A DNA stretch of 64,000 nt from assembly GCA_009103225.1 (NCBI GenBank), contig RHPI01001616.1, positions 622,731 through 686,730 of the forward strand. The letters are read 5' to 3'. Shown here in pieces: positions 1 to 64,000 of this stretch. Position 1 is the first letter of the stretch, and each line of letters opens with the position of its first letter. The position numbers and the translations under genes are program-made. The notes under the pieces were generated by a model that was not told the DNA's origin, did no database searches, and worked only from the letters and a program-made list of their open reading frames with translations. This stretch comes from Chlorokybus atmophyticus. Its lineage: Eukaryota > Plantae > Mesostigma and Chlorokybus algae.

Positions 1-1924
1 GCACACATATTGCATCTTAGACATTATCAATATTTATTAATCGTGCGCATGAATAGAATATAAAATATGTACTGGCCGACGTACTGTGGAAAAAGTACGA
101 CAAAGCACGCGTACTTTGCATACCACGTACTAGTACGCATACTGCGTACTTTGTAACTATGGCTAGTCGTGCTATTAATACATCATAGTAGTGCGTCTGC
201 TTATGGTATCAACACTTAGTGTTTATGGTATAAGCCAAAGCTAGGTTGACCGGTAATGTCTAAACTGTTAAGTTTCAGTAAAGTTTAAGCAGCATGCTAC
301 GATAGATGTAAATCCTCAACAACCACACGCGTGCACCCTGTTGCAAAAAGCATTCCTTATGATGTGTAGATTTATAGCCAATCACTCAATGAGCTGATTG
401 GCACATGAGTGTGGCACAAAACATCTAAACTTGCTGTACCGGGAAGGTGCATTGAGTAATTACAAATCAACCATAAAAGCACCAAGTCCTTTATGGTCAA
501 GTGGGCTGTGACACATGCATATGATTACGCATTACTGTAGCTGTGCAATGGTGCTATTACTCACATAACATTTTACACTTGACAATGTGTTTGCAAGTGA
601 AGATAACATGTATGTGTTAGCACGTGTTGATGCCACTGCAAGGTAATTAGCCTAAGTTATGCGTAATACACAATATGTAATTTTATGATTGCGCACTGAG
701 TCATACTAAGCTTTAGTGTAAATGTACTTTTGAATGTGTAAGTCTTGCACCGTAAACCCATAAATCTCAACACTAATTCTCTTGTGTCGTCCTTTGAACT
801 TTCGCATGGAGCATTCTGCGCTTTTAAGTTTTGAGGCTACTAACATATGTGACGAAGCTGCTAGTGTGTGCATGTACTTTAGCCACACGCATGTATGCGC
901 AGTCCATGTCGCAGTAATGACAACATCACAAGGCAAATGCGCACTCCCCCTCCCTCACCCCCTCACGCCATACACACAACTCTCGGTGCAGAGAGCCGTG
1001 GTTGTGCAAGCCCAAGTGAACAAACAGTTTACATGAGTTATACAGTGTTCTCCGTTGATTCGGTTTCAAACCTTATAATTTCATACACAGTGCATATGCT
1101 ATGCATGTTTCATGCATGTGAGGGCGGATCTGTTTTGATAATGGTCGAGTGGTAGCAAGCGTTAGTAAATCAACAAGCAAACCATTTGCATGTGCTAAAC
1201 TCTGGGGACAGGAAGATTGGCATGGATGTTGGAGTGATGCCGAAGTGAGCATAGCAGCAACAGACCTGGCCGAAGCCCTAGCGCATAATGCTGATTCCAT
1301 TTTGTACGTGGCTTATTCATGCAGATGTCATGCTTGTGTTGCGAGTCACAATCACAGCCATGAGTTCTATCATTTGTGCCCGGCAATTTTACACTCGCAT
1401 AACTGCTCGCGCACTGTGGCGTGGGCAGCCCTGCGAGTGCGAAATAGCACGCGGCACTATCTTGTCATACAGTGCCAAGCGCGTGGGAGGATCGAAGGTG
1501 GGCGGGAAAGATCATGTATGTATACGCGCGCATGTGACGTGCGTGGAGAGCACCGCATCACATGCCTTGTACATATACATGGACAAACATGTGCACTCTC
1601 TAGCGCGCTCTGTGCGCTTTCACACTAATCAGCGCGGGGCAGGATAATTAGATAAAGATCTCTCTGTCGCGCGCAACTGCACGCGCAGGAGATCAAGGCC
1701 AAAGCAGGATGCACCCATCAAGGATTGCAGCTCACGAGTACGCGCGTGGGAAGCCAAGCTGCTGCAGTTTTTGTGCAAGTCATCTGAGAAACAGTTGGCT
1801 GCCATACATGGTAGGTAAACCGTAGCCAGTATCCAGCCACTAACAAAACAGAATCAATATGTACCTAGCGCACCATACAAGACAACTCTACTACAATAAC
1901 AAAGTCTCCAACAACACATATCTG

Positions 1925-3275
1925 CTACTGGGTGTAAATGATGGGAGTGCGATAGCAGCGCAGGTCCAGGCGCAGCTCAAGGTCCGCCAGCGGGGGCGGC
2001 TCGGCAAAGTACTTGTCGTCCGGTTTGTCCACTGCGTCCCAATCGTTGGGACCACGTGTTCGGCGAATGTTGGCACCCGCTTCTTGATGGTTCAACGCGA
2101 ACGAGTGCGGGTCGTTGTCAAAGGCGTAGAAGACCGTGTACAGGTCCTTCTCATACATGAATCGGAAGAACAGGGGTGTCCATACAGGCCACTTCTCTTT
2201 GGTCCATGTGTTGGGCTTGACGGGGGCAAAGAAAGTCATTTTATAGTTTAGCGGCAAGTGTGGCTCGTACGTGGAGTTGCTCAGCTGCTCATCGCTCCAG
2301 TCGAGAAACCCTCGCCAAGTGTGGGGAAACATGACAGCTCCCCAGCTGCAGACCATGCGGTTCTTGTAGAAAGGATGCCTCATGGACGGGAAGCCGAACG
2401 CGTTGAGACAAAGGCCCACATTGTGAGGGTCAAACTCTAGTAGGTAGTATCTATAGGTGGCCAGCCGCATGAACCGGTAAAAGTATGGGCTGCAGAATAA
2501 TGCAACATGTCAGGGTACAGCTCAAAATGCAAAGCAACTAATGACAGCTTCAAGCCGCATATGCAACTCACCTCACTTCCAAATCGTCCTCGAATATGAC
2601 CGGCACGCTGTACTCATCCGGAGGATAAAAGGACTCCAGCCAGCTCAACTTAAGCCCAACGTTCCGCTGACGAAAAACAATTGTCTTCACGCCGTGGGGC
2701 CACTCAAACTCGGCTGCCAGCTTCTTGACTTCGTCATGATCTTTCTTCACTTTCGTGCAGCGATCCACAAGTATGCGGAGATCAACAATGTCACCAAGAT
2801 AATCCGCCTACAAAAGGATCATATCAGTGCATTGCTATCATTGCATGTGTGAACATAATCATGAACCACATGTATGCGAGCATGCACACATGAGACGCAC
2901 CTTGGATAGGGAAGTCAACAGCCGTTGCAAGCTTGCAGGCCTGTTGCAAGTGATGACAAGCAGTGTGAATACGAGCTTCTGTGGCCTTGCATCCACAATG
3001 GCAGTTGCATTTATTGTCGAGGGAGCAGGGCCGTCATAGTCAAGTTTTAACCACTTGTTCGTCTCATCTTGATACAAAACACTGCCTGGGAGAAGGACAG
3101 GCTGAGCGGGCGCTACCAGACGGTCTCCATGATTGTTCGCAGTCAAACGATAATTGATGGAGAGGCCGCCGACAACAAGCAGTATCAACACCAGAAGGTT
3201 GAACTGCGATCGGGAGCAGTTGCCTTCGATGATTGAACCATTGGATGCAGTGGGTGTGGTGCGCGAGTAAGCCAT
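1925..3275 (-). CDS. GT-A fold (GT2-like) type II membrane glycosyltransferase, At5g12260/At5g60700-like; 3 exons (3275-2901, 2807-2572, 2489-1925)
   Basis: Exons join with GT..AG sites into one frame. N-terminal TM (NLLVLILLVVGGLSI), then LLVITCNRPASLQRLLTSL, LKLSWLESFYP, VIFEDDLEVSP (DxD), VCSWGAVMFP and ALNHQEAGANIRRTRGP, matching the plant GT2-like family pattern as recalled. Confidence 0.8.
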
Positions 3276-5813
3276 AGAGTCTGCATGCAGTGAGAGCACG
3301 TGAGGCATGCAAGTCAGACCCTCTGCTTGCACTTGGCTGTGACAACCACATATGCAACCCACACTCAACTTAAACCTACGCATTGATTTACAAACCAAGG
3401 ATTGTACTTCTGTAATGACTATGAGCAGACGCTATGGCTGTGCTTGCTGAGTGCTGGTCAGGCAAATTGCAACGACAAACAACTGCCGCAGTGTGGAGCG
3501 CTGGGTGCTAACAAGACCGGCTGACCGAGCTTCATGCTAAGAAGCTGTATGCAACATCAGTATATCATGCCAGATTGAGACACCTGGACACACAGCAATC
3601 AACCAGACGTGCGAGTACTATCATGTAAGATTGTGAATTGCTAGCATTGCAATGTCAGTGACGACATATGACTGCAGCAGCCTACAACAACCGGACAGCA
3701 GCTATGTCGAGTGTCGCTTAGACTTGAGTTCAAGGAAGTTCAAGGCGTGAGTAAGCATATCGCTGGCACAGAAGTGTCGCAAGCCAGCTGTCAGATATAC
3801 GCCCGCACTGTTTGCAACTCGGCTCGGCAAGCGTCTACGAAGTGCAAGTTGACAGAAGCCTAGGATGCAAGCCTCCAGACGCCAACCTTTACACTTACAC
3901 AAGAAGGGCTGCTGCACGCCAACGTCAACTATCAGCTCATCCCGCCGCTACTGCGCCACCCAGGAAGAAGGCGACTGTAAGCAGGTCGAAGCAAGGCAAG
4001 CGCAGCTACAGCAATGAAGCGTCCGCCACGGACGTCAACCAGCGCCCACGCCGCCCACGCCGCCGCCGCCTAGTGCTGCTGCGCTGTCCAACCTGTCCTG
4101 CATGCGCGTGCACACAGGCGTGAAAGTTACACACACATTCCTTTTGGAAAGAAATGTAAGCACAGCTTTGCCTGAAAGTGTCACATCAATCATCCGGCTG
4201 ATGTGATCCTCTCCACTGATCCCGACTCCAGTCCAACCGATCAGAATGAACTTAGGTTCAGTGAGCGACATGAGTCGCACTGTGCGTCGCGATGCCCGCC
4301 TGCGGATTTGTGCTAGCGTTCCGCAGCGTGCGTCTCGTTGATTGTGCTATTGGCACCATGGGGTGACCCATATTTTGACCATTGGGGTCCCATCATGGGA
4401 CTCCCATGTTGACCAATCAAAGGTGTATAATGTTACCCGTATGCGGTCTTTCGCCTGCTGCCACATGATGTGTAATGTAGTTGCATAGTGTGTTTGTGCT
4501 ATGCTAAGCCGAGAGACGCGCCGTAAGATAATTAAACTCTTATTCTTTTTGTGTTGCAATTGCAGCGGTGCTCTTATTTGGTGCGTTTCATACTTTAGCA
4601 TCAACTGCTTCCAATTCCCAATGCAACCTGTTAAGTAAGAGTGTCCTACTGCTCTCATAATAATCTTATGAGAGCTATAGTGGGACACTTGAGTGACAGG
4701 TTTTGTAGAATGCAACCCATCGAGAGACGGTGGAGGGTCATTGATGTGAAAAAAAACTCGCGTCACATCACCTTTCACTTTACCTGTTACTCGTATACCA
4801 CATGTGGGAGAAGGTTTGGGCCACGGCTGCGGCCCCTTATATAGCGTCACAAAGTGTCATTGAATGTGGATAATTGATTGCCGATACCATTCGATGCCGA
4901 CTCTATATAAATAGTTTTAATGGCATGTTTCGTTAACAATTTCCGAATATTCATCAGCAATTCCATAAGTTAAGTGATCGCGAAGCAGCGCGCCGTGAGC
5001 TGTACAAGAGAGGAGGCTCAATACCGCCTTTAAAACCACATGTCATGAGCGTAGCACCGCTATCGACTTCGACGCACGCTAGGCAATTGCTACCGATGGT
5101 GCATGCCATGACAAGGACGTCGAGTTTTGTGTCTGCATTTACGGACGTAGAAAGTTACAATGCATGCAACAAGTACGACGCGTGGAACTTGTTAAGCGGG
5201 GAGGCACGTCTTGTGCGGCTACACGACCACCGTGATCTTGTCCATTAATGTGACATTAATGGACATTGAGTGGATCTCTGCTGGAGCCGGCAACACGCTA
5301 CAAATAACCTTAACACTCAGCTGGCTACTATTTATACTACTTATATTTTACAATTACCAAAAATTGGACTTCTCTAAGCCACCAAGTTGCAATCCGCACA
5401 TTATTCTACATCCGTGCCATATAGCGCCAGAAGCATATGAAGGCCAACATGAGAAAATAAGTGTTAATGGTTGCAACTATCAAGTCATAGTGCAGCACCT
5501 GCACAATTTCTGAAATCATTTTAAACCTACACAATATCACGATTCAATCGGCAATCATAAAATAACACATGATGTATCGGGCATATCATGGCGATTGACC
5601 ATCCAATGACATCAATACATGCTGACAAATACATGGCACATTCCCGTGCGCACACATGTTTGAAATGTTTTTTATATAACAACACTATAACACATTGCGC
5701 GGTCGTAGGCCGCATAGCTGTTGGTTTTTTTGAAGCTTTCCTTATTATGTAAATGTGACAATCAGCTCAACGAGTTGTTTCTTATAAACGGACACATTGT
5801 AAGGAATGCCCCC

Positions 5814-5993
5814 NNNNNNNNNNNNNNNNNNNNNNNNNNNNNNNNNNNNNNNNNNNNNNNNNNNNNNNNNNNNNNNNNNNNNNNNNNNNNNNNNNNNNNN
5901 NNNNNNNNNNNNNNNNNNNNNNNNNNNNNNNNNNNNNNNNNNNNNNNNNNNNNNNNNNNNNNNNNNNNNNNNNNNNNNNNNNNNNNNNNNNNN
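5814..5993. other. Assembly gap (180 N) flanked by poly-C
   Basis: Run of N seen directly. Confidence 0.98.
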
Positions 5994-6853
5994 CCCCCCC
6001 CCCCCCCCCCCCCCGAAAGCGGGTTTTAAACAACTAATTCATTGCAACATGTTACCCAAGTTGCACAAAAACAAAATTGTTACAGTACATGTACCGACCG
6101 GTCAAGTGTTAGACAATCGGTAACAAGCATTGCGATTGGCAATATAAAATGCTGGATTCAATGTGCACATTGTGTATATTGATATAATCGCTATGGTTTT
6201 ACTTGTTTTACGATATGTATCGCAGAGTTTTGCGCCTTTAATGAACTCGGTCTAGGATTCATCAAGTACATTTTGCCTTCAAGGCAAATGTTACACGGTG
6301 ACTGACTAAGGACTGAGGGACTGACTGGTGCCTGAGCCTGCCTGAGCTTGCCTGTCGCTGCTCAAAATGTTACATTTGGACTGTTGGGTTTGCCGTTGGC
6401 TTGAGTGGACTGACGCAGACGGCCGCGGGCCAAAAGTGGTTGTCAGTGGCACTAACCGGCCGAGAGTTGTCAACCAGTTACCCTTTGGTCGAAGTGCACC
6501 GACGGCCGTTAGCCGGTAGTTACGAACAGCTGACAGCAATAGCCGGCAGTTTCTTTGCCATTACACTGCTGTTAATATGTGACCCTAGTCGTTTGACAAA
6601 AGTTGGCAACTCTTGCCGTAAGCCAACACTAACATGCCATTATGGCATGATGCAGCTTGTACAAACCTTGGACTGATTGTTTGGTCTTGCACCTAAAAGC
6701 CCACAATATATACAATGTACCGGCAGTGGTGTGAGTATGTCCACTTGCAACTGAGCAGCCGACTTGCACATGAAACTACCCTATAACATTGAGTCTAGCT
6801 GTCGCACTCATGCGCAGCTTGTCAACCCGTGGTGCCTGCCTTATAACTCCTCC

Positions 6854-7300
6854 TCAAACCCCCTCCTCCTGTTCCTCCTCCAACAAGTCTTCTGCTTCAA
6901 CATCGGAGTCATCTTCATCCGCTGCCTCGCTCGCTGACAGTACAGCGGCTACTTCGTCCTTCAGCTTGAATGTCAGCGCCTCGCCGTGCACGCGCATGCG
7001 CTTGATGGTCGCTTTGAGAGTGACCACCTGCATTTGGTAATGCTGTAAGAGTGGCGTGCTGCCAGGACTAGCCCATCAGCATACACATGCTTACCTCGTC
7101 TTTCGCTTTGTTGCACTCTGCCAGGCAGACAGTCAGCCAGCCGCGCTGCTCTCGGTTCACTCTGACCAACATGGCAATCTGCAAGCATACTGCTTAATTA
7201 CCGCTGGAAACATTAAACTAGGTCATGGATTACCCGTTCGTGGTACTCCGCAGCTTCTCTTTTGCGGTTTGTGAGCTCCCGCAAGTAGAAATAGGTTGTG
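6854..7300 (-). CDS. 3' exons of an unknown coiled-coil protein with acidic tail
   Basis: Exons ..-7234, 7178-7095 and 7027-6854 splice in phase 0 (GTAATC/GTAAGC donors, CAG acceptors) to LRELTNRKREAAEYHER-IAMLVRVNREQRGWLTVCLAECNKAKDE-VVTLKATIKRMRVHGEALTFKLKDEVAAVLSASEAADEDDSDVEAEDLLEEEQEEGV*. 5' end unresolved. Confidence 0.5.
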
Positions 7301-8154
7301 CATTTGCGAGATTGGTCATGCTGATCATGTGCATGACACTGGAGGTTGTGCATGAGGGTGTGCATGTGGTATTGACAGTGTATGTCAAGTGCAAGATACT
7401 AGAGGCTGTGCATGTGCAAGATAAAAGAACCCTAGCATGTGGCACTGACAGTGCATCGTAACCCACCTTGGTTATGCCAGTCTTGTTTGGTCCCTTCAAT
7501 CATGTCGCCGTGGTCGCAGCTGCTGGTGGGTCGGATGTTCTTAGAGGCAGTATTGTGGTGTGCCTTTGCCCACTCGGAGGGGGAGCCCTGTAAGATGTCA
7601 CCCGAGTCACTGTTGTCATTGGCTGTGCCCTTGGTAGGCATGGTGGGGTTTGACACCAAGGACACCCCTCCGACACCCTGCCCGCCCTGTGCAAACATGG
7701 AATTCATCCCGGACCTCGACCACAATGCCCACTACGCCCCTGGCAGCGCCGCCAACGATCCACCAAACGCCACATACCCTCGGCATCACGCCCCTGTAAG
7801 GGCATAGCTTGGCGGAGCTATCAATGGTGTTTTCATGCGCAGGCACAGCACTTGTCAACAGTACGAACTGCCATTGCCACTGTACAAAGATACCATTTTA
7901 ATAATATCTTTTGGCAAAGGCATCTTCGTACCATTGAAACGGTTCAGTCAGGATACATATGCAGAGACTCACCCTGAACGTGCAATGGCTCGATCGTACT
8001 ATAATAATGGTACGACGGAGCCAGTGAATGGCGGCCAAGTTTCCCGCCTCTGGCATGCAAGGGTAGCGGCGGCGGCGGCGGCGGCGGGTGTGCGTGTTGC
8101 TGGATAAGATGCAGATTACATTGGCGACACCTGTGTCGACGTTGGTAGTAAGAT

Positions 8155-11100
8155 ATGGGAGTCCTTTGTCCGTATTGCCACATGCGCTTCGCCACACGCA
8201 GCGCGGTCAACATGCACATTATTAGCAGCAGGGTGTGCAAGCAAATCAAGCTGTATGTCGCCCAGCGTCCATTACAGTACGATGCGGGTCATGTTGAACC
8301 GGGGAGTTCGATCCAGGATGCGCACATGCTTGATGTTGAAGGATTCCTCTAGGAGAAGCACGCACAGCAGCAATAGGAGGAAGAGGAAGTGAACGAGGGC
8401 TTTCAATGTGTGCGTGTACCTGAGAAACCTGTGGCACGCCAACATGGAAATGGAGGCGTCCCTTCGCACGCGTCGGAATCCAAGTGGTATGGCTTGGAGC
8501 ATGCTCTTGCAGTGGCATTCGTGCAGTGCAACAACGGCCAAGGCCTGTCGGCCTCCGACATTGGGCGGATCATCAAGTGCATCCGAAATGCACACTTCCT
8601 GACGGAAGAGCTCCAGTAGGAGATCGGTGTGCATGTGGCCAGCTACCTCCGGACCACAATTGCTTTCTCTCAGTCTGAGGTGTGTTCACGGTGTGCGGTG
8701 CATGTGCTTCAACCATCAGAGCCATGTCACATATGCACATGCGAGTGTGCTGCCGTATCAGAATTACGTGACGGCTGACTTGCACAAGCCTAGAGACCCT
8801 GAGGATCAGGACATCAGCGTCACATATATGCCGGCCAAGGTCTGTGAAATGCAGTATCTAATGCAGTATCGATGCAGTATTTATCTATCTATTCTAAGGC
8901 CATCATGCCTGTTAATGCTCTTGGTCGGAGCAGGTATGGCTCGCATGGTTGTATGGCAATCCACATGCCGCCAATGGCTTCAGTCTCCAGTACAGTGGTG
9001 ACGAGCACAGCTTTGGCCATCCTTCCACGGGCGATTGGTGGAAAAATGTGGAGGTGGATTTGAGGAGAGAGGTGGGGGAAGCGTCCTACTTGGCGCCTGC
9101 CATTCTGTACAGTGACAAGACCACGCTGGGCAGCGCGGACAAGCGCTCTGGCTACCCTCTGATGGCATTGCTTGCCAACTACAGTTGGGACATGTATGCT
9201 AGCCACATGGGGGTTGTTATGATAGCGCTTCTGCCGGTGGTTCACGCAGTGGCCGGGCATCCCACCTGGGCGCAGGGCAAGAAATGGTTCTCCATTCGGA
9301 AATGTGAGATTTTTCATGACGCTTTGAATGTAGTGTTAGGGGATGTGAAGCGGGCGAGTTGGGAAGGTCTGCAGCTTATTGACCCAAATGGCATCGAGCG
9401 TCGTGTGTTTCCCGCGCTTGCCAACTACATCAGCGACTTGCAGGTAGTGGGCATGCATCGTTGTAACCGGATGCAGCCTGCCAGCAAACAGTGCATGGAG
9501 GATGTTGTCAATAGAGCATCTGAGTCTGTCGAGTTGTAGGAGACTGCCACACTCGCACGCACTGTGTCGGGCAACCAAATAGAACATCCTTGCGATGTTT
9601 GTCTCGTCACCAAATCGAATCTGTTGGAGATGGATAAGGACCGAGAATTGAGAACCGAGGCCTTCTACACATTAGCAATACATTAGCTGCGGGCGGACCT
9701 GCATAGCGGTGTTAGGAATGCACGCCAGACAGCCAAGGCTTTCAAAGAGCAGCACTTCATGCATGTCGAGGAGGTAATGGTCAAATTATCGGCATTTGTG
9801 AGGATGAATGGCTTTCCGTGAAACCAGGCAATGTGGTTTGGCAACAGAATGCATTGTGGGGTTGGCGACAGCCGCAGGTGCCGGGAGCTGACTGCTACTC
9901 TCGTCTTGCCCCTGACGCAATGCATGTGCTGGGAGGCATCATTGACCACCTGCTTGCTGCTGTGTACGACGCTATGAAGGAGCGAATGCGTCCATCCACG
10001 AGACAGATTCTGCAGGCTAGGCACGTTTTCGGTGTTGCTTTTGTGTTGAACACAAAAGCCAATGACACGCGCTCACAAGCAGATGTGCACAGGCTGAATG
10101 CATGCAATGCGACCCTACGGGTTTCACACTTCAAGGCACTCGCAAGCACAGTAGATTTCTTCCTGTCCGACCACTCCTTTCAGGTGGTGGCAAAAGTGGC
10201 GGTGCTGCAGCTGCTGCCGGTCCTTACAGACGGTTTGCTGCTAGACAGTGAGGGCAACGATTTCTCCACCATTGCTGCCGCATCGCTTGCCCAGTGGAAC
10301 AAGAAGTTGCTCAAGGCGCATGAACACACAAGAGAGACCCTGACCAAAGCCGACAACGAGCTGGCTGCCTTCAAAGCTGCAGTGTTGCATCCGCTACTGT
10401 CGTCATATTCTGCACAGGAGTCAGGTTGGAAGATCGAGAAGATGCATGCAGCTCACTCATTTTGGGCCGGCAATTGTCAGCTGTGAACATCCAGATTGGT
10501 TCAGCGCCAACCGCATGGAGCAGGCGCACGCCCAAAATATCAAACGGTGGGCGCGTAGTGGCAACAACCGAGACTACCAGGCATGTATCTTGAAGGCATG
10601 GAGCTGTGCGGAATATGTGATAGAGGAGGTGGCATGGTCGTGGATCCCGAGATGCGCTCGGTCATGGCGCAGGCGCGGCAGCAGTGCTGTAATGTAATGG
10701 AGAAGACAGACAAGTTGCTACGGATGGATGTGCTGACAAGGAGGGAGTCCAGCCCGTACTGGAGCGGATCTGCGCGTAGCCGCCAAGTCGCCCTGAAGAC
10801 ATTTGCCGACAAGCTGCCTGCCACCCTGGAGAGCTGGTTGAGGAGGGAACAACTGAAGCTGGCCGACGAGTGGCGTGCTGTTCGCGTGGTGAACGGAGGC
10901 GCAGCGGTGTACATGACATCAGGAGTCAGCATGGCGCGCGCAGCTGGGATGTTCCATGGGCAGCCTTGGTTCTCTACACTTGAGTTGGAAGGTGATGAGG
11001 ACGCTGTGAACGTGACATGGTGGGCTCAGGCACTCATTTTTCTGCGCGTGGTGGTGTGGGATGGTAGCGGCGAGCGCGTGTGGAAGGAGGTCGTGTTTGT

Positions 11101-11305
11101 CCGTTGGTACACAAAGCTGGATGTGACGAGCGACACAAAGTGCATCGCTCTAGAATGGGAAAAGCGTCGAGGGGGTCCACATCTCGATGTCGTGACTCTG
11201 GAGCAAGTAAAAGGCATTGTCCAGCTGCTCCCCATGTTTGACAAGGACAGCGCCCGTGTACAAGAGGGCAAGTATTGGGTGAACGTTCACTGCACTTCCA
11301 CGTGA
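8155..11305 (+). pseudogene. Plavaka-family (CACTA-like) transposase: N-terminal C2HC zinc finger, Plavaka catalytic region, C-terminal BAH-like region; spliced, with premature stops and one frameshift
   Basis: Motifs in order: CPYC-x12-H-x6-C; HPSTGDWW; PAILYSDKT; GYPLMALLAN; ALLP; FHDALNVVL; DPNGIERRVFPALANYISDLQ|E; CDVCLVTKSNL; LAPDAMHVLGGIIDHL; WKIEKMH(+1)QLTHF..FSANRMEQAH..IKRWARSGNNR; RAAGMFHGQPWF..WAQALIF..VFVRWY..QLLPMF..YWVN. TAG stops at ~8350, ~8374, ~8617, ~9683. Confidence 0.85.
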
Positions 11306-11508
11306 CACATGTACTTGTCTCACTACTCTGAGTTTGGAGCATATCAGTCAGTTAGGCATTGCTAATCGTATGCCAAGACTTTTGCATGTGGACGTGTACA
11401 ATACCGGGCAGCTGTCACTGCACAACTGTCACCACAATCGAATGTACCATGCAACATTTAACAATCAGTCCGCCGTGTGGCATTAAGCATCAATACAGTG
11501 CACCACAC

Positions 11509-12462
11509 TCAAGCCTCATAATTCCATGACACAGGAGGGTAGTCACAGCGCATATCCATTGTTTCAAGCATGAGACGCCCTATGCACTCCGCCATTGCGG
11601 CAGGAACTGCATTCGCTATGGTAACGGCCGAGGTCATTGATGGCACTCCCAGCGCTGTATGCCATGCAGCAAAGCCGCCCCTGGTGCTTGGAAGGCCATA
11701 GATCGTGTACATTTGCTGTGGCGTGTTTGATGTCACAATTGTCTTCTTCGCGCTAGCGGACAGGTGCGGCAATAGCAGTCCAACTGCCTTGCCCGCGTGC
11801 GAGCAGCGTGCTGGTGGGGTAGCTACCACTGGCTGTGTCTCAAACGGACGGTGTCGGAAAGTTGATAGGCCAAACATCGTGCCACAAAGGGACATATTGG
11901 GTCTGAATGAGGAAGCTGCTCCTGGCACATTCTCAATCACAAACTTGACCAGGCTTGCAAGCAGCAGACGTCGGACGAGCGGTACCATATCCTGGTGTCT
12001 CCAGGATGTGCCATGTGCCGCCCGTTGAGGTGCCGGGATAGCACCTGAATAGGCCTGGCATGGTGGGCTGGCCCAGATGAGCTCGTACTCGCTCAGCTCT
12101 CCTGCACTCAGGGTGCATACATCGCGGTGTATGAAGGGCAGCGGGTACTCAAAGGAGGGACTTATGTCCATCCCGGTCACGTCAAAGCCTGCGTGGTATA
12201 GACCGACACTGGCACCGCCACCGCCGCAGAATAGATCGAGTGCCCTTGGTCTGCGTGTGCGTCCAAGCTTGTTGTCAAACGGCGTGTATGTGGTCAAGGC
12301 TGGCCGTAGTGCTGGCCAGGGAATAACAATGATGCCGTCCGGGCTTACTTTGCTATTGACGTTCTCCCCTCCGGCGCGCAGAACGAGGTGCCCCGTCAAT
12401 TGATGTGTACGCGAATACGTTGTGCCCTTTGAAGTTGATGGTTTGTGGTCGATCACCGTCAT
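11509..12462 (-). CDS. C5 DNA cytosine methyltransferase, short phage/actinobacterial type
   Basis: Uninterrupted 317-codon ORF with motif I LDLFCGGGGASVGL, GFDVTGMDI, motif IV WASPPCQAYS (catalytic Cys), motif VI FVIENVPGA, LCGTMFGL..RHRPFET (motif VIII) and motif X IANAVPAAMAECIG. Confidence 0.9.
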   Translation of the reverse strand: MTVIDHKPSTSKGTTYSRTHQLTGHLVLRAGGENVNSKVSPDGIIVIPWPALRPALTTYTPFDNKLGRTRRPRALDLFCGGGGASVGLYHAGFDVTGMDISPSFEYPLPFIHRDVCTLSAGELSEYELIWASPPCQAYSGAIPAPQRAAHGTSWRHQDMVPLVRRLLLASLVKFVIENVPGAASSFRPNMSLCGTMFGLSTFRHRPFETQPVVATPPARCSHAGKAVGLLLPHLSASAKKTIVTSNTPQQMYTIYGLPSTRGGFAAWHTALGVPSMTSAVTIANAVPAAMAECIGRLMLETMDMRCDYPPVSWNYEA

Positions 12463-12643
12463 CGAATACTATAGGGTGCTGCCCTGCAAAGACATATTCC
12501 ATTGCACCATGCATATATGATGCGTCCTCAATCTCGCACGCCACGAAGCGATGCAGACTTGACGCTTGCTTGAATGATTCCACAACGCCCGCATACCAAT
12601 CCCAATTCAGCGGCCAATGCACCATAACACTCACACCGATCAG
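12353..12643 (-). pseudogene. Tudor/Agenet-like domain immediately upstream of, and overlapping, the DNMT ORF in a different frame
   Basis: E*LIGVSVMVHWPLNWDWYAGVVESFKQASSLHRFV resembles the plant Tudor-like pattern L(V/I)GxxIxVxWPxDxxWYxGxVxxF (MSH6/PDS5-type). Flanked by TAG codons at 12644-12646 and 12353-12355. Confidence 0.6.
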
Positions 12644-12856
12644 CTACTCGCATCCCAACTTAACTGCGTTCCGCGGCCGATGCAGTGCGCTGTCCAAAGG
12701 TCGATGGTCTGCCTCCTCTACAGCGGCCAAGGGATGGAACGGCCCACGCCCACACCGTGGAAGACTGCTTTGAATGCGACAATAGCTTCAACATGCATGA
12801 AACAAGCATACGCCCAACATAACATGCAGTGATACGTCGCGGTCCACTCAGCCGAA

Positions 12857-13234
12857 TTACCTCCACAGCATCCACCACCTGTTCACTAACCACATGTCCC
12901 GGTGTTGTCCATGTGAAGAAGCGCATGGGTTCCCTCGCCACTCGAAGCATGAGCGCGAGCACGATTCGCACACGCACTGCACGCAATGGAAAAACTCGGG
13001 CTCCTTGCTCAGCACTTGGCCGAGGCGGCAGCCAAACACGTCGACATTGTGTGTGGTGTGATGCCAGCAAGCAGCACTAAAACCGTGGCACACTGTCTGC
13101 ACTCGCTGGCATTTGGTCAAGTGTGCTCGCATTTGCTGCCTACGGCCATTGGCACATACGTACGCATTGCATTGTGGGCACACCAAGCATGGTCTCATAG
13201 GTGAGGGGGAATCAAATGCTGCCGCCGACATCAT
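12857..13234 (-). CDS. Cys/His-rich zinc-finger ORF, possibly the N-terminal exon of the Tudor-DNMT gene
   Basis: CPQC-x15-H-x3-C followed by FHCVQCVCESCSRSC. Same strand as, and ~200 bp upstream of, the Tudor-like segment. Confidence 0.45.
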   Translation of the reverse strand: MMSAAAFDSPSPMRPCLVCPQCNAYVCANGRRQQMRAHLTKCQRVQTVCHGFSAACWHHTTHNVDVFGCRLGQVLSKEPEFFHCVQCVCESCSRSCFEWRGNPCASSHGQHRDMWLVNRWWMLWR

Positions 13235-15769
13235 GCAAAATAGGAGTCGGCACGGCTGCCCACAAACTGAGCAAGATTTTAGGGTATGGGCATCAATTTA
13301 GGGTTGCCAGCTTACAAACCCTAAATGGGTCAAACTTCAAGTGAAGCACGACTGTACCATGGACGCTATTGCAAACCCATGCATGGTACTACATCTATAT
13401 GAATGGTACTCCATCCGTTAATGGTACTACAGTACAAGGATACTCGCATACTACCTCGATCGTAGAGTAATACTGTGCTGTCATTCCATGGAACCCAGAG
13501 CGCTGTCCGAAGTTGTTACTGTCAACCACGCTCTGTACCAGCGAGGTATGCAAGCCATGCACTGACTCATGCGTCGGGCGGTCATCATGCACATGTACAG
13601 CCAATGCTTCTGACAACAGCAGATCTCGGGTGCATCATGCACCATGCTGCAACTATACATGTACCTACATGGTTCACAGGAAGCCAACACAAAACTACAA
13701 TACATGCACAATTGTCATTAAGGCGGGGGCCAAATCACCGCCGACACGTTGGCGTCTTGCATCAAGCGTGGCGACCAAAACGGGTGAGGTTGCTTGTTGA
13801 AGGGACACGCTTGTAGATTCTTTGATTTATTTGCCACGGTCTTCTGATGTGCTATGATGCAGACATGGCACATCGCTTTCTTGCAACAGGGCGTCTCCCC
13901 ATCCGCTGAGGGGGGTGGCTCTTCAATGCGACAAATCAGTACACATGGTGCACGCGGGTGTGCAAGCTGCCTCAGCCACCAAACTCTGTTTACGCGTTGC
14001 AGGCTAAGGGAATTCCCATTTGAATGGCGCAGCATAACGCTCCACTACCTGCTCGATCACCTGTTGCCCATCTGCCGCCATACACCACCTGCTGGTCTTG
14101 ATGGTCTCGTCCAGCATGCGTTCATCAAGGCCCTCGACATGGCTGTCGTCACTCGTGTACTCCCCCGCATCGTCATTTTCTTCGAGCTTCCACAGAATCA
14201 GCTCGACGTGCCGTATGACATACAGCCACTGCTAGCCAAAGCATGCCAAGTACAGCTCGAATGGTTTTACTTGCCACCCAGTATGTTTGCTCGTGTGGCA
14301 CACATCTCGACCCGCATCGGTCGACATCGACAGGTACATCTGCTGCAGCAGGTTGAAGTTCTGCTCCGCAGATAGCTCTTGCACATTGCCGGGGTGCTGC
14401 GGCAGCAACACCACCATCATATCGAGGACGGCGAGGGGCAACAACGTATTACGGATGGCCATATCGTGTATGGGTTCCAACCACCGCCATTCCCCAGAGG
14501 TCTGTTTAGACCGCATTTTCCGCGTTTGCTCCCACTTATTGCAAACTTTCGTCACCCACCTCGAGGCATGCCGCATGCGGTGATGCAGCGCGTCTTGGGC
14601 GTACTGTAGGGTGATCAACTCCTTTGCACTACGAGTCAACCCCCCAAAGCGTCTGCGCGTCGGTGCTTTGAGCTTAGGCAGCTCGTGCCGCACCGGCTGT
14701 CTCTCTGGACGATGCTGAGCAGCCACTTGACGCTGTAAACCCGCCTGTGCCTACTCAGGACACGCAATCAGCCCCAGTGAGGCTTCAAGGCGCTGTGCTT
14801 CTTCTAATGTTGTAACGATGCCTCACCTTTCCTTTTTTGGTCCTGTCAGCGTCCTTTATTCCAATAACCTTCTCTTTTTTTTGGCCAACCTGCACATCCT
14901 GGCAGGCGCTCTCCGTGGCACTGTCACTTAGAGGAGGTAAGGCGTTATCTTCTTGCTCCACAGCCTTGCGCTTGTTGGTTGCCTCCCGTTCCTCCACGAC
15001 CTCATGTTGCTTCATGAGGTCGAGCATGAAGCCTTTGTCTTTCAGCGCAGCTTTCAGGACACCTCGATCAATCTCTTTACCAACAAGACAGGCTGGGATC
15101 AATGTGGCAAGCTTAGAGGGAGAGGGCGAGCTACAGCTGCTTCTTGATGGAGATGCCTCCGGATGGTCAGAGTGCGGTGGCAAGTGAGTATCCGCGGCAG
15201 GAAGGGAGGGTGCTGAATTGGGATTGCGAGCATGTGGCTGTGGTTGAGGGGAGGCAGGATGTGCAGAACACTCGGCTACTTCTTGCCTAGCACACGAAGG
15301 CGAGGCCTGAGGCGTTGGCGCAGCACTCTGAGTCACAGCCGGTGGTAGCGGGGAATTGGCAACGCCATTCCGCCATTCTCCGATCAGGTGTTACCTCCGG
15401 TGGCACTTCATGTTGAAGGTATTACATGGGTGATGCTTGTATCCGGTCAGCTTGCCCTTCATACAGGAGTCGAGGGTCGAAGGTACCAGGAAGAAGCGCG
15501 TGGACTCCAGACTTAGCAAGACGGTCGAGTCATGACGGACTCCGGACCAGGCTGCTTGGTAGAGCCTTGGGAGAAATCGCGTAGCTTTGTGGATACGTAA
15601 GCTTAGCAGGCGTGGCTTAGCTTGTTGGAAAGCTCTAGTTGTGAGCTAGACAGCGTAGCTTACAGAACAACAATCGGCTGAGTATAGCGCACGCGGTGCT
15701 TGCCAATGTAGACGTGTGTAGAGACTGGCGGGGTATAAAGCCCAGACTTGTTGCAATGAAGATGAGAGG

Positions 15770-16597
15770 TCACGATGTAGCATGTGTGCGGATGCTATGG
15801 CAGTAGCAGTCATGCTCTTGTGTTGATGTTGTTGGCGTGTCACTTGCACGTGTGTATGTCAACACTTCATGCATAGGCCACGACCAATGTTCGGTGCTTG
15901 CAGGCTTGAGGAGCCAAAAGTGTGATTCTGGCTCATTAGGAGCAGTGTTGCCCACCACCAGGACTGAGTTGAGGGCTTCGTTATTTCCAACCCAAACTGC
16001 GCTGCCGGGCTGTGGCACCCACTCCCCATGCTCGCGCTGAACGGTCACGAAGCCAATCAACAAGCCCAGCTTGTTGGCAAACATGGTCATTTGCAGGTGC
16101 TCGACGTAGACATCTTTTCTCTGCACGATCTGTCGCACCTTGGCCATGGCTATGTCAATGTTGCAATTGACATCTGCCAACATGGTCGCAGGCAGTTTGT
16201 TGTAATACTGCACCATCTCTCCCGCGGCACCAGTGGCTCTGCAGAAGTCTAAGATTCTGCTCGCCACGCCTGCATCGACAGCCTTGGCGGTGATTTTGCG
16301 GAGAGTGTCCCCCCTACCGACGTCGTCAATGGTGTTTAGCATGGCCCAAAATGTGCTCGAGCTGGGGCACTTGTGATCATTCAGGACACTTTGCGCTATG
16401 GATGGCCTGGCGCGAAATACACAATGGTAGAAGCAATTACCATCCGTCGGCGCATTGAAGTGGTCCCATGAGGCGAGCTGGCCACCTAACAAGACTGATG
16501 GCCGTATGCGGGTTGCACCTGCCAGCTCCTCTGATGACTCGCTGGCAGGTGGTGACCCCTGCTGCATGCGCATGCAGCACGCAAATGGTGTGTCCAA
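15770..16597 (-). CDS. OTU-like cysteine protease (deubiquitinase-like) domain exon
   Basis: PTDGNCFYHCV (OTU D-x-x-C box), YVEHLQMTMFANKLGLLIGFV (helical box) and ESHFWLL (catalytic His box) in correct order. Confidence 0.75.
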   Translation of the reverse strand: MDTPFACCMRMQQGSPPASESSEELAGATRIRPSVLLGGQLASWDHFNAPTDGNCFYHCVFRARPSIAQSVLNDHKCPSSSTFWAMLNTIDDVGRGDTLRKITAKAVDAGVASRILDFCRATGAAGEMVQYYNKLPATMLADVNCNIDIAMAKVRQIVQRKDVYVEHLQMTMFANKLGLLIGFVTVQREHGEWVPQPGSAVWVGNNEALNSVLVVGNTAPNEPESHFWLLKPASTEHWSWPMHEVLTYTRASDTPTTSTQEHDCYCHSIRTHATS

Positions 16598-17596
16598 CTG
16601 TGGACGGCAAGAGTCACAGTGACTGATAAAATACCAGTTTGGGGCAGACTGCCGGCTTCAACTTGCAGTGAGTGGGGTAAGGTAGGTGCAGAAGCCACAT
16701 CGGTTGTTGCATTGTGCTGTGGTCTCGCCGGTGGCGGCAAGAGGGATTGTTGCCCCGCAATCACCGGTGCAGCTCGTGGAGGTAATGGCAGTGCATGAAA
16801 GACTGGTGCCGCAGAAGGTGGTTGCGCTCTGGCTGCGAGGGGAGCAGGAGCGGCGGGTATGACCACTTGTGCATGCAATAAGGGGGGCTATATACAGGAC
16901 CCAAGATAAGATGGCTCAACAATGTTGCAAAGGCCGAATATAAGCTTATGCAGTGTCTGACACATTGTTATCAAGGCACGAGCATAAAAGACAGCGACTT
17001 ACCTCAATGGCCCGTGGGCTGCATGGAGCAGCGGAAGCCATGGGCGCCGACAAGGTGGTATTGAGTGCACTCTCCCCGCCACCCTCGATCGCAGACTCGT
17101 CATGGAGCTCGTGAGCCATGGGCACATCATGCGCCACTGCCCCAATGGACATGTCGGGATTCAACAGGCTAGCATGCATGTTAAACTGATGCCGCATTGC
17201 CGCCACGCCCATCAGCAAGTGGGATTGAAGGACCAGTTGATGGGATTGAATCCAGGATTGCATAGGAGCTCCTACAGGCCCTAGTGCACTGTGGTGCTGT
17301 CAACCAATCACATGCGAGTTAGCTGCATGCTTGCGACACTGCAATTGCAATAGTCAACTGCGTTACACCGTCATCAGTTGGTTGCTTCAAACAGTCACCT
17401 GCGGCATTGCTGGTTGATGCACGAATGACTGCATTAACTGCGTCATTGCTGGTTGATGCACTATTGGTTGAATGCCGGACGAATGGCCACGCGCTCCTGT
17501 GCTCAAATCCAGCCTACTTCGTTCGGCACGCGCGCGCGACTTCGCACGCTCCCGCACATCTTAGCATGCAAAGGTAGGCATGCATTGGAAGTGCAT

Positions 17597-18201
17597 TGTT
17601 ACGACAAGGGTCCGGCCATCTAAGCCATAGAAGACCATGGTGGGATTTATGACTATTCCCATTCTTATGTATTACGCCCAGCCCCCCTGGCTGCCGTAAC
17701 ACACCTCCCCCATTAGAATGTAGCACGTCCTCGGCTACTTCTTATAGGGTTCTTTTTTCTTAGCCCTCCGCCCGCGGGCGACCGAGCCATCCCGAACGGA
17801 TTCGGTGCGGTCATTTCTGCGACCGGCGGGTCAACACCGCGCGGTCGTTCTCGTTCTCGAGAACGTTGTCAGCCGTTCTCTCGAATGTTCTGTTCGAGCG
17901 ACCGTTCTAGATCGCGTTCTAAACCGTCCCTTTCGTTCCTTCCGACCTGCGACTTGCCCAAGGCCGCGGGTCCCACCGCGACTTTCTCAAGATCGCGGTG
18001 CACTTTCCTTGGAGCTTTTGCCAACCGAAAAATCGCCGCTCTATCCCCCTTGGAAGTCGAGCCCACGACCTTTAAGTTGTCAACTCCGATACCAAATGTT
18101 ACGACAAGGGTCCGGCCATCTAAGCCATAAAAGACCATAGTGGGATTTATGACTATTCCCATTCTTATGTATTACGCCCAGCCCCCCTGGCTGCCGTAAC
18201 A
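17597..18201 (-). mobile_element. TRIM (miniature non-autonomous LTR retroelement), 605 bp
   Basis: 105-bp LTRs at 17597-17701 and 18097-18201 (TGTTACG..CGTAACA, 2 mismatches); 5-bp TSD TGCAT; on the minus strand PBS TGGTATCGGAG and PPT ATGGGGGAGG; no coding capacity. Confidence 0.92.
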
Positions 18202-18882
18202 TGCATGCAGTAAACATGCATAGCGAGATTGGCAACAACATACCGCCTCCCAGCTCTGTCTATCTGCTGTGGCTTCCGCAATGTCGGCTTGATTATAGGG
18301 TGGGTATGGGTGAATAGTGGAGGCCTGCAGCCACGCTACACGTATCACATGGACTGCGCTAAAAAACAAATTGCTCGTGCAAGGAAATGCATGTGACTGT
18401 TGAGCGTACCTCTGCATTCCTTTGTGCTTGTTCCCACAGCCGCAATTGGTCCCGCATGGTTCGGACAAGGGGCTCCAAGGACTGCAGCTCCCGATTCACT
18501 CCTTGTTGCAGACAGCGAGCCACCAAGCAGCTCTTGGTGTAAAGATGGTCCTTAATGGCTTGCCTGCTGTTTTGTCCAATGTTGGTGATGCATGTTGGAC
18601 AGCCCCATTGCTGACGCCTGCCATGATTCATGACGTGGCGCTCGGTAGTAGCTGGCTTCGCTGCTTGAACTCTTATGACCACAACTTCTCGCAAGATGAG
18701 CCACGCCGCCGCGGCTCCGACTCCTGGTCCTCCGCCTCCTAGTCGAACCCAGGCCCACTATGCCTGATATTCGACTCGTCATCAACCTGGTGCCCCTGCG
18801 TGCCATCATCCGGCCATAAATGAAGCGTGTTTGGGTGAGTGCACGCTAACTCCCATTTGGGCTGATCAAGCAATGCCTCTGT

Positions 18883-19042
18883 ATGCCTTTGTCGTACCAT
18901 GAATCGTACGACAGAGCCATTGTACGGCAATGGCTGGGGTTGGACGAGAGATGCCTTTGTCGTACCATAAATGTTACGACACAACCATTGTTACCAATGG
19001 TTGTACAAAGCATAGATGGCACGAATGCATAAGTCGTACCAT
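18883..19042. repeat. Two-and-a-bit tandem units (~68-74 bp), each with two hairpins
   Basis: ATGCCTTTGTCGTACCAT at 18883 and 18951, partial copy at 19025. Stems TGTCGTAC/GTACGACA and AGCCATTG/CAATGGCT in unit 1; CAACCATTG/CAATGGTTG in unit 2. Confidence 0.85.
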
Positions 19043-19209
19043 CAACCACAGAAGCAAGGACGCACTACAAGTGCGACTCTACTGCGGGACACTAGACGTT
19101 CAAAACCGCCTCATTTTCGTTTTCGCGCCTCGTACATTCGGGCGGGCCAACCGGCGGCGGAAGCGCCACTATCAGCTAAACAGGCGGCACCCGACTATCA
19201 GTTAAAGAG

Positions 19210-21032
19210 ATGCCTCGTGGTCCATCCGTAGGTGCACCTCGTCGTGGAGGCCGACGCTAGTTGTCCACATTGCCCCCAGTGTTCAACCAGGCAACCGTCG
19301 CCAACCAATCGCAGCAAGACCCCGTGCTAACGCCCAGCACATCACAACAACTCCACTTGACACCGCAGTTGCAAGGGCAAGCTAGACTGCATGCATTCTT
19401 AATGCACTGTGCACGTTGCTTCTTGCTCAACTTCTGACTTGGATGCTTTCTTCTTTCATGACTGGCACAGTGACTCACTGCATGCGTTCTGGATACACTG
19501 TGCACGTTGTTCTTCTTTTGCAACTGTGAGAGTTGCATCTTTCATGGCTGGCAGCATGACTCATCCAGTTGTGCTTGCAGAGGGTCGATTGGAACCCCCA
19601 ACCCAAACGCATTTGACCGTGACGTGGCAACTTCGGCCGTCAGCAACCCTTCCACAAGCAAGTGGAAGATTGGTAACGAGGTAAGCACTGTGTGACACTG
19701 TGACATCGTGTATATGTGTGTAACGGATTGTTCTTCTGTGGACAGCATTTGCGAGATGCCGTCGTTGAAATCATAAACGGCCACTAGGTAGAGAGCCACG
19801 TTTATCCCAAGGAGGACACTATTTGTAACGTCATGTGTCAGGTGCTGTGAATGCTTCATGACCGCATTGAACCGTGACACTGACCAACCTGCCCGTGACA
19901 GGTAGTTGGCTTCGACCATGACGACGAGGCCGATGCGGCCAAGTTCTATGAGGTGTACTGGGCTCCCAAGGAGTGCCCCTTCCACTGGAGTGTCGCCTTG
20001 AAGAAAGCTACGCAGGTCTGGTCTGAGAACGCCACCAAGATCAAGCATGTCCTTCAGAAGGAGTACAAGTAGACGCTGTTTAACAGCAACAAGCGCAAGT
20101 GAGTTGGGTCCCTCACTACCATGTTTGCTATGCAACACTGCCTTCTTACTCAGCCTCCATACACACGTACGCATCTCGCCTATTGTAACCGATTCAATCA
20201 GGCACATCGACGCCCTAATGGACCCCAAGACCCAAAAAGCCCAGATGCGCAACGCTCTAAAGTAAGTCACAGGCACTATTCTAGCCTGGTGCAGGCTCAA
20301 CTTGAACTATCTATATCGTGACTAATGCCTTGTTGGTATGACTGTTGCAGACAAGTCATGGCGGAGATCTGAGGTGACTGACACTGCAGACCTGGAGCGG
20401 AGGAGATACATCCATGAATGGGGCAATCCCATAATCTGGCAAATGATCATGCAATGCTGATCTTACGCCGTCACTATACCTAATCGCCGGCAGCTGACAG
20501 TCAACCACCTCGCATACCTGTTGCTTACGGTGAGCACTCTGAACTCCATCATTAGCAATTCAGGAATGCTGTAGCCCCAAACTACAGGTTTGTAGACGTG
20601 TTGCAGTGAATAGTGGCTTTCGATGCCACTAAGACATGCCTGTAAACTACGCAGGTGGAGCGCATCCTAAAGGGCAAGGATGGAGACCCTCTTAGCTGCC
20701 AGCATCGACACACATGAAGAGTACCTCAGCGAAATCAGCACCATAATCATGTTAATGAAGCGGGAGATGAGGCAACGGTACGCAACCCTCCAGCCATTCA
20801 CCCTTGTGAAACGCCGCACTGCGTCTGTGTCGAATACCTGAAAGATCTCAATTGGCGCCGGCCGCAAGAGACAGCAGCTCGTGACCCGCTTGCTGAGGCA
20901 GAATCGGCATTTAATTGGCTGGCACAACCGTTTGAGGAGGAAGAGCAAGCTCCGGCGTCTCCTCCACAGGCCCCAGCGCGTGGTGCTTTGCTCTATGATG
21001 ACGAGCAAAGCGATGACGAAGAGGAGCTGTAG
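19210..21032 (+). pseudogene. Unknown spliced gene with acidic C-terminus, many nonsense codons
   Basis: Starts MPRGPSVGAPRRGGRR*LSTLPP; contains VGFDHDDEADAAKFYEVYWAPKECPFHWSVALKKATQVWSENATKIKHVLQKEYK*; ends LLYDDEQSDDEEEL*. Confidence 0.45.
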
Positions 21033-21428
21033 CGCAGTTGGTAGTCCATTTAGCTGGTAGTGTACATAGCTAGCAATGTACACTACCTTGTAGCGCTACA
21101 AGGCTTTTGTGACTGAGTGTTGTGCATCTTAAACCAGCTCAGTCAATCGTCATTATGCTCATGCATGTCAATACTTGCATCCCTATGACATACAACAGAA
21201 CTGCATTCAAGTCACATAATCAAACTACAAGCCTTGGCAAGTGACTGAGAGACACTGTACACATTTCAGGTACATGTACACAGCACAGGCACATAACAAT
21301 GCTGGCAGTCAGTGACAGTCGCGTGTAGTCAAGCTATGCAAATACATATGACGACAATTAGGCATTAATCACCTTCAGTTGTTAAGGAATGCCTTATTTT
21401 GTCGATAATTACTTAGTTGGTGCTTGTA

Positions 21429-21799
21429 AATTAGGCTTAGTCGCCTGCGCTGGACTTGTGTGTAACCTGCAGGTGCCTGTCACATAGGCTGAGTCACCTA
21501 AGTAAGACTGATGCGTAATTTGCAAGTGCCTGCTAATTAGGTGTAGTCACCTGTTAAGGCCTGATGTGTAACTTACAGGTGCCCGTTGATTAGTTGTAGT
21601 CACTTAGTAAGGCCTGATGTGTAACTAACAGGTGCTTGTGAATTATATAAAGTCACCTGTTAAGGCCTGATGTGTAACTAACAGGTGCCTGTTAATTATA
21701 TAAAGTCACATGTTCAGGCCTGATAGGTAACCGACAGGCGCCTGTTAATTAGGCATAGTCAAATGTTAAAGACCAAATTGTAACAATAAGGGCCTGATA
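21429..21799. repeat. 53-bp tandem array, 7 units (subterminal-repeat-like)
   Basis: Units start at 21429, 21482, 21535, 21588, 21641, 21694 and 21747. Consensus approx. AATTAGGnnTAGTCACCTGTTAAGGCCTGATGTGTAACTAACAGGTGCCTGTT. Confidence 0.9.
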
Positions 21800-21820
21800 G
21801 TAACGGAAGTTACTATCAGG
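21793..21820. other. Perfect 12-bp hairpin with GGAA loop at the end of the 53-bp array
   Basis: CCTGATAGTAAC-GGAA-GTTACTATCAGG. Confidence 0.9.
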
Positions 21821-23458
21821 TCCCTGTATCGAGATTACAGGTGGCCTGAGCCACGACAGTCTATATTAGTGTCCTCAGGTGCACGGCCGTTGCCAATATT
21901 TAGTCGGCCGGCAGGGAAAACATATTGCGATGTTCGAAGTTCTTTTATGTAAATTACAGAGTTTAAACTTCAAATTTGCATGGCGCTGTTAACCTTGGAA
22001 GACAGCATGTGGCTAATTGCTGCAAAGATGCTATATGCATGCTTGCCTCTCCTATGCTCGCCCACAGCGAGGTCATACTATCCTGCAGCTAGAAATCCAA
22101 GTATCGCATAAAAACAAAACATTGTAATACAGCGTTAAGTATAGCTTGATTTACTATATCACTTACTGTTGGACATAAAGCACGCTTGGCATATGTTAAT
22201 GGCAGCTAGCTATTGCATCAATTCCTGAGAGGCATCATTCAAATCCACTACGACATGGAGTATGCATGTTCATACAATATGCAAGTGCAGCCCTCACATT
22301 AAGCAAAACTTGCCACCTGCTCTGTTAACACAACTCCAAACCTGTTTCTCTCGCTCACACGCAAATAAATGAGACGCTTGCATGCGGACATCGTCCGCAC
22401 AAATCTTGCAGAAAAAGTCGCCATTAAACTTGTCGTAGTCGAAGCATGTAGCACCAGCTGCGCGTTTGCCCTTCACAATGAGGGTACAAGTTGTCTACCC
22501 ATGCGCGTCATCACCTCGCGTCTATTGTTGTATAACCGCAATATGGCAATATGTCGACATTGAAGCCGTCTTGGAAGTGTGAGATACGACACGACTATTG
22601 GGATCCATCATAAGTAGTGCGTGGTTCACAACCCCGCCCTCGAAGCATGTGTTGTAGGGCCGCTGCAAGTGCTAATCGCATAGTGAGCTCCACATGACAC
22701 AAGGAGCGGTGACAGGATGTTGATATACAAACGGGGTGTGAGCGGTAGTGTTACCGGCTACTATAGTGATTGAGGTGTTGTGGAACATAATATTTTGCCC
22801 GGTGGTTCAATGTGTGCCGATTGCGGTGATCAATTGTGTATGAATACCCGAGATACATTTTGCATACAAGCAACATGTGTTTGCATGTGACAATGAATGT
22901 GGCACACATGATGCACGAGGAATCCTACTCCACAACTACTGTACAAGAGCGTTCAACCACACAATACCCTACCATACCGCTTCCAATAATTTGTGCATGG
23001 CTGTCAACACGATTCTTAGTCTGTGTTTGCTCTCACCATCATTCAGTCCAATCTGTGCATGTATTCATGCCACGGCACTGATACAGCATATCCAGACTGC
23101 TCTCAGCAGCAGTAGCGTGCAGTAATGGCTCCTCCGCACAGCACACATTGCAACATGCGCCTCTAGGCGCCCATTGCCTGGGCCAGATCAATATGCTGTG
23201 TAACACTACTGCTCCAACCCAGCGTGCTTCCAATACCCCATGCAGCAGCAGCAGCAATTAGCCACCTGTCCTCGCTGTGTATTCTTTGGGAAGGCCAATT
23301 GTGCAACAATGCTGGTGCCTTGGCATGGCACCCACAACGCCTAAGCGCACACCACAAGCTGGCTTGATACGAGGTGGCTAGGCACCGAGCATCACAGCAG
23401 GTGAATAAGCTTCTCCAGCCCAAAACCGAAACCCAAACCCACAACCCCAATCCCATTG

Positions 23459-24339
23459 CTATCCTTCTTGCGCCTCTCCGTTCTGTGCTGCGGCATTCAA
23501 CTCAGCGAACCTCATGCTGACTCGCGCGGAGTGTTTGAGGAACTTCTCTGCGCACCGCTTCACGCACGTCTCCTCGCCCTTGTCGAGAGTACGACGACGG
23601 AAGTTGTCGACGCAGTCGTTGAAACAACGCTCAACAAGAGAGTTGTACATGCGTAAACTGGGAACACAAGACACAGAAGAACAGTAGAGTGAGAGACGAA
23701 GCGAGCGTGTGAAGTTAGTGTGCTACAGCCTGGTGTAATGAAACATCAACCAAGGTGCGGATCAGTGCTTGTGAATACAATGTCTCATCGGGTGTCAGGT
23801 GTTCCAACGTGCATTCAACATACGCCCTTTCCTTTCTATAGACACCACTGCTTGCACTCAGTCTGAACTGAACGACTACCAACTCTGGTACAATCAAGTA
23901 GAGCAATGCACTACATCTGTAGAGTCTTGCGCACAAGTAACAAAGAACAAAACACGATAGTACAACAGCTCACTAGTGACGCGCACGTTGTCTCTGCAAG
24001 TGCACGACGAGAATGCACACCGCTTACTGTCTTCAAAGACTACATCACAAGCTGCTGGCAGTCAGTTTCGACCTAGCATACTGGCTTAACATCACCATCA
24101 GAACTAACTATAGCTACTGCATCTATTTCAGACTACCCACGCTAAGAGGACGCGACAATATTCTAGCGGCCGCATGCATTGGGCCAGCAGTGCAAAGAAA
24201 AATGTGTGCATGCGGTATGAATACACGTCCAGCCCATGCGCACCCACCTGTCCCTCATCTGCATGCCCTCAATCAGCTGCGTCATCTTCTCCTGGTCCTC
24301 TTGGGTCAACCCAGGCCCCAACATCTCACCGACATTCAT
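23459..24339 (-). CDS. TIM9: Mitochondrial intermembrane-space chaperone Tim9; 2 exons (24339-24248, 23657-23459)
   Basis: MNVGEMLGPGLTQEDQEKMTQLIEGMQMRDS|LRMYNSLVERCFNDCVDNF..EETCVKRCAEKFLKHSARVSMRFAE; twin CX3C motif; splice phases match. Confidence 0.93.
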
Positions 24340-24477
24340 CGCGACGCACTGACTCGTGGTAGCGAATAATTAGATAGTTTAACTCGCTCAATAAACCGTC
24401 ACCCCACCACCCTTCGCTGCCGCTGCCACCGCCGCCGCCGCTCACGTCACCGAGGACAAGCACATTTAAGACCATAG

Positions 24478-24569
24478 CCCTAACCCTAAACCTAAATGTC
24501 TTGTACGGTGCTGCTCTCTGCGAAGCGTCGGCGCGGCGTACTGATTGTTCTCCCTGGCCGTTAGGGTTT
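24478..24569. promoter_or_regulatory. Telo-box-like motifs in the TIM9/RUVBL2 bidirectional promoter
   Basis: CCCTAACCCTAAACCTAAA at 24478-24496 and TAGGGTTT (reverse complement of AAACCCTA) at 24562-24569, within the 453 bp between divergent ATGs. Confidence 0.45.
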
Positions 24570-24792
24570 GTTGGGAAACAAAAGTGCGGAAGAAAGCGTT
24601 CGGCATGCACCAATGAGGAGGGGGGGGGGGGAGTGGCCTGCTCGTTAGGTAGCTGACTGGTTGCTTGAGCGTTTGCTGGGTAGCTCTTTTGGTCGTTGGA
24701 CTCTTGTGTGGAAAAGCTATACTCTTTTGTGTTTGAGGCTGTTTTAGTTGTTTGCGACTGGCTGAGGCCTGGGATCAAGAGGCGTCACCACA

Positions 24793-27787
<2,995 letters not shown>

Positions 27788-29893
27788 GATGCCGTTGCTG
27801 TGTTCATGTTTGACGGTTGATTGGGATGTGTGCGTGCGCACATGTGTGCCCGCGCGCCCTAGCCACAACTGCAGGCTGAAGGCCCACACTACGCCGAAGG
27901 GGTGAGGGACGCGCAGTTCGCATCACTAAACAGAGGCGCGGTAGCGGTGATTGTCTGAAAGTACACATCACAGATGGGTCACTCCTGAGGCCCTTCACAG
28001 GTCACTCGACCTCAACGCTTGATCTCAATACCAGCTCACTGACCATCACCCCTTGCAGGCAAAACCTTAAAGAGCTATTTGCTTGCTTTGAGCGTGTGCA
28101 GCTTGTGTTGGTCCATTCCCCCAACTGCATCTATCGCAGCGCCTTGACCCAGACTTCAACCAAGCTTGACAAAGTGGATGCTGCGAGATTCATTAAGACT
28201 AGATTTTACTTTGACGGACAACGTGCCCATCCTTGCTCATGTAAAACGCCACCAATGGAACAACAAACAACTGATATTTCCAGCAAAGCATAGCGTGTTG
28301 TGGGTTCCCTAACATCCGTACCCTTCAAACATTAATTATACAGCACGCGCTGCTAGCACTGAGTACACACAACCAACCCCACCACCCAACCCTACCAGCT
28401 GCACCTAACCAGCACAGCAGCACAGCCCCAGCGTACGACCTAAAGGTCCCTGCCCAGCGCAGTGCTGACGTGAGCACTGCGCGGCAAGGGTTGTTGACAA
28501 CCGCGGCACGCAGCAGCCCGCGCAGTAGTGGCTGAGAGGAGGGCGGGGGCAGAGGGAGCGGAGGGAGAGGGGGGAGTCGTCCTGCATGTTGATGCTGTTG
28601 CAGCTGTGGCCGTGGTTGACAACGGACTGACCAGCGCCCATGTGAGCAGGTACTAACTGAATGCATGCTTGTATGTCTAACGGGGCGGGCTAGCATTGGT
28701 ATAATGTAGCAAGCAGCCATAGAACTAGCCCGGTGGTTAAATTTGATGTGTAAAGCGTGTGTATGCTTGTGCTGATGCATGCCAATCGCATTGTCCACAC
28801 CATGCATGCTGCCACCGTACCATACCCCTTATATACACATTATGTCGTCGTGCCCAATGCACACTGTGCAACTGATGGTCATATTAAGCACATCATCATT
28901 GCTATGCAGACATGACTTGGTCTCGACGCTCAAGCTTACAGAAATACTTCCGCATATTCATTGCCTGCGCAGCCACACAAAACTGGTTGCAAAGCACAAC
29001 AATCGCTGATGGCAACCATCAGCTGACCAACCAAACACTTATATATTCAATCGCCATTGTTGCGCAAAGTGCAATAAATTGCATGGTTGTGGAATGTAAG
29101 TTTGTCCCATTGCATGTTCAGGTGATGGACATCTCTGGGCAACTTTGCGAGGCGCATGCATGCAAATACACGCATGTGTGCATGAGGTGCATGTTTGCAA
29201 CAATGAATCGAACACAGGCAATGGATAGATGAAACGCGGCAGCAATGTTCAACTTTCGTGTTTCAAGCAGCGTATGCTGCTCATGCAGTCTGTCAAGTGA
29301 CTAGGAAAACTTGTCACAATATTATTTGTCATAGGAAGCGTTTACACATGAGGTGCTATTCTCCAGCCACATGAAGTCATGTGTATGCACACAGATATAC
29401 ATGTGTGCGCGCCAGCACCGATGCACACGCGCACACACATACTGGCACGTACATGCAGAACGTGCATCAAGCTAGGGACACCACAATGCACATGCTTTAT
29501 CCGCCGGAGAGCATTCTTCAGCCAGCCCTACACTACAGGAACGTGCTAACCTATCATAACCAACTTGCCATTACTTGCAGTCTGCTGATCTTGTGTGATA
29601 GGTGGAAACAACTTCTTTATTGCACAGAGGTGGGCTGCAGAAGAGGCGGTAATCGGCATCCCTTAATTGGGGAGAGCATTGAATGAAATGTTCTCCGCTA
29701 ATGTGGATATCGGCTTTTAAAACACTTGCGGACAAGAGTTAGGTTAAGGTCACACAGCAAGAGTTAGAGCAAATATTGACAGCAACAAGTGTACATTAGC
29801 TCACCGCATGATGCACGACCATTAACCGCAAGGCCTGAGTCTGCTCAGAACGCATGTCTTTGTGCATTGTTGCACGCAAAACTGCCCTGCGGC

Positions 29894-30077
29894 GCGAGTT
29901 GCTAGGCACCCGTTACACAAACTTGGCTTGATCAGTGCTCCATCGCGATGGTTCACGTGCTTTGCTGGCATGCTAACGGCATAGTTCACGACGTCAACAT
30001 GCCGAGCAAAGCACGTGGCCCACCTCAATGGAGCAATGCGCAAGCCAAGTTTGTGTACCGGGCGCTTAGCACCTCGC
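29894..30077. other. 184-nt imperfect foldback (pre-miRNA-like or decayed inverted repeat)
   Basis: 29894-29943 pairs with 30028-30077 (43/50). Inner CACGTGCTTTGCT-GGCATG pairs with CATGCC-G-AGCAAAGCACGTG; terminal loop ~13 nt. Confidence 0.7.
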
Positions 30078-30480
30078 AATGACATCGACAGCATCTTCCA
30101 CCAGATCTGTAGCTGCGCCTTCCCATTCCTCGACAGCTACAGCATCATTGGTTAGTAGGAGAGAGCATTCACACGCAAATGCAAGGACCCACCGCACGGG
30201 GCCGGCGGGGGAGGAAGGAATGGGGAGAGACAGAAAGATACATACCTGAGCAAAGATCCCCGCAATTCAAGGCATATGTTGTGAATCTCAACATGGCTCC
30301 CATATTGCCACCACATGTGTTGAACACAACACACCAACTTTCCTACAAGCAATTATGATAGTTGGGGTCAAGTTTAAAAGCACAAGGAAATGACCTACAT
30401 AAAGTAACAACTGCTTTTGTCACAACACTTATTCTTGAAGTTGTATGCACCTCGTTTAAGATGAACTCCCAGTCATTGGT

Positions 30481-30733
30481 GACTTACTAAAGGAAAGCGT
30501 TGAAACATTTTACAACGAGGTTGCATTTAAAAAGCTGCGTTCCTTCTTAGCTAAAAAAAACACGCAGCTATTGAAGTGCAACCTCTTTGTAGAATATTTT
30601 AGCGCTCTCCTTCGGTTGTAACCGCTTTTGAAGCAACCTCGTTGTGGGCTAACTAGTCTTGAACCAAGGAGGAGCGCAGCTTTTGAAGTGCAACCTTGTT
30701 GTAAAATGTTTTAGCGCTTTCCTTCTGTTAGTC
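30481..30733. mobile_element. MITE-like/foldback element, ~253 bp, with ~65-bp imperfect terminal inverted repeats and an internal third copy
   Basis: GACTTACTAAAGGAAAGCG..TTTTACAACGAGGTTGCA..AAAAGCTGCG (30481-30547) is the reverse complement of 30670-30733; a third direct copy at ~30560-30615. No TSD seen. Confidence 0.55.
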
Positions 30734-33089
30734 CGGGATCTTTTCGCTCGGTTGTAGACAGGCTTTAAATCTTCCGCTGCCTGCTGTTATGCATCACAGT
30801 AAACCTTAGGCCGTTTGCCGGGCTTGGCTATGCGCGAAAGTCAAATAAGCGCGGCTAGCAGATAAGTGCTTGTTGCATTTCAAGGACTGCATAACTGCGC
30901 ACCCGGCAACTCAGGTGAGGGCGTGAGTATGGACGTGCAGGACTGGCATTTTGCTGATAGCCAACAGATCTTAGGAAACCGTTAGAGAAGCACCCATCAA
31001 AAAAAGCAAACGCAAATGGGGATTGGAGTAATAAAGGGGATGGCGTCAATTCCACATACCCGAACCTATCGCTTCTAATTGTAATTGTATCGACATACTT
31101 CGCGCGTGTCTGAATGCTGCTGCTGATCGGCCGCCAATGCACATTGACAATGGTCTACCGCACACCAAAACGTTGTGAATGCGCAATGGCAGCCCCGAAA
31201 GGCGTGCTCGAGAAGACAAGCATTTTGAAAAGATATGCAGCATGCTTCCAATGCAAGGTTGCTGGTGCTGAGCGGTGACAACAGATGCAGGCAGGAAGCA
31301 ATGACACAATGGACAGGAAGAGACTAGAAACCAGAGACGCCGAGGGGCCTTGTGTAAACAGCCGCTGCGCATGCATGTGTGCGGCAGGTGAAGACGCTGG
31401 TGCGCAAGAAGAGTTGCTGCGCATGCATGTGTGCGCACGTGTGCGCATGCGTGTGGGTGTGTGGGTGTGCATGGTCGTGTGCCTCTCTGTGCATTTGCGT
31501 GCCTGCTGGTGCGAGTGTGCGCTCATGGCCCCTGCGCTTAGGGCCCCCCCCGGGGGGGGAAGGGGAGCCACAAACTCACCTGCAGCCCTGGCCTAAGCCT
31601 TGGCAACAACCTGTCTTGCTCTGAGTGGGAGGGGGCCATTGGACAGAACGAACACACACATGCACACCCTCGCAAACACAACAGTCCACTAACAGTCCTA
31701 CACACGCAGGCAGGCAGGCAAGGAGACCGGGGCGGGTGGGGGTGGGTGGGCGCAGTTGTCGCCACCGCCTAGGGGAGGAGGAGCGCTTACCGTTTTATTC
31801 ATGCAAGGCCAAAGCCTGTTGCAAGCCCCTCAACCCGGCCTAGCTAACTAACTTGGTCACTAACAACCACCACAAGTAGGCTGGTGGAGGAGTGAAGTTA
31901 GTGGTAATGGTGGTACTGTAGGCGCTGGGCTGGCCCTTAGTAGATGCCAAGCGCTCTGTACTTCTGCCAGCGAAGCGCCTTGCCAGTCCTCCGCTGGAGG
32001 TGGCCGTCGTGTCAACCGAGGGCGTAAGCACTGGTGGCTGTTTGAAGGCTCTGAAGGTCTAGCATACACAACTTGCAGTTAGCAGTTACCATGGAGTCGT
32101 CGCGTACCGTTAACCGGGCAAGTGACAGGAAGGCAATTCCGTTAATGAATTGTCGCTACCGATACTGGCTTCTTCAGTCATCATCATGCTCTGACAGAGT
32201 TGTTCCGGCCCTGGTCCAGGCGCAACCGGGCGCTGCACACGGCGGCGGTGGTGGCGGAGGAGGAGGACGAGACGGAGGAGGATCAGGATTCCCACTGAAG
32301 GCTCGTCCAAAAAGTCTGCAACACAAATGCGACGTCACCTGCGCAAGGATGTGAGTCTGTCCATTCAGGCAGGAACAACGGTAAAGACTCTTTCACACTG
32401 TGTATGAGCACTGTGTGTCGTGCGTTGTGTTGTAAATGACAATGCAGTGCAACACATACAACTTGTCTGCATGTTCCAACCATTGTGCAGCAGCAAGCAT
32501 AACCTGTGCCGAGAAGCTTGCCGCATGTACATCTACGGGCACCTAAGGCCAGTTCAAACACATTCGGCCATTTTTTGACCGCAACACTTTGGTGTAGGAT
32601 AGGTCATTGGGCAAGCAGCCTTGAGAGACGGACAAGACACTCACAATCAATGCTAACCCAAGTGACAACAGCCTGCAGGTACGTGTGTTAGTGTCGCCTG
32701 CTATTACCATCACCCACACTCCCAATTTGCCTGTGCCTTCACTGACTGTTGTTCTGTTCTTGTTTCAGCATGCGAGCTAACACATATGTGTCTTATGCAC
32801 TGCCAACCCCATGCAAGCCGAACCAGATAGCACGCGCTAAGGCTTCGCATGCAAAGAGGCTCTTTCACACTCGCTTGCACCCGGCAGCCTTCCCATTCCA
32901 TCCACTTGTTCGCACGCCACAACGCCGCTCGCACCCTCGACACTTGCAGCATTTGCAGCTGAAATGCCAGGTGCACATGTGCCCACATCATATTCATTTA
33001 TGCTACTGTGCGCATTGTCCTGCCTGTTTGGCCTTCTGGCATTGGTAGGCAGGCATGGCGTACTTGCTTCCTGATTGAGCAATGAAAAT

Positions 33090-35241
<2,152 letters not shown>

Positions 35242-37149
35242 TGTAACAGCATGCCTGCACCGCAGACAAGGGCAAGAACTAGCAGCTGCAGATATACATG
35301 AAGATATGCGTTCTCCTTCTTCTTCCTCTTCTTCTTCGTCGTTGTTGTCTTCCTTGTTTTTTCTGGCGTCCCTTTCCAAAGCCAGCGCGTCTTCTGAATC
35401 TGAATGCGCACTCAGCGTGTGCGCGTGCCAGCAAGTGTGTGCGTGATGCTCACGCACATGTGTATCTATAAGCAAGTCCCTGGCGACCTTTCTCAACTCT
35501 GCTAATTCAATAGCCTTGTCCACGTTCTACAGTGACTGTCAAGGGAGTGTGCCAGCAAACAGGTATTGCTCCTGTTGCACACTATGCAGTTGAGGTGAGT
35601 CGCATGGCTGAGCACACATTGCGTGTGTGGTCACAATTATGTGTTGGTTGTGCATCAGTCGGTTTATACCAAGGCTCACGCTGTGGCCAAGCACGTTAAA
35701 TGCATATTGAAGGACTAAGTCTATGCCGGTGCTGGTGATGTGTTTGTGAAGTGAATGTCTGTGGCAACATGATTGTGTTCTGCGGCTCTGTCCAGTCGCC
35801 AAACAGAGTGTGCATTGGTCAGCTGGTCATCATCTTATGCATTATAGTCAGTTCTTGTTCAGTTATTCAGGCACAGTGAGTGGTCCCTCTTGTGTGACAC
35901 ATGTTGTGGAAGAGCTGCGAGGGTTGACTGCTGCTGCTATGTGTGTGTGCTGCATCCAGGCCTTCCGCTTTGAATAAAACTACACAAGGTCGCCCTTCTT
36001 TCTTCTAACACTGGTTGTTCTCGCAGTTCCCACGCAGCTAGTCATCATCAAGAACTGGAAGGAAGACCAAGCAGAAGACTCGTGGTGGAGAACAGTTTTT
36101 GCTGCATTGGCTGTCAGCTAGTTGCGCATACTACAGCGCCGATTGATGACACCGTCAGTGATTGTGATGTTGCCCCGAATTGTGTTACTGTTGTTGCTGG
36201 TGGCTGTAACACTATTGGACGCACGTGTGTTTACTTGCATCACACTTGAGGTTACACATAATAAGTACATGCGAGATGGGACTGGTCCCACTTACAGACA
36301 TAGTTGCGCGGGCGATAAGTAGTTGTGTGACACACATAGGGTATAGTATTGAGGTAACCAGCCCGTCACAAAGCACAGTAGGCAAGGCACACATACGTGT
36401 TGCGCATTTCCTGTACAACTTCATTAACACAACAAGGCAACAAACACCAAACTAGACTAGGGGCTGGCTTCCTACGCGCGCGCTCAACAAGGCAACTTAT
36501 GCAACAACAATGCCAGTAGTAGGTTCACCTGAAAATACACCACAGCGTCAGCAAGTTAGTATGTTGCTTGTCCACGCTCTCGTGACAGACGACAAGTGTC
36601 AGCTGCAGTATAATTGTTGCTGCCCACCCGCAGCTCAACTTGTGCGTGCAGTGGATCACGCACTGCTACGCTACGATATTGAGCACACAAACGCCGCATG
36701 CACTGGTTCTGTTTGCGTCCAGTGCATGCACATGATAATGGGCCAACACCTGTCGCGTCCTGCGTGGCAACCACCCGTCCGTGGACGAAACAGTATCGAG
36801 ACCAACGTCAATTGCTTGATCAGAGCCAACACTCGTCGCATTGCGTCTCCGCAATGGTCTTCCCACACGTCCATCTTGAAGCTGAGCTGCAACCTGACAG
36901 GCGTGTACCCCTAATACTCATGCTGTTGTGTGCACGGAGGTCAGTCGATTGGTGGATAAACTAATCTGTAGACTGTTTTTTCAAGGTCTTATACTTATAT
37001 ATGCATGCTGGGGTATCTTGGCCTGCTAATTTCAAGTATTGTGCAACTTCGTTGGCTTTGTACTTTTTAAAACAGAAATTGCAGGTGTAATAAGGTCTCG
37101 TATTATACAATCTTTGGATTGTTAGGGTAATATAAAAAAGGGAAAATTT

Positions 37150-37616
37150 GTGAAAAATCTTTGGAATCGGGAAACAGGTATAATGGTAATTGTTGGTCTC
37201 CTCCTTTTTACTGTTTCAACTTCCAAAAGGATCAAAGTCTTTAATGAAGACATTTTGGTTGCGCTCAGTTTTTTTGGTTTTGTTCTTCTTACTTACCAAA
37301 CCTTTGGTAAAGAAATAGAAGAGTCTTTGAATGCAAGAAGTGAAGAAGCTAAAGAAGGGCTGCAAAATTGTATTGGTCTCAAAGAGGATTTCATTGAAAA
37401 TTGGATAGAAGAGTATAAGAAACAACTTTCTTTTAACGTAGTAATGAGTAAATCTAAAGATCTTTCTTTAATCGAAATGACCAATATTGGAAAAGAACGT
37501 GAAAAAGTATTGCAAATATTAAAACCACAATTAGTAATCCCAAAATTAAATAATTTGTCAATCTCTCAAGCTATTGGCCTACAAAAATTACAATCTTTAG
37601 TTGCTATTAGTTTTTT
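37150..37616 (+). pseudogene. atp4: Mitochondrial atp4 (orf25/ymf39, ATP synthase subunit b) fragment: NUMT or mis-joined organellar sequence
   Basis: Intronless, strongly AT-rich ORF with STSKRIKVFNEDILVALSFFGFVLLTYQTFG, matching the plant atp4 signature SSKKISIYNEEMIVALCFIGF. Runs into an N gap. Confidence 0.8.
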
Positions 37617-38247
37617 NNNNNNNNNNNNNNNNNNNNNNNNNNNNNNNNNNNNNNNNNNNNNNNNNNNNNNNNNNNNNNNNNNNNNNNNNNNNNNNNNNNN
37701 NNNNNNNNNNNNNNNNNNNNNNNNNNNNNNNNNNNNNNNNNNNNNNNNNNNNNNNNNNNNNNNNNNNNNNNNNNNNNNNNNNNNNNNNNNNNNNNNNNNN
37801 NNNNNNNNNNNNNNNNNNNNNNNNNNNNNNNNNNNNNNNNNNNNNNNNNNNNNNNNNNNNNNNNNNNNNNNNNNNNNNNNNNNNNNNNNNNNNNNNNNNN
37901 NNNNNNNNNNNNNNNNNNNNNNNNNNNNNNNNNNNNNNNNNNNNNNNNNNNNNNNNNNNNNNNNNNNNNNNNNNNNNNNNNNNNNNNNNNNNNNNNNNNN
38001 NNNNNNNNNNNNNNNNNNNNNNNNNNNNNNNNNNNNNNNNNNNNNNNNNNNNNNNNNNNNNNNNNNNNNNNNNNNNNNNNNNNNNNNNNNNNNNNNNNNN
38101 NNNNNNNNNNNNNNNNNNNNNNNNNNNNNNNNNNNNNNNNNNNNNNNNNNNNNNNNNNNNNNNNNNNNNNNNNNNNNNNNNNNNNNNNNNNNNNNNNNNN
38201 NNNNNNNNNNNNNNNNNNNNNNNNNNNNNNNNNNNNNNNNNNNNNNN
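37617..38247. other. Assembly gap (631 N), followed by (CT)n(CG)n to ~38319
   Basis: Seen directly. Confidence 0.98.
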
Positions 38248-38311
<64 letters not shown>

Positions 38312-39975
38312 CGCGCGCTCTCGTGCAAGTGCACTGTATGAGCGCAAGCAGGTATCGCACATACGGACACGCAAACGCGCACATACGGACACATGCACGC
38401 GTACGCGCACACTGACGACGAACGCTTCGTCACACATGCAGGCGACTTGACACAAGCTGCAGCGATTGGCGAAGGTAGCCATTGAGCACGGCCGCCTGCA
38501 ACTGAATGAGACTCAAGCACTGGGCCAAAGTGACGGACGGCTCAAAGGCACCACTGGTGTTGGCAAGGAGGACTTCATGGTGTCGAGCGCACCATCACCG
38601 GCCATGACAGTGTTGTAAGTGACGTCAAGCAGCAGCTACACGAGGCAAGAAAACGGGCAAGTCTGTTGAGTGGAGGTGCATCAAGCTGCGTGAGATCGAG
38701 GAAGGGTGTGCTGCATAAACACTGAGTGCAAGGTCGCTTACAGGTGTCGAGGCTGCCGCGGTTCTGTTGTTTGTGATGCAGCAGAGCTTGCAGCAGACGG
38801 TCATTGTCTTGGTGCACATCACCAGCCTCTGCATGTGTGCGTGTGTGCGTGCGTATGCGCGTCTATGCGCGCATGCGTGCGTGTGTACACGCATGTGCGG
38901 GTGTGTCCTCGATTGCTATATTGGAACATGGCAGATTGGGTGTTGCATGTGGATCACTGGTGCTGTGTGCGGACAAGTGCACACTCTCACGTGCGCATAT
39001 CTGCACACGCACAGGCTTGGATGCACACCCAAACCCCCAATCACACTCCAGCGCACACAAGCACGCACATCAGCAAGTGCATACACGTGTCCGCATACAC
39101 ACGCACGCTTGCATCAGCTTGCATGAGGGGCACATCACCATAGCACACATCCATTTCAACAACACACACGGTAGGAGCAAGAGCCGATTGTTTCAACCTA
39201 CTTAGCTCGGTACACTTCTGAGCAATGCCTCCATCAGCTCAGTTACAGTAGCAGGTAGTTGTCGACTGGTGTGCAGGCAGATAGCAGTCGCTGCAAAGTA
39301 ACGACCGACGATTACGTTACATGCGGCAGGAAGGGACATTCCTTTGTCACCATGCAGCAAAATCAAGCACGTTGCCATGAGGCAACCAGCACGCAAACAC
39401 ACCTTCATCCGCACAGTGGGCCGATGCTTGCAGCGGTTGCAGGATCGAAAACATTGTCAACATGTGGATGGTGACCAGTCCAGGTGGAGTGGCTGGTTTT
39501 GCGCAAAGCAGCCCAGTGCCCTCGTAGACAATCTATGTAATGCAGAAGCAACTGATGACATTTGCAATCTAGGTTCTACACTCTGATGAACGTGGTGTAC
39601 TTAACGCAACCCTACAGTGTCATCACATTTGGACCAGCTCCATTCTTTGTGTATGCAACACATTGCCACGGGTTTGCAGCTTTGTACCCACACTGCAGAA
39701 ATAACTAAACTGAACATGACTATGAGGACTATTGAATACTCTCAAGCGTTGTTCAACAAGTTCAAGTGTTGGCACTACGGTTGTATGGTTTGCCAGGTAA
39801 CACAGCAGCATGCCCATGACACACCAATTGACAAATCTTGTCAGTTATTAACCATGCCTGGGACAAGCATGACTAATAGTTCACACTGCTCGCTGAGCAG
39901 ACTGTGCTCACTGTGGGTGCATATTCTGTACAAGTTGGTGGTGGTGCAGTCTACGCCTATGCCGTGCAGCCACTC

Positions 39976-42226
39976 CTACGGTCGTTCTTTGCACGCCTGC
40001 TCAGCTACAAGTGCTTGCATGTTGACCGTGGACCTGTTCAGCTTCATGTGACTCCTGACCAGGTCGCCTGTTGTCAACGCCGCCATTAAAGACAGCTCAC
40101 CCGCCAAAACAGCACCTATAAGCATGAGTGTCAGGGCTCACAGACATGTTGAAAAAGAGTAGCACAAGCACACATGAACTGTACCTGCCACAATCCGAGC
40201 TAATTTCTGTGCATTTGCACCCGGGTTTTCCCGATCTGCCCCTCGCACCCCTAACAACTCCAGTGCTGCACCCTGTGATGCCAAGATAGTGCCCCCTCCT
40301 ACAGTGCCAACCTGTCGAGCATACCACAATAGTAAGGGGGCGTTTGCGTGCAATCTTGACATGTCAAGACACACCTGAGTATTAACAAGCTCACCTCAAT
40401 GGAAGGCATGGTGACAGATGCGTGCAGATCCCTGCCTCCATTGGTAGGTTCCAGAAGAGTCATGCAGTTACTGCTCTCCACATTTTGTGCGGGATCCTGG
40501 CCAGTAGCCAAGAAGACGGCTGTGACAATGTTGCTTGCATGTGCGTTGAAGCCACCGATGCTACCGGCCATGGCAGATCCCATCAAGTTTTTCACTCGGT
40601 TGAGCTCAGCGAGGTCCTGAACTGTTGTCTTCAACACTGAGCGAACAACATCGCCGGAGATGACGACTTCACAGATGACAGACTTGCCGCGGCCCTCAAT
40701 CCAGTTGATGGCAGTTGGCTTTTTGTCCGCACAAAAGTTGCCTGATATGGAGGCCACTTCCATGTCGGGAAACACCCGACCCAAGTACTTGAGCACGTTG
40801 TTGACACCTTTGGACACCATGTTCATCCCCATGGCATCACCAGTGAAAGCTTCCAACCGTAAGTAAACGGTCCGTCCTGCTACTGTTGCCTTTACACCAC
40901 TCAATCTGGCAAACCTGCAAAACAAATTGTATTGGAGACTATACTTGTATGCCTTGCATTCCCCAACAGATTCTGCCCAGCTTGCATGCACATGTGCACG
41001 ATGCATGTATAGAGTACAGCTGGTACCTGCTGGTTGAATCAAACTCAGCTGCGATTGCTGCTCTGTTGTCCAAACTCTCAACATATGCTTTCAATGCACA
41101 CGCCCTTGCCGCTGAATCAAAGCGCACGGCAGGCGCCCTGGTCATGCCATCCCTTGTCAAGAAAGACCTTGCGCCCCCGCTGGCACTTATTGCTTTGCAA
41201 CCTCTGTTTGTGCTAGCAACAAGGCACCCTTCTGTTGTTGCCATTGGCACTATGAAGTCTTCCCCATCCAATCTAAGAGGCCCAGCAACCCCAACTGGCA
41301 CTTGCACATGGCCAATCACCTGCAGAGCGGGAGAAAAGAAAACAATTGAAGCTTAGCCACAGAAGAAGGAGCAAGAAAATGCAATGTGCATACAGATGAG
41401 CATGCACAACCCATGCAACAGTTGTTCACTTACCATCTCACAGCAGGCACCCAGAGCGCTGCGGTAATCGAACCCACTTATTGGCATTCCTTCTAAACTC
41501 CTGCCTGTGCTAAGCTCAACTGCTCGCCGGCGGACGCGCACAGCTCTCGTGCAATCATCAAGCTCCTTCTCCAACAAGTGTGAGGGCACGTGCCCGTCAT
41601 GCACAGCGCATGCAAGAGCCTCATCAGACTGCTCGCGCAAAGGCCGTCCGTCAAGTTGAAGTGGCTTGCGTGCAGGTGGCAAGACCACTGTGTGCTTCTG
41701 CAAGTGCGGCTCCTGAAAACACTCTAGTCAAGCTGAATCGCTATGTACAGATTGCAGACAGACCATGTAAATCTTGCACACAACCGGCTACTACTTATTG
41801 AGCAATTAACATGCACGCAATCGAACTGACCTCATGGTGGCTGTGCTCATCAACGTCCTCGCCGTCGGCGTGCTTAGAGATGATGTTTTGTACATACGCT
41901 ATGCCGAAGAATCCTATGAGATAAATGAATGACCCAAGCTCGGCTATAATGGCTAGCAACTCCATCCAGGTGAGTATGTGCAACGGTGCAGAGGTACGGA
42001 TCTTCTCTCGCCAGCGCCTCAGCAAGTAGTACGAGGCCACAACAAACAGGACGATAAACGTTTTGTTCGTGAACCAAAGCGGGAGCGGCAGCACATCTCC
42101 AGCCATAATCCTCTCTCGCTTCGGACCCCCAGCTGTTCCAGGAGGTGCAGGAGCTGCCGACACCGGCGGCGGCGGCGACATGCTCTTGCCTGGCCTGCAC
42201 ACCGCCATCGGCGCCAACACTCCCAT
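39976..42226 (-). CDS. HMGR: 3-hydroxy-3-methylglutaryl-CoA reductase, class I, plant-type with two N-terminal TM helices; multi-exon
   Basis: [45 protein letters not shown]; ACCE|[15 protein letters not shown]; [19 protein letters not shown]; [11 protein letters not shown]; GNFCADKKP; [24 protein letters not shown]; [17 protein letters not shown]. Start ATG choice (42226/42208/42181) uncertain. Confidence 0.96.
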
Positions 42227-44899
42227 GCACAAGAAAGGTCCTGCTTACGACCTGAGCATGAGCCTTGCGCTTTCCTCAACCCCTGGACGTACGCTGCCAC
42301 CGTCTCCACCGCCCATCACGGCACCAATCCCGACTACACCCTTACTGCTGGGCTGGCAAGCCAGCTAAGATCTACGACAGTTTACTGCATCTAACTCGAC
42401 CATGTCACAGCGATGTCACGTTTTTCAAAGCTGGTGGACACCACAGAGGTCTAGATATCGGTAGTCAACGTGGTTAACAGCCCATTCGCAGCTGGGCCTG
42501 CGGTTAATTGAGAATTTCTTGCCGTTGTGGCGCGAATGAATCCGGTGCCAATTGTCTTTCCCGTGTTTCCAATTTTTCGTTGCGTGCGCGCCAGAAACGA
42601 CTTTCCGCCACTTCGCGACGGTTGGAAGCTTGCCCCTGGCGGCCAGGGGTCTGGCCGGTGGCTCAGCGGTAGTGCTGCCGGTCTGGGTATACAATGCAAG
42701 AGTCCTGCCGGTCACCATGCCCGAAGGCCCCAGTCTCAGGTTCTGGCTGGATGATGTGGCTGGTCGAATGGCATCACACAAGTGCACAACAGTCTGGGAG
42801 CCCGAGGGGTTCTCGGTAACTCATTTTGTCGCCGATTTGACGCGTTGTGCGACGGGGACTCTGGCTGTGTCAACGTCGTCGTGCTCAGAACGGCGGGCTG
42901 TGTCAATGTCGACAGGGGCGGATTCGACGTTTTGAAACCGTGAGAGTCTGGGTCCATCAACGTCGACAAGCATCGCTCGTGGAACCGTTTGGGCGACAGG
43001 GTGGGTAGTAGTCCAAAATTCAAAAAGGCGATCAGCACTCCAATTGTCACACTGTGTTACCATCGACACAGGTCGACCCATCCGCCTCTGTCTGTATCGA
43101 CAGACTGTGAACAATCCATGTCAGTCGTCGGCGACACACGCAGCAAAACACTGACATTGCTCAGTTAACTATTGCCCCATGGGAACCCCTCCTGCTCCCA
43201 GACTGACAAGTTGTGATTCAAAACATGAGTCACGTCACATGACTCACCATCTGTAGAGCACAGACCGGAGCAGGTCGGCGTTGCTGGCCGGTTAGGTCCG
43301 TACAAGCCAGCCTGTTGCATGGGTGGCACGCTGCCACTGGCACCGTCTCAAGGGCTGTGGTGTGGGTCTCTTCAGCGGTCATGAAGCGAAGGCTCGCTTG
43401 CCTTTTGTTGAACTACACATGTGTGTTAACCCTTGAAAAATGTAGACTATAGGCTTTATTTGCGTTGAGGCGTAACATTGTTCATTTGGCAGCACACTTT
43501 TCATAGTTGCACGCTTTCGTCACGGAAAGGATTGAAGTTACTAATACCGCACCCGGCAAAGCTTTAACTCATTGGATATTATTAGTGCTTGCAGCTGTAT
43601 GACATGAGCCACCCGCTGCCTGCAATCGCTGCATGTGGGACATATGCAGGACATGTCGCTCCTCTTATACAACAATTTTGCTATTATAAGCGCATATGTG
43701 TAGCTTACACCTAAGATGTTGTATCCAAAAAGTTATATATGAAGACGCAATAGTTACTATTGATATGTTATAAGTAGCAATCGCCGTTATGCCACGCAAT
43801 TTTGCTGCTTCTATACATGGATTATCTCACACATCACACACGCGTGCAGATTTGCATGCACACGCATACGCTTTTGTGCTTGCGGTCAGCTTATATCAGC
43901 TGGCCGTATGCATCTTACTATATAATATGCACAATAAACATTTGCTAACATATCCGACAATGTGAGTAGCCGCTCGGATATCACAATGCATGCACATTGC
44001 GTTCCCTTACATTCTCAAATAACTGATCAATTGCTCAACTTGTTATTATATTTGTTGTCTTCATGTACATTCTATCAATATAGAGTTGTTACATCAAACG
44101 GTTGCAATGTATTTAATTGAACTCAACAATATTGTAACTAGCCGTTAATGTAAGCAGACCGTTACTACTTACTACAGCTGTCCTCTATCAATGGCATTAT
44201 TTGAAATAACCTGACATGGTTCAAAGTAGAGCCTCAGCCTCATAGTGGCCACACACCCTCAAGCAGTTCAACATTACATTGGATCACCGCCAAGTTAGGC
44301 TCTATTTGTCTTTCGATTGCCCTCACAATGATATTAAGCGTTGTAACATCTGTTGCTTCTGTTCTTTAGCATTAATTCACAACTTAAAATGCACATAGCT
44401 TATGTGTAAACGCATGCGTCATAAATACGCTTGTATGTTAACAATCGCATCAGAAAGTTCATGGTGTGTGTAAATTGTACTTGTTGACAGATAGCGTGGA
44501 GCCACGTACATTACAACCCATACTCACTTTTGCAAAAACATTTGAATTTCATTCCACCCTCTTTATATTAAGCACAAGATCAATGCTTCCATTGTCATTA
44601 CAACCAACAAGGCCTATAATGCCTGATTATTACAATGCCTACTATTACAACCCAACTTGGCAATTGCCTTGGGTTGCAATTGATAATAAAGCAGGTTTAA
44701 AATGTACGTGTCTCTAACATAGACTGGAACAATGTGCATAGGCTTGAAGAGACAGCTTTCACCTTTCAGCTTCCAGCACAGTCAGCTGCGTACGATGACA
44801 TGGACGGGCAGGCAGCGACACGGTTGAAACGGGACAGGGGAGCATCATCATTCTGAGCAGACACATGCGACTCCCTGCCTCTGCACGTACACCGTAAGA

Positions 44900-44979
44900 C
44901 CGACACTGTACCAAACGGTTTGGTGTACCAAACGGTTTGGTCCACCAAACGGTTTGGTCCACCAAACCGCAAGTGTCGG
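44900..44979. repeat. 17-bp tandem array of a palindromic unit enclosed by an 8-bp inverted repeat
   Basis: ACCAAACGGTTTGGT at 44910, 44927 and 44944, partial at 44961; flanked by CCGACACT (44900) and AGTGTCGG (44972). Confidence 0.9.
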
Positions 44980-45469
44980 GTACAAGTGCCCGGCGAGCTC
45001 TATCATCACCTGCCAATGCTTGTCAGGCCGCTATGCAAATTATGCAAGGCAGCAATGGAGCTCCATTTTCATCATGAGGTGTCATGACGTGCCTGTCATT
45101 GCTCAGCGCGATAGCCTTGGGTACACGTGTACCCTCTGTGCTCTGCAGTACGTCATTTTGTTCCATAACTTTAACGTACTGATACTTTCACTGAGAGGGC
45201 TTCCAAGGCAGTGGTACGTTTTGGTTTCACTGCTGCTGCTGCTGCTGCTGCTGTGGCCAGGGAGGGGGGCGATGCCGACGGCGAGGAGGAGGGAGAGGGG
45301 GGCGGCGACGAGCATGGGAATCACCGGTTGTGAGATTGGCGAATGTAATGTTGTGGAAGGATGCTAGAGCTGCGTGATGCGCTGGACCATGAGGTTATGA
45401 GGGCGTGAGGGCGGCAGGGAGGCGGCGAGGTGCGGGAGGGTGTCAGGCTCTGGTGTCACGGGGGTTTGT

Positions 45470-48400
45470 ATGAATGCGTCAACCTCTGCTGGTCTGGAGA
45501 GACGTCAGCATCATCATGCGCTGCAACCTCAGCGCTCCAGGAAGGAGCTCGTCGCTGTTGACATCCTCGTGGCGCAGAAGGCCACCGCCAGCTCAGCTGA
45601 CCCCAAGGGCAAGCAACAGGTCAGCCTGCTCTGGACCTGCGAGTGCTTATTCGAGTTTGCGGTAACTTGGCGAGCAGTGTTACTTGGTTAATGAAACAAG
45701 CATAATTTGTTCTGTCATGCTCCTTGTGTCTGTACAGCACACCCAGGCAGGGCGACAGCAGTGAAACGCTATATAGCTGAGCTACTTGGCCTCAGCTGCT
45801 TTTCACTCAAATCCTAGCAGCATGATGCTTTCACGGACCGAAGCATGAGGATGCTGTTTAGTCCGTAACAGCATGACGTCGTACCCACAAAGCATTGACC
45901 CTCTCGTACATGATGGGACAGTCGGATCATGAAGGCTGTTATGGTTGTGCAAAACTCAGTTGTTAGGCTGACGTCCGTGTGCCGAGCTTTCTCTATGTGT
46001 GCATGACATAGCTAGTCGCTGCACTGAAGTTACGCTTTCAGTTGCCAACTGTGGGAAGCCCGTGCTGGCTGCGCACAGTGTTGGTGGCGTGTTGAGATAG
46101 AGGTACATGTCTTTGGCCTCAATCTGTGGACATGCGGCTTCCTTCTTTGCACTGACCAGCGCAGTCACAGCCAGCATGTTTATAAGCAAGGACTCCGCAA
46201 CCGTCTTAGCCAAGACCGTTGCGGAGTGGTTTACTATCATAGTACTACAATGATTGTGTAGGACTCTTCAACAATAACCACTTGCTGGCAAGTGCCTCAC
46301 CATGAGGGTGAGGCACTTGGCAGCAAGTTACTAAGAGTAGACAATGTACAGCAGGCTCTTGCGACGACGCTTCACGCGCAGCCTCACCAGTTGCAGGTGT
46401 TAATAGAAGATGAACTTCAACTCGAAGCTGACCATACGCTTTCTCCTTGCGGGTTCACTCCTCTCGCCAGTGAACCAGACTCCGGCAATCAGCACGCGGT
46501 ACACTAGACACTATACTATGCACACACGCATCAGCTGAGATGTTGAGTCTGGTTGCGGCTACGGGATGAATTGCAGTGTCTTTTGTCGTGCGTACAGGAT
46601 GGTCGTCAGTGGCGATGGGGAGCGTGTGGCCAACTACAACTGCACTCAATTTGGCTCAAGATAGCGCTGACTATTGCATTGATTGTCACCATTACATCGG
46701 GCGTGCCCTCCTTAACGTTTTGGTGAGTACACATGCCTTGCACAGGAACCGTGCGGTTGATGCATGGAAACGCCTGCTGTGGTTCCAACAGATGTAAATC
46801 CAAAGCACGTGATGCTATGTTGGGTCAACGCAACCTGTGCTCAGACAGAGTTCTTCATGGCATTCATGTTATGTTGTCAATCAGGGCACTGACTTGGTAA
46901 CACATCTACAGCTGGTGCATTGCGTATTATTCAACTTAGTCCTCAATTCTGTCACATAGCTGTCTCCAGCCTGCTACCTAGGCATTGATGCTTGATAATG
47001 TGTGTGGCAGGTTGATGCTGCGGCATCAGTCCATCTCAGCCGTGCATACCCAACTAGAAGTGGTTGTGCTCAACCGCCAGCTGTCGCTGTTATCTCTGAT
47101 CAACAGCACCGAGGCGACGGTCAACTTCTTGACACAGCGCCGCAGTCTTCTTCCCTTGCTGCATGACTATTTGATCACTAAAACCATCGATGACGACCAC
47201 CTGCAAAGCCAGACGCGGCAGATCCTCGCCTCCAGCGCCATCAAGCTTGAGGCAGTCGTGGCGCTCAACGGCACCGTCATCTTGTCCAATGATGCCACGC
47301 GCTTAGTTGTCGGCCAGACAATTGACATGCTGGAGTTCCAACAGGTTTGTATCACTCTGCAGCTTGAGCATTGCAATGTTGTCCGCTCCTATGTGCACGT
47401 GCATACATGTCTGTGTGCATGTGCATACACACACGCGTGTGCGTTGTCCCCGCTGACAGTGCAAATGTTGAGTCCTTGTTAGCTGTGCAGGGTCGGGTAC
47501 AAAACTCAATGGGCTTTCCTTACAAAACGCCGCAAAACACTTGGGAGGTAAGGGTGGGTGGCCCAATATGCATCCCTGTGGACCGGGCGGCATTGGACGC
47601 CACCGCCTCAACCCAAACGAAGCTCGTGGCTGTCGGCATCGTGTCGGCATCGGCGTCTGCCATGTATGACGTATTGCACAACAGGACTGGGCTGCAAAAG
47701 ACTGGTCAGGTGGTGCTCGCCTCGCACGACGGGGATTACATCGACTTCATTATGCCGCCAAAGAATGCTGATGGCCTGAGACTGCCCGCTCGCTATGAAG
47801 GCAAGCCCATGCAGCTAGCTCTACTCGGACAAAGCGGGTCAATGATTACTACCAATTACGCGAATGTTGCTGTGGTGGCTCACTATCGTCCTCTTGGGTA
47901 CGCTCGTATTACCATTCTCAGAGCCTCCTGCTGCTTGCATGCGAAAGCTTGCTTGTCACTGCCGCAAATGCTGTCACACATTACACAGGTACCCATTCAA
48001 CACTTCTGCTCTTGAGGCGTTTGCAGCAGCTGCTGCTGCTAACGGCAACTGCTTAATGGACAGTACCGCCATTGTTGGCAACAGCACCTGGGGCATGGTC
48101 AGTGGTGTCATGCCATGACACCGCTTATCACTTGATCCAGCAGACCATTCATTTGCGGGATCAACATTGGGTGATAGTTTATCTCATCAACTCTTTGGTT
48201 CAGGTGTCAATGCAGGACAAGAGTGCGGCTTTCGAGCAGGTCAACCGGCTTCGTATCGTCATGGTCGTGGTGTATCTTTCTGTTGTAGCTCTCGGTGTGT
48301 TAGCGGCGCTGTGGTTGGCTCACCACATCACGCGTCCCGTCACGGCCCTCGCGTTGGCCGCCACGGCAATTGGGAAAGGCAACCTGCGCGCCCGCGCAGA

Positions 48401-50979
48401 GGTCAAGCAGAAGCACAACGAGATCGGCCGCCTGGCCAAGACGTTCAACAGAATGGCGAGGCAACTGCAGCAAACTCACGCGCACCTTGAAACTTGCGTC
48501 GCACAACGCACCGAGCAGCTCGTGCATGCCAAGGGTCTCGCAGAGCAGGCGTCCGAGGCAAAGAGCGCATTCCTTGCCAACGTCTCGCATGAGATACGCA
48601 CCCCGGTAAGCATAAGCTAAGGGGCTTGCTCCTCTGGGTCTAAGTAATTTCGATATCAAGAATTTGAGCTATTCAAGTTGTCAACCTGCAGTTGAACGGC
48701 GTGTTGGGGATGACGGAGCTGACTCTTGAGACGGATCTGAACCCGGAGCAGCGCGAGCTCCTGGCACTGGTAAGAGCCTAATTTTAGCAATTGTAATGTG
48801 TCTCACTTGCAATGACATAGTGCCTTTGAGACAGAGTTAAGAAGTGGTTGAGGTTGTGTCCGTAGTTAGACCTTTCTGTTTATTGAACTGCTATTGGGGT
48901 AGCCCCTGCCCTTGAAACAAGTGCGAAGGTCAACATGCCGATGTTACGCTTCGAATGCCGTAACTGCAATTGTGTCTGGCTCAACTTGAGCAGCTCTCAT
49001 GCAACATGTCACAGGTCAAGTCCTCTGCACTTCACCTGCTTCATCTTCTCAAGGACATCCTCGACTTTTCGCGAATGGAGGCGCACAGCAAGCAGAAGCA
49101 TCAGCCTCATGCGCTGCCATCGGTGCCAAAACCGTGCGCGGAGTTCATCGTGGTGGACCGTCTAGAGCACGCGACGCAGATGCTTGGTGTCATGGCGCAA
49201 GCAAAGGGACTAGAGCTCATTTGTCGTGTGCATCCCGACGTGCCCGTACGCCTACGCGGCGACCCCGACCGACTCGTGCAGATCGCCGTCAACCTGCTGA
49301 GCAACGCGGTCAAGTTCACTGATGAAGGCCAGATCATAATGGATGTGTCTGTTGTCGTAAACAGCAGCAAGCACGGGAAGGATTCCAGCAAATTGGAGCT
49401 GCGCATATGCGTGCGCGATACCGGCATGGGCGTCCCCGACAATAAGAAGCACATCCTTTTCCAGCCCTTCTCACAGGTTTTAGGGGCACCGCATTGTGTT
49501 TGCTTTGGTCTAGTTCGCTCTGTGTGTGCTTGAAGTCTAATCCATGCTTGTATGAAGGTGGATCAGTCCAGCACGCGCAAGCACGGGGGTTCTGGGCTCG
49601 GGCTTGCTATATCTGCTCGCATCGCTGCAGATATGGGCGGGAACATGTGGATGGAAGATGTGTACCCGCATGGTGCCGCATTCTATTGCACGGCGGTCCT
49701 GGACGCTGTGCCCACACTTGAAGACGATGCTGTGCCAAGTTTCAGTGGCTTTTCCGTCCTCGTCGTGGATGACAACGCCTCCATGCGCAGTGTTCTGGCA
49801 GATATGCTCAGCAGTTGGGGCATCTCAGTCACGGCTGCTGCATGCGCCGATGAAGTGCTCAAGTTGGTCACGACGTTAAAGCAGTTTAAGCTGGCTTTAA
49901 TTGATGCGGGCATGCCCGGCACAGATGGTTTCACATTGACAGAGACACTGAGGTCAGAGTGCCCGGACCTACCGGTGGTGCTGATGCTGACCTCCAGTGA
50001 CATCATGCACGATGCCGCCCGGTGTCGACGGCTGCAAGTCTTTGGGTTCTTCCTGAAGGTAAGTGTGATGGATAGTTCACTATGTATGTGTACACGAACA
50101 ACACGGCAAGAGTCCCATGGCTGATGACAAGCTTCCTGGGTTTGTTAGCCCATGCGGAGGTCGCTGGTGCTGCGGTTGGTTCGCAAGGCCGAGTGGCTAC
50201 CACCGACAGCACCCGCAGAGTCATCAGGACAGCGGCTGCCAAAGTCATTGGACTTAAAAGTTGATCACGAGGAGGCCAAAGAGAAAAGTAGCACACGCCA
50301 GAGCCAAGGTGTCTCTCTCAACGTGTTACTGGTAGAAGACAACAAGCTCAATGTGATGCTGGCAGTGCGGCTGATGCAGCAAGCGGGTCATCGCTCCACT
50401 GTGGCCAACCACGGCCGCAAAGCCGTTGAGCTTTTTATCAAAGGGAGCTACGATGTCATCCTCATGGACATACAGATGCCCATCATGGATGGCCTCGAAG
50501 CTACTATGCGGATACGCGAGCTTGAGATCGAGCTCGGCAAGCCGGCAAGCCCTATCATGTGAGTTTCTGCTTGCATGCAGCTCATCTCAGACTTAACGTG
50601 CATCTTGCATGGCCTATTGTGATGGTGAGGGGAACGTTTGCAGCGCCATGACTGCGCATGCAATGCCTGGCGACAAGGAGAGGTGTCTGTCTGCAGGCAT
50701 GGATGGTGAGACTGCCATCATGTTCTGCGCAGCTTCGCTTTGGATTTCCATATACCTGCACTTCCCAATGCCCGTCATTATCAACAGCAAGTTATTCGCG
50801 CAGGCTACTTGACCAAGCCAATCTCTGCAAACGAACTCACGCTGCTGCTATCCACGCTGGTACTCTCGCCCCTTGCATCCCACAAAGCAGGCACTTACTC
50901 AGCACAGTGTTCACCCACAGACTTGTCTAGCAAAAGCATACCACCTGATAAACTCAAAGCATGCGCAACCCCTTGCTGA
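45470..50979 (+). CDS. Membrane hybrid histidine kinase: TM1, Cache-like sensor, TM2, HAMP, HisKA, HATPase_c, two receiver domains; multi-exon
   Basis: TM1 SIWLKIALTIALIVTITSG; Cache-like TGLQKTGQVVLAS..PMQLALLGQSG..NYANVAVVAHYRPL; HAMP ITRPVTAL..NEIGRLAKTFNRM; H-box ANVSHEIRTP; N/G boxes NLLSNAVKFT, DTGMG, GGSGLGLAI; REC1 VLVVDDN..IDAGMPGTDG; REC2 LLVEDN..LMDIQMPIMDG..MTAHA..GMD|GYLTKP. Confidence 0.92.
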
Positions 50980-52281
50980 ATGCAGTGGCCCATCAATAGG
51001 CGGGTTAGGCAGGCCCAATAGGTGTACAGAGTAGTGGCTCCTGCAGAGTAGTGGCTTCTGTCTAGTAGAGACAGGAGCGGGACAACATTAGGGCCAATGA
51101 CTTAAGGTTGTAACTTGATATAGGCCACCGCCATAGTCGTTCATGTTCTGGCTGCGGGGTGCTACAGCCAGTGCCGCCCGACTGATAGGCAGTTAATCAA
51201 TGTCGTGTCATACCTCATGGATGCCCTTGCTGCTACCCAGATACATATCATATGCTATCATGACATGTGTGTGTTATGTACCAATGGTTTGCCAATGCAT
51301 TGTCAAGTTTTATGTTGACCGCATTCGCATCATAGCATGGCTTCTCAAGTTTGCGTACATTTGAGAAGGTGTGGCTTAGGAAACGTTATTTTTTGTTGTT
51401 TATAGCCAAATTATAAGCGTGATAAGTCAGCAATAGCCACATTGGCTCATTATAGCTACTTTGATTGAAGGCTAAATCGGTTAATGTAATTCACAACCTT
51501 CACATAATGATGCCACCGAACCATAGTTGTGATATGTAGGTGACTCGTATGCAATCCATAGCAATCTGAAACGCAATGCTAGCTCATATTGCACTACTAT
51601 TATACAAATAACAATGTGCATGATTGTAACAGTCAAGGCCAAATTTTGTGATTGTCATGGCCGTTTTAGGCCTTATTTGTAAAGTACATGTTTTTTATGA
51701 CTTGTGGCGGATATCGGCGAGTTATGAATCTGCCGCGGATATCAACCGGGGCCCAAGACCAGCAGCAAATTAGGAGATCTTTGGTGCGTTGAAAAGGTCT
51801 AGAAGTGTACTACAAGATTCTGCAATTATATCTTAGCTTCTAGTTCCGTCTAGCGCTAGAATCGTCTAGACAGTAGCATGTGCAGACTGGTAGGTATAAA
51901 AGTGACATTCTACAACTTGCAATACAACCTTTAGCTCCCTAGTTTCTGGTGTGCAAGCTTGGTGGTGGCTAGCAGGGGTTGCTAGCGTGTGTCCACTGGT
52001 GTGTGCTTGCTTGTGTGACGATCCAAGGCGCTACACAAGTCGGTGTGTAGCTTCGAGCGCATGCGCGTGCGTACGCGAGTGGCGGGGCGCGCGTGTGTGC
52101 TTGGCATAGGGGGCAAGGTTCCGGTGTGAATACCGTGTCTTAGTGAGAGGGTTGTTGATTGGACCAACTCACAGGTGACAAGGCACGAGCACCGTCACAA
52201 CTGGTATCGGAGCACGGTTTACGAAGGTGAGAGAGGAAGTGTGTCGGCGTTTACACTTTTCATTCGGAAGCGGAGTGTAGT

Positions 52282-53321
52282 GTGTTAGTGGAGATGGAGG
52301 ATGCTCGCATGGAAGAGCTTCAAGCTGCTATCTTAGCATTAAGAGAAGAGCTTCATCACACGCAAGCGGCGGCACAAGCACAACGCGCGGCGTATGAGCA
52401 TGCGATGGCGCGTGTACAAATTTCCATGGCATCAAACTCGCGCGTGCATGTGAAGGTGCCAAAGCCCAAGCCATTCAGGGGTCAACGTGATGGAGATGCA
52501 GTGGATGAATGGATTTTTCAAGTATCGTCTTGGTTGAAGCTCACGGAGGTGCCCACGCATCTGCACGTGGAGGTTGCAGCGACATTGCTTGAAGGTGCAG
52601 CACTTGTGTGGTGGAGGCATCGATGTACGCGTGTTGCAAACGGGTTGGCGCTACCATTGACCACCATGGAAGAGTTGGCACTGGAGGTCAGGCATCAATT
52701 TGTTCCCGTTGAGAGCGTGAAGGCCGCACGCGACAAACTTGCAGCCCTTGTGCAAATGGGGTCGGTGATGGCGTAAACGGCCGCGTTTCAGCGATTGGTG
52801 ATGTCCATACCCAATATGACGGAGGAGGAGCAGCTGGACAGGTATACACGTGGGTTAAAACCTTTGGGGCGTAAAGAAGTGGAGCTACGGGACCCAAAGA
52901 CACTCGCGGAGGCTATACGCATCGCGGAGCGTCTCGACGCGTTGTACTTCAAGTCCACCACAAGAAACACTGACTGGAGGCAAAGGCATGGTGATCAGCC
53001 CCGGGGAGGCTTTCAACATGCATGGAGACGAGGAGAACCAAGTTTAGCACTTGCCAATGGAGGTGGAGCTGACGCTGGGCCTGCACCAATGGAGGTGGGT
53101 GCCATACACACGCATGGAAGTGAGGCGAAGCACGGCGGACGTGGTGAAAGAGGTAAAGGTGTGCGCAAGTGTTATGCGTGTGGGTCGACGGAGCATTTGG
53201 CGTACGGATGCCCCAAATGAAGCACGCAAAGGCCAACACCGGATGGCAACCCTCGCCGTGATCGTCGCTTCAACACCATGGAGCAAAATAGCGTGGAGCA
53301 GGAAAACGACTTCCCCCAGTA
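52282..53321 (+). pseudogene. gag: gag with CCHC zinc knuckle; internal stops at 52774 and 53218
   Basis: KVPKPKPFRGQRD..WIFQV; LLEGAALVWW; CYACGSTEHLAYGC. Confidence 0.9.
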
Positions 53322-56300
53322 GGTGAGGAGGCTACTGCTGGGGATAGGAAGGAGCCTCATGCACGGACGGATGCTGTGACATTTCCATTGAAGAAGCAAA
53401 AGGAGATGACTTTGAACGTGCCAATGGTGGTGAGTTATGCAAACGAGGAGACAACAAAGTACTTTGGGCTTCGAGCACACATTTGCGATGACCAAGGACG
53501 ATGGAGAGAGTGCAAGCTCATGATTGATAGCGGTGCCAACAGCAACTTCATGAGTATTAATATCGCGCGGCGTTACGGTTGGCTTTCGTCATTACGAGGA
53601 GGTGAAGTGAAGCTCGCTGATGGAGAGCCACCCTCTGGAGGTGATGGGGCTGCGTTTATGACCAAAGAGTTGTGCGTTCGCATTGGGAAGATGAGAGGAG
53701 AACATGCGATTTTGCTGCATCACCCTACGGAACGGGTTTGACGGGATATTGGGACTACCGTGACTATGGCAACATAATCCATCCATTAATTGGAGGAAGC
53801 GCGCGCTCACCATCGAAGGAAATGGTGAAGAATCCATTCAAGCTGCGTCGGACGTCATCGAGGCGCGGCACGCACAATCAGGTGGTACAACAATTGCCCA
53901 GATCTGTTATGTGCAATTGAGGAAGTTATTGTCTCCACGCAAGGCAAAGGCTGCATGGTTGTGCATGGTGCGCGAAAACACTGCAAAGTCAGCACCAGAG
54001 CTGAGTGACGATGTTAAGACGGCTACGATGGACCCCGAGGTGTGTAAACTTGTTAAAAAATACCAAGATATCATGGTGGACGGACTTCCATCTGGTCTAC
54101 CACCTTCATGGAGCGTATAGACCACCGTGTGGAGCTGATTGAGGGCGTGCACAAGCCACCGTATCGACCCGTATACAAGTTGTCACCTTTGGAGCTGGAA
54201 GAGGCCGAGAGGCAGGTGGCGGACTTGCTGAAAAGAAGCTACATCAGGCCTAGTAAGTCCCCCTATGGTGCACCTATTTTGTTTGTACGAAAGAAGAACG
54301 GGAGCTTGCGCATGTGCGTCGACTACCGAGCTCTTAACAACATCACGAAGAGGAATTGCTTTCCACTCCCACGTATCGACGAGTTGCTGGAGCAATTGCA
54401 AGGTGCGCAGTACTTCACAACACTTGATCTTGCTGGAGGTTAAACCAAATCCGCATCGCGCCCGAGGATGTGGAGAAAACAGCCTCTAACACACGTTATG
54501 GGCACTACGAGTGGTTGGTCATGTCCTTCGGACTTACGAATGCACCGGCAACATTTCAAACGCTTATGAACAGCGTTTTTGCTGACTTGATTGGTAAGGG
54601 AATCCTCGTGTACCTCGACGACATTTTTGTGTACGCGAAAACAAAGGAGGAGCACGTGGCACTTCTACGGCGCGTGTTGCAGCGTTTGCGCGAACACAAG
54701 TTGTACGCCCAGCTACAAAAGTGCAAATTCTTGCTTCGAGAGGTGGAGTACCTAGGCCACATTGTGTCGCATGAAGGCATCAAGCCGGACCTCAACAAAG
54801 TGCAGGTGGTGCGCGAGTGGGCTTCCCCAACCAACGTAAAGGAGGTGATGTTCTTTTTAAGCCTTGCGGGGTATTATCGCAAGTTTATCATGGGGTTTTC
54901 GCGCATAGCTGCTCCCTTGACTGCCCTACTCAAGAAGGGAAAGCGTTGGAGCTGGTCAGCAACAGAGGAACATGCATTTGCTGCGTTGAAGAAGGCGCTG
55001 ACGGAGGCACCAGTCCTGGCTCACCCCGACATGGAAAAGACATTTATTTTGGCTTGCGACGCGTCCGACACAGCCGTAGGAGCTGTTTTGCAGCAAGACC
55101 ATGGCAACGGCCTTCAACCAGTAGCATTCTTCAGCAAGAAGATGAGTGGTGCGGAGCTGAATTACCCCATGCACGAGAAGGAACTTTTAGCGCAAGTCAT
55201 GGCGCTACGACAATGGCGCGTTTTTTTGGAAGGCAAAAAGTTCGTGCTTGAGACGGATCACTCTCCACTGAGGTACAAACACAACCTCATCTAAGTCGCA
55301 GACAAGCTTGATGGCTTGAGTTCTTTCAACTTTTTGACTTCGATATCAAGTACAAGCCCGGTACGTCAAATGGTGTTGCTGACGCGCTGAGCCGGCTTAA
55401 TGCAATTGAGGCCCTGGCTCAAGTGCAGCCCGAGTGGACCGACCAGATACGGCAAGTGCTTCGTGAAGACACGGAGGGTATGAAAGTGTTGCAAGAGCTG
55501 GAAAATGCAGATACGGACACAAGTGGGCATTGGTCAATGCGCGACGGGCTGCTTTGGCACCACGGGTGCTGGTACATCCCCAACGTCGCGCATATCCGTG
55601 TGAAGTTGCTGAAGGAAGCACAACGTGCCCATTGCTGGTCACCAAGGGTTGGAGAGGACTTTGGCAAGCTTGAAGCAGCGTTTCTATTGGCGAGAGATGC
55701 ATCGCGATGTGCGCGACTACGTGGCGTTGTGCGACGCATGCCAAAGGGTGAAGGCAAGCAACCAAAAGCCAGGTGGGTTGCTGCAACCTCTCCCTGTGCC
55801 ATTATCCAAGTGGGAGCAAGTTACCATGGACTTTATCACGGGGCTACCAAAGACAAAAGGAGGATACGACGATATACTTATGTTCGTCGACAAAACCAGC
55901 AAAATAGTACGCTTGGCACCGTGTAGTGAGTCTTGCACGGCACCGGAGGCAGCACGCTTGTTCGTGTAGCATGTGTTTCGCTCTCATGGATTACCACAAA
56001 GCATTGTGAGTGATCGCGACCCGCGCTTTACAAGTAAGTTTTGGGAGGCGCTGCATGTGCATTTGGTTCCACACTGAAGTTTAGCACGGCATTCCACCCA
56101 CAAACTGATGGGCAAACGGAGCGGGCTAACCGTGTAATCGAGGACATGCTGCGTTGCTACGTTAACGCGCGACAAGACAATTGGGCGGAGCTGCTTGAGT
56201 TGGTGGAGTTTGCGATCAACAACCACCACAATGCAAGCACAGGTGCCACTCCCTTCCTTATGAACTACGGGCAACATCTATTGACACCGTTGACGGCATG

Positions 56301-56904
56301 GCCACCGCAACGACATGACGTGCGTGTGGAGGCAACCAATGACTTCCTTACAAAGTGCGCGGACATTAATAAGGCAGCTAGGGAGGCGCTATTGGTGGCA
56401 CAAAATCGGCAGAAGCAGTACGCGGACGCGCATTGCCGACACCTCACGTTTCAGGAAGGCGACATTGTGTTACTCTCCGCGAAGCACGTACAGGTGCGTA
56501 CGGGAGTTCGCAAGCTGAATGAACGCTGGTTGGGACCATTTAAGGTCAGCAAAGTTGTCTCGGACGTGGCGTACAAGCTGGAGCTACCCGACACCATGCG
56601 TGTGCACCTCGTTTTTCACGTCTCCCTTCTGAAAGCATATCGAGGACAACCGCCAGAAAGGCCGCCCCCCAAAGTTGGCACGGACGGTGAACCAGAGTGG
56701 GAGGTAGAAGACATTCTTGGTGAGAAGTTTGTGCATGGCGTACGCAAGTTCTTAGTGAAATGGAAGGGCTATCCGTTGCATGAAGCATCATGGGAGCCAG
56801 AGGCACACTTGACTAATGCTCGAGACGTTGTGCGTGACTATCTTGCTCGACAACATCCTCGCGAGCTTCGAGGACGAAGCTCACCTATGGGGGGAGGAGT
56901 GTAA
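53301..56904 (+). pseudogene. pol: pol: aspartic protease, RT, RNase H, integrase, chromodomain; frameshifts and stops
   Basis: IDSGAN; SPYGAPILFVRKKNGSLRMCVDYRALN; YLDDI; ACDASD; ETDH; MDFITGLP; [13 protein letters not shown]; GPFKV; [25 protein letters not shown]. Confidence 0.95.
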
Positions 56905-59264
56905 TAATCAAGGCCAAATTTTGTGATTTTCATGGCCATTTTAGGCCTTATTTGTGAGGTATCATATTTTTCATGACTTGTGGCGGATATCGGCGAGTTG
57001 CGAGTCTGCCGCGGATATCGACCGGGGCCCCAAGACCAGTCCGGAAGGTGCCAGAAAACGGAGGGCTAGTCGAGAAGGGCTTGACCAGATTTCTGGAAGG
57101 GCCTGGCGCCAAGTAGTATAACTTGACCATATGAGCAGCAAATTAGGAGATCTTTGGTGCGTTGGAAAGGTCTAGAAGTGTACTACAAGATCCCGCAATT
57201 ATATCTTAGCTTCTAGTTCCGTCTAGCGCTAGAATCGTCTAGACAGTAGCATGTGCAGACTGGTAGGTATAAAAGTGACATTCTACAACTTGCAATACAA
57301 CCTTTAGCTCCCTAGTTTCTGGTGTGCAAGCTTGGTGGTGGCTAGCAGGGGTTGCTTGCGTGTGTCCACCGGTGTGTGCTTGCTTGTGTGACGATCCAAG
57401 GCGCTACACAAGTCGGTGTGTAGCTTCGAGCGCATGCGCGTGCGTACGCGAGTGGCGGGGCGCGCGTGTGTGCTTGGCAGAGGGGGCAAGGTTCCGGTGT
57501 GAATACCGTGTCTTGGTGAGAGGGTTGTTGATTGGACCAACTCACAGGTGACAAGGCACGAGCACCGCCACAATGATGCTACTTTCAATATTATTGGTCC
57601 TGCATATCATCATCTGTCCATTGCAGAAATGATAATAATTTTAAGAAGTTGTTTAATCCGGTTAGCTATTCCATCTACATAAAAGCTGGTTCACGACGGA
57701 TATGCCTTATGAGAATGAGACGTTGAAGTATCACGATTGGTTACTAATTATTGTGGCATAGGCTGTGATGAATTAGTGATAATGAGGTGTGAGGACTCTG
57801 AGCAAAAATGCCTTATGTTTACTACTTGCAACCTATTTTATGTAAAATGGCTGACATTTTCTAATTTTATATTGTACGTGTCGCAATATCTGAGATTAAT
57901 AAAGCGCTACAAGTGCATTAATAACATGTTTTGATGTCGCTTGTTCTAGCACAAGTATTTAAAGACACACCACAAAACTCAATTGTCACAAAAGTTTCCC
58001 TACGTCCTCAAACATGAATGCTTAAAATTGCTTTACGCTGAAGAGCTTTGACCATTTCTGCGCATGTATATTTTCAAGCTGTTTTAAAGACCGTTGCTTA
58101 TTTGTATATGTGCTATTGGATAGCACTGTAGTGCTAGTATGCCGTTCTGAAGGTTGTGCTTGCTGAGCCAGGCCCTTGCTGATAGGTTATCAGCAAGGGT
58201 TAGTGATACCCCCTCCCCCCTCAGCTCCTATATCAACATAGTTTCGATTTTGATCGGAGCCGATACAACTTTTACATGGGCCCACAAACCCGTGCCAATA
58301 CTGGCACGAAAACCCCGTACAGTACTGGCAAAAAGCAAATAATTTAAGCTAGTAACTGAATCGTACGCAATTGAATTGTACAAACTGTGGCACTAGTTGA
58401 TTTACAAACTTGCACGTATGTTGTGCAAGCCATGGCATAAGGTTAACAACACAAGTCAACAGTAGCACAAGCCAGGCCCAAGAATGGTCCGAAACAATAA
58501 GTGCCAGTATTAACAATTAAGTAAATTATTGTCACTATTGGATTTAAAATTTAAGACCCTAAGACTAGCATGAAACCCCTAGTCTATAGAGGTTGGACCA
58601 GACACTGCCGACAGACCCGACAAAAGCTTCCATCGAGAATCTATCCAGAGTCTATACATATCTATACATATATTGTTGTTATATGTACATTTTGTTCATC
58701 AATGATTAATAACATACAATAATACATGCGTTTATAGCGAAATGTAAACATGTAAGCATAGCATGGTTGCAACATTTTGAACGTATGCGTAAGGTATTAT
58801 CATTTATGTTGAGTACCTTGTTGGAGCAGGTATAACATTAACTAATAATGAAATACATGGACTACCGGTAAGCCATGTAATGAGAGATGAAACCTGAACT
58901 CGTGGGTCGAGGCTTAAGCGATTGTTGGGAAGTCCGTGATACATAAAAACCATCATAAACGGCTCGCAGTTGTCAGGTGTGAAAAGTGCCTAGGGTTGTG
59001 CATTGTGCAAGGCATCTGGCGACAGTAACGCAGGTGGTGGCAGCGGGGGCGGGGGCGGCGGGGTGGGGATACTTAGCAGCGGGCGTGGGCTACGGTGCGG
59101 CGGCATGTGATATGGCTGGCGCCGGCGCTGGCCATTGTGATAGCGGCTGGCGCTGGCACTGGCGCTAGCGGATGGCAGCGGCGGCGGTATCGCACTAAGC
59201 GCTGGCGGCTTGTGGCGTGTGTGTGTGTGCGTGCTAGTGTGGCTGGTAGTGATTATTGTTCGCT

Positions 59265-59650
59265 AAATTAGTTTCTTTGTTGGAGCTTGAATGATACTCG
59301 TAGTAGGTAGGTTGTATGTGATAGTAACAACATTATTTTGTGCACCTTGATTGCATTGCTATAAGTGTGGTACTTGTGTGGTGGGCAAATGATTTTATGT
59401 GCAAAATTGCAAATCTTTAATGCATCGTATTGCATCATACAAATTTAATTTAAAGAAGCAATTGCCAGTTTTTGTTGCTAGAGCTTGAACACTACTCGTA
59501 GGTAGGTGGTATGTGATAGTAACAACATTGTTATGTTCCTCTCCTCTTTATTACATTGCTACAAGTGCTGCTTGTGTGGTAGGCAAATCACTATATGCTA
59601 CGTGAAACTGCATGAATTCAAAGCAGCGTATTGTATCACACAAATTGTGT
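59265..59650. repeat. Degenerate ~198-bp tandem duplication
   Basis: GAGCTTGAA..TACTCGTAG..GTATGTGATAGTAACAACATT..CATTGCTA..TTGTGTGGT.GGCAAAT at 59283 and again at 59481. Confidence 0.75.
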
Positions 59651-61544
59651 GAAAAAAGAAATAAGCAAAGCCATGCAATTTTGTGCGCATGATGAGCACG
59701 ATATTGCCTACAGGCCAGGCAATCCACGGCGTGAACTTCTTGCTCTTAGCATCCATCATCTTTGCTTTGACACGCATTGTATATGGGTCTTAACAAGCTT
59801 GGCATTGTCATCCTCAAGCCTTTGCACCACTCGAAAATATTGCTTTGCTCAAGCGCTGGGTTGAAAACTTAATTCCGCAACTCAACCTCATGGCTTTGGC
59901 TTTAAAACATAATATGCCATTGCAACGGCAAGTGCATTGGGACTGTTGCTAGCTTGTGGGCTGATGGCTAAGCTGCCTGCAATTATGCAGCCATTATCGC
60001 TGCTGCTGGCGGCTATATGTACTCGACCTTAGGGCATGCACGTTGGAGTTGAGGGTCTGAGCATGTTTTGGGCTTGTAGCGTTTGGGGACAGCGTGAATG
60101 AGGTGGGGTAGGGTACTGAAGGGCGCTCGCTAAAGCTAGAGCACACGCCAGGGCAATACCTAAAGTTAATTGATGTTTTAGTTTTTGTTGCAGGGTATGT
60201 ATGGCTTTAAGCGAAATATTTGATCATGGGCTTGTGTAACGGGTTTATGTGACAACGCTTGAAGTGGTACATGTGCATGTTAGATGTTATTGCACTTAAA
60301 AATCGACCATGTCACTTTTTGGTAACCGCGCAGATTGCTATCGCAACCCAGTCGAGTGCTTACTAAGCACTGGACTGGGTTGCGACAACCCCAATTGACA
60401 TGGTCGGCTGAAATGGCAATAGTGGCATAAGCACAACAACACATGTGGTGGTACAGAGACATAAACATACCACCCACTCTCACATATGCTAACACTGGCA
60501 CATGATCTTGTTGTGCCAGCGCTGATGGCACACGATCCAATCATGAAGCAGCTCTAACATGGGTTTCAGATTGTAGTCAATAACTTTAATTCTATTGAAG
60601 CCAGTGCTGATTTGGGTCAAAGGTGCCAGTTACGAATTTAGGTTTAATGTGATGGCAAAAAACCGTTTGTACCACCTTTTTTACCGGTAGGTAAGCTAGA
60701 GGCCAATAGTGGCATAAACGGTTTTGAGCCACTTACGGGGGGCTTCGAGTCTAGCCTAAGAAGGTCCCAGTACAAGCACAGTCTGTAGCCCTAATATGTT
60801 TTTAGCTAACATTGCCTTCCGATTGAAAGTTGAGCGCCGATGCCGCGCGGGAACCTTTATTTTTGTGAATCTCGCGGTTTCACCACTGATTGTTGACTTA
60901 ATGGTCGTTATGCGCAGATCTATGTTGAGCCTCGAAACCCACAAGTTGATATACATCTAGTGGCTCACATTTGCTATGGCTGTATAACACAGATGCAAGG
61001 GGTTTGGGAAATATCCAATCACCAATTCAGCGGCTAAATGCCCCGTCACTTTTTACCCTTGGGCTTAACGTAATAGCTTAAACTATATTTGTGGCTGTCG
61101 TTATTATAGCTCTGCATGTAGTATTGTAGAGCATTAATTGTATGTTGGTTGCTCGTGTTGCTTACCTCTTAATTATAATAAGGCAAAAACTCTCCGAAAG
61201 TAGTTTTGAACGTACAGCAACTGGCTATGTTTATTCTAAGGGGATGCACTGTAGTTTAATCTAGTTTGGTTGAGCAGTTTAACATAAGCTAATTGAGCGC
61301 ATTGCAACACTGAAAGAGGCAAATGCAGATGTGTCTCCCTTGCATATTTTGATAACATGCTTGGTTATTACTTAATTTGCTTGCTTTCGTAACTTCCACA
61401 AGTCCTCAAACTAGCAAATGATCATCTGTGTGTAATGCTTTGTTAACAATCACATTTGCGCGTTCGCGTAAAGTACAATTCAAGCATGAATGATGAGTTG
61501 TCGATGCCAATGTCGGTGCATACCTCAATAACATTCACATGATC

Positions 61545-61790
61545 CTCAACCCCAGCCCTGACCCCCATCTCATTCAGACCCCGACTTCAACCTTTTTAGC
61601 ACCCGCATCCTGACTTCCACCCCGACCCCTACCCTCACCCTCACCCGGACCCCCACCTCAATTTCACCCAGTTCTGACCCCCAACCCCAACCCCGACCCC
61701 AACCCCGACCCTAACCCCCACCCCAACCCTCACCCATAACTAGACCCTAAACCCCACCAAAACTATGACCCTGACGCCGACCCTTATCGT
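61545..61790. repeat. Degenerate C-rich hexamer repeat (ACCCYR; telomere-like or Pro-Asn/Pro-Asp coding-like)
   Basis: CCCAACCCCAACCCCGACCCCAACCCCGACCCTAACCCCCACCCCAACCCTCACCC. Confidence 0.7.
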
Positions 61791-63142
61791 ACTCCTAATC
61801 AGCATAATCTAAATAACAAGTTAAAAGCTGAACTGCATTGATGTAAGTGGATGTCGTTCCACGTGTCGCAAGTTTTGACATATGACTAGCTCAGTTTAAC
61901 CAAAAAGTATAAAAGTGCAATTCTTAAAACTAATATGCTATTGCAAAGCATTTGCATTAAAATGTGGAGCACTTATATGGGGACTGCAAAATAGCTGTGT
62001 GTATTGAAATGGTACACACTTGGCACACGCAACCCTCGATGAGATCGTTGAGGACTTGATTGCATACTACTGGATTTGGTCCAAAAAATTTGCGCTTCAA
62101 GCCTTCAAGTTTGGTGTTGTGAGTGATTGTGGGTGAGGCTGGATTGTACATGTTACAACTTTCGATATAGTGAAACGATGATCGGCCATAGCTTGTGAAC
62201 CATTGCTTGGTTTCGCGTGCGGATTGTTTAAAGCAATTTTGTTGTTGAAAGGTATATGGAAAGCGCTTGGTTGAGATGAATACTTCACATTAAGCACATA
62301 ACCTTTGACAAGACAAATTAACACATATTGACACTTTTGAAATGCACAACACTTGTGCTTGTGCATTTTTGGACTTTTATTGTTGACGGCTTGTATCCTT
62401 AGATCACATGGCTGACTAAGAAGCGGAACATGTGAGGTATCTTCCCATGCTTGACCTGTCATCAACATTGAGGTTTACCACACTCGTTTGCGCAAGCAAG
62501 AAGTGGGTGATCCGCATGTTCGGACACGTGTTGACGAACAACATCCCGCTATGTGTGCGTGGTGATCCAAAAGTGGATGCTGTGATGATTATACACGATA
62601 AACTACTCCCATCGTGTCCCATTGTGTCCGATTGTGGTGCCCTAACCCCCTTACTCCCTACTCCCATCGTGTCCCATTGTGGTGCCTTAACCTAATACTC
62701 CCAATCCCGTTCGTTTCCCTGGAAGGGAAACGAACGGTGTTTAGAACCCTGGTGAACTTAATGGTAAAAACCGAGAATACCGTTACAAGAATGTGGTACT
62801 TAAGCTTGGGACCTAACTTGGAAGACAAGTTGGCTGATCGCCGATCTTGGCGAGTGAAACTGGCTGCGCGCCTTGACTGACCGCAGTCCAAGTTGATTAT
62901 CACTAATGATCAACTCAGAATAGCTCTCACAATGCGTCAACAGACGGTGCACGTAACAGGTGCGAGCCGCAGCAGGCGTAGCACCACAAGCAAGTGTGGC
63001 ACCAGTGGGAGGCAGGAATGTCTTCCAAAAGCAGCGCCTTTTTGGCTGCGTGCGCACTCGGCTGAAGGTAACGCTTGTCAAATGCTGAGCTAATAGCAGA
63101 CGTATCAAGTGTAAGTCGAAGCAGGCGTAGCACCACTTTAGG

Positions 63143-63806
63143 TGTAACAGTCGAGGCCAAGTTTCATGATTTTAGGACCTTTTTTGGCCCATTTAAGCAC
63201 CACGTTGTAATGACTTGTGGCAGATATGGCGACTTATGAGTCTGCCGCGGATATCGACCGGGGGCTCTGGACTAGTCCGGAAGGTGCCAGAAAACGGAGG
63301 GCCAGTAGAGACGGGCTCGACCAGATTTCTGGAAGGGCATGGCGCCAAGTAGTAACTTGACCGTATGAGCACCTAATCAGGAGATCTTTGGTGCGTACGA
63401 AAGGTCTAGAAGTATACTACAAGATTTTGCAATAACATCTTAATATCTAGTTTTGTGTAGCACGGGAATCGTCTAGACAGTAGCATGTGCAGACTGGTAG
63501 GCTTAAAAGCGACATTCTACAATGTGCAGTACAACCTGTAGCTCCCTAGTTTCTTGTGTGCAAGCCTGGTGGTGGTTAGCAGGGGTTGCTAGCGTGTGTC
63601 CACTGGTGTGTGCTTGCTTGTGTGACGAATTAAGGCGCTACACAAGTGTATATATAGCTTCAAACGCATGCGCGTGCGTACGCAAGTGGCGGGGCGCGCG
63701 TGTGTGCTTAGCAGAGGGGGCAAGGTTCCGGTGTGAATACTGTGTCTTGGTGAGAGGGTTGTTGATTGGACCAACTCACATGTGACAAGGCACGAGCACC
63801 GTCACA
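63143..63806 (+). mobile_element. Solo LTR of the same Gypsy family
   Basis: TGTAACAGTC..CCGTCACA, homologous along its length to 56900-57572; TSD TTAGG on both sides; no PBS or internal sequence. Confidence 0.93.
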
Positions 63807-64000
63807 TTAGGTCACATTAGGTGTGGCCCCAATGGGAGGCGTGAATGTCTTTGTCTTCTGCTGCGCGCACTCGGCTAAAAGCAACGCTTTCCTCCCACCC
63901 CTTGCAGCTTGGCCGCAATTGCCACATGTAAGCTTCTCCTGCATCGCGATGTCATTATGGTACAAATACACGCTCAATTTCCACAGCTTGGCCAAGTTTT

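What the first reader, a model, noticed from the sequence alone, without database searches (positions are those of the whole stretch)
6300..21900. Giant Plavaka-type DNA transposon carrying a chromatin-modifying cargo set (DNMT + Tudor + OTU + zinc fingers)
Seen: five or six spliced non-housekeeping genes packed between host genes. Order: acidic coiled-coil gene (-), Plavaka transposase (+), C5-MTase with Tudor-like and zinc-finger segments (-), zinc-finger/OTU gene (-), unknown acidic-tailed gene (+), then a 53-bp array and hairpin. All share the same style of nonsense decay. Established: Plavaka is a CACTA-like transposase family known mainly from fungi, CACTA elements often carry Ulp1-type proteases, and cytosine MTases have been reported as cargo of retrotransposons in dinoflagellates and charophytes. 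Inference: this is one ~15-kb cut-and-paste element encoding a methyl-DNA writer, a methyl-lysine/arginine reader and a deubiquitinase, which could self-mark or manipulate host silencing. I recall large Plavaka-type repeats reported in the ichthyosporean Amoebidium, so novelty must be checked against that. A DNMT+Tudor+OTU DNA transposon in a streptophyte alga is not something I know as described.
Basis: partly seen in the sequence, partly recalled or inferred. Interest (0 to 1): 0.92.

Follow-up and report, generated by a model that had tools for sequence, protein, structure and literature searches.

The report
Dead Plavaka transposon beside intact chromatin genes
A roughly 15-kb stretch of a plant-like alga's genome holds a broken "Plavaka" jumping-gene enzyme packed among intact orphan genes, one fusing a plant-type histone-reading Tudor domain to a virus-type DNA cytosine methylase; whether they travelled together as one transposon could not be tested here.

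Summary
Firm calls:
- Plavaka transposase (Pfam E=1.8e-20).
- C5 DNA methyltransferase: motifs I, IV, VI, VIII and X are intact, and a pLDDT 80 model matches only DNMT structures.
- A Tudor domain closest to Arabidopsis PDS5C, an H3K4me1 reader (E=0.003), joined in frame to the methylase.
- The 53-bp array and the 12-bp hairpin.

OTU rests on motifs only: Pfam, homologue search and fold all failed. The "zinc fingers" are unclassified Cys-rich stretches.

"Shared nonsense decay" is wrong. Only the transposase is broken (one in-frame TAG, at least one frameshift). Gene A (163 aa), the OTU-like gene (464 aa) and the Tudor-methylase part splice into uninterrupted ORFs.

The methylase belongs to a phage and giant-virus clade, not to the plant DNMT families.

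The one-element claim stays untested. I found no TIRs, no second copy and no composition boundary, and the source genome could not be searched. A related ~14-kb Plavaka locus and published red-algal giant Plavakas with methylase cargo and repeat arrays make it plausible.

Verdict: partly supported. If real, it is a new variant of a known kind.

The parts
6078..6680 (.). Candidate left end and subterminal region. It holds TGTTACA at 6078, 6289 and 6368, and GACTGA five times between 6300 and 6671. An assembly gap (5814-5993) lies just to the left.
   Evidence: Three of the window's 5 TGTTACA copies and 5 of its 17 GACTGA copies fall here. TGTTACA at 6078 and TGTAACA ending at 21785 are each flanked by AT, which fits the PlavakaA termini TGT..ACA with a 2-bp TSD (PMC12730594). 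A 9-mer match of this kind is at chance level, and k-mer sharing with the right end is not the best in the window.
6854..7641 (-). Gene A: a small protein with an acidic tail and a coiled-coil look. Four exons (7641-7450, 7275-7234, 7178-7095, 7027-6854), 163 aa, intact.
   Evidence: The spliced ORF runs ATG to TGA with no internal stop, and all three introns are GT-AG. No Pfam match.
8377..11305 (+). Plavaka-type DDE transposase pseudogene. Homology supports 8937-11305. Introns lie at 9444-9539 and 9774-9847. There is an in-frame TAG at 9684-9686, a +1 frameshift near 10450 and a return to frame by about 10700. A further TAG at 8617-8619 sits in an N-terminal exon that rests on inference only.
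   Evidence: Pfam PF18759 E=1.8e-20. tblastn alignments to P0122, P0149 and P0159 lie in two frames. DNA reading. Splicing test leaves one internal stop. Stop codons checked.
11509..12643 (-). 3' part of gene C: a Tudor domain (12643-12559 plus 12483-12411) joined in frame to the C5 DNA methyltransferase exon (12352-11509). Motif positions: motif I DLFCGGGG 12214-12237, motif IV PPCQAY 12049-12066, motif VI ENV 11920-11934, RHR 11839-11859.
   Evidence: Tudor: PDB 7de9 E=0.0033, and the two aligned stretches skip exactly the inferred 75-nt intron. The three exons give a 333-aa stop-free ORF. DNMT. The tree places it with the long, virus-contig clade.
12860..14044 (-). Cys-rich ORF pieces upstream of the Tudor domain (12860-13297 and 13721-14044), possibly metal-binding.
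   Evidence: The sequence shows CxxC-type spacings. No Pfam or PDB match. Their link to gene C is inferred from strand and order only.
14235..15390 (-). Two long open pieces of unknown function (14235-14750 and 14788-15390). They are either the 5' part of gene C or a separate gene.
   Evidence: ORFs of 172 and 201 aa. No Pfam or PDB match.
15770..17446 (-). Gene D: Q/P/A-rich N-terminus plus a C-terminal OTU-like cysteine-protease domain. Four exons (17446-17399, 17296-17003, 16887-16663, 16597-15770), 464 aa, intact. Cys loop DGNCFYH at 16424-16444; ESHFW at 15914-15928.
   Evidence: The spliced ORF has no internal stop and its introns are GT-AG. Motif coordinates. The best two PDB hits are nairovirus OTU Cys loops at E about 0.5. 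Collinear weak similarity to an OTU-type ORF in L009. Pfam negative.
17597..18201 (.). Small nested repeat: two 105-bp direct repeats, 98% identical, flanking about 395 bp. It lies upstream of or inside the 5' region of gene D.
   Evidence: the repeat finder family D5. Sequence. Self tblastn hits.
18411..18640 (-). ATG-initiated exon with a CPTC...H...C motif that ends at a GT donor. It may be a 5' exon of gene D or a separate small gene.
   Evidence: Sequence reading. No Pfam or PDB match. I could not join it in frame to gene D.
19899..21032 (+). One or two small (+) genes. An exon ends at a GTAAGT donor at 20263. The last ORF, 20680-21032, has an acidic DDEQSDDEEEL tail and needs a frame change near 20825.
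   Evidence: ORF listing. DNA. No Pfam match. The 254-aa (-) ORF at 19545-20306 is probably an antisense artefact.
21452..21785 (+). Right-hand array of 53-bp units, each starting GGCCTGATGTGTAAC and holding a palindromic core AACAGG-TG-CCTGTT. A candidate right end, TGTAACA, lies at 21779-21785.
   Evidence: TRF reports 4.9 copies at 81% match. Both unit motifs are confined to this array and exceed shuffle expectation. Five of the window's 21 TGTAAC copies fall here.
21793..21820 (.). Perfect 12-bp hairpin, CCTGATAGTAAC-GGAA-GTTACTATCAGG. It is a unit start followed by its own inverted copy.
   Evidence: DNA fold gives -11.6 kcal/mol, z=-5.9, with 0 of 200 shuffles as good.

Best explanation
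The block is most likely the immobilised remnant of one large Plavaka-type (CACTA/CMC-related) DNA transposon, spanning roughly 6.1-21.8 kb, in a streptophyte-like genome.

SHOWN
- The DDE transposase can no longer be made: it has a premature TAG and at least one frameshift.
- The neighbouring genes have complete open reading frames.
- One gene joins a PDS5C-type Tudor domain in frame to a catalytically complete C5 DNA methyltransferase. That methylase falls in a clade otherwise found on phage and giant-virus-like contigs.

INFERRED
- The accessory genes were carried as cargo.
- The Tudor domain tethers the methylase to H3K4me1-marked, transcribed chromatin. The enzyme would then write 5mC there rather than at random. 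This could give the element a gene-body-like methylation state, or alter host silencing.
- The OTU-like protein, if active, removes ubiquitin-type marks from chromatin or silencing factors.
- The 53-bp units with palindromic cores and the terminal hairpin are subterminal binding sites for a dimeric element-encoded protein, the transposase or one of the small acidic proteins.
- With the transposase dead, this copy could move only with transposase supplied by another copy. The intact cargo may now serve the host.
For: Transposase identity and lesions:
-.

Nothing in about 15 kb resembles a conserved housekeeping gene:
- Pfam finds only Plavaka and DNA_methylase.
- The OTU-like exon has no homologue at E<=0.01 among database proteins of comparable length.

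The DNMT is not a plant type:
- Its nearest relatives sit on virus-like contigs. L002 carries an mRNA-capping enzyme, a protein kinase and a RING protein. L014 and L015 are similar. L013 carries a phage replication module.
- The tree places it with those sequences at 98/96 support.

Tudor-DNMT fusion:
-.

Architecture precedents:
- Red-algal giant Plavakas of 17-19 kb carry a DNA N6-methylase plus SET gene, and tandem arrays of inverted repeats lie beside an accessory gene.
- L004, which holds the closest full-length transposase found (37% identity), is a ~14.4-kb unit. It has 13-nt perfect CATCATC... termini, subterminal tandem arrays in inverted orientation and three extra genes.

Weak end signals:
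- TGTTACA...TGTAACA with AT on both sides, plus clusters of the same motif.

Surroundings:
- Ordinary host genes lie elsewhere in the window: TIP49, a hybrid histidine kinase and HMG-CoA reductase.
Against: - No TIR or TSD is above chance, and the array motifs have no left-end counterpart.
- k-mer sharing between the two putative ends ranks only 7th of 246 at k=6 and 3rd at k=7.
- No second copy lies in the window. None could be sought in the source genome.
- The related Plavaka loci L004 and L016 carry no DNMT or OTU homologue.
- Base and dinucleotide composition matches the rest of the window.
- The transposase carries about four disabling lesions in about 2.6 kb (one TAG and one frameshift with homology support, the other two inferred). 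About 2.2 kb of accessory coding sequence carries none, where about 3 would be expected (P about 0.04 by my Poisson estimate). This points to selection on the accessory genes as host genes.
- In L004 the right end lies only about 1 kb past the transposase stop. By that analogy the DNMT would lie outside the element. A 12-nt inverted match, 6670-6681 against 11460-11471, would bound such a small unit.
Confidence: 0.45

Rival explanations
1. A small Plavaka relic (gene A plus transposase, about 6.1-11.5 kb) landed beside lineage-specific host genes. The Tudor-DNMT gene would be a host or long-domesticated "orphan" or ChloroDNMT-like methyltransferase acquired by lateral transfer. The OTU-like gene would be an unrelated fast-evolving host gene. 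Neither was ever cargo.
For: - Only the transposase is broken. Genes A and D and the Tudor-DNMT part are intact with host-like short GT-AG introns.
- Composition matches the host.
- The Tudor domain is plant-type.
- Laterally acquired orphan DNMTs, and a chlorophyte/charophyte "ChloroDNMT" lineage that often carries a PWWP reader, are described (PMC12344493).
- In L004 the element ends about 1 kb after the transposase.
- A 12-nt inverted match joins 6670 and 11471, and two TCAGTC motifs lie in 11344-11471.
- The related Plavaka loci lack DNMT and OTU.
Against: - The 12-mer has no TSD and does not extend into a TIR (sequence).
- Five orphan genes packed around a transposase, ending in a structured repeat array, match the published giant-Plavaka layout.
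- Published orphan DNMTs generally lack companion domains.
- Nothing here matches a conserved plant gene family.
- The word-based search saw no eukaryotic homologue of the DNMT, but it was limited to proteins of 175-558 aa.
Confidence: 0.33
2. The block is a decayed fragment of an integrated giant virus (an endogenous viral element) that a Plavaka transposon entered or accompanied, as in the "giant repeats" of Amoebidium.
For: - The DNMT's nearest relatives lie on virus-like contigs.
- The only OTU-type sequences sharing the exact Cys loop were on giant-virus-like metagenome contigs. L010 sits next to a ribonucleotide reductase.
- Plavaka transposases flank giant repeats in Amoebidium.
Against: - Pfam found no viral hallmark among the ORFs scanned.
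- The genes carry several spliceosomal introns, and one is fused to a plant-type Tudor domain.
- Composition is host-like.
- The OTU loci were retrieved through an 8-residue pattern taken from the query, so that link is circular.
Confidence: 0.08
3. An unrelated neighbourhood: a transposase pseudogene, one laterally acquired methylase gene and several spurious or fast-evolving ORFs that share no history or function.
For: - Most ORFs have no detectable family.
- A codon-usage score could not separate coding from non-coding pieces.
- No repeat structure ties the ends together.
Against: - Complete multi-exon ORFs with canonical splice sites of 163, 464 and 333+ aa are unlikely by chance.
- The repeat array and the hairpin are far from random.
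Confidence: 0.05

Closest known systems
Giant Plavaka DNA transposons of red algae (Bostrychia moritziana, Chondrus crispus; bioRxiv 10.1101/2025.02.11.637652)
   Same: - A Plavaka DDE transposase sits with several accessory genes in a 15-19-kb unit.
- One accessory protein combines a DNA methylase with a chromatin-related domain.
- Tandem arrays of inverted-repeat units lie beside an accessory gene.
- Most copies are degenerate.
   Different: - There the methylase is an N6-adenine type (PF01555) fused to SET, and another gene is ParB-like plus a 2OG oxygenase.
- Here the methylase is a C5-cytosine type fused to a Tudor domain, alongside an OTU-like gene.
- No PAG-type domain turned up in my Pfam scans.
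- The host is streptophyte-like, not a red alga.
- Copy number and ends are unknown here.
Fungal Plavaka, KDZ and other DNA transposons carrying TET/JBP dioxygenases (Iyer et al. 2014; PMC12730594)
   Same: - The same transposase family carries an enzyme that acts on cytosine methylation.
- Termini are short: TGT..ACA or CATCA..TGATG, with 2-3-bp TSDs.
   Different: - The fungal cargo erases or oxidises 5mC. The enzyme here would write it.
- The fungal elements are defined from many copies with clear ends.
DNMT-bearing retrotransposons (SymbioLINE and DIRS in Symbiodinium, KnitGypsy-Dnmt3 in Klebsormidium; PMC5890265)
   Same: A mobile element encodes its own C5 DNA methyltransferase, and one example is in a streptophyte alga.
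   Different: - Those are retrotransposons with the DNMT inside or beside pol.
- The Klebsormidium and DIRS enzymes are of eukaryotic Dnmt3 type and intron-less.
- Here the setting is a DNA transposon, the catalytic domain is of virus or phage type, and the gene has introns and a Tudor reader.
Orphan (laterally acquired) DNMTs and ChloroDNMTs of eukaryotes (PMC12344493)
   Same: - The methylase falls outside DNMT1/3/5 and has viral or bacterial affinities inside a eukaryotic genome.
- ChloroDNMTs of green algae and charophytes often carry a Royal-family reader (PWWP).
   Different: - Orphan DNMTs are reported as generally lacking companion domains. This one has a Tudor domain plus Cys-rich regions.
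- Membership of ChloroDNMT could not be tested, because no sequences were available to me.
PDS5C/RDM15 and MSH6 Tudor domains of plants (PDB 7DE9)
   Same: This is the best structural relative of the Tudor exon. The block V-x-W-P...Y-x-G-V-V-E-S-[FY]...[IV]-[FY]-D-D-G-D is shared.
   Different: In plants this domain recruits cohesin-associated and mismatch-repair proteins to H3K4me1. Here it is fused to a DNA methylase. Binding specificity was not tested.
OTU cysteine proteases carried by Helentrons/Helitrons (PMC4067079) and by nairoviruses and giant viruses
   Same: The Cys loop D-G-N-C-F-Y-H and a later His-aromatic motif are present, in a mobile-element or virus context.
   Different: No profile, homologue or fold support was obtained here. 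The residue two positions after the His is Trp, not Asp, Asn or Glu.

Membership tests
Plavaka transposase (Pfam PF18759; CMC/CACTA-related) | Profile match above the curated threshold over the DDE core | tested here: met
   73.9 bits against a cutoff of 26.3, E=1.8e-20. Collinear tblastn matches to 840-875-aa Plavaka proteins, including the C-terminal domain.
Plavaka transposon (as an element) | Short defined termini (TGT..ACA, or CATCA..TGATG) with a 2-3-bp target-site duplication | tested here: inconclusive
   TGTTACA at 6078 and TGTAACA ending at 21785, both flanked by AT, fit the PlavakaA rule. The match is at chance level. No CATCA-type pair was found. An assembly gap at 5814-5993 may hide the left end.
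Plavaka transposon (as an element) | Several copies sharing the same internal gene order and the same ends | not testable with these tools
   The source genome cannot be searched. There is no paralogue in the window. The only close transposase relative is a 552-bp metagenome contig.
Plavaka transposon (as an element) | An intact transposase reading frame, needed for autonomy | tested here: not met
   In-frame TAG at 9684-9686 with no GT donor that could splice it out. Frame change near 10450 shown by overlapping alignments in two frames.
C5 cytosine DNA methyltransferase (PF00145) | Catalytic motifs I (FxGxG), IV (PCQ), VI (ENV), VIII (RxR) and X, and the methyltransferase fold | tested here: met
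   Pfam 23.3 bits against a cutoff of 22. All columns invariant across 50 homologues are kept. AF2 pLDDT 80.5 and pTM 0.82. The top 50 Foldseek hits are DNMT3A/B, DNMT1, M.HaeIII and one DNA cytosine C5-carboxymethyltransferase, at probability 1.00.
Canonical plant or eukaryotic DNMT families (MET1/DNMT1, CMT, DRM/DNMT3) | Closest sequence relatives and tree position within those families | tested here: not met
   No PDB chain, DNMT1 and DNMT3 included, reaches E<=0.01 by sequence. The nearest relatives are 200-390-aa enzymes on phage and giant-virus-like contigs. The tree groups it with these at 98/96. Caveat: the search saw only proteins of 175-558 aa.
ChloroDNMT (green-algal and charophyte DNMT lineage with PWWP; PMC12344493) | Clustering with that lineage in a DNMT phylogeny | not testable with these tools
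The family is known to me only from the paper's text.
Tudor domain, PDS5C/MSH6 (H3K4me1-reader) type | Significant sequence match to a solved member across the beta-strands | tested here: met
   7de9_A E=0.0033. Two collinear stretches become contiguous once the 75-nt intron is removed. Identity of the entry is given. Pfam itself gave no hit on the unspliced exon.
Tudor domain, PDS5C/MSH6 (H3K4me1-reader) type | Aromatic cage and H3K4me1 binding | not tested
   Aromatic positions look largely kept in the alignment (W/H, W, Y, F). I did not map them onto the published cage, and binding needs an experiment.
OTU cysteine protease (PF02338) | Profile match above the threshold | tested here: not met
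   No Pfam family even at E<=10. No homologue at E<=0.01.
OTU cysteine protease (PF02338) | Catalytic Cys loop (D-G-x-C-[FL]-[FY]-[HR]) followed about 130-180 residues later by a His-aromatic motif in the same frame | tested here: met
   DGNCFYH at residue 72 and SHF at residue 245 of the exon. The top two PDB hits are nairovirus OTU Cys loops at E about 0.5. There is collinear weak similarity to an OTU-type ORF. That ORF was retrieved through this very motif, so it is not independent evidence.
OTU cysteine protease (PF02338) | OTU fold | tested here: inconclusive
   The single-sequence AF2 model has pLDDT 36, and its Foldseek hits are meaningless.
Red-algal Plavaka accessory-gene (PAG1-3) cassette | N6-adenine methylase (PF01555) plus SET (PF00856) gene, and a ParB-like plus 2OG-oxygenase gene | tested here: not met
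   None of these domains appeared in about 25 ORF pieces scanned. Only the feature [quoted passage not shown] is shared.
Endogenous giant-virus element | Viral hallmark genes (capsid, PolB, packaging ATPase and the like) in intron-poor genes | tested here: not met
   No such Pfam hit. The genes have several GT-AG introns.

The most novel reading that the evidence does not exclude
The Tudor-DNMT gene is a working reader-writer. A PDS5C-type H3K4me1 reader steers a methylase of giant-virus or phage ancestry to transcribed chromatin. It was brought in and spread by a Plavaka transposon. It now either lets the element disguise itself with gene-body-like methylation or has been adopted by the alga as a gene-body methylase. 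That would be a transposon-delivered route by which a streptophyte gained a new DNA-methylation pathway.
Probability: 0.15. Interest if true: 0.85.

Novelty: new variant of a known kind. Interest (0 to 1): 0.58.

Why it matters
Mobile elements that carry their own writers or erasers of DNA methylation show how parasites and hosts fight over silencing. So far, C5 methylases are described mainly in retrotransposons. Plavaka cargo so far comprises TET/JBP dioxygenases or N6-adenine methylases.

A C5 methylase of viral ancestry fused to a plant-type H3K4me1 reader would be a new combination, and it makes a testable prediction about where the enzyme acts. This holds whether it rode on a Plavaka element or merely lies next to one.

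Published surveys say laterally acquired "orphan" DNMTs usually lack companion domains, so this fusion is unusual either way. [quoted passage not shown]

The value is limited for now: this is a single, immobile copy, and the element status is unproven.

Tried and rejected
ENDS AND BOUNDARIES
- Long TIRs or direct repeats at the ends: none above shuffle controls.
- CATCA, TGT or CAC-anchored terminal pairs: best 19-21 of 30 matching, which is chance level.
- Counterparts of the array motifs at the left end: none.
- k-mer sharing between the ends: not top-ranked, and driven by AT-rich intergenic composition.
- CpG, TpG and GC profile as a boundary marker: flat.

GENE CALLS
- A codon-usage score to pick coding pieces: uninformative with so small a training set.
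- Stop-codon reassignment (TAG read as a sense codon) to explain the in-frame TAGs: rejected. Exons of 295 and 319 aa contain no TAG or TAA at all, and the frameshift is independent evidence of decay.

OTU
- Pfam at E<=10, a homologue search, a single-sequence AF2 model and Foldseek all failed.
- hhalign against four viral OTUs matched only the Cys loop. It is also circular, because those loci were fetched through that motif.
- I did not fold the OTU domain on an alignment of those viral OTUs, because the alignment would impose the fold.

OTHER COPIES
- Paralogues in the window: none.
- Co-occurrence of DNMT or OTU with related Plavaka transposases: absent in L004 and L016. P0149 is not on record.

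OTHER
- Rfam and tRNA scans of the window: nothing.

Full report
WHAT THE WINDOW IS

The window is eukaryotic nuclear DNA with short GT-AG introns of about 55-175 nt. Outside the block it carries ordinary genes: a TIP49/RuvB-like ATPase, a hybrid histidine kinase and an archaeal-type ATPase-domain gene. It also carries an HMG-CoA reductase whose best matches are land-plant enzymes at 68-73% identity. A Ty3/Gypsy chromovirus with 98%-identical LTRs lies at 51.6-57.4 kb. Rfam and tRNA scans found nothing.

THE TRANSPOSASE

The ORF piece 8916-9536 (+) matches Pfam Plavaka at E=1.8e-20. Full-length Plavaka proteins (P0122, P0149, P0159; 840-875 aa) align collinearly from 8940 to about 11245, including the C-terminal domain.

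Reading the DNA gives these features:
- A 96-nt GT-AG intron (9444-9539) removes one apparent stop.
- A second intron (9774-9847) brings the frame to the NALW motif, where the P0122 alignment resumes.
- The TAG at 9684-9686 lies in coding sequence, and no GT donor upstream could splice it out.
- Near 10450, alignments to P0149 and P0159 overlap in two frames (KIEKMH, then LTHFGPAIV). This is a true frameshift. The frame returns by about 10700.
- A splicing test leaves exactly one internal stop in 8937-10451.
- A further TAG at 8617-8619 lies in an N-terminal exon that I inferred without homology support.

The transposase is therefore a pseudogene.

It is also a rare lineage. A scan of 1.84 billion representative proteins gave one close hit, at 66% identity on a 552-bp metagenome contig. 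Everything else was at or below 37%.

THE METHYLASE GENE

The 319-aa exon 11512-12468 (-) passes Pfam DNA_methylase only marginally. It nevertheless has 2092 homologues and keeps every column that is invariant across 50 of them. These include motif I DLFCGGGG, motif IV PPCQ, motif VI ENV, the RHR of motif VIII and the C-terminal motif X. An AlphaFold model built on that alignment has pLDDT 80.5 and pTM 0.82. Its top 50 PDB fold matches are DNMT3A/B, DNMT1, M.HaeIII and one DNA cytosine C5-carboxymethyltransferase.

By sequence it is far from the canonical families. No PDB chain reaches E<=0.01. Its relatives are 200-390-aa enzymes found in three settings:
- a contig with an mRNA-capping enzyme, a protein kinase and a RING protein (L002);
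- contigs sharing a neighbouring Methyltransf_21 gene (L014 and L015);
- a phage replication module (L013), plus IMG/VR contigs.

A maximum-likelihood tree puts the window's enzyme with P0001 and the long, virus-contig clade at 98/96 support, on a long branch. One caveat applies. The homologue search only saw proteins of 175-558 aa, so longer eukaryotic kin would have been missed. That includes the "ChloroDNMTs" of green algae and charophytes, which often carry a PWWP reader (PMC12344493).

THE TUDOR DOMAIN

The 96-aa piece just upstream (12356-12643) hits PDB 7de9_A at E=0.0033 in two collinear stretches that skip residues 35-54. Those residues are the 75-nt GT-AG intron I had inferred at 12558-12484.

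7DE9 is the Arabidopsis PDS5C Tudor domain bound to H3K4me1. The shared block is V-W/H-W-P...Y-x-G-V-V-E-S-[FY]...[IV]-[FY]-D-D-G-D.

A second short intron (12410-12353, 58 nt) joins the Tudor frame to the methylase frame. The three exons give a 333-aa ORF with no internal stop. This is a reader-writer fusion of a plant-type domain with a virus-type catalytic domain.

Upstream lie Cys-rich pieces (12860-13297 and 13721-14044) and two long open pieces (14235-15390). None has a Pfam or PDB match. Whether they belong to the same gene is unknown.

THE OTU-LIKE GENE

Four exons (17446-17399, 17296-17003, 16887-16663, 16597-15770) with GT-AG introns of 102, 115 and 65 nt give an uninterrupted 464-aa ORF. 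The last exon has PTDGNCFYHC and, 172 residues later, ESHFW.

The evidence for OTU is thin:
- The two best PDB hits are nairovirus OTU domains at the Cys loop, but only at E about 0.5.
- Pfam reports nothing even at E<=10.
- No homologue was found.
- The single-sequence model was unusable.
- A pattern scan of metagenomes fetched four OTU-type ORFs from giant-virus-like contigs. One aligns weakly but collinearly over 138 residues. These were retrieved through the motif itself, so they are not independent.

I rate OTU as probable, not shown.

THE OTHER PARTS

- Gene A (7641-6854, -) splices into an intact 163-aa protein with an acidic tail.
- One or two small (+) genes occupy 19.9-21.03 kb, the last with an acidic tail and a frame change near 20825.
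- A 605-bp insert bounded by 105-bp direct repeats sits at 17597-18201.
- The 53-bp array is real. Its two motifs are confined to it and exceed shuffles. Each unit has a palindromic core.
- The hairpin has a perfect 12-bp stem, z=-5.9. It consists of a unit start followed by its own inverted copy.

IS IT ONE ELEMENT?

This is the crux, and these tools could not settle it.

Evidence against, or simply missing:
- No TIR, TSD or flanking direct repeat beats chance.
- The array motifs have no left-end partner.
- Composition shows no boundary.
- No paralogue exists in the window.
- The source genome is out of reach.
- Two related Plavaka loci carry no DNMT or OTU homologue.

Evidence in favour:
- A weak candidate pair exists: TGTTACA at 6078 and TGTAACA ending at 21785, both flanked by AT. 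It fits the PlavakaA rule of TGT..ACA termini with a 2-bp TSD, and the motif is locally clustered at both sides. Matches of that size are expected by chance, and k-mer sharing does not single out the right end. An assembly gap at 5814-5993 may hide the true left end.
- The layout has precedent. Red-algal giant Plavakas carry a DNA methylase plus SET gene, and tandem inverted-repeat arrays lie beside an accessory gene.
- L004 holds the nearest full-length transposase found. There I found a ~14.4-kb unit with 13-nt perfect CATCATC termini, subterminal arrays in inverted orientation and three extra genes.

Evidence that cuts the other way:
- In L004 the right end lies about 1 kb past the transposase stop. 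By that analogy the DNMT would lie outside.
- A 12-nt inverted match (6670 against 11471) could bound a 4.8-kb unit.

DEAD TRANSPOSASE, LIVE NEIGHBOURS

The transposase has about four disabling lesions in about 2.6 kb (one TAG and one frameshift with homology support, the other two inferred). About 2.2 kb of accessory coding sequence has none, where about three would be expected (P about 0.04 by my Poisson estimate). That points to selection on the neighbours. They are either domesticated cargo or were never cargo.

VERDICT

The components are mostly confirmed. The unifying interpretation is plausible (0.45) but unproven, and a strong rival holds that host or laterally acquired genes lie beside a small relic (0.33).

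The kind is already known: giant Plavaka elements with chromatin cargo, and mobile elements encoding DNMTs. So this would be a new variant.

The most interesting solid result is the fusion of a PDS5C-type Tudor domain with a virus-clade C5 methylase. It is unusual for laterally acquired DNMTs, which are reported to lack companion domains.

Noticed in passing
window 51622-57433, plus 63228-63667: A Ty3/Gypsy chromovirus: RT, RNase H, integrase SH3 and chromodomain. Its 300-bp LTRs are 98% identical, but the pol frame is interrupted. A third LTR-like copy, 87-90% identical, lies 6.2 kb downstream and is either a solo LTR or the start of another copy.
   Followed up: partly
window 34331-34752: A pure (TC)211 microsatellite ending at a single N. 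It lies inside an open frame of an ATPase_2-domain gene (33355-35032, +), where it would read as (LS)n. This may be an assembly join or an intron.
   Followed up: no
window 26182-26251: A run of 70 C followed by a single N, immediately upstream of the TIP49/RuvB-like exon. A similar C-run borders the 180-N gap at 5814-5993. Homopolymer C/G tracts seem to break this assembly.
   Followed up: no
window 17597-18201: Two 105-bp direct repeats, 98% identical, enclose about 395 bp. This looks like a miniature terminal-repeat element inserted in the 5' region of the OTU-like gene.
   Followed up: partly
window 18883-18991: Two 41-nt copies, 68 nt apart, of a self-complementary unit (ATGCCTTTGTCGTACC...GGTACGACAAAGGCAT-like). 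A related "cttgtcgtaaca" ends the 105-bp repeats nearby. This may be a MITE-like remnant.
   Followed up: no
window 44910-44967 (and 43.7-44.7 kb): A tandem repeat of a palindromic 17-mer, ACCAAACGGTTTGGTCC, x3.4. The surrounding AT-rich 1 kb shares more rare 6-mers (GTTACA, ATGTTA, AATGTA) with the block's left end than the block's own right end does.
   Followed up: no
L004 223-14611 (GCA_965154635.1, contig CBCUJL010000004.1): An apparently complete ~14.4-kb Plavaka element. It has 13-nt perfect termini CATCATCTCAAAT, subterminal tandem arrays at both ends in inverted orientation, an 840-aa transposase and three unannotated extra genes. The 2-3 bases flanking the two ends do not match.
   Followed up: partly
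L001 2028-3050 (Logan SRR23617210): The closest relative of the window's methylase (P0001, 46% identity) carries a weak MBD (methyl-CpG-binding) Pfam hit in an insertion between the catalytic motifs. It sits on a 6.8-kb intron-less contig of otherwise unknown genes.
   Followed up: no
L002 and L014/L015: In the virus-like contigs, the related methylase gene lies next to or near a Methyltransf_21 (PF05050) gene each time, which suggests a conserved two-methyltransferase module.
   Followed up: no

Follow-up and report, generated by a model that had tools for sequence, protein, structure and literature searches.

The open reading frame at 11509-12462 is best explained as the terminal exon of a gene that is spliced, is predicted to encode a Tudor-methyltransferase and is carried as cargo in a decayed copy, about 16 kb long, of a Plavaka DNA transposon (Table 1). 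We give this reading a probability of roughly 0.78. It draws on observations of the enzyme's family, the transposase adjoining it, a related form of the sequence which links the two, a frameshift and drift that is nearly neutral, all within or against the 64,000-nucleotide stretch of DNA analyzed here (the window).

The frame runs for 317 codons on the reverse strand with no internal stop, as the preliminary description of this DNA stated, and it contains the motifs named there: I (FCGGGG), IV (SPPCQ), VI (ENV), VIII (RHR) and X (NAVP). They occur in the order of a C5 cytosine methyltransferase, together with a Rossmann-type fold: an alignment-based AlphaFold model of the catalytic part has a pLDDT of 89, and its top Foldseek matches are DNMT3B, DNMT1 and M.HaeIII, at 11-24% identity. 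The catalytic Cys, Glu and Arg-x-Arg are present, and Trp275 and Pro288 are replaced. Pfam DNA_methylase matches the frame with an E-value of 5e-5 and the PHROG 363 profile matches the enzyme with 6.3e-23. Matching phage records number 310 (186 from Mycobacterium and 52 from Streptomyces; top identity 36.8%), and in a homologue search 6813 of 7999 candidates passed E 0.001, the 120 best being 34-50% identical to the window enzyme. The distance from motif VIII to motif X, 73 residues, also fits PHROG 363, for which 207 phage-like rows give a median of 61 and a 5-95% range of 52-75. By sequence, the enzyme is a member of this small phage methyltransferase family.

Membership of the eukaryotic DNMT1/CMT, DNMT3/DRM, DNMT2, DNMT5 and DNMT6 families was considered and rejected: phage-like proteins are far closer (6e-42, versus profile E-values of 1e-7 for DNMT2 and 3e-6 for DNMT1) in a direct comparison outside which DNMT5, DNMT6 and ChloroDNMT fall, the trees having been built without eukaryotic DNMTs. 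A phmmer search of solved structures returned no C5 methyltransferase in the PDB at E≤0.1. The PHROG 363 match, the actinophage-rich hits and this lack of a PDB match uphold the earlier assignment to a phage or actinophage type rather than to DNMT1, CMT, DRM or DNMT3, and the ultimate source of the enzyme is likely prokaryotic or viral. Foreign origin cannot be read from composition, as the gene (GC 0.57, GC3 0.57) is not set apart from its neighbours (0.51-0.57 and 0.58-0.66).

The same description took the gene to be intact and without introns, which did not hold up. A related form is available as contigs of the public sequencing runs X1, X2, X3 and X5, known as lists of differences from the window; X1 and X3 come from one sample, and X4 and X5 contribute small shares only. 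An X1 contig spanning the whole stretch has two extra bases at 12387, and loose contig ends at 12384/12388 in X2, X3 and X5 fit the same two-base difference, so that the frameshift is shown or fitted in three samples from three studies. Because the related form has these two additional bases, codons 1-25 of the 317-codon frame are out-of-frame Tudor exon, and the ATG at 12462 falls, in another frame, in the two Asp codons of the Tudor-like domain. With the bases restored, the catalytic frame continues upstream into 12643-12395 and the gene extends across at least one predicted intron (12558-12484).

This upstream frame matches PDB entry 7DE9 in two pieces (phmmer E 0.002 among 177,635 PDB sequences; the best of three rows at E≤10), of which the piece at residues 41-52 is weak when taken alone. 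The entry is the Tudor domain of Arabidopsis RDM15 with an H3K4me1 peptide, according to Niu 2021 (PMC8184781). The donor at 12558 is the only GT among four in-frame GT/GC donors, and it alone restores an 18-residue spacing from the Tyr to the next aromatic, as between RDM15 Tyr623 and Tyr641. Mapped on RDM15, the H3K4me1 pocket is in register: Trp616, Tyr623, Asp643 and Asp645 are identical and Tyr641 is replaced by Phe, which together with the sequence match gives an aromatic cage and two Asp residues of the RDM15/PDS5 type (4/5 identical). Glu647, which in RDM15 grips H3R2 (PMC8184781, available text), is Pro in the window. Pfam finds nothing at E≤1 in the unspliced Tudor frame or its halves, and a single-sequence model of the unspliced frame (pLDDT 49.5) is uninformative on the fold. 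No Tudor-fused homologue occurs in 15 longer matches (seven inspected by sequence, the others by precomputed Pfam) or in the top 19 representatives scanned. As judged from sequence, the product of the gene is probably a fusion in which a Tudor domain of the RDM15/PDS5 type precedes a small C5 methyltransferase of phage type, and for the predicted pocket we rate binding of H3K4me1 at slightly better than even odds.

The gene model upstream of the Tudor domain, which comprises the TAG, a possible 94-nt intron and a possible Cys-rich exon, is weaker. At 12931 the window is one base short of the related form in X1, X2 and X3, and Pfam gives no match at E≤0.5 for the possible exon.

Table 1 Observed, predicted and candidate features of the methyltransferase gene and the surrounding element.
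Feature	Position	Strand	Basis
~16-kb repeated element, Plavaka-type DNA transposon, candidate ends only	6078..21785	.	7-bp TGTTACA inverted repeat, AT both sides
Plavaka transposase, multi-exon, broken	8146..11305	+	PF18759
C5 cytosine methyltransferase catalytic part (PHROG 363), in last exon	11509..12384	-	motifs, Pfam, PHROG, AlphaFold, Foldseek
Frameshift, 2 bases of related form absent from window	12385..12387	-	X1 whole-stretch contig; X2, X3, X5 loose ends
Second half of Tudor-like domain (FDDGD) and linker, spurious ATG at 12462	12388..12483	-	phmmer to 7DE9 residues 41-52
Predicted 75-nt GT-AG intron, in frame, stop-free	12484..12558	-	donor and spacing
First half of Tudor-like domain, cage Trp and Tyr	12559..12643	-	phmmer to 7DE9 residues 12-45
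In-frame TAG directly upstream of Tudor domain, window copy	12644..12646	-	sequence
Possible 94-nt GT-AG intron	12718..12811	-	splice consensus and phase only
Possible upstream Cys-rich exon, same gene	12812..13234	-	difference tables X1, X2, X3
Unknown broken cargo gene	13500..15390	-	frames
OTU-like cysteine protease frame, 295 codons open (DGNC ... H)	15770..16657	-	motifs
Unknown broken multi-exon cargo gene, acidic C-terminus	18200..21031	+	frames
53-bp tandem array near element's right end	21452..21769	.	repeat scan

A live element would make a spliced Tudor-methyltransferase whose pocket (Trp, Tyr, Phe, Asp, Asp) would bind H3K4me1 nucleosomes and tether an enzyme whose target-recognition region is very short. 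Once tethered, this enzyme would methylate cytosines of H3K4me1 chromatin, among them those in transcribed genes of the element itself, and a new copy could in this way set its own methylation state and not wait for host silencing pathways. By analogy with retrotransposon DNMTs, which methylate CG de novo (PMC5890265, available text), its target would most likely be CG. Self-methylation of transcribed element copies as the purpose of the gene is the reading that we tentatively put forward, but we give similar odds to a guiding role or to a target in host gene bodies. The fusion would then be real, and the protein would methylate or mark H3K4me1 host gene bodies, guide insertion or act on RNA rather than methylate the element. 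The very short target-recognition region (73 residues between motifs VIII and X, with a phage-like median of 61) leaves the target unpredictable; the accessible parts of two sources report that transposon reader domains often steer integration (bioRxiv 10.1101/2021.11.30.470311) and that the substrates of orphan DNMTs are hard to predict (PMC12344493). Set against these points, the family form retains all catalytic residues, the retrotransposon enzymes offer a precedent for de novo CG methylation, and a gene separate from the transposase would need a protein partner for integration targeting.

Relatives of the enzyme were collected from a profile search of 1.84 billion representatives together with the first homologue search. 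In eighteen of them motifs VIII and X are separated by a long insert, with a motif distance of 135-224 residues in 12 of the 17 measurable proteins versus 73 in the window. Pfam detects MBD in four of the 18 and an N-terminal zf-CW in one, and because of these two kinds of domain the clade appears, from sequence, to have taken up chromatin readers more than once. Of the 22 clade rows (the window, the 18 insert proteins and three long proteins, two of them retroelement), 18 have the motif Y-x-[VI]-Y-G...R-G, which none of the 245 other rows has. In a tree of 51 rows and 210 core columns, with 30 of 240 phage-like rows sampled and P0129 and P0155 left out, the window groups with 17 insert proteins at moderate support (SH-aLRT 91, UFboot 89), and with the four of these that have a YPP-like C-terminal tail as it does (P0003, P0144, P0149 and P0152) at 88/84. 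A link to the reverse-transcriptase-borne P0130 and P0131 had appeared in a quick tree and is unsupported in the better one (0/55). Around the MBD clade, 160 loci gave no match to an MBD-like insert, Tudor, OTU or Plavaka, and ordinary phage-type genes dominate. Small methyltransferases with inserted readers form an as yet unnamed clade of 18 or more members.

Several of these relatives have distinctive architectures. In P0003, P0144, P0149, P0155, P0150 and 13 more, an MBD or MBD-like insert replaces the target-recognition region, one member having a CW finger, and one insert-clade member sits on a 245-kb contig. Two come from metagenome assemblies: in P0129 an enzyme of the family sits within a Gypsy polyprotein, flanked by RNase H and integrase, and in P0131 it lies upstream of a reverse transcriptase. 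P0122, P0139, P0143, P0151 and P0153 have two methyltransferase domains in tandem, and the Pithovirus tandem protein joins the small type to the canonical type.

The element itself is assigned to Plavaka from its transposase: PF18759 matches 8916-9536 with an E-value of 1.8e-20 and 73.9 bits against a cut-off of 26.3, and a C2H2 finger at the N-terminus matches zf-C2H2 below the curated cut-off (E 0.0037). The methyltransferase stop lies 203 bases from the transposase stop (11303-11305), in agreement with the convergence at about 200 bp described earlier. Over 5994-23400, contigs of X1, X2 and X3 cover 27, 28 and 29 of 30 bins, mostly at 90-99% identity, and X1 contig 3 covers 10348-12849, which includes the transposase end, the whole methyltransferase and the Tudor exons, with other letters at 78 of 2,502 positions. 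The placed contigs (1014 for X2 and 450 for X3) form a main path with many shallow variants, their depth not being copy number. There is little or no cover past about 22.26 kb, which fits an element edge. The methyltransferase is likely cargo of the same transposon as its neighbours, a relationship that the preliminary description missed along with the predicted splicing and Tudor fusion.

The candidate ends are the best of 153 end pairs and do not exceed chance, 42 of 300 shuffles reaching 7 or more; gapped inverted matching at the ends gave nothing above the null and terminal repeat searches of the element nothing above chance. They agree with the PlavakaA rule of Kojima 2025 (PMC12730594). 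Plavaka (CMCT) elements are expected to have TGT..ACA or CATCA..TGATG ends and a 2-3 bp target duplication; TGT..ACA ends also mark LTR-like inserts in the window. Plavaka is present in streptophyte algae according to PMC13519894, in the main text of which neither "DNMT" nor "methyltransferase" occurs.

Among the other genes of the element, the one at 13500-15390 has no Pfam family above cut-off and matches PHROG 15511 (E 3.5e-4) on a low-complexity stretch. The OTU-like frame has no Pfam match and weak phmmer matches to two viral L-protein chains (E 0.42-0.43), and the gene at 18200-21031 has no Pfam match. Two segments, 15391-15863 and 17589-18206, are later inserts, which contigs of three runs pass over. 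Within the second, 17597-18201 is TRIM-like, with 105-nt direct repeats 98% alike, a TGT start, an ACA end and TGCAT on both sides; the first includes a 471-bp piece that begins with TGTTAC and is possibly another small insert.

The 16-kb repeat might instead be a viral remnant, or a "giant repeat" cluster like that of Amoebidium flanked by a Plavaka transposase. The element ends are indeed unproven, the enzyme has phage and giant-virus relatives (a Pithovirus protein with E 3e-26, and a best viral match by fold), and giant-repeat clusters are described for Amoebidium in the available text of PMC11244446. However, the genes seem to contain introns; Pfam in 150 of more than 244 listed frames, and PHROGs in 10, revealed no viral hallmark family; searches with three insert-clade proteins, reaching close relatives only, found no viral contig; and the size and layout match the Plavaka elements of Bostrychia, which are 17-19 kb long with three accessory genes and a tandem array. 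We consider such an origin improbable and retain the Plavaka copy as our reading.

The window copy of this transposon is likely dead and most likely makes no enzyme. Across codons 27-317, it differs from the related form at 27 sites common to X1, X2 and X3, 19 of them replacement and eight silent. The resulting omega is 0.80-0.98 (kappa 1-4; p 0.66-1.0 against neutral), a count that excludes three further X1 sites at or above the frameshift. At the 14 replacement sites in the aligned core, the residue preferred by homologues (n=63) is that of the related form ten times and that of the window twice (p 0.04). Pro288 is kept in 63/63 homologues and Trp275 in 59/63, and both are lost in the window, as is Leu206 of motif VIII. 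X5 differs from the majority by four silent and four replacement base changes in two shallow contigs. In 47% of 20,000 trials a frame of 291 codons had acquired no stop once 27 substitutions were placed at random, and an open catalytic exon in a repeat decayed by 3-5% is not evidence of selection. The suggestion that the gene is possibly still functional or under selection is not supported, given its frameshift from the N-terminal exons and its omega; neutral decay, which the preliminary description itself had named as counting against it, is what the window copy displays relative to the related form. That the frame is an intact, intronless, horizontally acquired methyltransferase, functional or selected here and possibly translated from the ATG at 12462 with no Tudor domain, is very improbable: the long open frame with its catalytic residues, the confident fold and the chance that any single indel in the window is an assembly error speak for it, but the near-neutral omega, the loss of the near-invariant Trp275 and Pro288 and of Leu206, the ease with which a frame stays open by chance and the position of that ATG within out-of-frame Tudor codons all speak against it.

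The contrast with stop-riddled neighbours, on which intactness had been argued, stands in part. The transposase frames carry several stops, mostly TAG (8350, 8374, 8617 and 9684), and a frame change near 10355, but the contrast is weak, as the neighbours have long frames too (201-295 codons): seven frames of at least 200 codons lie in 6.0-21.9 kb, including those of 295 (OTU-like), 256, 248 and 207 (transposase) codons. Likewise, the several stops ascribed to the OTU gene are present upstream of its frame, but 295 codons are open and some of the stops are probably intronic because there is a GTAAGT donor at about 17001. There is no need to invoke an alternative genetic code, the stops being a mix of TAG and TGA with indels alongside. 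Differences on 5994-23400 amount to 741 substitution rows and 61 indel rows (40 and 12 listed individually). Element-wide against X1, 278 sites are A/T in the window and G/C in the run, and 106 show the reverse (p 7e-19), an excess expected from deamination of methylated C, which suggests that the copy aged under cytosine methylation.

We compared the element with known systems as described in the available portions of the cited sources. The giant Plavaka elements of the red alga Bostrychia (bioRxiv 10.1101/2025.02.11.637652) resemble the window element in their transposase, their size of 17-19 kb, their three accessory genes (PAG1-3) with a DNA methylase among them, their tandem array and their mostly decayed copies. 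Their PAG2 is a putative N6-adenine methylase with SET, whereas the window cargo is a C5 cytosine enzyme predicted to carry a Tudor reader, and its host is streptophyte-like. Fungal Plavaka/CMCT elements with TET/JBP (PMC12730594) share the transposase group and a DNA-modifying cargo, but that cargo oxidises 5mC as an eraser and the window cargo would write it. The Symbiodinium and Klebsormidium retrotransposon DNMTs (de Mendoza 2018, PMC5890265) are also transposon-encoded C5 enzymes, with a charophyte among the hosts; they are of DNMT3 type or SymbioLINE in retrotransposons, whereas the window has a DNA transposon in which a separate spliced gene encodes the PHROG 363 enzyme, and "Tudor" and "chromodomain" are absent from the main text. 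Mariner-1_OLpv of a giant virus (Bao and Jurka 2013, PMC3627910) is, as here, a DNA transposon with a C5 methylase gene, but it is a Mariner of a virus, encodes a restriction-like nuclease, and has neither a chromatin reader nor introns reported. RDM15 (PMC8184781) has the same five-residue H3K4me1 pocket in register with the window domain and no catalytic domain described; the window differs at Tyr641 and Glu647. Orphan eukaryotic DNMTs generally occur without companion domains, with Tudor unmentioned in the accessible text of PMC12344493.

The phage enzymes of PHROG 363 (for example Mycobacterium phage Pukovnik gp82) share the catalytic core at 35-47% identity and a short variable region, but their genes are unspliced, encode 210-250 aa and have no reader domain, unlike the predicted spliced and Tudor-fused gene of the window. 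The bdelloid N4CMT is said to be a similar fusion, of a bacterial methyltransferase with a eukaryotic histone reader (chromodomain); it reportedly belongs to the host, lays down 4mC and acts in transposon silencing and, unlike the window gene, is not transposon cargo. A literature search, mostly at title level and with subscription papers largely outside it, found no Tudor-fused C5 methyltransferase in a DNA transposon, no Plavaka with C5/Tudor cargo (TET and 6mA-methylase cargo are in print) and nothing on the activity or target of PHROG 363-type enzymes.

A broader proposition, which we regard as unlikely but worth stating, is that a phage methyltransferase lineage was repeatedly rebuilt into a eukaryotic reader-writer borne by mobile elements, the reader being Tudor in the window and MBD or CW in relatives, with an H3K4me1-guided Plavaka enzyme methylating transcribed chromatin. 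If true, early plants would have had, by way of transposons, a means of gene-body-type methylation that needs none of MET1, CMT and DRM. Known transposon cargo comprises erasers, SET enzymes and, in retroelements, unguided DNMTs, and a writer steered by an active-mark reader would be a new tactic in host-transposon conflict. The enzyme would also be a natural, small H3K4me1-targeted methyltransferase.

The rest of the window is eukaryotic, with an intron-split RuvBL/TIP49 gene (25.3-27.8 kb), Tim10, HMG-CoA reductase and a hybrid histidine kinase. Identity of the reductase frame to land-plant proteins is about 63-74% and to Closterium 65-66%, which suggests a streptophyte that is not a seed plant, probably an alga. 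A chromodomain Gypsy retrotransposon occupies 51622-57573 and 63142-63806, with LTR parts 98% identical and a third LTR copy at 87%. Inverted repeat arms that are 73-77% alike (350-702 and 5541-5809) surround an intron-split gene which presumably resembles a glycosyltransferase; the arms may be a small repeat present twice in opposite orientation, or the whole may be an element that captured a gene. The segment 29894-30733 contains nested palindromes and inverted repeats and is MITE-like.
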